From NCBI GenBank assembly GCA_012026655.1, contig JAAILG010000178.1:62001-126000 (forward strand): DNA of 64,000 nucleotides, written 5' to 3'. A program made the translations under genes and the position numbers. Every line of letters starts with the position of its first letter. The first letter of the stretch is position 1. Source of the DNA: Hydrolagus affinis (taxonomy: Eukaryota). This document shows, piece after piece, positions 1 through 64,000 of the stretch. The notes under the pieces were generated by a model. That model made no database searches, was not told where the DNA came from, and saw only the letters and a list, made by a program, of their open reading frames with translations.

Positions 1-80
1 TCACCACCCCCTCCCCACACCCCACCCACCCCTCTCTCTCCTCTCCGTGGCTGGCTGGGTGGGTGGCCTTGACTACCTAC

Positions 81-382
81 TCGTCGTGACCTTTGCAGAG
101 GTAGAAGAGGAGCCTCCAGGCCTGGATGGCCGACAGGACCAGGGCCAAGAGGACGACGAAACTGGTGAAGCCGCAGGAGGAGGTGGGTCCCCACTCCTCC
201 ACCACGAAGCGTTGCCTCTCTATCGTGGCGTTCACGTCCTGCCACATGCCGCGGGTGAAGAGCGGGCATCTCCCCTGGAACTGCCGACCGTTCTCCCACA
301 GCGGCACCACCACCACCAAACCAGACAGGAAAGCCAGGAAATACAGCAGGCACTGGACCCACACCACATTGTTCAGCCCCAT
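81..382 (-). CDS. TMEM179: Transmembrane protein 179 family, coding exon 1 (gene continues off the left edge)
   Basis: Translates as MGLNNVVWVQCLLYFLAFLSGLVVVVPLWENGRQFQGRCPLFTRGMW...VEEWGPTSSCGF...QAWRLLFYLCKGHD, matching the TMEM179 N-terminus as I recall it (MALNN..QC..YFLAFL..VVVVPL.EN...F.GRC.LFT.GMW). Kozak context ACCACCATGG. Phase-2 donor GA|GTAGGT at 81/80. Paralog identity not tested. Confidence 0.88.
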
Positions 383-508
383 GGTGGTTATTCTGTCTCT
401 GTCTCTCTCTCTGTCTCTGTCCATCGGTCAGGACCAGACCCTTAATTAACCCTAACCCCCAGCCTTCAACCTCACCATCACAGACACACTGAAGCCCCCA
501 GCCCTGCA

Positions 509-606
509 CCACACACACACTCACACATTCACTCACACACACGCCTGCGCGCATACAATCACACACACACACACTCTCTCTCTCTCTCACACACACATAC
601 ACACAG
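509..606. repeat. Compound (CA)n/(CT)n microsatellite upstream of the TMEM179 start
   Basis: Directly visible. Confidence 0.9.
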
Positions 607-1096
607 ATTCACTCCCTGATGCTGAGTGCCTGTCTATGTTAAGCAGCCACCCATCCCTGACTGTGGGCAGCCTAGGTCTTTCTCTATTGACAAACTGTTC
701 CCCTTTTGTTTCCCCCTCCCCTCCTCTCCTCTCCTCCACCCCCCCCCCCCAAATATTAATAATCATTTTTTTTTTGCATAATTTTTTGTAATGTTGTCGT
801 TATTGGTGGGCACGATGGTCTGTTTCAGTGCTCTGTGTTATGTGTGCACATGTATATTTTCCCTGAAGGTCTGCAGGAAGGGTTCAGTGTAATGTTACTT
901 TTCAACATCAACAACAGCGTGCATTTATATGGTGTCTTCATGTGGGGGTAGCGTCTCGGGGCACGTGAAATGTAATCCATGATCTGTACTGCAGCCTGTT
1001 ATTGGAAGATTATTATGATGATGATGATGATGGCTTCATTTCAGAATATCCAGCCTCAGAGCCCAGCTCGGTGATACCAACGGCTCCAAGTCATTG

Positions 1097-1403
1097 TAAT
1101 AATAATCCTTGCATTTGAAATAGCGCTTTTCCACATCTTCTGGAAGTTTCAAAGCACTTTGCAGAATATTCTGTAAAGTGAGTTGAATGTATATAAGTGT
1201 GGGCGAAACGCTGCAGCCAATTGTGCACAGCAGTGTCCCAGAAACAGTTACGGATTGAAATTTTCCATTTTAAGTTTTTTTTGAGAGATTATTATTAGGC
1301 ATGTGGAGCAAGGAAACTTGCCCAAGGATTTGCCCTGCCTGGAATTGAACCCAGGTTCTCTCGTTTGTAAGGCAAATGCTCGAACTACTGAGTTAAAGGA
1401 CTC
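1097..1403 (-). mobile_element. tRNA-derived SINE with Deu-like body, full length
   Basis: Reverse complement has A/B boxes, the TGGGACACTGCTGTGCACAATTGGCTGC body and a ..AAATGCAAGG(ATT)n tail; near-identical to the other copies. Confidence 0.85.
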
Positions 1404-2184
1404 TATGGGATTATTGCTTAGCATCCGGGAAATAATAAGCCATAGGCTGTTTGTCTAATGTATACAATATTTATTCTGTCCTCTACGATTTCACAATTTT
1501 AAAGTAAAGTTTTAATTATCCCTGCATTTGATATTTAGCACCTCATCACATTTTAAATTATGAAGTTTAAACCTTTTACCTTAGGAAACACAACACACCA
1601 TCCCTCAGCACAACCCAAATATTCCTTGGACCAAACCTTAAGAAAAATGGGAGGAACCAGTGATAAAAGTACAATTTCATGTCATTTTCATGACCTTTCA
1701 TGTCATTTTCAAGTGAAATCATTTTAGTTTGTCTAGTTATTGCTGTGGAAAAAAACATGTCAACTATTATTTACACCAGAATAGATCTGTTTCCTCTCAG
1801 GTTGGACCTCTTTTCAGACCGGAAACTTGTCAGCTCTATAATTACCAAACCCAAGGAACTGTCCTGGTGCTCTATTAAGCTACTGATCCAGCTAACCTGA
1901 AATAATCCAAGTGTTCACTGCATCCACTCATTCAATCTACTGTCGGTACAGACAATATTAAAATCAGTGGTTGTCAGAATTCTGACAACATTTTTGCAAT
2001 GTAGCAAATATGTATGTGTTCAGATTGAAGGCGTATTGTTATATGCTAACCGACAGTTTAAAGTTAAGATGATAATGATACTGTTAAAGAATTGACTGCA
2101 TTACTTGGCCAAAGTAATCAGTTCACACAACTCTTGCATTTCGAACAGCATTTACAATTTTACCAACGTTGAAACCATTCGGCC

Positions 2185-2290
2185 ACACAATATACAGTCA
2201 CTTCACTTTATACTTTACCACAAAGCGCTTTGGGATGTCTCGAAGACATGATAAGGCACTATATCAAATGCAAGGATTATTATTATTATA
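2185..2290 (+). mobile_element. SINE 3' fragment
   Basis: AAAGCGCTTTGGGATGTC...CTATATCAAATGCAAGGATTATTATT tail. Confidence 0.7.
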
Positions 2291-3488
2291 ATAATTACAC
2301 AAGCTTCTTCTTTGCTATGCTATAAGGACAGTGTATAATCCATCACCACTATTGTGGCAAACGGTCCTTGAATATGTGTGTTAAAGATAACTGTTACAGC
2401 AAGCAAATTAAATCGGCTACATTGTCAATGGATTAGCAAATAAAACTGGTAACAAGTTCGCAGCAGATGCAGAATTATGCTATAGGCACTATCTGGTTTA
2501 TGAAAGAGTAAATTTCTGTGCTGCCAAGTGCATAAGGATTAACTGTTGCAACTACTTATCTGAAAGTAAGGCACCGTAAAATAAACACAGCTTCAATTTA
2601 TATGATTCTAATGACTAAACGTAGCAGCTAAATGATTACATTTCACTGTAATAAAATAAGTAAAGCTAAAACAAAATGAATTTGATTAGTCTTATTCCAA
2701 TTTCCATTTTACCACATAAAACTGCCCAGAATTCTGCACTAACGGTGGCTGATTCAGGAAGTGGAAAGATTCTGCTCGACACGTTCTCCTGAGAATAGAC
2801 TGTTAGATATTGCTTTGTAAAGAATGCTTAAGAAGCTAACAATGTTTCCCGTCCCATGCAGCAATGATATTAACCACTTTGATGAATATAAACATACCAC
2901 TTTGTTAAAAACAAACAAATAATAACTGAAGTGAATGAACTAAATAATTTACACATAACCGGTTGCAAGTGTAGACCAAAATCTTGGTGAAAGTGTTGAA
3001 CAATAAAATTGATTTAAAAAAATATATTATCAAAGTGTACAAGATGTGTAACACGACAAACAATTTGTTCAAAGTTTCCAAGCAGGTCACCGGCCAGTGC
3101 AAGGGCTTTGAGTGACCATTGGGGAGCGAAACCAGTGTGATTTGCGTCCACCCACTTTGTGTTGCATGTGTGCAAGTCGCATTGCTTATGGAACCTTCAA
3201 ATAGTGGGATTTGGACTGCCCCAGCCTGCTTGAGTGCTACATTTGTTGGCAAATCCACATAAAAATTGCTGCCATAAGTAGCCAAGCGTGAAATAGAAAC
3301 ACACCAGTAAAAGGTAAAATTCTCAATCACTAAATGTGCTTTTATGAAAATTTAGCAGACTTTTCTAAAGGAAACAACCAATGAGAAATATACATAGTGA
3401 GTGAGTAAAATTGTTGGACTTCTGATTGCTTGACAGTTCACATGATGTAGCAACAACTCGATGTTGGTGTCATTAGCAGTTTAGTTCT

Positions 3489-3644
3489 TCACTGTTGAGT
3501 CTGAAGCTCTTTCTTTTTTCTGATAATTTTGGCAACATCATTCTTCAGTTTACCCAAACAAGTTTCCAGCTCTCCTCCCAACTCTTTGATCAGCTCAGTT
3601 CTTTCATTTGCAAAGAACCTCAAGGAATGAATATGACCCTCGTC
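3489..3644 (-). CDS. KIF28: KIF28-like exon 24, terminal ([15 protein letters not shown]...KKELQTQQ*)
   Basis: TTTTAG acceptor, 156 nt ending in TGA at 3491-3489. Confidence 0.82.
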   Translation of the reverse strand, partial: DEGHIHSLRFFANERTELIKELGGELETCLGKLKNDVAKIIRKKKELQTQQ

Positions 3645-6600
3645 CTAAAATCAAAGCAAACAAGGAACTCTGATTAACCAACCTCACCAAAAGGTTTTTA
3701 CGTTGTGTGGTATGTGTGTCTGGAAAAGCCTTCCAGAACACTGACCTATGTTCAAACCCATCAGAATGACAGAAGCAATTGAGTGCAAATGTAGTTCTGC
3801 ACTAGAAAAAGATAAAGTAGCATGTGTCTGAATTAAATAAAAGATCTGAATAAAATTAACAGCAAATATGCGTACAGAAATAAAACAATTTAAAGGCTTG
3901 ATGGAAAGAACATTTCCCATTAGTTTGTGGAGCTTCAAAAGGAAACTTCAAAACTCCAGTCTTGCTTGGTGCTTGTTAATCTTGATGCATCGCCTTTAAT
4001 TTCCCTACTCTGGAAAGTGGGGTAGCAAACCTCCACAGGTTGTGACTTCATGAGTTGCCCATGTAAGGCTAAAATAATAATTTGACTGGGGCTGTGAAGA
4101 ATTCTAAACAATGAAGAGTCATCCATTGGCAGAATTTCCTGGAATTCTGTGCCATTTACACACACCAAATACACTATCTAGAGGAAAGCCCCATTTTCAA
4201 ACACTCTCAAGATGGAACCTCGTGTTTAATTAGATTGCTGAAATAACTTTTTTTCCCTTTGTTTTTGGACCTCTTCATCATATGTATACCTTCACTATTT
4301 TCTGTTCCAATATGCAATACAGTACTTTACACTTGTTTTAATTGTATCTTAGGCTTCTATCAGGAATATTATTCCATATACAGGTGTATTAGTCAATAGT
4401 ATTTTTAGTGCAATGAATGTTTCATATTATTATCTTTAGATTGTATTTATTTGAATAACTATTTTTGCCAAAAGCATTTTTGCCAACCTGAAATTATTCT
4501 TTTCAATGTCTTTTTTTCCATGAAGAGAAGACATTGGGACTTCAAGCAGTTCAGGTTTGCAATCAAGCCTATGACACAAGGGCAGTAATAAGATGCAATG
4601 AATTCTCTCTTACCAGTGGCCTGATCTCATTCAGATGGATCAGTCTCCCTCTCACTCCATTCATGCTGAAGTAGAACGCCTTGAGTGCTTTTGCAAACTC
4701 AGCATCCCAGTTGGGAAAGGGTGACCTCAGGTTGGATCTATCGTCAGTTAATTTTGCTGCATTCTTGCATGCAACTGAGGGCACAGATTTAAGGTAATCA
4801 CAAAAGGAATTAAAATGGGAGCTTGTAAACATAAAATCTTTTCTCAGAGAGCAGTTGGGACTACAATTCTCTACCACAAACTATTGTCGGGCAGAGATCA
4901 TAAATTATTCAAAAAGTGAATTACAGCAGATTGATACTCAGAAAAAAGAGGATTGTGAAAGAGTACGGTGACCAAGCAATAGAGTGGGATTAGATTAGAT
5001 TACTCAAGAAGAGAAACACTCTAGTACATTCATGATGGTCAAATAACCCTGTTTCTGTCCTGTAATATTCTGAGATTCTGTAATGAAAAATTAAGATTTG
5101 ATTGAGTGCAAAGGAATGAGTAAAAGATCCAGCAGCGGGCAAAGCACAGCATAGCAGGCAACTGACACTAACTGCTGCTATCGTGGTCTGAGGCCAGTCT
5201 TCTCAGCTCCCCTGCTTTCTCTCTCATATCAAAATTATCGCTTTTCAAGATTTGATTTGCTTCTCTCAAGTCCGCAGTTTCCTGCTCCAGCATTTCGAGT
5301 TGCTTGGATAGTTTGAGTCTGTGCTCTTCATAATCCTGCATTGGTACAGACAGCAAAATATTTCAACGCATTGGATTGTCTGGGATTATTACCCTCACTG
5401 GCCTTTCATTTGCAGGAAAAGAAGCAAATCATTGATGGTATGGATGCAACAGTGGGCAACACACCTACTTTGTATTAAACAATGAATTCAACATACCAGT
5501 GGCACAGATGACTGTTGGTTCCTGTAGCACAAATCTAGTATAACACTTCCATCACTTGAGAGTGGAATGTCATCAAATATTGTATCCATTTCTTGGCAGC
5601 CTTCTGACATATAACATAATGATTGTTTGTCGTCTATTAGTTTTGTGCAAATACACTCTCACCCAGAAATATTTCATTTTAAAGAGGCAATAAAACTTCA
5701 TGAAAAGAAACTTGATAAAAGAATGGGATAAAACTTGCAGTGTTCATTAATCCATTGCTGTAATTAATTGAGGATCACTGTAAAATGTACCCAAATATAC
5801 ATGAAAATCTCAGAAATATGTTAACTGAAAATTCTTCATCAAAGTGTTTTTGTCTCGACAAAAAGATCCAACGACTCTTTTGATAAAGTAATTGGAGTGA
5901 GCATTCCCAGTAGCAAATCTCACTGCGACAGCCAATGCACATACCTTGGAGGCCCCATAGTTGCAGCACCAGGGCGTGGGTTTTCAGATAGCTGAGGAAA
6001 TCGGTGGTAACATGTTGAACAGTGAAGCGTATTGAATAATCCAGATCAGGATTTGCATTACTCCAGGCAGCGGGGGTGTAGAATACTGTAGGAAGGCCAT
6101 ACAGCACAAATCTACAACACATAAATCATTACACGACCATTTGGGGAGATGCCAGTGAGGAACTTGATATTCAATCAATGATGTTATGAATGAATATCAA
6201 TGCTTATATGCACAGTTAAATCTGATGCTTTGTAAATTTTGTGATGGTTTGTAAGAGAGATAGACAGACATTTGGATATTAGAGGTATTCAGAAGTATGG
6301 TAAGATGCGGGCATTCAAATGAAAATATCTGCTAAAATTCAATAAATTGATAGAACAGTCTTGATGGACTGAATGGCCTTATCCTGTTCTATGCTGAAAT
6401 AGGTTTCTACTTGCGAGTGATTTATATTTGCAGATCTAAAATATATAGATTTATATTTACTATTATTGCAGAAAGTATATCTACATCAAAATTGTTACAA
6501 TGGCAGTTTCTTCCAAATTTCTATTTATGCAATTTAAACATTAACCTTTCTTCACACACAGTTCAGTGTGATAAGCAGCAAATCAACATGACAGAAGAGA

Positions 6601-9600
6601 AAAAAGCTACAGTGATTTTCAAAGCAGCAAGACTGGAGTTTTTTGGGAATCTGCTCCTAAACCCAGTGTGAATGTTGAAAATAATTTCAACTGAAAGCAG
6701 AGATTCAAATAGAAGCTGGATTTACAAAGAATAACAGAGGTGAATTCCTGGATTTAAAGCACTATCATGGTCTTAAGAAGAGTGATCTTAAAGAGTTATT
6801 GTTAGTCTTTTGCTCATTCCATGATTCCTAACATCCTTAAACAATTCTTAAAATAGTTTAAAAGTAGATACATAGATACTAGCTACAATAATAAACAAGC
6901 TAACAGTAATTAAATTATAAGCGATGTGCATTATTGATACACCTCAACAGTTCAGCGCTTACTGATGGAAGCCACATCGTTTGCAGTTCAGATTGAATTT
7001 GGGTTGGGCCTTTAGTGAACAGACCAGAAGAGGAACTTGCACGTGAAAATGATCAATGGGGGAACAATGGTGGACTTCCATGAAACAAATAACATCTCCC
7101 AGTTTTCTATAGTTATCACTGTGCCTTTAGAAGGCCAAGTGAAAGAGCGCATCGTGATGCCAACAGCTTGAGTCTGCTGTTGAGTCAGCCCGGCTAATTG
7201 GATTGAAACCTCAGGTGTTCTGAGCCATTTGTAATGCCCCTGGTGGTTTGAGATAAAAGCTGGGATTTCTCACCCAATTTGAACTCCTCTGCTGCTGTTC
7301 TCGCGGATCCACCTCACTCCCAAACACAGACTAATCTGCATTTGAAAGTCCATGCGTTTCCCCAGAAGATTATCAGGATCAACAACGACAGATTCCTCTC
7401 CCAGTGGACTAAACAAAGAGTACACACAGCAAATTAGTTGCCGTTCCTCCTGTAATTGCAGCTTTTCTCAAGGTGTTCACGTTCAAGACACTGCAAACTG
7501 TGTTCTCTCCACCCATATTGTTGTAAAAATTGTGCTCAATAGAAATATGTTGTTGTATCACAGGCATCTTATTCACAGAAAACATAAAGAATTATAGAAT
7601 TGTACACAGTCCACTACAGAATCACAAATTTACAATTTTATATATATATATACTGTACTGTGTATCTATATATATATATATCTACATATACATACTGGGT
7701 ATGTGCTCCATGTTCTTGTGATGAATCAATTTGTTTGTTTGATTTACTAGCTGGCAGAAAGTGACATTTTGCCCAAATGGGGAGAAAATTTACTCCATTA
7801 ATGTAGAATTATTAGAATTTGGCAAATTGTTGAATTCAGTTGTAACCTACAAAAACACTTCAAGGTGAATGATCTTAATGTTGAAGCTATAATTTAGAAT
7901 TTGCCAAATTCTGGATGGACTCTCTAAAATGCTATAAAGACTATATCCACACCCTGTTGGAATTTCTCCACCGAATGGCCATAAGTACAATGTCAGCTCA
8001 ACCTCTGTTACTGTGCCTTGAGCTTGGAATTTGGGTAACCATCAATTGATTGACTGCAATATTATTCTCACTAAATATAACCTGTAGCTCAGTGGTTAGA
8101 GCACTTGCCTTACAAGCGCGAGACCTGGGTTCAATTCCAGGCAGGGCAAAACCTTGAGCAAGTTTCCTTACCCCACATGCCTGATAATAATCCCTCAAGA
8201 AAAAAAAATGGTAATTTCAATCCACGACTATTTGTGGGACACTGCTGTGCACAATTGGCTGCTATGGTTTCGCCCACAAATTTACAGTCAATTCACTTTA
8301 CAGTATATTCTGTGAAGCACTTTGAGACGTCTAGAAGATGTGAAAAGTGCTATCTCAAATGCAAGGATTATTGATATCATTTATCCACATAACAATATCA
8401 AGCAATCATTTATATTGCTTCATATTTGCTGTGCGCAAATGCACTGCCATATTTTCCTACAAAGTACAATCACTACACTTACAGTAAATCCTGCCTAGTA
8501 CTTTAACATATCCTCACAATGTGAAAGGCCCTGTATCAAATACAAGGATTATTATTGCTTCATAACTAGTGGCTATATAATTTTATAAACATATTTTCAA
8601 TTTTGAATTTGGCTCAGCATCCACAAACATCTTAATTTGTCAGAAATGAAAATTGAAACAACAAAATATAAGGCAACATGAAACATGCAGCCGAACAGCC
8701 AAATGTGAAAATAAAAATAGTCTCTAGTTATCATTATGACACGTATGAAGGGCTATGAACACGTCCACAGCTACAAATTTCTACCAAGTGAATACTTAGT
8801 TTGCCCTGAATACACATTTACTATATTTATAGCATACATTCACATTATCCTCTCGTTCTCACACAGCTGCTCTTATGTGGGTTCATAATTTAATCGTATT
8901 TTTATGTAAATAGTTGAGAACCTTATAAATCTACAGCATATGTTTTGTACAAATATAGGAATAGTGCTTTTATGGCCCTCCGACTCACCCCATCCCTCCT
9001 CTCAATAAAGGCATGTCTCCAAACGTACAATTCTTCTTTGACCATGTTTCCTTTCACCTTCCACTGCCCTCACCCTCCTCACAGCTCCCACACTTGGCTT
9101 GGGAGACCAGCCAGCATCGTCAAGCAGTTTGCAACATCTTCCTGATGTGAAAGTTTTAACTAAGTTTAAACTGTATTATATTACTGTGGTGGGGTTTGAT
9201 CATTAGCAATGTCCTGCAGAAGGCAATGGGTGTGATGGCAGGCAGTGTTCTAAGGAAAGACACTGATTTTTTTTTCCCTTATAATGAACTGCTGGGTTTT
9301 GAAGTGCCAAATAAAAACAATTTGTCATCCTCTCAATCCACCTGGCCTTTTAAATTTCTTAATTTGGATTCAGGAGATCTAATTTTTTTCCCAGTTGTTT
9401 ATTTCTGCAGACAACACATGATTAGAGTCATATCTAAGCTTGCTCAGGCACTCTCATGAGAGAGTCCTGACCAGTTATGTCCCAATTTCTATTTATAAGA
9501 AAGATATTTTCTTTCATCCAAAGCATATTTCTCTAATAATTCATACATCGTGCATGAGGCTGTATTTAAAACATAGTGTGCAAATTTGGGCTTCCTACTT

Positions 9601-12600
9601 TCAGAAGGGCATTGCTGCATTTGAGATGGATAAGAGAAGTGTGGGGTCTTGAGTTTAGTGAGAGACGTGCAGAACTGAACTTATTGGAGTTCAATAAGAG
9701 GGGAATTGTGACAGAGATATTTTAAACAATGAGAGGTTGAAATGATATAGATGTAAGCAATCATCTGACTCAAATGAAAATGCAGAGCCGGAGGATATGG
9801 GTTCAACCATGAACATGCCTCAAACAAGATGTTACTTTCAGATGTTATTTTAAGTCACGAGCAGTGTAAATGTACAGTGTACAGACTGGCAGAAAAGCAA
9901 TTGATGCTGTTATGATTAAGTCTAAATATTTGTTTGGAGTAGCACTGAAGGTTAAATGGATAGTTCTTGCTGAAATAATAATAATGCATCCATTTGATAT
10001 GGATTATCATGTCTTCGAGATGTGCTTATATTTCCACTTCAATATTCCTACTATTTTTTTTAAAAAAGGTTAAATTATTCACTTAACTTGAGTTAGCGCT
10101 GTTACAAATATGAATTGATGATTGGAAGCTTACTCTCCACTGGGAGTGCAGGGCAGCAGCTTGATCTGAATCACTGCTTCTTCCTTTCCTCGATAGTTAT
10201 TTATGTCCACCTGATCTTCAAAGGTCATACAGTAGGCCAAAGGTTCCAGCCACACGTGAGCACTGCAATACATTCACATAAGGAGCAGAAACACACACTG
10301 GGAACAAGAATAATGCAAGCAAAAATGGCTATTAACTATTTCACTGCTGGAAGCGGTTTGTCAGTTTTAACCATGCAATGCTGAAGATCTAAACAGTCTA
10401 TAAATATTGGGATTTCTACAATTGATGGGGTTAAAGAAGAAATAAACAAAAATGTTAACTAGTAAACATAACAGTAAACAGATGGTAAAAAGGGACTCAA
10501 TTCGGATTCTCACTGATGTACCTTCCAAGGTGCAACGACTCGACAGGGTCCCAGAACACGTCTTCTTCCAGATCAGTCTGGGTTTCTCCATTTTCCACAA
10601 AATGTTGATAAACTTCTTCAATCAAAGGCATTCGATCGGTGAACTTGTCCAGTAACCAGACTTCAACCTTGAAATAAACCAACTGTTGGTTCCATCACAT
10701 AAACACACAGAAACACGTACACCACACAAACACACATGCATACATACGCTCACTGAACACAATCTGGTCTTTTCATATTTCTAACATGTTCTTTGTTTTG
10801 TCTGACACTATTCAAATCACACATTCTAGCTGAAGGAAGAGATGTTATCAGTGTGATATTGGGGGGTCTAACATACCCCTAAGCAATAACACTAGTAAAT
10901 TGGGAAATCCCATACTAAACATGCATTGAAAGGTTCACTGGTGTTAACTTGTGATATGTGCCAGATCCCATTGAGACGTTAACCCTACATCCATGATTTA
11001 GTTGGACTGCAGTAATGTGAATGGAGTTTGTTGCTTCTTGAAAAGACAAGCAAGTTTCTTCCATTATCCCAAATAAAATTGATCATTGACTACATGTTTC
11101 ATTGTGGGACCTAGCTGTGGCAAATGACCAATTAGTCATTAGATTTACAGTAAATTTTGTGTAGTCCTTTGAGGTGTCCTCCCAATGTGAAAGCCATTAT
11201 ATCAAATGTAAAGATCATCATCATTATTATTATTGGACGTATTCATTTATACTGAGCTGCCTTACCTGTTTAGTTAGTTTGTTTGTTACCTTCACAATAA
11301 TTTCTTTTTCCAACTCCTCTCCCTTAGCATCAGTCAGTGCCAAGTTTTTTACCTCTGGTTCAAAGATAACACCCTTTGAAAGGATAGAAACAGGGTGGTA
11401 ATTGTTAATGCATTTAATTGCTACCCCTGTGCCTTTCATCTTTTCTCTCTTCATCAGTATGTCACCCCAAACCCCATATAAAATGTCAGATAAGTGAGCT
11501 TCTTCCAGACATTTGCTAATGCCATTCTGTAACTGGCTGCTAGGAGACGGGACATAATTTTTCCTGAGAAAAATTGTTATGTTGAGCTTTTCTCCTCCAA
11601 AAGACAATGTTTTTGATAATAACTTGGCACATCCCCTATGATCACCTAACTAATATAGGGAGTTACCTGGAAATGTCCCCATGTATGGAATGGAAACGCA
11701 CACTCTCCCTGGAGACATACCCAGCTTACCTAAATTCTGGAGAGTACGAGGCACTCGGTTGGCAAGAGCCAAGCCTTGGAGATCCCGGAGGGGTTACTGC
11801 TGGAGCTTTACCAGCTAAAAATCAAATAGCCTGCCACTGAAAACTGTACGGACAAGCTTTCAGTGTTTGCCATATATCTTTGTCCAACTAGGATCACTTG
11901 AGCCAGCTTGGCCTGGTTAACAGGAGACCAGTAGGAGCAATCCTTGCCCTCAGTGATGTGTCATTGTAAATTGTCTGAGTTTAGTGTTCCGAATCAGCCC
12001 CAGATTCATCTCTGGGGCAGGTTTTGTTCCTAAGCTGAGTTCCTTGATGCTCCCCGTGGTATTAATAAGGAAAGTGCACTTAATCTACCCGCGCAGATTT
12101 GATTAATAAGCTCTCACTCGTACACCAGGTTTTAGCATAATCATGGCATTAACAAATTAGAGTCAAAGGCCCTTTCTGAAATGATAACAAGAAATGAACA
12201 AATGTACCTTGTTAAGTTCCTCACTTATTTGGTTTGCCCAAGCCACTGACGGCATGATTGAGATAAAATCCTGGACAATTCTTGTCAAATTAGGATCCAG
12301 ATTTCCTTTCTGCTTTTCACCTGCCACTGAAAAAAATGGGAGGCATTTATTCTGTTGATAGATAAAAGCAATTATTCAACCAATAATGAAAAAAACAAGA
12401 AAACAGAGAACATGTGAAAAGATAATTGATATCTACAACCAGTGGAAAATTAAATACAAAAACGTAGCTTTGCTCCATGCTCATTAGCTGGTTAAAGCCA
12501 GGAAGTTCAGAAATATTTAAACAACTTTAAAGATTTAGATTAAAAATAAAACATTGGGTATTCAAAAGGATTTGATTTGGTGCACAGCTCATGACATGAA

Positions 12601-15600
12601 AGGCATTATACAAATGTAATTTTGTATTTTATTGTTGCAGTAGCTGTAAGATAGTTTGTGCACGAGAGTCTATATCCTATGCTGGATACAGACTCTTGTG
12701 TATTGGTGAAAGACTGATTCTGTGCTGGGCTAAAGAGGACTATTCCACAGGTTGGAGGCTCGCATGGAGTACAAACACCAGCAATTACTAGTTGGTTGAA
12801 TGGTCTGTTTAAAGATTTACATGTACTGTACTTTGTAATACTATATATGTCGGCTTTTGGGATTGCACAAGAAGAGGCAATCAATGTTTTTTTTTGTCTC
12901 TCACAAAAGCAGAAACCATTTGATCAGATTCAGCGATTCCCTGTTACTCAAATGCAATTGCAACTAATGATATTCCATTGATTGATATTTGGTAGGACGT
13001 TGAATGCAACCATTTCTGGGAGAGTGAACCAGGTATTCCCCACCCAACAACAACAACAACAGCAACTTCTATTTATATGGTGCCCTCCACATCCACGCTC
13101 ATCCATAATGAGCCTCATTATGTTCCACAATTGCCTCACCCCCCCACCCCCAATGACATGCTTATCCCCACCCAAATGTGGGTTCCTAATCATCAAACTA
13201 CAACATTGACCTGATTCCTTGCATCGGGACCACTCTAGCAAGTAAACAAAGGAAGGTGAGCTAAGTTCCACTGAAACCTTTTTCCTTTGGAAACTCAATA
13301 ATGTATTTATCACTTTATCTCCCTCCTCCCCCCACCCCCATCCATTTACCTTTCTTTATCTCTACTCTGTCATGGTTGCTCACCTCCATGAATTCTTGTT
13401 ACAGCTGGCAGGGCAGCTGAACGGCCCAAGGATTCTTCCATGACAGCTGACACCAATGGTGCTCTAAGACTCAACTGACAGAAAGTGCAGTAACTGAGAG
13501 ATGAGACAGTCAAATGTGTCAGAGTGACTTCCCCACCCCCATTTGGCAGCCTGAAGTGTCAGCACTCGGGCCCAGAACCACAGATCTGTGAAGCAGAGGT
13601 TTGTAATGTTTCTGGTGCTGATGGTAACATGAGAAGTCAGCTTCTGCTTTTATTCACAGACATCACAGCCAGTCACCTGTAGGTTGCCAGTTACTCCATA
13701 TAATGGATAACTAGGCGCTGCTCGAAAGAGATTTCGAATAGACATTATATGGAAGTATGACATTGAAGATGTTTTTGGAATCTGAAGACTGACTGCCATT
13801 GTCTCTATTCATATAACTCAAATAAAACAAGAATGTACTTAGAATATGATCATATTGTTATTGTTGCTCATGGTAAAAAAAAGAGTCTCTGAGGTTTTCA
13901 GGATGAACAATAGGACTGTATAAATGGAACAATAACCTACCCTTCACCTTTAAATTGAGTGAAATTGTTGTATTTATCATCAAAGAATTCTGTGTAACAT
14001 TAATTCTTTGTTGCACTTAAAATGGCGCATACCTGGATTCACTTGTCCAAATCCTTCACTCGATGCAAGTTCAGAAGCAAAGTATTCATAATTGTATTTG
14101 TGGATTTTATCTCTGTCCCTTCTTTTATTTGGGAAACCCACGAATAAGTAGAATGAGCTGGAGCCCAGTATAACTCTGTCCTATACAGAGGAAAACAGGA
14201 CTGTGACCTGCTATAATAATAAACTATTATTGTCTTACTATTACAATACCTCAGCTAACATAACTTACAAGTTACTATGTCTATCTGAATTGGTTGAAAA
14301 TATATTATTACATTGAATTATACAAAGATGAAAAACTTCAGTCACCACTTATTCTGCTTCAAGTTGGTCAGTTACTGTATTAATAATAATAATCCTTGAA
14401 TTTGATATAGTGCTTTTCACATCTTCTAGATGTCTCAAAGCGCTTCACAGAATATACTGCAGACTGTAGTAACTGTATAATTGTTGGCAAAACGCAGCAC
14501 AAAATTGCGCACAGCAGTGTGCCACAAAATCGTGGATTTAAATTACCAATTTTTCTTTTTGAGGGATTATTATCAGGGATGTGGAGTAAGGAAAATTACC
14601 CAAGGATTCGCCCTGCCAGGAATTGAACCCAGGTCTCTCGTTTGCAAGGTGAGTGTTCTAACCACTGAGCTACTTGACTCCACCATTTTATCATCAATGA
14701 AATAATAACGCCGCTAGACTCTAGTACAAGTGCATACATTTGAGTGCACATACGCTCAGCAGCAGTCCCTTTGCTGAAAGGAACTTTGCTTTGAATTTAT
14801 TAAAGTTAAAGAATCATGTTATATTCATGTATAACTGCATCTAAGCAAATGCATGTCCATTGCTTACTAAATGACGTAGCTGATATGTTGTTAGAAGTGG
14901 CAAGCCATTGATGATAACTCTGGCTTTGCTTTGGGGCTCAATTCCAACTTTCTGGACAGAAACTGTAAGCACTGCATGTTTATCCAGGATACTGAAAAAT
15001 ACAACGTGTGAAATTTAAAATGAAGTAAATCAACTTTAGCTTAACACACTTTGTACATGTGTCATATGTTCTTAGAGAGTCTGCAAATCTTTCTCAGGAA
15101 AGTGGGTCCATGATTTTTCACAGAAAGTGACCTTGGATTTAATGTCAGCAGTGCTGAAAAAGGAAGATTCTTCCTCACTGAGAAATAGGAAGCTACAGCA
15201 AGTTAACTGGGCTGTGGTTGCACAACAGCTTGCACCCAAGAAAAGACCAGAAACTGGCAGAAGGCTGAGGGATGGTTACGAGCACATAAATCTCGAGTGG
15301 CGAACAGTGTTGGATAAAGAAAGAACATAAGAACAAGAATTAGGACCAGGAGCAGGCCATTCGGCCCCTCGAGCCTGTCCCGCCATTCAATAAGATCATG
15401 GCTGTTCTGACCTAACCCTAATTACCTGCCCTATCCCCATATTCCCTAATCCCTCTATTTTTAAAAACATCTATCAGTCTCAGCCTTGAAAATGTTCAAG
15501 GACTGAGCATCTACAGCCTTCTGGGGTAGTGAAAATTCACTACCCTCTGAGTGAAGAAATGTGTCCTCAACTCTGTTCTAAAAGGCTGACCCTTAATTTT

Positions 15601-18600
15601 AAGCCTGTGACCCCTGGTTATAGATTCTCCTACCAGGGAAAACAGTCCCTCCTTGTCTACTTTATCCAGTCCTTTAAGAATCTTATATGTTTCAATAAGA
15701 TCTCCCCTAATTCTTCTGTACTCTACAGAATACAGCCCTTATTTATTCAACCTATCCTCATAGGTTAGTCCCCTCATACCAGGAACTAACCTAGTGAATC
15801 TGTGCTGCACCAGCTCTAAGGCAAGTATGTCCTTTTTTAAATGAGACCAAAATTGCACACAATACTCTAGGTGCGGTCTCACCAAGCCCCTATACAGTTG
15901 CAGCAAGAACCATGAAGAAAAGCTATGAAGAAAAAGAAAAAAAGATTAATAAACAATGAACTGAAAATCAAAGTGTGATCCATTGCAAATTAGTTGGTCC
16001 AGCAGTTTATTTGTGAAAGTGTGGGATTTTCTACCTAAAGTAAATTTCTCTGTCAACTTTTCTTTAATCCACAAACTGGCCAGGTGGTAGACTAGCTCCC
16101 AGATCTGTTCATTCCATTCTGAGAGAACCTTAGGAACTGTGTGAGAACAGCCTGTGGGGAATCCTTAGTTTGTGGATTCACAATGGTACAGCTGAGATTT
16201 GTGGCTGTCCATGGTGCTAGATGAACCAGTTTCATATCATTCAGAGAAACAATATATTGGAACCTCAACAAGATCTGTCACAGCGATGTGACAGGGCTCG
16301 TTGAAGTTCCAATACACTGTTAAGCAATGTGAGCCAAAGCTCTGGAAGCAATCTAGCCATGTTATTGGAAAATGGATCAACTGTCTTTCCACCTCCTAAA
16401 AAAAGTTTATTCAAAAAGTATAATAAATAAAGGTAAGGATGCTTCTCCTTGTAATCAGTATTTGAAACAAAAAAAGGGAATTCAATGCTGTAATAGCGAG
16501 ACAATCCATATACATTTCATGGCTCAGGCCAAGTTTGTTTGAATCTTAAATTAAGTTTTCCAAACTATTTAGTGCCCACACCATCCAGACTCCAAATGCT
16601 TGCGGCACACTGTATTTCGGGTACTTGGTTCATTACCAGTGAAACCTTTTAGATGGCAAATAATGAGAATTTTCTCACTATCAGTTAGACAGACTGAGCG
16701 ATTTAATCATTGTTTAATGAATTCAACAATAATTAAACCGCTTGATCTGAAAACAATACTGATCTTTATCGGGTTTATCAGGATTGATGTAAATTTGAAA
16801 TTTAACAACTACATCATTAATATGTAATATTACCACAAGCAATATATACCTTTGCTAATTTACAGTTCTATGTATCCTTACAAGTATCAAATAGTGAAGC
16901 TAACTTCCAATTCTTAAATCGTGCTTCAAATGCATAAAACCACTCTCAGACCAGTCTCTTCACAGAAACATTCAGAAGTATCTACTTATCATAGATAGAT
17001 AGATATCTAGCATGCATCTGAGACATGTAGTGAGGTGTCAGAGGCACACTAAGACAAAGGTTGACATTTTGTGGAAGAATCATGCATCACAAAAAGAATC
17101 CTGTATGAAGTAAAGGATCATTAAGCCCTGGGAATAGATGGAAGTAACATCCTACAAAGCCTTGAATTGATTTGTTTTTAATTTAATCATCTTTAAAAGT
17201 CATAGTAAATGCTGATTGACCTTGCTATGTGATTAAGGACTGGAGGGGGCAGATTTGATTGCATGTCATCATTACTTGAAAAAATGAAATGAAATGTAAA
17301 TGATCAAACTTAATCAGTTACTTTAATGGACAATGATTTTTGACACATATGGAGTGCCAAATATGTAAACCTAAATAACTGAGATTAATAGCATACTCTT
17401 GGGGAGAAATCCTATTCTACTCTAATCCTATAGCATTTCAGAGAATGTGGTAAATTGTTGAACTCAATTTGAACTTTGAATCAAAATGGTTTCAAATTGA
17501 AGGTTACATTTAAGAATTTTCCAAATTCTGAAGAAGCTGAAATGCTACACGAAAAAAAACTCTAAACCTGGGTGGAAATTCTCTCAGTTGGTACCTTATT
17601 ACATTTTAAATGCCTTTCTTCTGAACATTTCTGATGAACCTGTGCTCTTCAGAAAGAACAACAGATAAGAGAAACCGGTAATCAGCGTTCACTTACCCAA
17701 GCCCTTTCAGAACAATGTCCTTCTCCACAACGGATGTTCGTCCTATTGTGCAAATGCCTGCAATATTAAAATAATGCTCTGCTTTCAAATGACCAGTGTT
17801 TGCTTGTTGTAGACCATTATTATCCGCTTCATTATAAGCTTCCTGCTCAGCTCTCAGCAAGAAGCCAACTAATTCATTTGCAAATTTCACTCAGCGATAT
17901 GAACCACAGGGAATACATGCAAAAATCATTACAAATAATAAGTTGCAAATCAATGCAATTCAGTTCTCTTTCTTTTAACTGTTTCAGGCATGAACCAAGT
18001 GTTTCAACACAACACACTTGGAGTGTCAAATGCGATAGATTCAAATCTTTTCGCACAGTCATGGGTTTAACCCTCGGTAGCAATTAAATGGAAATGGCAT
18101 AAGATGATTAGACGGTTTGGAAACTGATCAATGTTACTCATTGCACCATTAGTCTTATGTGACGGAATCTGCCTCGTTCTTTGCCCTACCATCTTGAATA
18201 AAGTGTCGAACCACTCCAGACAGTTGTGGGTCTTCATTGACATTCAGCAAATAGGGAAACTCCGACATCATTTTCTCTTCCTGGAAAATAAAAACATGCA
18301 AGTTCACTTCACTCCTACTTTTCTAGATTTTAAGCATTAAAAACAGAAATTAACATGGTTAGTTAGACAGAGGATTATTCAATTATAAAGCATAAAAGTG
18401 AGGAATTATATTGATTTCTAACATTAACTCATTATTATTTAATAGATTTTTAGGTTTATCATCAGAATCTTATTCTCTATAGTTGTCAAAAGAATGTTTC
18501 TGTTTGCTTTTGGGTCACCTAACTGTTATCTTGTTAGCTCAAAGTGGGTGGTAAATTGGGGTAGTAAGTCAGTATTTGAGCAGACATATAAATGAGCAAT

Positions 18601-21600
18601 CCTCCCTGTAACAGTACCTCTTGAAGAATTTTTAAAGCAAATCAGTTCTGCTCCGCTTCACAAATCAGAATTTTTTTCAAAAAGTGCCATTTTGCATTGG
18701 ATTAACATCAATTAAAAGACTGCATGACAATATTAAATGAGATTGAAACCTCTAAGGAAGATATGGATCTAAAACACACTTAATTTAATCAAGCTGCACG
18801 ATTAGGAAAGATAAACAGCAAATCATTGCACTTAGTATCTTAAGCAGAAATTCTTTTTGAAGATTGAATTGCAAAAATCATTTATCTTAAATTAATGCCT
18901 AAAGTTTCATTTCCTCGGAGTGGGGAGGGGGGGTGGGGGGAGATGGTGGTGTGGGGTGGTGTTCCACAGAGCAGAGCCTTTCCCTTCTACCAGGAGGTAA
19001 AGAACTAACGATGATCAAATACTCCTCAGGCAATGCAGGGTATTATAGGATATTGCAGTTCCAGTTAAAATTGGACACATCTCCAAAGTCTAATGGATGA
19101 TTAGCATTCCAATAAGAGCATTGTTAAAATTAATGCATTATTGGGACCTCCAGCACAAGTGGTGAATATCATATTACAGTACAGTATATTGCATTGACAA
19201 AACACACCAAAATACTGCACAAAGTCTCCAATTCGGCTACCAGCTGACAACTGCAATTTTAAACCTTGGAGTCTGAGGAAACTAATGGTTGTAGGATTCT
19301 GGATGTAGCTGCAGAGCAATGTTTGAATCACATTGTCGTTGTGAGTTTGGATAAGGGCCATCTAAGTCTTAATAAACATGTTTGTCTTGATCCTCAATAT
19401 CAGAGGTTGTAAAATAAAATAAACTTAAATGGCCAGTAGACTGTATGAATGGAGAAAAGAAGAGTGAATACCTGAATGATTACCTTTATAATGCTGGAAT
19501 ATTGTTGTTCCCATTCCCTCTTTGCTTCCTCCAACTTCTGTTGCCATGATTTCTGCATTTCTTTTAACCGTGTTTCATTATCGGCAATTAATCTTCTAAG
19601 AGTCTCTAATTTTGAACAACATCATAATTGCCTCTAATTTTTTTCTAGTACTATATTGCCATTAATGAGCACCAGAATAAGATTCACATGACTGGCTGAA
19701 TACAATAGCTGTAGCAGTATATTTAAAGTAAACCTTCAAAAATGCTAAAATGCTTCCAAAGGATTCTGTTTTAATTTATCAGATTAGAAATTCTATGCAG
19801 GGTATAGTTTTCATATGTAATTTCCAGTAATCTTAGGAGAATACAGATCTATTAACCCAAACTATCTGCTGCTGAAGTTCTGTCAGATAGATATCGTACT
19901 TAGTATTGGCAATAATCAGGAAAACAACATTACTGAACGATTTGAACATGCAATCCTGCTCAGCAGAATCTCTTGGAAAATAAGAAAATCACTAATGCTG
20001 CACTTATATTGCACACATGGTGGTGATTCAAGAAGGATAACTCACACAGATGTCCTATCACCTGAAGGAGTTAGTTTCAGGAGCAAGGCAAATGCAAAAG
20101 AAATCAACTGTATGATTAATAAATTTGAACAGCGGTAATATACTTGTCATTGCAATCACGCCATTTGTTACTTCTTGGCTGAGTTTTCAATGTTCAGCAT
20201 GTTGTTACTTAATTGTCAACAGAACATTTCTCACTGACGTGGAGAAAGAAATGAATACCATTTAGAATTGTGAAACGAGGGCAGTGTTAAGCATTAAGAC
20301 ATCCCTAAGTGCATTGTAACGAGTAAAATTGCCATCCAAAACTTTACTAGCACAATAGATATAAAGACATTCACTTATTTACCATTATTTATCATGTCAT
20401 TGGAGTATCTTCGATGCTCACTGATCTAGTAGCACGATATTTTTAATAAACTCTAAAATGTCTCCACAGTAGGTGTCTACCAATTAGCAAGATGAGTATT
20501 ACAATAATAATCCAACCTCTCTCATCCATGTGTTTGTCTCCTGCCTTCTCCAGATCTGTAATTCTTGCCTGCAGCCTAGTATTATCATCGTTTAGATCCC
20601 TGAGAAGCTGTTCAGTTAGGCTTTCATTAATCATTGCTCTGTTCTGGATACTCTTAGCTCTTGTTTTAAAAATAGAGAACACACAAATTATATCTGTATG
20701 TCATTAGCATTTACTCATGTATCATTATAAACCATAACTGTATCATTATGCATAACATAAAGTTATTTTAATATCTCCGAAGTGTCTTGCTTCACAAGAT
20801 AATATTGTTTTGTGGAAGATGGGCATCAGAGAGGATGCTCTGGGGATAGATGTGCCATTTCTGCTGGGAAATTAATATGGAGGAAGATGTCCGTGTCTAG
20901 CTGGAAAGTACAGGTCTTCATTGTGATGACTTTTAATAAAGTTAAATGTATTTTTGTGCTTCTCCACATTAGGTCTCTTCCCTCATCACCTTTTCCAGTT
21001 GCATACTTTCAAACTAGACTCGACAGTCAGAAGAGGTGAGCATAGTAACTGATGCTTGACTGTTGTGAATGAATGGAGATCTCATTACTTAATAATGGCT
21101 TAATAAGTTTTGTTATTGCAGAAATATTTTCAGTACAGGGAGACAAATGGATAAAATGTTGTATATTTCTTTAACCACTTGAGGGGTCGTTCCCAGCTGA
21201 CAAGCCAGATTTGTGTAATAGATTAGATTGTTTGCCATCTCATTCATTTAACAATTGAGTTGTTGAATTCTTGTTTCAAATCCCTCCACTCCTCTGCACC
21301 CCCCTACCTCTCTGACCTCCTCTCTTCTCAAACCAACTCCTGTTGCCTTCTCTCCACTGGGTCTGGCATCCTCCATGTTCCCCGAATCCTCTGCTCCACC
21401 CTCGGCAGCCGTGCCTTCAGCCACTATGCCCCGAGGCTCTGGAATTCCCTTACTCACTACCTTCCCCTTGCCCCCTCTTTTCTCAGTTTCAGGTCCCAGC
21501 TGAAGACCTTTCTCTTCGACCGCGCCCTTGGTCACCTTTCTACCCCTGGCTCGGTCCCAGGATCCGCTATTGTGAAGCGCTCTGAGACGCCGTCCGGTAT

Positions 21601-24600
21601 GGAGGGCGCTATATAAATCTAAGTTGTTGTTGTTGTTGAATCACAAAATTAAAAGCCAATGCAAGAATTAATGTAATGCCTAGTCTTGGAATCAATGTAA
21701 GCATTTCAACACGAGCACTTTCTAATGACAACAATATAGTGAAAGGAAAGAGGACATCTACGTTTACCAAACATCTTTCTCAAACAATACTTTAAAAGAC
21801 ATTAGTTTTGTGAACAGAGTTATACGTCCAGAAGCATAGAAGAAAATAGAAATAAGTAGCAGGAACTGAAGAATCCAGTCTTATTGCAGGATCAGATAGG
21901 AAGGTTCGGAAATAAGCAATCCTTCTTCATTTCCTACCTTTCCGCAAACCGTAATGTTGACATGGTTTCATCATAATTGATGTCTGCTGGACTTATTGTT
22001 GCGATCTGTAAAGCAGGTTTGTGGCAAGCAAACAATAAATTATATAAAATGGATCTAGGATGTATATCATCTGCTGTACTTTGTTTATTTTAGAAGCTTA
22101 ATGATTTCAAAAGTTTTTTTTTAAAAAAACTTTCTCCTCACTGCATGACATCTCACACTACTATGACAAAGAACCCTCACACGTAGTTCATCCACTTTCA
22201 AATCCAATGCAATCCAACATCCACATGTCTCAAATCCAAGAGTAGCAAAAGAGGATGATAATTATTTGAATGTTGAGGAATAAATGTCTAATCTCCGAAC
22301 TGAGATCTCTCCAGGACCTTTGCTGTTACTGAGCAAGCCTGGCAAAGCAAGGGAAACAGCAGCAATCCTTTCCCTGTCCTAAGTCTTTTCTTCTCATTTC
22401 AAAATGTTTTGCAGTTGTCTTTGTCGAAGTCTAATCATTTCAATGTTCCTGGCCATTGTATTGATGCTTTGTTGAAACAGGCTGAAATAATGACACTTCG
22501 ATAAGACTGAAGACAAAATCTGTCACATATCAAAAAGAAACAAGTTTTGCTGTGATTTTTCTGTCTCATAAGATACTCTTTAAGGCAGCACTTAACCTTT
22601 CACCTGTATATAGAAACCTGGAATAAAAAGTGAATCTTAGCTTTTCTGTACCCAATTTTCTCTCTTTCTCTCCTAAAAGGGATGACACATGCTTGAATAT
22701 AGTTTCATATGAGTTGACAGCTCTCCAGTACCTCATCTAAGCTGCCATTCTTCACGGATGAGCTGAGTCAGTGAGTGTAGATAAGCCATCAGATCATAGG
22801 GGACATCACAGATGATCCCAATCTCATCCAATATTCACGAACACGCACACACACAAAAGGTTCCAGAAAACAAAGCTTGATATAATCAGAATTGGGAATA
22901 AAATCTGATATTAATCCTTTCCCTATAAAAATTGTGTATATATAGAGCTCCACCCCTTCATTCTTTTTATTTAAGATCAGCTAATGAACCAGGTCAGAGA
23001 TGGTTAGCCTCCATCTTCTTGTACCACACTGAATGATGCAGATTATCATTCAGTTATTTTTTATTTCCTTGACCTTTTAGCTTCCTGATGGTCCAGTGAT
23101 TTGTCATAAAACCGTCTGATTTTTAAATTTTATTATATCCATTTCCAGTTTAGCAACTTGTGGACTTCAGGGATATGTATGTATGTTGTGATAAAATCAC
23201 TAATTTGTCCCAATCCTATGCACAGATACAATGAGATACAAAGATATCCTTCCCTAGTGAAATTGGCTGTCCATTATGTCCTATTGTGTATGATATTGAT
23301 ATACACAAATGAGGGTACAAAATCATTGCTGAAGGTGAGTGAGAGGCACTTGCACTTTAAGTCACAAACCACAGGACTCCTGTTTGAAAGATTGTGTTAA
23401 GTCACTTGGGTTCACTGGAGCTGAAAGTATAAATGTACTAATTTCCTCTGGCATTTTCTCTTGAGTGGTTTGTAACTTCAGGTACCTAGAATGTATGCAG
23501 CTGAAAGATTTTGTCTTGTCTGAGCTGTAGAGAATCAGTGGGTATTTCTATCAAATGATCAATACTCACCATAACAGTCTTGCTGTTCCCTCCCAGGGCT
23601 GTACTGAGCAGTCTGGTGAGCAGCGAGTTGCGGTAGGGAATATACTGAACTTTTCTTCCAACCGCTTTGTCCGATAAGGCACTGACAATGCATAAAAAAC
23701 AGCACGTAGCTACTTTAAGAATAGGCTCATAAAGATATTAGGTGAGGCTACACTGACATTGTTTACCATTTACAGTATAAAGACCTGTTAGTGCAGAAAG
23801 CGGGCATAAATATTAAAACCGCAGACTGAACTCAAATGCAATATCAGTTTCATTTGCTTTCCGAGGAAAGGTCAGGTTGGGTTAAGCTTACCTAATAACA
23901 TTTCCAAGAGTTGTTAGACTGAGATTGATTGCTCGTGCTTCATTGAATCTGTCAGAAGTGACTCCTGCACTCCGCTGTCTCTCACTACCAGCCAAATCCA
24001 CCAGATCAATTTCCGAATGCTTCATAGTGGGTTGGTCTGCATAAACCTGCTGCGAATACTAAATAGCTGTTAATTTGTTTATGAAACTGGACATCGTATT
24101 AGACTAAAGTACACTTGCTGAGAAGCATCACCACAAAAAAAACGACCAAATTTATCACAAATAAGGCAAAACATAAAAATTATGCAGATGTGCTAAATTG
24201 TGGTGAACAGGTTCTTTCAATGAATGATGAATGATTATTCATCATTTGGCTGAATATGCAAAACTGTGAGTCTTAAAAAATCTCGATGAAGTATTTAAAC
24301 AATCCTTCTGTTCATCTGTTGGAGTAAGATACTTTTCTTCAACAATATTCGATAGAATTCCAAAAGTAAGGCTGTAAGGATTTCCTTTGAACCTACAACT
24401 AAAAGTGTACCCTGCCAAGGCCCAGATGTGTCTGCTACACTGTAATTGTGTTAATGGCCCTGCAGCTACTTTATTCACCAATCCAGAAAAATATATTGCT
24501 TTTCAATAATTTCCCAGGACTGAATCACATGATTCTAATTTAACGTGGATATGGAATAAATTATAAGATAGAAAAAACCTTACAGTTGACAGTTAGCACT

Positions 24601-27600
24601 GTTAGGACATAAATAATGGAGTCAATGGGAGATAATTCACTCGCTTTGTGGCACAGGACAATAACATCTTGGCCTTGGACAGTTAAAGCCACTCTTCTGA
24701 TGGACAGCCAACATTGAGGCATAAATCAGTGCTGATACCTTTGAGAGGGGATCATGCAACACTAGTTTATACCACAGGTTGGGTTTAGGGAGGTGATTTA
24801 TGAAAGGTGGTTCCCGAATCCTTTCACCGGCAACTAAGACTCAAGCACCATCTTATACCTTACCACACATGGGGAAAATAGATTTGCTCTACTTATGCAG
24901 CGTTTCAAAGCATCCAGAATGTGACAAATTCTTAAACACAACCTTACTTTTGAAGACTTTCTGTAAGATCACTTAAGAAATAGAGATAACCAACCTCAAA
25001 GTTAAGTCTGAATTCAATATTTTACTAAATTCTGGATGCTCTAAACAGCCTTGGCCAACATGTGGCCCATGGGGATGTCAAGAAGCGCCCATTCCCTGAA
25101 CATTCACGTAAGTCTTAGGCAAGTTTGTGTTCCATCAGTAGTGTGTTTTCAGCTTCTTCAAGATTCAAGATGACTTCAAGATGACTTTATGACATAAATA
25201 TAGATTTTTCTGTCCCCAACAGAATCTAAGTATTATTTATTATGATGGATATGCAACCAAACAGTCTCGACCTGTGACTTAATCCTAGAATACCTGTCGC
25301 CTACTTTCACTATTACTGCCATTTTATTATTTCATTTATCCCTGTCTCGTTTTAACTGACCCTCTTGTTTTCATTAATTGTATCCATAACTGGCTAATGG
25401 ATAGGATCAAATACCTGACCTGTGAAATGGTCAAGTGTGACTTATAGCGGCATGCAAATTGCATTAAATCACATAAGATATTTTCTTATGATATCTCAAT
25501 ATTTCTTCAAATTTTACCTGCTATTAGATATTCTATTTGGTATCTCACTGGCACGATAGACATTGCATAATGTATTCAATTTTATGAGACATTACATTAT
25601 GTTCATTAGAAGTGATACCACTGGAGGGCTTTTTCCAATGGTAGTGGAGTCTAACATCAAATGTCAGAAGAATTACATGCTCCTCGCTGGTTTCCACTGT
25701 GGGCTTACACCACGTACCTGTTGAAAGCGAATAGTAATCACCATATGAGATCTGCTGCTGGTTGTGTTCCTATTAGTGGCAGCAGTGCTTCGATTTCTAA
25801 TTCCTTGTTCTAGGAAAGCCTCTAGCTGCTTATAACTAGTGCATGGAACTGACTTGAGGCACTCAACATAAAATCCGTGTCTGCCTTCTCGCACACGTAA
25901 ACCGCTGGGCTTTCGAACCTTGGACAAAAGATCTTGAATCTTCAAAATCAAAAGAATATTAATCATTAACACTGTTGGGCAGAAATGGACAGTTAAGATA
26001 TTTCTATAACTGTCACAGCTCATTTAGGTTTACATCAGCCAACCCCGATGGTTCCTTTGTTTGAACTGTCGGCTTTAAAGATCTATACTGAATATTCACA
26101 ACATGCAAGAGAAAAACAGTGTGATTTAATCAAATATTATACAAGGGATAGTCAAATTCAAAGAGGTGTTACATAGCAAAATATTGGATTATGATAGAGA
26201 GGTAATAACAGCTATGCCTGTTATTCTCTCACGTCCTCCCGATGTGAAAGGTGCTCTATAAATGTAAAACAAAAACAGAAGTTGCTGGGGAAACTCAGCA
26301 GGTCAGGCAGCATCCATGGAGAAAGGAAAAGGAAAAGAACAACACTTCTGCTTCGTCGAAGTGTTGTAGACCCGAAACGTTGACTCCTTTTCCTTTCTCC
26401 ATGGATGCTGCCTGACCTGCTGAGTTTCCCCAGCAACTTCTGTTTTTGTTTCAGATTCCCAGCATCTGTAGTATTTTGTGTTTTGCTCTATAAATGTAAT
26501 TTTGTTGTTATTATTGTAGTGGTGAAGTTCCTCTCACAGCAGAATAAAATAAGTATAGCGTGGGAATCATGCCCTAATATTTGCATGTGCTCGCCAGTGG
26601 CCAATTACTGAGTATTGCTGCAGAGATCTAAATGGTGTAACAGACCTAAGGAGATGAAAAATAAATAATTGGGAGGTGATCATGCTTTGTGCAGATTGGG
26701 ATCAGAGAGGGGGTGGATAAGCTTAGAAATATTAACATAAACCATCTAAAAATAATGCTTTCCATTGTTCACATATGCCCCTATTTGTATAATAAAAATA
26801 AAATACTAAATCTGGATTTAGACTTGGGTAAATTGGAATCACATCTGAGTAACTGCATGGAAAAATCAATACACTTACTTGTTCATTGTAGATCTCAAAT
26901 ATACTGAAATAAACCTGCAAGAGTTGACACATAATGAGTTACTGGCACTGTATTAGTGTCAAGTTAAATAAAATATGATGAGGATTCACTGCAAAGGGTT
27001 GTTCCTGCTGCTTACATGAAACTGTTTGTCCTCATTCTGATGCTGCTTAATTCCCTGAAAGAGTTCTTCACAAATCATGGGAACGAGTCCTTTGTTTCCA
27101 CCGTATCCTGTCATTGAATAGCTCTTTCCTGATCCAGTCTGTCCATAAGAAAATAGAGTTGCATTGTATCCTTTCCACGCATTCTCCAAGAGAGCTCTCC
27201 CAAGGTCACTAAAGACACGTTCCTTTGAATAATTATAACGAAAATAAATTCCTCTTCACATTTTCAAAAGCACATCACATTGTATTTTTATTTAACTTTG
27301 GGATAAGGTTTTAATCTAATAATTTAGCAAAGCCACAGTAATATTTCAAGAAACTCTTTGCAATGTTTGCACAAAATCCAATGTAATTATGACAATCAGA
27401 CAAATGTTAACTTTAATTAAGTTTATATTGGGGGAGAGATTAATAGGACTGACCTGTCCCACATATCTGCTGTGATGTCCGTCAGGCATGTAAACCCCTT
27501 GGTCGTTCTCTATATATTCGTCAGTTGACCAGTAGCAATAGTCAAAGAGAAACGTTCTCTTGTTGCTGAAGCTTTTGGGATCCACAATGGTCATACTGTT

Positions 27601-29088
27601 TCCAAGCATGGAAATTATGGATTTGCTTCTCACAGCCTTTTCTCTCTTAAACAATGACAAATGTTGACGAATTTGAAGATATTTAGTGAATACCATATCC
27701 AATTAAGGCAAACAAATGGTCAGCAACAAATAAGAATAAATAATGCCCTCAGTTCACATAATCGTATACATCACCCGAAGATCAATTCAGTATCGTTGGA
27801 TCTACCAGATAATTTATATAATCATAGGTGTGTGGGACAATGCTATGTGCAATTGGCAGCCACTTGGCACCCACATATATACAGTCAATTCACTTTACAG
27901 TGCATTCTGTAAAGCGCTTTGAGACGTGTAGAAGACGTGAAAAGTACTAAATCAAATGCAAGGATTAGTATTAATTACTGGGCAAGCATTTGGAGAAATA
28001 TTTGAAGTCATTACACACACATACAGATAGTAAGGAGTGGGAAAAAAAGCCCAGAGATCCATCAAGCTTGCTCCCTCCCCCCACTCCACAGTCCACATGA
28101 TATTCACCTACACATCTCTCCTGATCCTGGTCACTCAGTCCTCTCTTCTCTCAGAGCCCAGGGCAGGTCAAAAACTATAGAACCCCCCCTATACTCACGT
28201 AAAACAAGGAGAATTTAAAAGAAAAACATTGTACCTGGAAAATTCCCTCCTGACTCGAAAAAGCAGTCAAAGATTAAGCCACACTTTACTCTTCTTTTTT
28301 AAAACCTATGAATTCATAATGATTTTTCTGCACATTCCTGGAACACCTCAGAGGCCTCATGTGCATAGTCAATGCAAATTGCCAATAGAAAATATGCTAT
28401 GATTTATCAGTTGTGCCCAATTTTTCCCAAAATAACATTGGGCATCGAGTCCACGCTCTCTTGGGTTTAAGCTAAGTACCCTCGTCTCATCTTTGCTTTT
28501 CAACTCTGAAGGTAATACATAAATATTTGGTTTGTAATCCACACTGAGACCCTGATCTAAAACTCATCAGCATTTTTTTTAAAGAATAAAATTTAAACAT
28601 TGTTCAGCTGTCTAGGTTGATTTTTGTTTTGGATTTTTTTTCCAAAAAATATATTTGATGGTTTTGTTTCTTGCACTTGTCCCCTGTAGGAAACCACAAC
28701 ACGATTCACAACACTGCATTCTAGTTAGTATCATTTTGTACTATCTCTGCAATGAAACAGTAGTTTAATGTTGTGTGCAGCTTTCGAGATTGGTTTTGCC
28801 ACCACATTTATAATGAATACAACTACACACATGTAGAACGTTCTAATTTTTTTAAGTAGCATTCCATCGCCAAATGTTTTTACACCTAATATAGCATGAC
28901 ATTTTAATAGTTTTTAAGAATGTTTAATTCAATTCTGTGCTGGAAAATAATCACTCTTTTTAATAGGTCCGCAGTCCGCATAATGGAATTTAATGTAAAT
29001 TACACTTTTAAATATTGAAATGGAACGCACTTACCTGATTAAATGGGCGTACACGGACAGCAACTTTTATGCTATCTGCATTAAGCAT
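3489..29088 (-). CDS. KIF28: Kinesin-3 family KIF28-like motor, complete spliced CDS (24 exons, 3126 nt, 1041 aa)
   Basis: Motor motifs [11 protein letters not shown]-loop [13 protein letters not shown], switch I NTTSSRSH, switch II DLAGSER, PYRNS and LGGNSKT. These are followed by a neck coil, an FHA-like region ([12 protein letters not shown]...HAV...VIING...DRVILG) and a KIF28-type tail ([22 protein letters not shown]). All 23 introns are GT-AG and phase-consistent. Confidence 0.9.
4614..4774 (-). CDS. KIF28: KIF28-like exon 23 (...[23 protein letters not shown]...)
   Basis: 161 nt, phase 1-0, donor GTAAGA. Confidence 0.82.
5173..5335 (-). CDS. KIF28: KIF28-like exon 22 (coiled coil [19 protein letters not shown]...)
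   Basis: 163 nt, phase 0-1, donor GTTAGT. Confidence 0.78.
5497..5603 (-). CDS. KIF28: KIF28-like exon 21 (GCQEMD...SVPL)
   Basis: 107 nt, phase 1-0; bridges the phases of the two neighbouring exons. Confidence 0.75.
5945..6111 (-). CDS. KIF28: KIF28-like exon 20 (FVLYGLP...LVLQLWGLQ)
   Basis: 167 nt, phase 2-1. Confidence 0.86.
7274..7408 (-). CDS. KIF28: KIF28-like exon 19 ([22 protein letters not shown]...)
   Basis: 135 nt, phase 2-2. Confidence 0.86.
7638..7692. repeat. (TA)n microsatellite
   Basis: Directly visible. Confidence 0.85.
7779..7972. mobile_element. Palindromic MITE-like element
   Basis: Ends GGGGAGAAAATT / AATTTCTCCACC; inner arms AGAATTTGGCAAATT / AATTTGCCAAATTCT. Confidence 0.55.
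8081..8372 (+). mobile_element. tRNA(Val)-derived Deu-type SINE, full length
   Basis: Head GTAGCTCAGTGGTTAGAGCA...CTTACAA...GGTTCAATTCC, Deu-like body, L2-like tail. Confidence 0.88.
9540..9800 (+). mobile_element. Old CR1 fragment
   Basis: Degenerate [20 protein letters not shown] resembling CR1 [19 protein letters not shown]. Confidence 0.5.
10134..10262 (-). CDS. KIF28: KIF28-like exon 18 ([12 protein letters not shown]...LLPCTPSG)
   Basis: 129 nt, phase 2-2. Confidence 0.86.
10522..10667 (-). CDS. KIF28: KIF28-like exon 17 ([11 protein letters not shown]...[11 protein letters not shown])
   Basis: 146 nt, phase 0-2. Confidence 0.86.
11266..11373 (-). CDS. KIF28: KIF28-like exon 16 ([13 protein letters not shown]...[10 protein letters not shown])
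   Basis: 108 nt, phase 0-0. Confidence 0.86.
12208..12326 (-). CDS. KIF28: KIF28-like exon 15 (...[17 protein letters not shown])
   Basis: 119 nt, phase 1-0; ANxISEELxK motif. Confidence 0.86.
14033..14180 (-). CDS. KIF28: KIF28-like exon 14 ([17 protein letters not shown]...YEYFASELA)
   Basis: 148 nt, phase 0-1. Confidence 0.87.
14381..14680 (-). mobile_element. tRNA-derived Deu-type SINE, full length
   Basis: Same family; (TAA)n tail at the left end. Confidence 0.88.
14868..14991 (-). CDS. KIF28: KIF28-like exon 13 (FHA: ILDKHAV...ARVIING...QLRHL)
   Basis: 124 nt, phase 2-0. Confidence 0.87.
15321..15910 (-). mobile_element. CR1-clade LINE 3' end
   Basis: AAGAACATAAGAAC tail and AGGCCATTCGGCCCCTCGAGCCTG 3' UTR. 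The minus strand at the right end reads [14 protein letters not shown] (CR1 ORF2 C-terminus). Confidence 0.85.
17400..17586. mobile_element. Palindromic MITE-like element (same family as 7779)
   Basis: GGGGAGAAAT...AGAATGTGGTAAATTGTTGAACTCA...AATTTTCCAAATTCTG...GGAAATTCTCTC. Confidence 0.5.
17697..17757 (-). CDS. KIF28: KIF28-like exon 12 (FHA: ICTIGR...DIVLKGLG)
   Basis: 61 nt, phase 1-2, donor GTAAGT. Confidence 0.85.
18190..18280 (-). CDS. KIF28: KIF28-like exon 11 ([21 protein letters not shown])
   Basis: 91 nt, phase 0-1; motif at the start of the FHA region. Confidence 0.88.
19484..19605 (-). CDS. KIF28: KIF28-like exon 10 (coiled coil, [13 protein letters not shown])
   Basis: 122 nt, phase 1-0; kinesin-3 SWxxKL motif. 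Confidence 0.87.
20517..20659 (-). CDS. KIF28: KIF28-like exon 9 (neck: [12 protein letters not shown]...LLRDL)
   Basis: 143 nt, phase 2-1. Confidence 0.85.
21273..21638 (+). mobile_element. L2-clade LINE 3' end (5'-truncated)
   Basis: Encodes [16 protein letters not shown]...[16 protein letters not shown]...[11 protein letters not shown] (L2 ORF2 C-terminus); (GTT)n tail. Confidence 0.88.
21938..22005 (-). CDS. KIF28: KIF28-like exon 8 ([22 protein letters not shown])
   Basis: 68 nt, phase 0-2; end of the motor domain. Confidence 0.9.
23570..23681 (-). CDS. KIF28: KIF28-like exon 7 (ALSDK...[12 protein letters not shown]...LGGNSKTVM)
   Basis: 112 nt, phase 2-0, donor GTGAGT. Confidence 0.92.
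23892..24046 (-). CDS. KIF28: KIF28-like exon 6 (switch [11 protein letters not shown]...[12 protein letters not shown])
   Basis: 155 nt, phase 0-2, donor GTAAGC. Confidence 0.92.
25718..25939 (-). CDS. KIF28: KIF28-like exon 5 (IQDLL...switch I NTTSSRSH...FQQ)
   Basis: 222 nt, phase 0-0, donor GTACGT. Confidence 0.9.
26267..26483 (+). mobile_element. Penelope-like short insertion with inverted arm, tail and 16-bp TSD
   Basis: Perfect 67-bp inverted repeat 26267-26333 / 26385-26451; ~32-nt unpaired tail; direct repeat TGCTCTATAAATGTAA at 26252-26267 and 26484-26499. Confidence 0.8.
26879..26914 (-). CDS. KIF28: KIF28-like exon 4, 36-nt micro-exon ([12 protein letters not shown])
   Basis: TTGCAG acceptor, GTAAGT donor, EIYNE motif. 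Confidence 0.88.
27016..27222 (-). CDS. KIF28: KIF28-like exon 3 (P-loop [20 protein letters not shown])
   Basis: 207 nt, phase 0-0, donor GTAAGC. Confidence 0.93.
27454..27645 (-). CDS. KIF28: KIF28-like exon 2 (REKAVRSK...[11 protein letters not shown]...YVGQ)
   Basis: AG acceptor, GTCAGT donor, 192 nt, phase 0-0; kinesin-3 FxFDYxYWS motif. Confidence 0.9.
27830..27970 (+). mobile_element. SINE, 5'-truncated
   Basis: Deu-like body and 3' tail only. Confidence 0.8.
29035..29088 (-). CDS. KIF28: KIF28-like exon 1 ([18 protein letters not shown])
   Basis: ATG at 29088; kinesin VAVRVRP motif; donor CAG|GTAAGT. Absent from the ORF track. Confidence 0.88.
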
Positions 29089-29490
29089 TATGAGCTTTCT
29101 CAAGACAAATGGAGTAACAGTATCGGAAAATTGCACAATTAAAATACAGCAATGTCAGAAACTAGACTGTGAGATACAGCTGTTCAGCTTCAGGCAATGT
29201 TACTGTTAATGCATTTGGCCTTGCATCCTATTGTTGTAGTGTTTTATGCGTTGCTGTCCAAACGAGATGACCTTTCTTTGTGCGAGAGTATTCAGGTATT
29301 CAAGAGTGTAATGAGAGCTTCACAGATTCTTGTCTGAAGTTGATAAGTGACCAATCAAAACTCAGGGTCTTGTTCCCTTGACAAGTGAAGCAGCACAACA
29401 GATCACATAAAAGTCTGGTTGGTGTGAAAGATATTTAAATTTGTCATGCCTATGAACCAGCTTTGGGAGACAAAATGCTACTACTACTAC

Positions 29491-29578
29491 TAATAATAAT
29501 CCTTGCAATTGATATAGCGCTTTTCACATCTTCTAGACGTCTCAAAGTGCTTCACAGAATATACTGTAAAGTGAATGA
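29491..29578 (-). mobile_element. SINE 3' fragment
   Basis: TAATAATCCTTGCAATTGATATAGCGCTTTTCAC... Confidence 0.8.
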
Positions 29579-31510
29579 CACACAATATCATTAACAAGTC
29601 ATTTAAGATTAATTTAAATACAAAAAAAAGTTTAATGCGCCACTTTCGGCTTCTACAAAATTAATTAGGTGAGGTTTGAAATATTTAGGCAAGCAATTTA
29701 ATTATTTAAATGTCATTAATTTTTACAAAGTTCATCAATAATTTATTCAGCATCCTCTTACTGGTGGCAACCATGACACAACTTCATTTTGTGTTGAATT
29801 AAAGTTTTAAAAGAAAGGTTCTTATATCAGATTTTTATTTTGATGCTAATATATGCTCAAGCCACACTCATGTTGTGTCGCAGGAAAAGAGTTGTTGTCT
29901 AATAATTGATCCTTCCCCTACTTCTAGTCTCCATTCTCAACAACTCTTTACCCATGATAACCTTCCCTTTCGTTCTCCATGTCATCAGCATTAATATGGT
30001 TATTAATATTCTCTGAGCTTTTCTCCCTACAAATCCAAATACATTACCTGCTTTAGTCGGTCTGCCTTACTTTCCGTACTGTTCATGGTTCTTTACTTCC
30101 CAACAAGTTAGAAGTTTGGTGTACAGTATTTATTTCTCACAAGCTTTGTCCTTTCCTGATTCTCCATGCAGAAAATGTCTTCCTTGGTTGTTCTTTCACT
30201 GTCCACCCCCATGAGTGTTCATAGCAGCTCGAACATGGCTGAAATTGTAACATTGTGAAACAGAGACCATCTGATTCAATCTCAGGCCCTACAGAGTTTA
30301 ACTGGGGCATTGGGTGTCAGTTAATTTGTTTATTGAGGAATAATTATCAGTTTATGCATTCGGTGGAGTTAAATAGAACAACGTTGCTTGGATGGAAAAC
30401 AACAAGCTGTGTGTCCTAACTTTCTACATTACGGTATCCAAAAGTCAATCTATGTTTGGCAATCGTAGAAGTGGGTAAACATAAAGCATATGTTAAGTTC
30501 AGACCGAAGAATGAAAACCCAAATATTCAACCATCTGAAATTAACAGTGATTCTTTGATGACAATGACGATTTATTATTTAAGAACATTGTTTGAACAAA
30601 TTATTATCGGTGTGTGACTAGACATGCATGACTCCCGCTTGCTTCGGTCAACTAAAGAGGTACAGTCTTGTGAAAGCTTTGATGGTTGATAAGATTATAG
30701 ATTCATAGAGTTTGTGCATGATAATGAGCAGCTCATGTGTTTAATTGGTTTCTTGAAACATGTTAGGAAACACCCCATGTGGTTTAATGAATATTAATCA
30801 AACCCTCAAGAAAGAAAATCTGAAAGGCTCCTTGTTAGAAATAACATGAAGTTGAGTGAAAGGGTCAGTAAGAAAGAATTTAACAGCTCAGCAGCCATAG
30901 CTCCTATGAGTTGGTCCAAGCAGCATTGTCCAGTTCACTCTGGAGAATGGGGAGATGACTGGTATCAAGTAGCTGTCCTGTCATTGATGGTGAGTTCTTA
31001 GTTTGAAGGATAAAGAAAGTGGCACATTGCGTCAGGGTTTGCAACCATCAGCCAGGGGTTGTCAACCCAGTTACTCATTGATTTAGAAAATACTTATAAG
31101 GAGTCAAATGGATTGTAATGGATATGGAGACCTGATATTATCAGCCTTCATTAGTACAGCATCAAATCCAGCATTTAAAGTGCTGAAGCACTGAAAATTG
31201 TTAAAATCTTATTTTTTGGAAGAGGTGCATATTGGGCCTAGATTTTTTTTAATATATCTTTGAAAATGGAAGACTTAATCTGAAATAAATCATAAAACGG
31301 CCAAGTGCTCCTATAATATGACATCAGCACATAAAAATAGCACAAAATCTGGCTAATGATGTAATAAAAAATGATCAAAAACAGAGCAGTATCTGCTGGC
31401 ACCAGCAAAAGCAGCTGGCTGGTATTATTCATCTACAAATTCAATATTCTTGCACTTACCTTTGCATGAACCCATTTTATAAATAGTTTGAATAATCGAG
31501 AAGTTGGCTC

Positions 31511-31570
31511 GGGAGGGAGGGAGGGAGAGTGGGTTAGGGAGGGAGAGTGGGTTAGGGAGGGAGAGGGGGA
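31511..31570 (+). repeat. G-rich 18-bp minisatellite (GGGAGGGAGAGTGGGTTA) x ~2.5
   Basis: Directly visible; many GGG runs. Confidence 0.8.
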
Positions 31571-34500
31571 TGAGTTGAATTCATTAAATTTTATATGTGG
31601 CACCTTCAATTTAAACTCAGCATTTGTCAGATGTGAATCAATTTGATCCAGATGGAACTTTACCTCATCTCGCCAAGTTGCCCGTCCTTATAGTCTATCT
31701 TGATTAAAAGTTGATGGTCAGAAATTGCACAGATGTTTTGCCTTCATCTCAATTTGTTGACTGAGTGTTATACTCAGTGAGCAGACAGTGCTGTGATTGA
31801 AACTATAGGCTGCAGTAAGATTATGTGTCTAATATAAAAATGATGCACACAGCAGGTTATGATGAACATGCTCAATCTAATGAAAGTTCCTTATGCTGCA
31901 GTCAAACATCTATCAATTGTCTGCAAAATTGAAAAAAAAGTACTATTTAATATCTATTTACCAACTATGCACCCAATTTGGTTGGGGGGTTTTTAACTGC
32001 TGATTACGATAGTCATCAGTTACTATCACTTTCTCTCTCTCCCCCTCCCACCACACAGAAACACACACACTCGCAAAACAATACAATGATTTTAATCCAT
32101 TGGGAATCAATCAATATCCATTGACCTTCTACTTGATTGTCACCTACATACTTCTCCAACCCTGTTCCTTGATCCATCTCTGTTGCTCAGCTGGCATTAG
32201 TCTTCAGCATATCCTTCAGCTCACACATGAAGTCCTTCCGCTTTGACCATGCCTAAGGTCACTTTCCTTTTCAGCTCAGCATCAAACTCCACCCTAGTTA
32301 CAGGTTCCAAGATATTACTGCACGTTAAGGGCGCTTTAGAAATTCAAGTTGTTGAAAATGGATTTTGTAGTTCCAAGTTCTATCTACATCATCTCTAACG
32401 TCTAAACACTGGAAGTATTTTTCAGAAATTAAAAACATAATATAAAATACGTTGTATTTTACAAGTCTGGGGCAGGTTGTGGACCTAACTGATGAAAAGA
32501 TTGGACATATCTCGCTGGTGCATACTAGACCTCTGGAATTTGTAGGTTAATTTAAAATAAAACTTCCTCCCTGTATAGCATCTGAAAGTATCAGTTTTGA
32601 ACTTTGAAATTAACTTTTCCATAAGTGTTACTTGAATTTTAATCCAGCGCCTTGGGATGTTCTCCCAACGTGAAAGGCGCTCTACAAATGTAATTTTGTT
32701 GTAGTTGTTTAATCAGCGGAATTTAATCCTTACAAAAAGTGGAAAAAGACACTTTTCGTGCAGCAGGATTGACAAAAAAAAATCAATGGAATACTAAAAC
32801 CTAATCAAGGCACAAAGGAGCAGATTCAGCACAAAAGTAGACGTGAGGAAATAACCACTCTTATGTATTGATAAGCTGCTGATTTGCTTTTCTTTCAGCT
32901 CACCAGTGAAAGAAGATGAGTTGTCCCTGGATAGTTGAGGAGGTGTCATTGTCCTGACATCCTGTAGTTTGTGCACTTGTTTATTTAAAAGTTCCAGATG
33001 GTCTGTGGTTTTATAGAGAAATGGAAATGGCCACAGACGCTACAAACAAAGGCAATGATTTTGGCTCCTGTTCCATCCTCCCGTGTATTGCAAACAAGAA
33101 GATTTAATGTTTGCAGAAAGCTGCTAGTATTATTGTTCATAACAAGCCTCCTGCTATAGCTCTCGCCACGTCAGTGCTGATCAGCCAGACGCTAAAACGG
33201 ATGCAGTCATTCAAAAAAAAGTTTCAAGAAATTCAAGGTGATTAACGATGCACTCATTCTTTAACAGGGTGTCATTCAACAATTACAATCCACAGTAAAC
33301 CTGACCAGAATGCCCAATTGACCATGGTTGCAAGGTGACCCCAAGCTTAGTTGAGGAATAAATATGTATTAGGTATAGATCAGGTCCATACATCTGCAGT
33401 AAACAGCCCACCACTCAACCACACACACACACACAAACACACAAAGAATTGACGAATAAATGTAACAGCTTTTCTCCTCACTACATAAGAGGCAAAGTAA
33501 ATGCTGGGGAAGCAATGTGTGATCCGGGGAAGCAAATAATTAATCCGTGGAACACATTATCCATAGCAAGAGAGTATGATTTGGGGTCAACAGTTATTTG
33601 GTGGAAATCCTCTGCACCCACACACACACTCCACCACCATTGACGTATAAATGGGGGTGGGTGGCGGGGTGGAAGAATTCAACCCATAGATTCTAGAGTA
33701 ACCACTGCAATGTGGCGACAAGAGTGTTGTTGCTAGGATATAATTTGATCTTGATTAACGATGTGTATCAGGCTTCTTTCATAGTGTTAAATTTGATTTG
33801 GAACAACAGTGATACAGTGGATAAGACAATATTCTTCCCTTATGTTCCAGTCCCAGAAGCTACTGTTTTGAATGCATCTTTGATCATCATTGTGATCAGA
33901 TGACTACCTGTATCTATATAATTACTGTGGTGATAAAAGGGCTCATAGTTTCATTACTCGGCTCCAGGGAGTAGATTGAAACATCTGCAACCTTGAAAAA
34001 CACAAACATCTTTCTTCAGATAGATGCTCAGACATTTCTGCAATCCCAATCATTTTGCACAATTCATATGCAACACATTTCAAATCCTCCTCCACCTCAA
34101 ATGATCCTACCTGCACATCAGCTCAACAACCATGGAAACTCCTCCCAGTGCAAACCAATTCATTCAATCCATCCCACCCGACTCTCAATATCTGGTTGTT
34201 TTATAAATCGGCGCACCAACATTCTTGATTTACTTTTTGCCCACTAAAGTCATGTACGGTTTGAAACCCAGTGTAAAAGAGATTAGGATGATCATGGACA
34301 GTGACAGCTATTCACAGAAATGAATGGCATGGTGACATCAGATGGAACAGAACTTTGCATTTGTTCAGCAGCCATGATTCGGAGGAGCTCTTGGCTGCTC
34401 GGAGGTTTGTAAATCTCCCAGTTGGCCGATGCCAATTAGAAATCGGCAAATGCCAGCTGAGCAATTAAAAGGAACGAGCAAGTGGTGTTCATTATATAGA

Positions 34501-37500
34501 CAAATTCTCGAGAAGGAAGGCCAGCAGAATGCTGTTCAAAATACTGTATATGTAAACACCCCTGGGCTCCTTCCATTGTTAACATGGTAGATGGGAAGGC
34601 AGGCTGAATATGGTGATTCTATCTAAAGGTTGCTTAGAGGCAGCTCTGGGCCTGAATTTAAAAAAAACCAAGCTGCAGAAATGGAAAATCAGATTAGCTG
34701 CAGGTAAAAGGCTTCCTGTCTATTTAATTTTGTATTAATCTTAATTGCTCGCTAACATAAAAAGTGTCCAAGAATATTTAGTACTGGCATCACAAACTAC
34801 TATCGCTTTGTGCACATAAGTAAAGTTTTTACACAGTGCTGTACAACAATGGTGACCACGTCACACAAAATGCTCATTTATAAGAGTTTTGCAAAAACGC
34901 TTACCATTTTGGTTTAATGGAAAGCAATTTTTTTTTAGACTCAAGAGCGTTCAATGTGTTGCTTTGTTTTTCATCTGTGGGGAAAAAAGAGAATTGACAA
35001 TGTTTTATTCTATAGTGCTCTCCTCTCTTCAAGTTCATCAATCATTACAAGCAATGATTTTAATTTACAAAATTCTCATAGCTTTTGTTCACTTAAGGTT
35101 TAAAAAGGTAAAATAGTTTCAAAAGATGAGCACAATGTTACAATACCAAAATCTCTGTTGTGGGTTTCAATGCTGTTTGGATATTCATTTAACAGTAGGA
35201 AATTGGCAGGCATGTACCAGCTATACTGCTGTTCACTTCAGGCCACCACTACCACCTGATAAATACTCGCTGGGAAATAGAACCAAGGCTTCTTCCTGTG
35301 ATGTATCTACTTTGAGAGTTCAACTGTGCTTGTGTGCAAAGTTCAGCACCAGATTAACTAGAAGATAAGAGGAAGTGCTTAGGCCTGATCAACAACAACA
35401 GCAACAAAATTACATTTATAGACCGCCTTTCACGTTCGGGAGGACGTCCCACGGCACTGATCAACTCCTTGACACACCAATGATCAGATCACACACAATG
35501 ATTATTGGAATACAGTACATCCATTATTCCATATGAATGTTTTGGAGTGTGTTTGGCCATTTCCTTTGGGTGATTATATGAATGACTGGAACATAATAGG
35601 AATGTAAAAGTACAAATATAGTAAAGGTTTCAACATGTCTTTGAAATATCCTCCTCAGAAGTAATTTTCTGCTCTGTCGCTTCTACATTTAGAGGCACTG
35701 ACAGCATACCTTTTTGATGGTGTACCCAAACTGTAATTCAAACTGTTGACAGTCACAGTTAAAGTATGTCCTTTTTAACAGCACTTCACCTTTTAAATAC
35801 GTTCCAAGGGCTTCCATAAGATTGGTAATGTTTATCCCACAAAGTAACCTGCCATCTAAGTGGCCTGACTCGATCCGGCCTCAAGCTTTCTGACAAGTCT
35901 GAACGAAGCAACAATGATTGTGGTGCAGACTTGAAGTTGTAAACCAACCAATGCAGATACAAAATACTGACACTTTAGACTCAGTTTAGGCATATAAATT
36001 AAAAGCTATCCTTATCCACCAGATTATATTATGTAGCTAACCTGAAACAATAGCATAAAACCCCCAACAAACTCCAACAGAACACATGCGCACATTATTG
36101 TTCGTGATTGCGTCATTGCTTATTTCAAACGTTTGGGAAAAGTAAACATTTTATTCACAACCAAAAGGAAATATAAAGAGTTTTAACTATTCGCTCTGTT
36201 GAAACCTTTTGTTGCTATTGCAAACTATGGTATAGGCAACTTTATGGCGAAGGTTGAATTCCAAATGATTATAGGGTTGCCTGTGTCGTGTTCTTCATCC
36301 ACATCAGGAAAAAAAGGAATGGTTGATATTCCTTTTTGGAACTGGAAACTATCATACGTAAGGATACTTTGGGGCAGATGATGAGGTTTTGTTTACATCA
36401 AGTTAGTGGGTATTAGCAGGAGAGATTGGAACGCATATTTCTATTTTTGTCTCTCAGTGTTAGGATCATAACTCTCCCAGGTCTTAACAATGTACCTCAA
36501 GGCCAGAGAAGCATCCACTGCTGCACTGAAATTAATCTTTCCACTTCCCACACCAACCATCCATGTTTTTGGTGAAACGACAGATGTTTCATAACATTAT
36601 TTACAACATGAAACATTTGTTCCTTGAAGCAGTTGTGAATAAAGTCACAATCACTTCAAATCTATCAGCATGCTCTATTTTTAACTTTGAACATTCTTTC
36701 TTGTGGTCCCAGTCCTATGCAACAAGAAACTCTATTGACATTTCACACAGACCAGCCAAAAAAAAATCTTATACAAACAAGTAAAATGAAAAAGTGACTT
36801 CATATAAACATTGTATGTTCAATCTTATGCAGCCAGTTGAATCACTTCCAAAGGTTTTTTTTAAAAAAAATCTTTAAAGCTACAATGGATATTTGATACA
36901 ATAAAAAAAAATTCTACAAGAAGATCTGTTTGCAAAGTAATAAATACTCAATATATAAAACCCAGAGAGCATTTCTTCACCCTGGTTTGCTTCAAATACT
37001 TTCTGGAACAATGTTTTTTTGTTTATTTTCCTACAATGAAAACTTAACACTAGTCACTCTTTGGTTTCCAGCTGGTATTTAAAAGGATTTATTTCTAAAC
37101 ACAGCTCTAGTTTTTTTTCCGCAGTAATGAGCCGTGGGTCTCTGGCTTCTTCTCTATCGTGTGAACCACTGCCTTGCGATCGGTTTTCATCCCAACTGTT
37201 TGTTCTTTACGAAGCTGCAAAAGAAGCATACATTTTATTTCAAATCTAGTGGAAACTTATCACGTTAATTTTTTTTAAATATCCTGGCCAATTAATCATT
37301 TCCTTAGATTGGGTTATTGAGTCTCCCTGCACTGGCATTGATTTAATGGCGATAATAGATTCTATTCATTTTAATGACAGATGAAAAATTGTCAGATTTA
37401 ATAACGCTTATTCATTTTTGTATTCTATTAAAATAAAGCACATATAGATATTAAGGCCAGACAGGTCAACTATTTTGCAGTACTCAATATGTCACATAAA

Positions 37501-37922
37501 TTAATCAAACCATTGTACAGATAAATGAGTGCGTTTTCCTCCAGACCCTGCATTTCATCATCAAAGGAGAAATTACACTTTACAAATAGTGCCAAACTAG
37601 TTAATAAATATAACATGTCCAACTGCGACCACACAACCCGCATCAAATAATTCCAGCACAATGTAATGTGTTATATCCACCGTCGCTCGTTGATCTTTTC
37701 AAATGTGTTTGGTTTTGCCAGCGATTCCTGCTGCTTAGAGTGCCATCGGGTGGCAACTCTGGTAACAACATGAGAGAAAACGGATATACAGTATGAAAAG
37801 GTGAAGCAGCACCTCGATGGGAGCACTGCACCAAGCAGAGACTTCCCAAGCGAAAAACAAAAGGAAATCTTTATGCCATTTGGTAGCATTTGTCTTAAAC
37901 TCACCTGCAGTCTGAAGCCCTC

Positions 37923-37972
37923 ATACACACATTCACAATACACACACACACACACACACATACACATACACA
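37923..37972. repeat. (CA)n microsatellite
   Basis: Directly visible. Confidence 0.85.
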
Positions 37973-38447
37973 GTCACTGCACTTTACAGTGTATCCAGTG
38001 CTGTGCTTCGAAACAGCCTCCCAACCTGAAAGGCGCTATACCAAATGTCAGGATTGTTATTACTAGACATTCGTGGTATTCGCCACTGAAACGTACAGCA
38101 GGTGAAAGGCGAGATGTAACTGAGAGATGTGTGACTTACTTCTACACTGCAGGTGCCTCACAGCACTGCTGCTGCTGCTGCTCCCGCCAGTCCTGGTTTC
38201 AGGAGGATTGCTGGGACCCACCTGGAGAAGTGGCTTACATCAGCAACTCCCAAAGCAGCTTTGTGCTGAGGTCAGGAATACTGTTTCCAGAGCTCACTGG
38301 CCTCCGCAGAGCCTTCCTCAAATCGCAGATAAAGTCCGGTCGACAGTAAATCGGCACTTTATTTGTGGGACCCATGAATGCAGCCGTCAGTCAATCTGTG
38401 CAATTTACCTGGTGGATTGTAGGCCAGGACACGGGAGAAACTCACTA

Positions 38448-38544
38448 TTTATATCTGTATAATCTATATACAGTATATATATACACACACCTATACACAC
38501 ATATATATATACATACACACAAACATATATATACTGTATATATA
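38448..38544. repeat. Compound (TA)/(CA) microsatellite
   Basis: Directly visible. Confidence 0.85.
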
Positions 38545-39725
38545 GTGCTGTGGGATTTTTAACATCCATCTGAATAGGCAGTGGAGCCAGTACCGGCGTG
38601 TTTGGACCAAATTCCACAACTACTTCATCAGCAACTCTGGAATTATCAAGGCTGCTCCTTAGTAATATGAATATCCCCTTAGTCATGTGCTCCAACCTTA
38701 CTTTGAAGCTAAGTTTCCTAGCTGTGTAAAGCCTCAATCTTAACCAATCACCGCATACTCGTGAAACATCCATACAGATTTGCCGACGCCGCAGTTTACT
38801 CATCGAAGTCGTGTCACTTGGTGTGCAGAGTGCAAGGTTATTCTAGAAATGCATTGATGAATTTTGCATTGCAACAGTTCAGAGTAGCAACAGCCGCAGG
38901 AACCAGCCCACTTAAAGCTGCGGAACAGGCCTTTGAGCATCATAATGTTATCAGTCGGTTACTCTGCCTTCAGCAAAATGATGTCAGTCTCAAGCTGCCT
39001 TATTACAGGTTCACTGCAGGCACTGTTATCAACAGCAGCGCTTGATTGCATCATGTAATCAGGGGAGTTTGGGAGAACTCGGCATCAAGCAGTTTCTAAC
39101 TGAGTTGCAGCATCTTGAAATATGAATAAAATTGCCTATTGCAGCCCTGAACTTGTGCATTTTCTGTGTTACAGCCTCCGGTTTATCTTAAAGTACTGCT
39201 CTGGTCTTAACAATAGCAGAAGCAACAGTGTTCAAGAATTTTGTCAGGAAACTACATCAATAATCCACGAAAACAGCAGGAGGCGAGGTGATGGTCAGCA
39301 GATTGCACGCCCACTATTTCAGAGGCTCTGGAATTATCAAGGTTGAGAGTTAGCATCAGGAGGCTGTGATGCTGCAGAACGAATGGTTGACTGTCGATTC
39401 GAATTTATGTAAAACACAACTACAGGAGCTGCAAAAAAAAACACGAGCGTGCAAATGCATCAATGTTACTTACCATTAAAAAAAAAGCTTTGTTGGGAGT
39501 GCAGTCACGGTAGGCCTACATCTATTTTCCTTAAACGGCTGCACCATAATAATACTTGCATTTGATATAGAGTCTCAAAGTGCTTCACAGAATATACTGA
39601 AGAGTGAATTGACTGTGGGTGAATCCAGGATGCACATACACACACACACAGGGGTAATGTACTCTCCAGAGGACAGAGGGCTTCACAAGGTAGAAGAGAA
39701 CAATAGCAACTTGTATTTATATGGT

Positions 39726-39955
39726 AAACAAAACACAAAATACTACAGATGCTGGGAATCTGAAACAAAAACAGAAGTTGCTGGGGAAACTCAGCAGGTC
39801 AGGCAGCATCCATGGAGAAAGGAAAAGGAGTCAAAGTTTCGGGTCTACAACCCTTTGTCAGAATGTTTGTGGAATACTGCTGTGTGCAATTGGCTGCCAT
39901 GTTTCGCCCACAAATATACAGTCAACCTGCTGAGTTTCCCCAGCAACTTCTGTTT
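39726..39955 (-). mobile_element. Penelope-like short insertion with captured SINE segment and 15-bp TSD
   Basis: Same sequence as the 26 kb copy on the opposite strand; TTGTATTTATATGGT at 39711-39725 and 39956-39970. Confidence 0.8.
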
Positions 39956-40205
39956 TTGTATTTATATGGTGCCCTCCACTTGGGGTAGGAGCACTGAAAA
40001 ATGACATAGTTTGACACCAAGACAGGGACATTAAGGGAGGTGACCACAAAGCGCTATCGACGATGAATGTCTTCAAGAGAGTTTGCTGGGTTAGCTACCC
40101 AAGAATGCACTGCAAATCTACTAATAATATCATGGGATGCCTTCAGCAAAGATGTCAGTCAGCCCTTTGATCTGCCAGCCCACTTGCATCTGTAGCAGGA
40201 ATACT

Positions 40206-40489
40206 ACTTGTATTTGATATAGCGCTTTTCTCGTCTTCTAGACGTCTTAAAGCACTTGACAGTGTATACTGTAAAGTGAATTGACTGTATATTTGTGGGT
40301 GAAATATGGCAGCCAATTGCACACAGCAGTATTCCACAAACAGCCGTGGATTGAAAAGTTCAATTTATTTTTGTTTTTTTTCAAGGGATTATTATCAAGT
40401 ATGTGGAGGAAGGAAACTTGCCCAAGGTTTCAACTTGCCAGGAATTGAAACCAGGTCTCTCGCTTGCAAGACGGGTGCTCTAACCACTG
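40206..40489 (-). mobile_element. tRNA-derived Deu-type SINE, near full length
   Basis: Same family; carries the diagnostic GGAATACTG variant. Confidence 0.85.
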
Positions 40490-41987
40490 GAATCATGGTG
40501 GAAGCAAGACTACAAGGAAAGGGAGAGCAGGAAGATACAAACAAAAGTTCCAACTCTCCTTACTCCTCTCCCTCCAACCTTGAGAAGGTTAAACAACTAC
40601 ACCAGTTGGGCTGAAGTACACGTTTAGTTCAAGATGTAAATACTTTGACCGCTCAGATAAGATCAGATTCAGTGCTTTACACAATGATAATGTGTGCCCT
40701 GAGGTACAGAAGAAATGGGAAAGGTTGCAGTACTTACAAGTAGTCTGCTCTTCCTCATTAATAAGACCTGAAATGGCACAACTTTGCATCTCCAGTTCAT
40801 ATTTAATAACCCGTTATTAAATCTATTACTCACCACTCACAATCGCCTCAAGGTGATCTTCCCCCATTTAATCCACAAAAAAAATACATTCTGCTTCTTT
40901 GGCTTTGTCCGTCCGTTTGCCCCTCTCCCCCCTCTCTCACATCCCCACCATCCGCTCCCCACTCACCCCACCCTAGAAAACTTTCTGTTTTAAAACTGCT
41001 TCATGTGTTAGACTGACTGCATCTGACAGCAGTTAACACTTCATCATAATTTTTTAAACAACACACTTCCCCCTGCCCCCACCCCTATCACCAGTCACAA
41101 GCAAATTCACACAAGGAGAGTTCGAGACCTCCTACCTTTATATTCTTAGGTGGAAAACAAATGAGAAGTCAGCCTTAAATAAGCTTAATGGAATCAAAGC
41201 TGTTTGCACCATGGATTTATGTAAAAGAACTGTTGCAGGCATTTGAACAATGCAGTAAACTTCCAACGTAAGCAACTAACTGCTCCATTTGCAGGCATGT
41301 AATATTCAAATGTTTCTGTGCTTAACGATTGAATTGTTACCTCCTTGGCACCTGAACAAAAATCGCCTCATTTCTGAACTGTTGGTTTTCTTTTCTGATG
41401 TAAATTCCGGGCACTCTGGAGACTGGTACATTTGCATCACCAGACTGCACAATCCGTCTGACACACGCACACAAAAAAACATGCAAATTGCAGGCTTTCT
41501 GCATCTAAAAAAATGGGGGGGAAACCACAAGAAAGGCAGAGATTGCAAGGCAGAATTTTAACGAGCGGACAAAATTTATTTTAAGTTAATCATCCGTAAA
41601 AATGTTAATCGACTACAGCTGTACTTAATTATTAGGCAATTATCTGACTGACGATACATGGCATGAAACAGACTGAAACTGCTTTCAGGCTACACTTACT
41701 CTTCTATCATCAATCCTTTCAGTTACGGGTCTTGATTTTGGTGAAAGAAGGACCCACGTTGATGCTTGGGAGCAGATTCCATAAATCTGGGCAGCAAAGC
41801 GTGGCGTTCCCGACTGTGGCGGTATCCTCTTGTCTGCAACAGAGTTAAACGGTACATTTTTTGCTGAAAGATTCAGGGAGGAAGCAGGACAACTGCTGCT
41901 ATAATTAGTCTTTTCTATATAAAACACACTATAAGAAAGAATGCTACGAACTTTTATCAAAGTGGTTCGAAAATAGAATAAGAAAAA

Positions 41988-42140
41988 CAATAATCCCTGT
42001 ATTTGATATAGTGCTCAACAACAACAACAACAAAATGACACTTGTATAGTGCCTTTCATGCTTTATTACGTTTTTGAGACGTCTCACAGCACTTCACAGA
42101 ATATACTGTAAAATACGTTGACTTTGTATTTGGTGGGCAA
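41988..42140 (-). mobile_element. SINE 3' fragments with an internal (CAA)n tail
   Basis: Family tail sequence interrupted by CAACAACAACAACAAC. Confidence 0.6.
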
Positions 42141-43941
42141 AATAATAGTCATCAAAGGAGCTTTGGGACTCGTTGGGGGTGGGTGGGCAATTGTCATAGT
42201 TTGGAGCCACAAGACTGATTTATTTTGCCTTCCCCACCCCCCCCCCACCCACACAATATTTATATCACAACCCTTCAAGGAGATAAGTGTCTCGGAAGCT
42301 TAACAGTAGCAGGGCCCAACGCTGAGACGTGGGAAGGGAGGAGGTAATCGTAAGCACAGTCGAAGAAGATGTTCAGTCATGATATAATAGTGAGGAAGGA
42401 GGGGAAAGACTTGAGGGAGAGAATTCCCAAGGTTTGGAGTACAGTGACTGAAAGCTCAGCAGCCGATAGGACCACAGGATAAAATATTTGACGACAATGT
42501 AGCAGCACAAAGTATTTAGGATGATACCATTAGACGATATTAGCCATGTTCCAAAATTGATCGTTAGACTAAATGACACTTATCAGGGGTGGGGGAGAAA
42601 GAAACAGACAATAAATGCACCTTAATCTCCCATTAATCTAATTGAGCATTTAGTAATAATTCAGTCTCCTTTTGCTAATTCTGCCGATCACACTTGCTCT
42701 AATCAGGAGCAATCTATTACCTTCATAATTACACTCCTAGAAAATGTTCATCTCACAATGAGAACCAGTTGGAAACAGATTGCTTTGCAAAACAGAGGAT
42801 TCCTTTCTGCTTCATGTTCCGAAACATCAGACTTTTTAAAGCACTCGAGTGAGGTGTAAGCACCCAGGATAGGAGACTGCAAATTCCCTGAACATAGACA
42901 TCCTGTGAATGTGTGCTTAGCAATTAATTACATTGCTCGGTAAATAGCTTTTCCTTCAAAATGTGAGAAATATTGGGATTTTTTCCATCAAAAAAAAAGG
43001 TTTTGCTGGCATCCAATCTAAGGCTGCCTGACCCTCCTGCCCAGTAGAATAAGATGGACCTGAGTTTGTTGCAATGTATGACAACTGATAAATGTCAATC
43101 TGTCCACCAGCTGAGCCCACTCCCTCACACCCGGTGGTCTGAGACTCAAAGGGGTGGCTGAACCCGACTGACATTAAACACATCCAGCTGTGTTGCTGCA
43201 GCAACTCAACCCCACCCCCCCACTCCTCTTTATTTGTGATTTATTCACAATGCACTGCACAGACATTAAGCCCAGATAACCCTCATAGGGGAACTGTGCT
43301 GACAATGTTGGCAATGTGACAATGTCACTGTAGAAAAGCCCTCACCAGTTACAAATTGTTTCTCTCTGAAAATGAAATCGACAAAACAAAGCTGATGGAA
43401 TATTTATATGATTATTTTAAAAGCTAAGATTTGTAGTTTTTATTTTAAATAGCTTCCCTTTCCTATCACACGCACGCACACACACAAGCTATTCATCATT
43501 ACAAGTGGATTAATAGTTGCCGCTCGAGGGAGAATGCTTAGGATAACTTAAAAACTGAATATGCAACCTGTCTCTGACTCCCCATCCCTTGAGATAGCTA
43601 TCATTATAGGTGGACCACCAATCCAGAGCAACAGCATATCTTCAACACTGTACATGTCACTTCAAATACAAATGAGCTGCTCTTTTCCTACGACTTCAGA
43701 TGCGCATTTACGGTTTGGTAACAAATTACCATTTGTAAGTGGTTTAATCGGATTAGCCTACCACTGCAAGGAGATCTACCGGCTCCTCAGTTTATGCAAC
43801 ATAAGGATAATAATAATCCTTCTATTTGATATAGCGCCTAATCATGTCGTTGAGACATTTCAACGCGCCTTAAAATGCAGACTTTTTCATTCTTCTTCAA
43901 AAAGAACAGAGTTATGGCCCCCCCAAGCTCAAATCACAGGC

Positions 43942-44170
43942 TAGAAATTTCACCTGGGCTTAGCCGCTAAGACAATTGCACCTTTAAAATTCAGGATCTC
44001 ACAGAATTGTGGAAAATTCTTAAATTTAGTTCCAAAAGACTAAAGATTATAATTTAGGGATTTCCATTATTCAACACAACCAATTTTAAGACAATGTTGT
44101 CTTACAGCACAGGAACAGATAGAATTTGGAGTCTCTGGAGCCCCCAGATTTACCTAGAGATTTCTCCCCT
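43942..44170. mobile_element. Palindromic MITE-like element (diverged)
   Basis: AGAAATTTC...AGAATTGTGGAAAATTC...GATTTCTCCCC. Confidence 0.4.
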
Positions 44171-44633
44171 CATCCTTTGACCACCTTTCCTCCCCATGTA
44201 GAAAGCTTCTTTCCTCAACGTTAGGCTGAACTCTAGTACTCTGCAGCGATATCAATTATAGAAATTCAGAGTGGTGCACATCAGGGGAGTGTTATCTGTA
44301 AGAGTGATGGATTGCAATTTCAAACTCATCTGAAAAGATAGGACCACGTTTATTTTTCAGATGGGATATATACCGTTGTAACCTCTGAAATTCCCCTCGC
44401 TCTCTCCTTCCCTGAATGCAGTGACTACTGCTGTGTATAGTTTCTCAAGCAGCCCTTTGATAGCTCAGTCAACTGGATATTTTTCCTTGCGCAAATCCAA
44501 ACTAAATTGAATGCTGCTGCCAACATCACCACTGCAAGACAAGCATTTGATATGTGTGGTACAAAGTCATTCTGAAGCTCAGGAGAGCTTGCTTAAATCT
44601 TAGTGCCGTTTGTTTCAAGATATTGCATGATCA

Positions 44634-44935
44634 ATAATAATAATCCTCGAATTTGATATCGCGCTTTTCACGTCTTCTAGACGTTCAAAGCACTTCACAG
44701 AATATAGTGTAAAGTCTAATGACTGTGTATTTGTGGGCAAAACATGGAAGCCAATTACGCACAGCAGTGTCCCACAAACAGTCGTGGAAATGACCAAGTT
44801 ATTATTGTTGTTTTTTTCTTGAAGGATTATTATCAGACATGTGGAGTAAGGAAACCTTTTTCACGGTTCAGCCCTGCCAGGAATCAAACCCAGATCTCTC
44901 GCTTGTAAGGCGAGTGCTCTAACCACTGAGCTACA
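44634..44935 (-). mobile_element. tRNA(Val)-derived Deu-type SINE, full length
   Basis: Anticodon-like stem CTCGC-CTTACAA-GCGAG retained. Confidence 0.88.
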
Positions 44936-45432
44936 ACCACACAAGTAAAGAGCGAGCTTTGGGTTCTTCTTGCAGTTTCAGCTTTGCAACGATCGGCTAA
45001 AGGCACCATTCAGGGAACAAAAGCCGATGGACATGAAATATTCAGCGGTCATGGGCAGCAGGGGGATAAAGAGGAAGCTCCTCTTAGCTTTGCGTAACTC
45101 TCCGTAGAATGTATGGAATGTGTTGTTAACTGATACACGCTGTTGGGGAGAGGGAGGGAAAGAGGGAGGGGAGAGAGAGTTCCTGGCAGCCATTTCTAGA
45201 GCAACATAGTAATTGTACCATTCAGTAATGGCTTCGTTCTTTATTAAGGATAATAACGCACTGCTGATGATGATGATTATGTACAGTCTAATAATTTAGC
45301 TCAGGAGTTCTTTAGCAGAACTACAGCGAGAGGATAATGTGGCCTGGCAATGATGATGCATCTCTCAGATACCCACGGGGTTTAAACCATTTGCGCAGAG
45401 TACCAGGCCCTGAACGACCATTCATATTTATT

Positions 45433-45580
45433 ACAAAAACAAAAGTTGCTGGCGAAGGGTTGTAGACCCAAAATGTTGACTCCTTTTCCTTTCTCCATGG
45501 ATGCTGCCTGACCTGCTGAGTTTCCCCAGCAACTTTTGTTTTTGTTTCAGATTCCCAGCATCTGTAGTATTTTGTGTTTT
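45433..45580 (+). mobile_element. Penelope-like short insertion with 20-bp inverted arm and ~12-bp TSD
   Basis: ACAAAAACAAAAGTTGCTGG (45433-45452) is inverted to 45526-45545; ATTCA(T/C)ATTTAT at 45420-45431 and 45581-45592. Confidence 0.78.
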
Positions 45581-47462
45581 ATTCACATTTATAATTCTGA
45601 TTCACAAACCCCCGCCATGTCCCATTTCCTTTCTCAAAATTGGATGCTGGCACCTTTTAAAATGAACTCTATCCAGTAAGAGACTACATGTTTAACAATA
45701 TCGTGCGTGAGGAACCAATTGCGCTCAATGTGCGCAAAATTAAGCATCACATCCACAAATCAACAGCAAATAAGCACTTAGCAAAGTGTTTCTCAGAAAC
45801 GAATGTTTTGGTTCAGCATTTTACAGTGTTTTAAAGTCACCCCTGGAAATTTACAGCCAGCGGCACCAATTTTTTTTTCCTGACTCAACTTTAAGCGTTG
45901 AACATTTAAAATAACACACTCAATTTAAAAAAAGGAAGGCTGTAAAATAAGGATTAGGCATTCTGAATTGGTCAGCAGTTGTTACTGATTCGGGATTTTT
46001 AAAACAATTATTATTTTTACTTAATTTTATCTAACGTATAAAATTATGTCTTTCACAAAGTACTGTAGTGGGCTATTAAGGGTAATATCCTAATTTTTAC
46101 CAACCCCAGGCTTAAAACATGCTCTTGGCTGGCAGCCAAACAGTACATTAATGGCAAGGATGTACAGTATATTGGTATAACAGTACAATCTATTAAATTA
46201 ATTTTGTAATGTTTCACTGATAAAATTTTGCAAGGCAACAGAATTCTATTTCACATCTGGCACCCAAGTCTGATTCCAGATCAGATTAATGGGATTTAAA
46301 TGCAGTTTGCAGCCTCACATCCATAAACAGAGCCTGGATGAACTGAAAGCAACTGCCCCAGGCTAACAGTGTATTGTGTAGAAAACCACCCGCTCAGTTA
46401 TATGGTGGGAACTGAAGCCAATGTGGAAAACAATATCATTATTGTGCTTTTATGAGCTTTTCATTAAGAGACAGTACAGGGACACACTATTTTATTTTAT
46501 TAGGGTTCACTCAGCTCAGAGACAGTCTATTAGAGTCTATTACCTTGTCCTCACTCTCTATCAGCTGTGAGAGAGGTCCTGGCAGCTGCTGAAATCTGAT
46601 TCCTACACTGAGTATAAACGTGCAAGAATACTATTTGCAAAATTTATCCCAGAATGATGTAACCCACCTTTGCGTAAGGGTCTGTGCTTCAAATCAGTTC
46701 AAAGACAGTCCAGTGCAAAGAGCAACTAAATTCGCAGCTGAATTTGAAAATTTATTTACCACGTAAATTTATTTATCACTGCAATGAGAAATACAACTAC
46801 TACAAGGTAAGCAAAAGGGCAGTTGCAAAGTTAGACCTTAAGGTGGACAGCTGGAGAGATTTTGCGATACTATTTAGGACCTCAACCTGCCCCTTCCATA
46901 AAACGTCATCACGTTTTAATGTCTTGTGAGTGCACTGCTCTGCCTAGTTTGTCAAGTTGTTTGCATTTTGCCTGCAGAGCTTAAAAACTCAGTTCGCTGA
47001 ACCTTGTTTGCAGCCTTAAATAATTTAGCTGATCTAGGGAGATTAAGAAACTAATAAATAAGTCTATTGTGGTAGCACGATTCGCAGTATTACGTTTGCC
47101 TCAGAGCTTAATTTCCAGATGTTGTGTATATTAGTTGAATATATTTAGTGTGTACTATTATGTTAATACTCCTGGCACTTTTCAAGTTCCCAGATGCCAT
47201 TTACTATTCTCTGTAATTGGTAAAAGTGATTATGATTACTTATCACTGTGTAAGTAATTAAAAGTAATCGACAAAAATCAACATAATTTCTTGTTACATT
47301 GCACAAAAATAAATTTAAAGTAAAACAATTCTCTCCACCGGGACCCTTTTCCCCTTCCAAATTTTGCAGTATTTTGATTTATTACAGACATTTAATGCAG
47401 GTCTGTATGTTATATTTACGGAGGAAAACATGATTTGTTTCATTTACTTGTTGAAGCAAGTG

Positions 47463-47787
47463 GATAATAATAATCCTTGCATTTCATTTGGCGCTTTATC
47501 ATGTCTTCGAAATGCCTCAAATCACTTCACAGAATATATTGTGCAGTGAATTGACTATATTTTGTGGACAAAATGTGGCAGCAAATTACACACAGCAGTG
47601 TCCCACAAACAATCATGGATTGGGATTATTACCCCAGGAAATGTGACCCGCCAATTGACTAACAACTGGGTTCCTACTTACTGGTAGATAAATAGAGACA
47701 TGCAGAGGAAGGAAACTTACCTAAGGTTCTGCCTGCCCAGGAATCGAACCTGGATCCCCTCGCTTGCGAGTCGAGTGCTCTAACCAA
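47463..47787 (-). mobile_element. Variant SINE subfamily with an extra internal segment
   Basis: Same head and tail as the main family but a different segment at ~47630-47700. Confidence 0.75.
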
Positions 47788-48151
47788 TGCAGGACTTCAC
47801 TATAGGAATCTAAGCAAGAGCATGGTAAATCCGGAAAGAAATGGAAGAAATTGTTCAAACTCTGCCAGAATTTTGTGGTATGCCAACTCAAAGATTACTT
47901 GCTGTTTTCTGAATAGGATTTTTTGTTTTGCTTGCTTGGTTAGTATTTTGCTTCCTTCAAAACTAATCTGAATTTGAAATGAATCCTTAAAATGAATTAA
48001 TAATTCATGCAATTGGAGAGTTGGAGCTCAAGGGGGAGTGGAACTAAATGATAAAAAGAGCCAACGCAACAAAGAAAAGAGAGTTAAAAAGGCTAAAGGT
48101 GCTCATACAACTGAATGGTTTCTTTCAACTATAAGCAATGCAAATATAATA

Positions 48152-48260
48152 TAATAATAATCCTTGTGTTTGATTTAGCGCTTTTCATGTCTTCTAGACG
48201 TCTCAAAGCGCTTCACATAATACGCTGTAAAGTGAATTCACTGTATATTAGTGGGCAAAA
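48152..48260 (-). mobile_element. SINE 3' fragment
   Basis: Family tail. Confidence 0.75.
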
Positions 48261-49788
48261 TAGGCAGTTTCCATGGTTCACTTTGTTGGCAAGTGGATTA
48301 TTTCAGTGTTGACCACATAGAAATCAAACACATACAACAACATTGCTTTCAGCATCGGAAATTCTCTATTCCGCTGGCACGTAAATAAATGGTTCAAAGT
48401 TGGAGACAGCTTTCGTTTCAAAGATGGCACAAATGATCAATAGCCAATATGATAATGAGAGTATATATTAGAAAGGGTTCTCAATCAGTGGGAGTTTTGT
48501 TATTGATGTACTTGTCAGGAACAGAGCAGCGCTAAACAAAAACTGATAGGCAATTTCCTGACCCATATATTACAACTGTCCATGTCATAAAAAAAGCGAA
48601 GAAATTTGTTATTTTTCCCCCCAAACGGAGCGGTTCAACCCACTCCCTCACCAGAGCAGCGGAAATGTCATTCTTCACAGTATTCATCATTAAAAACCCA
48701 AACAAAAGACCCAAACGTGGAATTTTTAAAAATCTGTTTAGATTTTGCAACCTACTCTCACTGTGCTGGCTATTCTGATGTCTTGGTCATTCGACTGTGA
48801 ACGTTCAGTCTCCAGTGGAAGAAAAAAATGGATCAGCCAGGTTCTCCTTTCCTGACCACTTGGCAGAGTTTCCTATTGGAAGGTGGGCATGCGTGGACAT
48901 TGGTTGAGGATACTGTAGATTAAGACTTGACTGTAATGTTCCCCTACAATAAAATATCCTGCTGTTCATTACTGCTCGGGCATGTTGAAAATTCATTAGT
49001 GGGAAGGTTTTTTTTAATCCTCTTGAACATTTTTAATTCTACTGTATATGTTTCCTGGTTCTTTCACATCTAATGTCACTACGGCTAATTTCATTTCAAA
49101 ATATTTAAGAAAACATATAGTATGAAGAAAGAGATTATATTGTTTTAATCAGTTTGACTTTGTGTTTTTCCTAAATGATTCCCCCTCTTTTAAAGTCTTC
49201 CTGGGTGCTGGACCATTCCCTTGCTATGTAGATGAGTGGAATGAACATTTTTCCCTTCTCACACACACTGCAGAAACACCCTGTAGCTTCATTTGTTACC
49301 TTGACATCTCCTATGAAAGGATCTCCCATGAATGGGGAAATTATTCTGAAACTATGATTCTGGGCATACATCACTTCCAAACCTAATTCTGTCGATTTTT
49401 CAACTTTAGCCTCAAAGTTTCTCGTTGCCTTCGGCTGATACACTAGGATGAACTAATATGCTGGTAATAATGTCCCTCCAATGTCCCCACGTTTGGAGCT
49501 GACAGTTGAAACGGGAAAACACACACGCAGCTGATGGGTAACATTAGATTTTGTTTCAGGATGTGAATACTGCAACTGATGCCAATTCTCCCTCCACCAA
49601 AATTAATACGGTTCCACAAGCACAAACTCTCTCCCCAGTGATCTGAGCAAGACTTGGAAAACGCTCCTCAACGAGATAGATGCAATTGAATGAAGAAAGT
49701 CCTGGAACCACCCAATGTTGTAACCAGAATATATCATAAAGCCTCCCTGATGCTTCTTTAAGAGTTTAGTTTGATTTAGTCAGGCTTA

Positions 49789-50262
49789 CAACAACAACTT
49801 TGATTTATATAGCGCCCTCCACACCGGACGACGTCTCAGAGCGCTTCACAATAGTGGATCCTGGGACCGAGCCAGGGGCAGGGGTAGAAAGGTGACCAAA
49901 GGCGCGGTCGAAGAGAAAGGTCTTTAGCTGGAACCTGAAACTGAGAAAAGAAGGGGCGAGGCGAAGGTAGTGAGGAAGGGAAAGTACGGCTGCTGAGGGT
50001 GGAGCGGAGGATTTGGGGGACATGGAGTAGGCCAGACCCAGTGGAGTGAAGGCAACGGGAGCTGGTTTGAGGACAGAGGAGGTCAGAGAGGTAGGGGGGT
50101 GCAGAGGAGTGGAGGGATTTGAAAACAAGGGTGAGGATCTTGAAGTCGATCCTCTCAGGGATAGGGAGCCAGTGAAATTTGGCAAGGACTGGGGTAATGG
50201 GGGAGTGAAGTTTGGTGCGGGTGAGAATACAGGCGGCAGAGTTTTGGATTTTACGGATTGTG
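49789..50262 (-). mobile_element. L2-clade LINE 3' end
   Basis: Encodes IQNSAACILT...ITPVLAKFHWLPIPERIDFKILTLVFKSLH; same family as 21273, with a ~30-bp internal deletion. Confidence 0.88.
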
Positions 50263-53200
50263 GTGGAGGGGAGTAAAAGCAGTAGATACATTTCAGAGCA
50301 GAAAACTTGATTTGTACTCTCACAATTCTCCCAATTTCTCTCACTGGGGAGTACAAAGAGTTATCCATCTGTCAGCTAAGCATACCTGCCTGGTGCCAAT
50401 AGTTTTTCAATGTTATTAGAAAAGCTGTAGATTTTCTCTGTTATTAAATAAGTGATTGTGTGAGCACTTTATACTGTATGGGAAGAGAACACTGATCTGC
50501 CCAAACTACTTTCTTAAAGTGGTCACAGCGGTAGCCTCGCTAGATTTATTCTGGTGTAGGCTGTGAAATGTGAAGTATAAACTGGGCATTAAAATCAAAT
50601 TTCAGAGTTATTAAATAAACTTGCCTGTCTGGGGATTGAGGTTCTTTATTGCACCACAGTATCTTCTCTGATCAAATTCGTTCAAGTTGCCTTCAACCTG
50701 TGCCAATATTGGGGAGAAAAAAATTGTTTCTGTTAGATTCTTCGCAGTCGTTCAGCTACAATATTGAGCTCTCTAACTATAAATCTGACAGTTTTAGCAA
50801 ATAATGGTGACTGTTCTGGTGGTACCCTCTCCTATTAGTGCTTTCCATGCCAGCAGGACATCTCAAAGTGCCTCAAAGGATACACTATCAAGTGCAATGA
50901 TTCTGTGTTCTGCAGGCCAAAACATTACCTTGAAAGACTGTAGCCTAGTCCATGATCAAGTATTGCTTTCAACAAAGTCTCTCAACTACACAGCACTATT
51001 CATGGTCACCTCAGTGATTTATTTCTCATCATTTGAACATTCCCAAACCTTTCACATGGTTTGAAACTGTGTTGACAAAATCATATTGCAAGGTTTCCAA
51101 CTCTAACTTGCTCATTCCCAGGATCTTAAGAGGGTGGATTTCCTAACCATCTCATAAAATCTACCTTTCAAGGTTTCCTTCATCTAATCTCTTCGACTTG
51201 CCTTATTTTGCTTCAACCCAGAAAAGGTAAAAATAATAATCCTTGCATTTGTTGCAACTTAACTTAATGAACAATTGTGGCAGCCATGGTCATTTTACTG
51301 TAAACAGGGGACATTTTGCATATTCTATTAAGAAATCATGAAACATTACCTTTTAAAATGGGGTTTACTTTTCCTGAGGCAGTGAACATTCTTGTGGGTG
51401 GTTTGATTCCAACATCAGTGGGTTGGCTCCCTTCACTCTTGGAGTTCCGAAGACTAAGGTTGTCTTTGACATGCACAGTTGAATGTTTATGAATGTGCAC
51501 CAGGTTTGGTTAGAGACTTGGAAACCCTTTCCCGCTTAAAGTTTGTGAATTTGCATTTGCAGAACTGTACGTTTTCTGCATTGAAGCTCACACGTTCAGC
51601 CCGACTGTGGAGCAATCATTTGCAGTTGCCTTGCCTTTTGATGACAGCTCTGGATCAGTGATGAGTTTATTTGATGAAGACATTTCTCAAAAGCCAGACC
51701 TGCATCTGAGTTCCCCAACGTATCGAGTACTTCTCTAAGGATCACTGCAATCCCTTTGACCTAAAGAAATGGCTTTGTCTGAGCCATTGTTCCTCTTTGT
51801 TTCTTCCTTTATGCTTCCAACCTCACCATCAGTTTCACCATCACTATCACTATAATTTCTCCCCAAGTAATGTGAAAAATACCTGAGTTTTTTCCAGTGT
51901 ATTCACACAATGTAAGGATCTCTGGCTGATCAACTATTTCCTGTAGATCTTCTATCTGCTGACCTGATGATGGTTCACGGCATTAAAGCGATGTGACTTC
52001 CTTGAAGAAAGCAAACAGAATTAGTTGCCTTTTTTCAAGAAATTCCACATTCCTTTAAGATATCACAACAGTTCCACTTATTCCACATTTGTTCAGTATT
52101 TTATCTAACTGGAAGAAATATTTTCTCTTCTAAATATATGCACACGTCAGCTAGATATATACACACACACACATATATGAAATTATTGATTCATACATGG
52201 TATCAATATTCTTTTTTAAAAAAAATCAATTATATTGATTTGGCATATTTAAAATATAAATATACTAGATATTTTGAATCTAGATAGAAGGCAGTAATAA
52301 ATCTGTACACCATTCAGCGACTGCAGTTATGAATAATTTTAGTATTAAAACAGATTCCAATGGTGTTTGCTTGATACAATCACTGCTCAAGTTGTTTTGT
52401 ACACCATGCTTCCACTATCAGCAGTCAGGCCATCATTAAGTAAAAGTACTGATTTACACCAACAACAATTTGCATTTATATAGCATCTCGGTGGTCTTAA
52501 AAGCTAAGCAAAATTACCCCACAATAGCATGAATTATTATTTCAAAGAAGATTTTAAAGTAACAAATAGCAACTGAAGCTGTTTTTAGAATTATTTGTTG
52601 CCTCAACTTTATAATCTATGACCTCTAACCCACTTTAAATTGTCCCTCTCCCAGACTGTCACTCCATTTCCTATGAGCAATATTCTCAAACTCCTGTGCT
52701 GATCAATGTCATTCTCTCTGCTTGTTCCCTTCTGGTCTATCACTATTTCTCCTAAGGCTCCATTTCTGCTGTCAATCTTACTCTCTCGGTTTCCTACCTG
52801 CCTTTATACTTTCACCAGTTTTTCGCTTGCAATTCCTTGTCTTTTAATTTTCACCATATTACATTTCCCTTTGAATAGGGCCATTTAATCTGACTCTCTC
52901 TTCCACTGCATCTTGTGTCACTGCTCACTGTTGTTTCTGTTACATGCAGAGTAACAATCCACTCACTCACCAGGGTCCCCAGTACTGTACTCCAGGTTGC
53001 TACTTCTTACTGTGTTGTACCACAGCCAGATTGTGCTTAAAATGCAGCTTGCTGATCTCTGGATTGAGGATTCTAGTTTTTAAAAAAATATATAATATTT
53101 TCTAAGTAAACAGTATAGGCACAATACAATACAAATCAATAGATTTGAGGAGTGGTTTATCCCTGTGGCTTCGCACATGGTCAATTCCCTTTAGCAAGAG

Positions 53201-54715
53201 ATAAATACTGTATTTGGAGAGCAAGACACATTAATGTTCCTTTTATCTCACAGCAGCCATTCATGAAGTAGTGTTGACAGAGGCTGGTGATGGCACACTG
53301 CTTATCCATTATGCCATTCGGTGGTTAACTGAAAAATAACTAGTTCAGCAGCAATCAATGCTTATTTTAGTGGTATGGAATTATCATTATTGCAATAACA
53401 CCTCTAGATCTGGCACCTGAGAAGCTTTATTATTGGTGTAATAGTTTCTCCCAAAGCTAAGAAACGCAAGTTGAAAAACTTTTTTTTGAACTAAAAGAAT
53501 TTCCAGCCCAGGAAAGCCCAGAAGGTGAAAATGACCTAGATCTTCCCATTCACTGTGCAAACAGACCACTTACATACATACCAGGCTGGATTTATTTATA
53601 CTTCCTGACCACAAGAACAGTAAAAACACATCAGATATTCACTTGCTCAGAGAGTTTAACATTCTTTCGTTTACCTGCAGTGGTTCTAGATTCAGAAAGG
53701 AGTGAGAAGTAGAACTGGAAAAGAATCTAAAACCGGCCATATTATCCAGGGAAAATGAACCAGTTGAACAGCTTTCCTCAGGAATTCTGTCAATATCATC
53801 AGGATTGTGAAAATTCTGCTGTCCTTCAGTCACATGGACATCGAATCTTGCATTTACACTACCAGCATTTTCAGCTGAAGCAAAACAGACTGTAAAACTT
53901 AGCACCTCGATCATTTTTAAAAAATCTTTCTTAAACAGTTCTCAGTCGTGAAAGAAATGGCAGTGTGTGCTATTTTTCTGTCCTTAAGGTACTCTCCCAG
54001 TGATATTTATAGATACTACAAGGCAATAATAGGAAGCTGTAAATTAGTTCAGGTTCTGTGAAAAGACATGAAACTATTAAATTGTCAGCTTCTTTGTTTA
54101 GCCTGTTCCTCCAGTGCCCGAACGGATTTATGGATTTATGCAATAATATTTCTTGTAATAACTTTACAAGCCTGCTAGGGTTCAATCACAGACACTGTAT
54201 GTGAAACATTACGATATGTTACAGTCTACTGTACAGGATTACAGTCCTGTCTAAATTATGCCATGTAAAGTATTTGTTGTGGGGTGGGGTTGGGGGTGGG
54301 GTGGGTGGAGGAATAGATATCACAGCTAAAATAGTACCTTTTAAAGTCATTTTTGACAGCAATTCCACAGCTATTGTATTGACTTGACCCATGCCTTGTT
54401 GATGGTCATCTAACTCAGTTTTTAGGAAATCCACTTTTTCTCTTCCCCTGAAATGACATCCGTTTGCATTTTCCATAAGAATTTGACAGCCACATTTCAA
54501 CTACGATATTGAGTAAGGGATGTCTGGAATAAAATAGTAGAGGAGGCTTGATGATAAGTACTGCTGAAAACTCACAAAGTTCTTTCAGTCACAGCTAAAT
54601 CCATTGAAGGGCTTTGATTACTCTCAAGAGCCTCCACTTGTTCAGCGAAGGATAAAACCAACGGGACATTGATAGCTTCCCGATCAAAACTCACTCCTAT
54701 AATGAGGGAAGAGAC

Positions 54716-54825
54716 AACAACAACAACAACAACGACAACTTCGATTTATATAGTGCCCTCCAAGCCGGACGGCGTCTCAGAGCGCTTCACAGTAGCGGAT
54801 CCCGGGACCAAGCCAGGGGCAGGGG
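54716..54825 (-). mobile_element. L2 extreme 3' end
   Basis: (CAA)n tail followed by the same 3' UTR as the 21273 and 49789 copies. Confidence 0.8.
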
Positions 54826-54853
54826 CAGAGACAAATGCCACTTGTTAATGCAG

Positions 54854-55155
54854 ATAATAATAATAATCATCCTTGCATTTGAAATGCTGCTTTTCAAATC
54901 TTCTAGACATCTCAAAGCGCTTCACAGAATATGCTGTGAAGTGAATCCACCGTACATTTTGGTGGGTAAAACATGGCAGCCAATTGCACACAATTGGCTG
55001 CCACAAACAGTCATGGATTAAATTGCCAATTTTTTTATGGATTATTATTAAGCATGTGGAGTAAGGAAACTTGTCCAAGGTTTCGCCCGGCTGGGAATTA
55101 AACCCAGCTCTCTCGCTTGTAAGGTGAGTGCTCTAAACACTGAGCTAAAGGACTC
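54854..55155 (-). mobile_element. tRNA-derived Deu-type SINE, full length
   Basis: Same family. Confidence 0.88.
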
Positions 55156-56189
55156 CTGGACTGAGGCTACAGGACAGAGCTAATAGCAGAGGGAACAGTT
55201 AGAAGGATGTTTTAGGAATGCAAAATAAACATCCCTTTGTGTTATGAGCAGTCACCTAGAGACTATAAGATCACAGTGTTGAATCCACAGTAACTGAAGT
55301 CAATAACTAATGAGAAAGGCATATACTGTAAAATCTAGCCCTAGTCACTGAAACTTTCACACATCACAATAAAACTGCTTAACATTTACAACCAAAGATT
55401 TTTTTAATATGCTTTTCATATTTTATTGTGGTTTAATACAGCAGACTGAACACAGCAAACTTGCAATTTACTGTACTTGCAACTATAGAGTTTTAGGAAT
55501 CATGATGATGCAGGACTCCATTTGATTTTATATAAACTCTTATTAAGGGTATAATAAATTGGGTTTATAGGCTTTAAGGCATTTTTGGGGAGGACAGGTT
55601 TCAGCAAAGCATTGACTGCCAATCTGAATCAAATTAATGGCCAAAGGCAGAAAGGACTGGGACAGGGACAGAAACACAGGATTGGTTAGGGACTAGGCAC
55701 CAGGGTTATGGGTATGAAATCAGGAACAGAGATAATTAAAATAGATCAGGACAGACAGTCAATTAAACTTGTTTTTGTTTCTATAGCTGGGAGGCTCTGT
55801 GTCTTTAGAAGACCCATGAGGCCCTAAATTCCACTCGGTTTTAGGCTTGAAAATAATTTTACCTTAAAAAAGTTAGAATCGTGCCGAATTGTGAATAACT
55901 ATTAAATTCTGGAATCCTGTTCATTTTCGGGGTGAAAAAGATTCCAAATTGAAACTAAATATGATAACTTATTACCATTCACAACAAGCAAAGCCTTGGT
56001 AGAATATTCACCTTTTCAAATGTGTGACCATGTATTAACCCTGAAGATCCCAGATCAGATTTTGTCTCCTCTTCTATAAGTGCAATATCCATACTAATCC
56101 AAAACTGGCTTCTCTCCGAATGCTTGAGATCAGATTGCAGTAAGTCTGGCTCAGTATCCTTACCCGCTGGTATATTAGATTTATAAGCC

Positions 56190-56340
56190 CAAAAAGAAGC
56201 CATTTGGTCCATCACGTATGTACTCTTTACAAGAGTAATCCATTCAGTCCCATTTACCTGACTTTTCCCCATACCCCTACAATTTACTGCGGGTTAAATA
56301 TCTATCTGGTTCCCTATTGAAAGCTAAGATAGATTTTGCT
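56190..56340 (-). mobile_element. Old CR1 3' fragment
   Basis: AGAAGCCATTTGGTCCATC...TTTTCCCCATACCCCT...TATCTA pattern similar to the 15321 copy. Confidence 0.45.
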
Positions 56341-59300
56341 TCTTTTGCTAATTATCTTGAAATAGGAGTTGGACTCTCTTAAACTCCTGATTACTGAAGA
56401 TTTCTCGATATGAGATATTCCTTATTATTAATTATTACACGACTTTTACCTAAGGGCTACATGATCTTACAAACTTACATCTTTTTATTTCTTTTGTAGT
56501 ACTGACTACCTGATCTATTACTATAATCTTCTATGAACTAAAACCATTTCATAATTTAACAGAAAGAAAGATTCACAATGAAATGAAATCCTTTTTCCCC
56601 ATTGCTCATATGTAATCATCCAAAGTAGGAGAAAGTATATCTTTTGGAAAAAAATGTGGTTATTACTAAACAGGAACATGTGCCAGGGCCAGACAAATTA
56701 TTTAATATTATGTGTAAATGCATTTACCTTTCAGAAATATTCAATCAACTTGACTGATCAGAGCAGCAAACACGCCTTATGTAAAATTATGTCCTCACTA
56801 CACAACACTCTTCAATTTATAATTTAAAATTATTTTATTCCATGTTTAACAAACAAATCTCATTTAATTGTTTGGCTCTACCATCAGACAAGTTTTATAA
56901 TGGACACTGCTGAGAGCCATCTCCAGGTGTCATGTGCAGCAAGGGAACCAGGGAATAGAAGAAAAAGTTTCAACTGCAACGAAAGGGGTAGAAAAAATCT
57001 GTTTACCTTTCAGGGTGTATTGGGTGGGTTTAGTATCAATGCATTTGTGATCTGAAGGTTGCTCATATATGGGGCTTGTTCTTGTTCGCTCTGGAACGTC
57101 CTGTGGCTGTTGTGCTTGTGCAGTGATGAAATTGTGTTTTCCACCATGATTGTCTGTTCCTTCCAGATCCTCATGTACCTTTTGTAAGATTTCATCCAGA
57201 AACGAATGTTCCATATCACACGAAAATCCATCTCTTAAAAGTGGTTCATATGAGACTTCTTGTGAATTCATCTTGATCTGCGCATGGTCAAACTTCAGAT
57301 GCAAATTCGTTTAAGGTATATGAATCACTATCAAGCACCTGGCCTGAGCTGTATGATGAGATTTGTTTGTCCAGCTGGCCAGAATGAAGTAAGGAATATT
57401 GTGTGTCATCAGAGAAGACTGCAGTCTTTAACTGTAACTCATCTATATCAGGAGTGGAGTCAGGCACCCTTAGATCAGACCCATCACCAGACCTATGCTG
57501 TTAATAAATACAATTACATCTCCGCATCACAATCCCTCTAATAACTTCTAAACTACAAATTGATCATCTCAGAAGCAAAATTAAATTCTACAGTCTGATG
57601 TTTTCAAAAATAGTCTTATTGTCATAATATGTTTTTGGTAAATTTTGCATCAACAAGACAAATGTGCAGAATGCAAGCAAACTATACTGTTCCTTACTGC
57701 CAGTATATTTTAAATAGAAAGTTCATAGGTTTATTTACAATACAAGCAATTATATTTCTGATAGTATTAATGATTCAGTCTGTATCTCTGGGGACAGCTG
57801 TATTGTGCAGTTTCATGTAGTATAATTCTTCAGAACTGATCAGGCTACTGGCAGTACTATCTAAATGACAGACAGCTGAAGTTAGGTGCTGCTTATACAA
57901 CAAATGTCCCCATCCCCGCAGACATAAGAAACTCCCTTCTCCTTATGAACCGTGCCACCGGATCATTAAAGTCCCTCTGAACTGACAGCAATAATATATC
58001 CACATCATGCTGTCTCCACACAAAAGTTCCACAACACAGTTCAGCAATGTTTTGCTGGACAAGAACAATCGTAAACCACTGGAATATTTGAAAGGGCAGG
58101 CTTCAATTATTTTTCAAGAGAAATACTCTTTCATATATCTCTTAACCTTTGTCCATATTAAGGGTGATCAGTTACATAGAAAGAATCACAGTTGCCTGTT
58201 GTCTTGCTAAAGTCGTGGTTTTAGATTTTTTCCCGAAGAAGCTAAAAACACTACTGACCACAGATTGTCAAATCAAATTGTTAGTTACCATGTATGCGTT
58301 TATTTAACTGCAATAGAACATAATGAGTAATTACCTTGTAACTGATTCTGATTGCTGCATGTGAGCCACTGTTTTTCTCAGCAAACCAATAAAGATGCCT
58401 TGTGATATGGGATGACAGGTCTGGACAGATAATGGTCTCTGTTCACCTGCTAATTAAAACAAACGTTGAGCTTCTATTACAACAAGCCTCTGGATCTTGG
58501 CTATAAATTATACGTATTTTACTTATCAATAAATATACTTTGAAGCCATGACACTAACATTAAAAAAGGATACAAAAAAATATTGTAGAAACCAGCGAGA
58601 TAAATTTCGAGGACCTTGGATGACAAAGTACTTGCACATGTACATGACTGAACCATTTAACGTGTCAATTACCAGGATTATTTCTGAGCACCCTTTGAAT
58701 AGATGAAGCATTTCTATAAACTGGAAAGATGTCATGTCATGTGGACCATAGATAATTCAGCAGTTGAATTAATACAAACTAATACTGTACATCAATAAAG
58801 AATGAAAATAGGTTTTGTGTAACCACTCATTCTTTTGAACACAAATCAATAATCAACACTCAGGTGCAACGAGAAAAACAGTGAGACTTGAACAATCATG
58901 GAACAATTTGGATCCATTTGATCCTTAAGATCTAATTTGAAAGCCAGTTTTGGAACATGGCAGAAATTCTACTTTGAAAAAAACAACAACGATTGATCCA
59001 TTTTCGGGTATAGTTGAAGTCGAATTTTTCTCCCTCTTGTTATATGAATGGGAACAAATTCTACCCTCTATGTGGTTATCAAAGGACAATCAGAGCAACG
59101 GAAGCCATTACCCATTTCACACTGTGAAACCTGTCATTTGACACCGTAATGAGCACCAGCAGACATTCATTTTAAATTTACTGTTTTTCTTAAGGAAATT
59201 AATTTTCAAAATTTGCAGTAAAGCAATGTAACCTACAATTGTCCTCAGCAATAAATGGCTCTCCTGCTTTGATTAAATATCTCAGAGTGGGTATTCCATC

Positions 59301-62300
59301 AACATTGGAAGCCGTTTATTGAATCCCGCACACCTGATAACTCTGAGTCATCATTTAATCACACCTTACGGCCGGTTTCTGGTCTTTATTGCATTTAACC
59401 CTTTCCGACACCATGGAGCTCCGATGGAAAGCCAAAGCAACCTTGAAACGATTTGAGTAGCAAAATCGCTTTTACGTTTCCCACTCCCCCACCGCAATAT
59501 TATTTTCATAACAAATCAATTGATAGCAGAAATGCTGCGCTGCTCGCAAATTTTTGACCAGCACTTAAAATTTATGAGTAACCCAACATTTATAGCATAA
59601 TTTGATTCAGCACGAAAATGGTGTTAAAACAGTTTGCGGTTTCCACCGAGTGAAATTGATTCTGGTCTCGGGTCGTCTGTCTAATCCATTCTTCAGAAGA
59701 TGCTTTCGAAGGGGAAAGTAACTTGCAATCCGCTGCAGTATAAATACAAATTCGATCCATAATTTACTGCCAGTACATTAACAATAAACAGAAGTTACAC
59801 AACACTATTTACTATACAAGAATATATACAGTAAATTCACAGTATGTTCTGTGAAGTATTTTGTTAAGGCTCTACTCACTACTTTCCTCCTGCAAGTGTT
59901 TTCCGAAAGGCCAGAAGTATTCTAACATTTTAAATTAACCATAACTTTTTTTAAAAATATTGTTTCCCCTAAATTATTTCACATACATTCTATGCATGAT
60001 TGAATCGCAGGCCCCAATGTTTCCACTGCACATAAGCTGGTGTGCCCATGTCTGTGGATCCAGCAAAATAATTTCACGTAATTTGGTGCGAGCAAAAAGA
60101 ATGTCCCCACTCACAAATCGATCTTGAGGTGGAAGATATATCGCATCGCTTCCAGCACCATAAATGGGGCATAAATCACTTTGATGCAAAACAGTTTTGC
60201 ATCAAAGGTCAGTGTTTGTAAATTGGAGGATAGAAGACAAAGAAGACTATAAAGAAATTCAAAAGCAGGAATGCAAGGCCAGCGAGAAATGATTAATTGT
60301 TATGGGTATAAATCTGAGTTAAAATTACTTTCAGAGAGCAGGAAATGGGACAATGAGTGGAAAGCAGTAGGCAGGAAGTTACTTTGAAAAAGTAGATGAT
60401 GAAGGTTGAATCTTGCACCTATGATAATTTCTAATGTTACAAGCAATTCACCCTTTTATTAACATGCAGCTTTAGGTTGAGAATTATTAATTTTATACTT
60501 TTTTTTAAATGCTCATTTAAATTGCAGCATTATGACTGATATAATGTGATAATATTAAAGGTAATGAACTGTACAGATTTTGTATGTGTGTAATTCAATA
60601 TAGATTTACAATATTAGTTTGTATCACAAGATTTGCTTATGAGGCAATAATGCACACTTCAATTGCACCTGAAGGGAATACTGAAGCACTTCTCATCTCA
60701 TTTGAGGTGGTGTGTTAGAGGTGACCTTGTTTCCCATTTGAAAGGATTTGAATTTTAATCTTAGAACTTTTCTAAATGTTTAGACTAGGCTGAAATAGGA
60801 ATACCATTCTTCACCTTATACTCAGTGCTGGTTCAGAACATAGTCATATACACATCACATTTATTTGTGCTCAGCTAGTTTCAAATCCAATACTGTACCA
60901 AGAGCATAAATTCTTAATACAGTCATATCTTATGTTGCATTCTAATGTAGTTTGATACATAATTCATTTATCTTCGGATTTCCAAAGGTAACCAAAGGGT
61001 CAATGCTTGTTACCTAACCACTATGGTTAGTTATTCAATTCATCCTTTCCATTTGTTGCATACTTGTTGCATTTTCCCAGTCATTGTCTGAAACAGGATC
61101 AGAGACTGCACTCCAACACAGGCACTCGACAAGTTTCTGAAACTGTGGGGGAAAAAACCGCCTAGGTACAGAGTGGTTTGCAAGAAGCCACTTGTATTTG
61201 TATGGAAAGTGCAGAAATATTCAGCTAATCATGCACAGGTTACAGGAACTAAATAGGTCATTCTGATAACTTTCAACTCAACACTGAAACACTTAAAACA
61301 TACTTGCATGGGATGTTACGAGATGGTCTTTGCATGTGAATTTGTTCAGAGTTGGTCAGTGGTGGGATGGAAGGCACACCTTTCCAAATGTTTTCAGTTG
61401 GATGGATTTTTCTTACACATGTTAGGCTTGACCCTTTGCTCTGCATTAATTGCAAATATATTCTTGTAAGCGATGTGCGATACATTTATTAGAAAATATA
61501 TATTTTAAAAAACAATGTATAACAAAAAGCAGAGCCTCTTGAGGCTGCAAATGCCCAGCTCTTTATTGGGCCCTCAGTAAGCTGAATATAGTAAACTGAA
61601 TGTTATGTAATAAGTTGCTTCTAAGTTTGACTTTCAGACACAGAGTATTCTCAACAACATCACAAGAACATTCCTCAACAAAAGAAGCAAATTCCCAATT
61701 AGAAGGCACCAATTTGTTCCGAATTTTATATCCAGGAAAGGAAATTTTATTTACTGCGCTATTTTTTTTACGGCCACTTTTTTGTTTGTGTCTCCCCATT
61801 GGGTATTCCCATCTGGAAATGCGTGGCAAGTAAGAGCACAGCTTTCTTCACAAAACTGTTGTTTCGTGGAGATAGGCTGCTGGTGAAGACCGATGAGGTG
61901 ACTGTGGCCATTGATCACGCTGTGTGGCAGAGTTCAGGCTCCCAGCACTCTGTCTAAGCAGTCTGCCTCAAAAATTGATAGAAGCACCTTTAGTAATGGT
62001 GCGGCAGGCTGTAGAGCGATACTTGTCGTTGTGAGCACATGTGAAGGAACTGCTGTCTACTGCGTTATCAGTGACGTCTTCCCCTAACAGGGAGATGAGA
62101 AATACGGAGATCAGTAGCTTTCAACCCACGTTCCCACCCAATTCCAATTCTACAACAACTTGGATTTAGATTATGAAATTCAACTATTTGTAATGATTTT
62201 ATAACTCTAATGTACTGCCGTATTCTAACATATTTTGTGATGCAAGAAGCTGACACTGAATACAGTACTATATAATGACAGCAATAATAATCCAAGCATC

Positions 62301-62598
62301 TCATCACTTGGTCGAGCCTTCTCAAAGCGTCTCACAGGAATGACTTTATCTGCATTTTATAATGACTTTTCAATCGCAGAACACTTCAACATTAGATTTT
62401 TCTTCCCTGCTCTACAAATAAATTTGGATGTGCATCTCAAAAAAAACGATGGTTTACACTGGCTGGATTTTAAAAGAATAAACCAATTTGAATAAAATAT
62501 TTTAATACTTTAAAAGAATAAAATAATTTGAATGCATTTCCGACAACTTTGAAAAAAATGAGGAAACAGAGTTAATTAAAGAACATTCCAATAAATAC

Positions 62599-62743
62599 CT
62601 GTTTTTTTGCCCTGAAGGGCAAAATCAGCAGCTCCTTCAATAAACCCAGCTCCAAATAGCTTTCAAAAAAATCTCCAACCATTTCATCAATATAGTCTTC
62701 ACACACTTGTCCCCTGAGCACATGCCATGCCTCTGTAATGCAC
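62599..62743 (-). CDS. AHCTF1: AHCTF1/ELYS-like exon (CITEAWHVLR...ELGLLKELLILPFRAKKQ)
   Basis: Matches recalled ELYS CMVEAWNFLR...EMGLMEDLLKLPFTDTEQ. Phase 2-0, joining the upstream exon in frame. Absent from the ORF track. Confidence 0.8.
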
Positions 62744-63400
62744 CTGAAGCAATTTAATAAACTTCAGTCAGTGTCGACATTGAATTTAAATTTTGTGTGA
62801 TGAAGCTGTGAATTCACAGTACAGTACGTTCTACCAGGGCAATGTTTTTCTTATTGCGCTGTTAATCAGCTTCTGTCAAAAGAATCTTGCCTAATTATTG
62901 AGACACAAACTGTATAATTGTTCTGTGTGTTGGTTGCCGGTGACATTGTGGCGTGGTCTCGCTTCTAATGTGGGAGTGAAAAATTCACTGTCCTATTCCT
63001 TTGGTGCTCATCATAAACATGAACTGTCAGTGAAGTCAAAGGTTAAATAAGAAAGTTATTGAACTGTCTGATTGGATTTTCTGATTGGAGTTAACAAGAG
63101 CGCGTTTCTTTTTTCCCCATCCGAATTAAAACAAATCTATATTTGTTTCAACAGAAAAACCCTTCCAAACCTTATTTAATGTGTGCAATGCCTCTATCAA
63201 TGGTTGCCTCAACCAATTGAAGAGGCTGGAGGTGCAAGTTATAGCAGCCTAAACTGTTACCAAGGATGGGGTAAAGAAACAAGCCATCTAACAGGACAGG
63301 TGACTTAAGAGTAATATGATCTTCCAAGATGCATTTTATTGCTTATACGCACAAAAGATCATTTACTTTTATTCTGTGATGCATTTGCCATCTTGCCTAC

Positions 63401-63591
63401 CTGTTGTGAAGCAGCACAGCGATATGTAACTTGCGCTCCTCCAGATTTGCTGGTCTCATAAACTGAATGTATAATGTATTTGAGTGCACCTTGAAACTCT
63501 TCAACAATGCTTTAGTAATGCACGCTGGATGCCATGGAAGCCAGGACCTGACCAGTAGCAAGGACGGATGAAGTAGCACATCTAACACAGC
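63401..63591 (-). CDS. AHCTF1: AHCTF1/ELYS-like exon (AVLDVLLHP...YIQFMRP...LHIAVLLHNR)
   Basis: Resembles the ELYS helical-domain segment as I recall it (LDLLFHP...W...YIQTMKP...LHLTVLLFNR). TTGCAG acceptor, phase-2 GTAGGC donor. Divergent, with an internal compensated frameshift. Confidence 0.75.
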
Positions 63592-63645
63592 CTGCAATAC
63601 AGTACGATTTTTTTTTGTACACGCTTTTCAGTATGGCCACTTTTG

Positions 63646-63728
63646 TGGAGTCCTGCAGTTCAGTGGTTAGAGCACTTAACTTATAAGCGAGAGACCTTGG
63701 TTCAATTCCAGACAGGGTGAAACCTTGG
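63646..63728 (+). mobile_element. SINE tRNA-like head only
   Basis: GGAGTCCTGCAGTTCAGTGGTTAGAGCA...GGTTCAATTCCAGACAGGGTGAAACCTTGG. Confidence 0.75.
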
Positions 63729-64000
63729 GGGGCGCACACAGGTACAGTATTTAGATATCACAAATATTTTACCTACAGTGTAGGTGATAGCATAAGGTAA
63801 AAGATCTATTAATCACTTGTCAGTGGCAATATTTACTTTCAGAGGTAAAATGATCGCAAGTTTTCTGAAATGCAAGCCTACCTTCAAGCTGGGCGGTGGA
63901 TAAACCCACCCACCAGCACTGTGTCCATCCCACAGAAAGTCTTGTTTCTTTGCTAGATGTTCCACCATTCCATCTATCATTAATCCAGCGTGGTTCCATT

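Follow-up and report, generated by a model that had tools for sequence, protein, structure and literature searches.

Family statistics of inverted, one-sidedly tailed insertions in Hydrolagus affinis favor one-RNA twin priming by a putatively Neptune-type Penelope-like element

INTRODUCTION

Insertions of EN+ Penelope-like elements (PLEs) follow a described layout: a pLTR, an adjacent inverted, 5′-truncated copy, a tail of 30 to 40 bp on one side only, and a TSD (PMC8557442). The layout is also in print in PMC8969392. For instance, Pen2a_Av has a 31-bp tail and a 9-bp TSD (PMC3846280), and Penelope has a 34-bp repeat (PMC2377424). In the available sections of these accounts, the origin of the inverted pLTR and of the one-sided tail is still termed undefined (PMC8557442, PMC11167929). 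The purified anole Poseidon protein, predicted to form a dimer, cuts both strands and extends them; it starts reverse transcription at two internal sites, one at each boundary of the tail, hammerhead cleavage not being needed. In vitro, the two strands showed no difference in start site, and later steps were left open (PMC11167929). As far as the available sections of that study go, it neither explains the inverted copy nor shows different sites for each strand on one RNA (PMC11167929).

Two other systems are close. First, in the twin or dual priming of L1, both nicks prime, an inverted 5′ segment lies inside one TSD, and the join is made by microhomology or filler (PMC2837659; bioRxiv 10.1101/2024.08.27.596794), all as proposed or seen in the family described here, for which L1 serves as the working analogy. 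However, the second L1 site is opportunistic and the join usually comes with a deletion or a small duplication, whereas here the second site is fixed, about half of the insertions are inverted, and the arms overlap by up to about 100 nt or more. Second, the non-LTR retrozymes of animals are likewise short hammerhead-bearing repeats with long TSDs, arranged as tandem 170- to 400-nt units with canonical hammerheads (PMC7229834). The present family differs in having a minimal motif, units that are single or head-to-head, and ends that are not set by the cut.

Here, we describe three such insertions in a 64,000-nt stretch of the Hydrolagus affinis genome (contig JAAILG010000178.1, positions 62,001 to 126,000; referred to as the window) together with samples of their family. 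Layout, tail length, variable TSD, pLTR hammerhead, and solo pLTRs are those of EN+ PLEs; most insertions here are the pLTR module only, and their TSDs are somewhat longer (9 to 16 bp). The element class and layout are thus known, and the value of the material lies in family statistics that favor twin priming on one RNA over the use of two. In the available text of published EN+ PLE accounts the tail is called optional, and counts of pairing, allele sharing, and 5′ ends are, within that text, found only here. Our searches of open-access papers turned up no one-RNA, two-site model for PLEs.

RESULTS

Three insertions in the window

The original prediction placed three copies of one short unit in the window and read them as Penelope-like insertions, each with an inverted partial copy (the arm) at the 5′ end of the main copy (the body), an unpaired 3′ tail, and a long TSD. 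The three units are of one family and lie where they had been placed, with bodies 93 to 98% alike. Their parts are as follows.

26252..26267, no strand: copy 1 (L096), left TSD, 16 bp
26268..26333, minus: copy 1, inverted arm without tail, identical to the body at all 65 positions compared
26334..26356, no strand: copy 1, junction filler of 23 nt between arm and body
26357..26484, plus: copy 1, body; pLTR, in which the hammerhead motif is truncated, and tail (about 26450-26484)
26484..26499, no strand: copy 1, right TSD; its first base is common to the tail
39711..39725, no strand: copy 2 (L097), TSD, 15 bp, within the end of a LINE-like repeat (family D19)
39726..39863, minus: copy 2, body; tail (about 39726-39764) and pLTR up to the family's 5′ boundary
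39864..39924, minus: copy 2, junction filler of 61 bp, an inverted copy of nearby SINE sequence
39925..39959, plus: copy 2, inverted arm without tail, 35 bp, identical to the body at all 35 positions
39956..39970, no strand: copy 2, TSD on the other side, with 4 nt in common with the outer end of the arm
40281..40342, plus: likely donor of the copy 2 filler, inside a tRNA-related SINE copy
45420..45431, no strand: copy 3 (L098), left TSD, 12 bp, 1 mismatch
45433..45452, minus: copy 3, inverted tail-less arm, 20 bp, abutting the body
45453..45580, plus: copy 3, body; pLTR with damaged hammerhead motif, and tail (about 45546-45580)
45581..45592, no strand: copy 3, right TSD

The TSD lengths first reported, 16, 15, and 12 bp, hold, with identities of 16/16, 15/15, and 11/12. 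The 20-bp arm of copy 3 was also measured correctly; that of copy 2, put at about 30 bp, is 35 bp. All three arms end short of the tail, as had been noticed, and the gap to the tail end, first given as about 32 to 45 nt, is about 33 to 34 nt in every copy. Arm and body show 0 to 1 differences in the three copies. Overlooked earlier was that the 5′ end of every body carries a minimal hammerhead motif, whose core is damaged in the window copies; in copy 2, the motif is at about 39828-39863 and core bases are changed. An Rfam scan of the window gave no hammerhead family match, and a MIR1507 match (43.8 bits versus a gathering score of 73), which is the copy 1 hairpin, was rejected. Copy 1 is flanked by two exon-like frames that belong to a minus-strand kinesin gene; of the two, only the 25676-26023 frame has a Pfam match.

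Family size and samples

In the 1.11-Gb genome, exact matches number 1,297 for a 32-nt tail pattern and 3,327 for a 25-nt core pattern, with 0 matches for each reversed control. The Penelope-like family is therefore large, and three copies per 64 kb are a dense but ordinary sample. Positions are given in e numbers, where e0 is the last base of the 32-nt tail pattern and negative values are upstream in the element sense. The tail sample comprised 100 of the 1,297 tail matches in contig order, and 54 of these sites had an inverted partner while 46 had none. The core sample, not selected for the tail, comprised 93 of 100 listed core matches (of 3,327), equal to 76 loci; the last 7 listed matches (contigs C205-C217) and, separately, five overlapping twin loci were left out. 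L114 was dropped from pair and end counts as a duplicate of L113, whose layout and TSD it has, and L126, L159, and one more were removed from the set of 87 pairs by the arm-end filter. L089 was scored as solo by the script despite a short tail-less arm. The mechanism is deduced throughout from fossil copies of one fragmented assembly, in which long palindromes may be underassembled.

The units are end-pieces of a putatively Neptune-type element

Extension in the 5′ direction led from the unit into a pyrimidine-rich 3′ UTR, then a GIY-YIG frame, and then RT, which bears out the earlier Penelope-like assignment. Four longer copies (L061 to L064) have the order N terminus, RT, linker, GIY-YIG, 3′ UTR, and unit, and the open reading frame (ORF) linked to the unit has Pfam RVT_1 and GIY-YIG matches. 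The PLE-type RT motifs PADKGG and YIDD are found in L062, L063, and L064; a C-x4-C-x2-C linker before EN and CxxC...H...H within EN are found in L061, L063, and L064. All four translated copies are broken by stops or frameshifts, and no intact ORF was seen among the copies read. Among named homologues of the RT piece, an uncharacterized bamboo shark protein is the closest, at 63% identity, and homologues carry RVT_1 with PF28514/PF26215, some with GIY-YIG. The unit, including its tail, immediately precedes the ORF in 11 of 30 loci from a search with the N-terminal region; four of these share one flank, so that the 11 loci represent 8 independent flanks. It also lies downstream of the ORF in most of 30 EN-bearing loci, where a truncation series is present. 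Since it occurs on both sides of the ORF, the unit is the pLTR plus tail of an element of roughly 3 kb. In other words, the inserts are short noncoding end-pieces (pLTR and 34-nt tail) of an RT/GIY-YIG Penelope-like retroelement.

The Neptune clade is defined by a CX2-5CxxC linker and a CCHH motif (PMC8557442), and it shares with the present element the C-x4-C-x2-C linker between RT and EN and the CCHH in the GIY-YIG domain (PMC8557442, PMC3846280). Judged by these two features of its sequence, the element is putatively Neptune-type, a clade call that rests on motif because Nematis also has a (reduced) linker. The anole Poseidon element is of another clade and is without the cysteine linker. 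Family copies contain CUGA-N-GA, a 4-bp stem II, GAAA, a palindromic ACGU stem III, and stem I, which we take to be the parts of a hammerhead, and its predicted cut is after e-102. Folding of the pLTR and tail was no better than that of shuffled sequences (z of -0.6 and -0.7).

Target sites

Arms, tails, and TSDs were tabulated at the 100 tail-sample sites, and TSD length proved variable. A TSD of 9 to 16 bp (score of 9 or more) was present at 67 of 100 sites compared to 1 of 100 with a swapped flank. It was slightly longer at sites with an arm (median of 14 versus 12; n = 40 and 32; P = 0.011). Three further trends were apparent. First, TSDs are AT-rich (72% versus 60%), with no sign in them of microsatellite targeting, a difference from the Neptune clade. 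Second, both nick flanks have the same A-rich, T-poor bias. Third, homology between primer and template was weak, with a mean of 1.4 nt compared to 0.8 nt by chance among the junctions scored (26 of 66 tail junctions, which have nonmatching bases, and 6 of 36 arm junctions were left out), and obligatory pairing was rejected. AT-rich targets, little primer-template homology, and two probable internal starts bounding the tail are all shared with the anole Poseidon element.

Two fixed ends, one of each in a pair

The outer end of the arm falls within e-38 to e-26 in 73 of the 87 pairs. The same two ends, with and without tail, are found among solo copies: the 76 loci of the core sample divide into 48 inverted pairs, 14 solo tailed copies, and 14 solo tail-less copies, and solo tail-less copies reach about 715 nt or more. 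Because solo copies use both ends equally, half of the pairs would be expected to be same-ended if each member chose independently. Instead, 48 of 48 core-sample pairs consisted of one tailed and one tail-less member (binomial P = 7e-15 at 0.5). An exception was found in the tail sample, where, among 54 arm-bearing sites, the three-part insertion L159 has a tailed inverted partner.

Evidence for a template shared by arm and body

The original prediction held that the arm of the 45-kb copy had been copied from the same molecule as its body, citing a private AACTTTTG variant in both. The variant is unique only in the window; it is a common subfamily allele, present in 44 of 91 sampled bodies, and so the reason given fails. 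The shared template itself is supported on other counts. Five diagnostic non-CpG alleles agree between arm and body in 259 of 284 comparisons (87 pairs), compared to a concordance of 54%, and never above 64%, when arms and bodies were shuffled (0 of 5,000 shuffles were as high as observed). The 36 pairs sampled later replicate this, with 105 of 115. Rare variants are common to arm and body in 6 cases, versus 1.1 expected. In copy 1, even the spacer between the two carries the copy's own rare base (1 of 67 bodies), within 10 nt that are the reverse complement of its own 5′ end. Arm and body disagree at CpG sites, as expected from decay after insertion. By itself, allele concordance does not distinguish a single RNA from two RNAs that come from one donor.

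5′ ends and the short size

The 5′ ends of bodies are clustered: 38 of 99 lie in the 10-nt bin e-137 to e-128, with 13 and 5 in the neighboring bins, and 75 of 174 pair members also end there. Only 13 of 99 bodies are longer than 147 nt. ORF-linked pLTRs start at e-133, e-136, or further in, and at none of the 11 loci do they extend beyond e-136. Hammerhead cleavage was rejected as the origin of the 5′ ends, since 3 of 99 bodies end around the predicted cut; a non-LTR retrozyme was rejected on the same count and on the finding of no arrays among 100 sites. The boundary base at e-134 is the A of CCAGT, which we take to be initiator-like. In Drosophila Penelope, the corresponding region holds an internal promoter that includes an initiator (PMC2377424), and an internal promoter has likewise been suggested for a rotifer pLTR (PMC3846280). 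The one RNA run, a poly(A) single-cell library poorly suited to the question, had no pile-up of read ends at the start, and neither this nor its low sense-strand depth at the ORF start is evidence on this genome. From the position of the 5′ boundary, we infer that the short size probably reflects run-off at a transcription start after internal priming.

Junctions and fillers

The 87 joins include 34 with an alignment overlap, mostly of 1 to 6 nt, and 27 with a filler of at least 7 nt. Such joins are signatures of alternative end joining or of RT jumping. In many fillers, sequence of the element's own 5′ stem region recurs. The copy 2 filler, overlooked in the original prediction, is of another kind: it is an inverted copy of 40281-40342 (60 of 62 identical; the best other match in the window is 88.5%), part of a SINE about 320 bp beyond the insertion. 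The two differences are CpG-to-TpG changes in the donor. Its exact match in its own flank is 37 nt, versus 24 nt in the best of 20 control flanks. A flank-templated filler as a general rule was rejected, copy 2 being, among the 27 fillers of at least 7 nt, the only one with a clear match to unique flanking DNA.

A twin-priming scheme and its rivals

The best explanation of these findings is probably twin priming, in which both nicks prime one RNA at two fixed sites. The endonuclease would nick both target strands 9 to 16 bp apart, and each 3′ end would prime reverse transcription of one shared RNA, from the tail end in one case and from about 34 nt upstream in the other. The two fixed element ends would then correspond to the pair of RT start sites that the anole element uses in vitro. 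Priming would be internal, near the 5′ end of the transcript, and for this reason the products would be short, the cDNAs running off at the transcription start, which would lie some 134 nt upstream of the tail end. Overlap of the arms would need strand displacement by the trailing RT, and this may account for the excess of pairs in which the tailed body is the shorter member. The two cDNA ends would be of the same sense and unable to anneal, and they would be joined by microhomology or templated fill-in, through polymerase theta-like repair or RT jumping, a step that in copy 2 may have captured neighboring DNA.

Whether one RNA or two were used is where the main alternative differs. Dual priming, as proposed for L1 (PMC2837659), would place two transcripts of one donor in an asymmetric complex, each subunit limited to one start site, and pairing between the transcripts might run through the minimal hammerhead's palindromic stem III; weak-helix-III hammerheads act as dimers in amphibian repeats (PMC7229834). 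It would give overlapping arms without strand displacement, and it would suit the 3 of 65 pairs that differ at both linked sites, e-72 and e-71, in one direction and in the pattern of another subfamily. A minority of events therefore probably did use two RNAs. For the family at large, we regard dual priming as unlikely on three counts. First, independent RNAs should yield pairs of one long and one run-off member, yet there are 0 such pairs versus 7.2 expected (P = 5e-5), and both members exceed 145 nt in 6 pairs versus 0.9 expected. The two cDNAs of a pair thus appear to derive from a single pLTR copy: the upstream copy, which the RNA start bounds, or the downstream copy, which has no such bound. 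Second, same-site pairs would be expected, and 0 of 48 were seen; extra rules are needed for both misfits. Third, at four sites (L111, L092, L260, and L148), a body reduced to the tail, or nearly so, abuts a long arm, as remnants of a collision on one RNA would.

A second alternative bears only on size and could hold together with twin priming. A separate short, nonautonomous RNA, SINE- or retrozyme-like, could yield the units of about 135 nt; the original prediction had allowed for a nonautonomous derivative. Most sampled copies are short, and solo units would keep the internal promoter if it is present as in Drosophila Penelope (PMC2377424). However, the short units have the same alleles and 5′ boundary as ORF-linked pLTRs, head-to-tail arrays are absent from the 100 sites, and 5′ ends at the hammerhead cut are rare, as described above. 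In addition, the anole protein needs RNA downstream of its start sites (PMC11167929), which is absent from solo units. We consider such an RNA improbable, and a separate family is not needed for the short size.

DNA fold-back, in which the first cDNA primes on itself, copies itself, and jumps to the top-strand overhang, would account for shared alleles and for short palindromic junction fillers. But an arm made in this way could not outreach its body, and in 38 of 87 pairs it does reach more than 10 nt beyond the body on the 5′ side (the reverse holds in 16), which excludes simple fold-back. Later trimming of the body would be required in about 40% of events, and the arm would still stop, for no reason that fold-back supplies, where 14 solo tail-less copies also end. 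Fold-back is thus largely refuted and very improbable. The arm called self-made in the original prediction would be so in the sense of a single RNA, and it was probably not copied from the body. Finally, a MITE or other DNA transposon has terminal inverted repeats and a TSD in its favor but can be set aside, as was first argued, because there are no fixed terminal inverted repeats and no fixed short TSD (arms of 20 to over 300 bp, TSDs of 9 to 16 bp, a one-sided tail), 46 of 100 sites have no arm, and the unit is linked to RT/GIY-YIG.

DISCUSSION

We lean, by a narrow margin, toward programmed twin priming as the way in which Penelope-like elements normally integrate: a dimer would nick both strands and use one RNA, the two fixed starts would be used one each, and internal priming in the upstream pLTR would yield a strong-stop-like cDNA of 135 nt that runs off at the transcript start. 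If true, this scheme covers the long TSD and solo pLTRs as well as the inverted pLTR and its one-sided tail. The family counts also give sharp predictions for the existing in vitro system, namely, one site per strand, one RNA per event, and run-off at the cap.

Because element class and layout are already known, the three inserts in the window are ordinary fossils, and they are predicted to have been dead on arrival. Each insertion has its own clock in the divergence of arm from body, which averages 4.4% at non-CpG sites.

Insertion targets and genomic neighborhood

The features surrounding the insertions of the Neptune-type Penelope-like retroelement (PLE) are as follows.

77-427, minus strand: frame resembling a TMEM179-like first exon
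25673-26023 and 27346-27702, minus strand: frames that contain exons of a kinesin motor gene
21274-21638 and 49788-50124, opposite orientations: two 3′ fragments of a LINE-like repeat with 91-95% similarity to each other
14388-14680 and 40195-40500: examples of a tRNA-related SINE, of which the window has ~10 copies

The SINE was the insertion target at 11 of 72 PLE sites; among the control positions, 52 of 720 lay in it (P = 0.02). Within the SINE, a 30-nt bin picked post hoc accounted for 6/72 PLE sites versus 3/720 controls (P = 3e-5), and this stretch is possibly a target hot spot for the PLE. In the window, copy 1 lies between the two kinesin frames, and the insertion point of copy 2 is the end of a piece related to the LINE-like repeat. 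The frame at 77-427 resembles exon 1 of a TMEM179-like membrane protein; a search for a Pfam match to this frame found none.

Proposed upstream start site and predicted RNA fold

A pyrimidine tract with a terminal CAG is present at 26440-26454 (plus strand) and coincides exactly with the arm end, that is, with the upstream of the two inferred reverse transcription start sites. Judged by its sequence, it resembles a splice acceptor. PMC2377424 describes an intron in the 5′ UTR of Drosophila Penelope. RNA run X7, a poly(A) single-cell library, showed no spliced joint. In the predicted fold of the pLTR plus tail (window 39726-39868, minus strand, and positions 1085-1230 of PLE locus L184), the tail pairs with the mid-pLTR and both start sites are unpaired in U-rich stretches; the stability of this fold was no greater than that of shuffled sequences.

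Transcription and other forms of the PLE

The arm-to-body junction at L184:1085-1201 was crossed by 37 RNA reads from 23 starts in run X7. Hairpin copies are therefore transcribed within host RNAs of that run's organism.

An internally deleted form of ~1.2 kb was found at L175, L184, L187, and L172, in the order pLTR, tail, ~1 kb of ORF start, and tail-less pLTR. Several of these copies share a flank, whereas L172 has its own; thus, segmental duplication accounts for part of their number. The L005/L006 and L113/L114 pairs are also duplicated segments, each on one contig in opposite orientations. L005 and L006 are 100% identical over 1,632 nt, and L113 and L114 have identical layouts and TSDs. 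Either recent inverted duplication or an assembly artifact would explain these pairs. An older relative of the same PLE, 77-84% identical, is located at L063:1484-2038, and a solo tail-less copy of ~450 nt (L257) lies ~30 kb before the window on the same contig.
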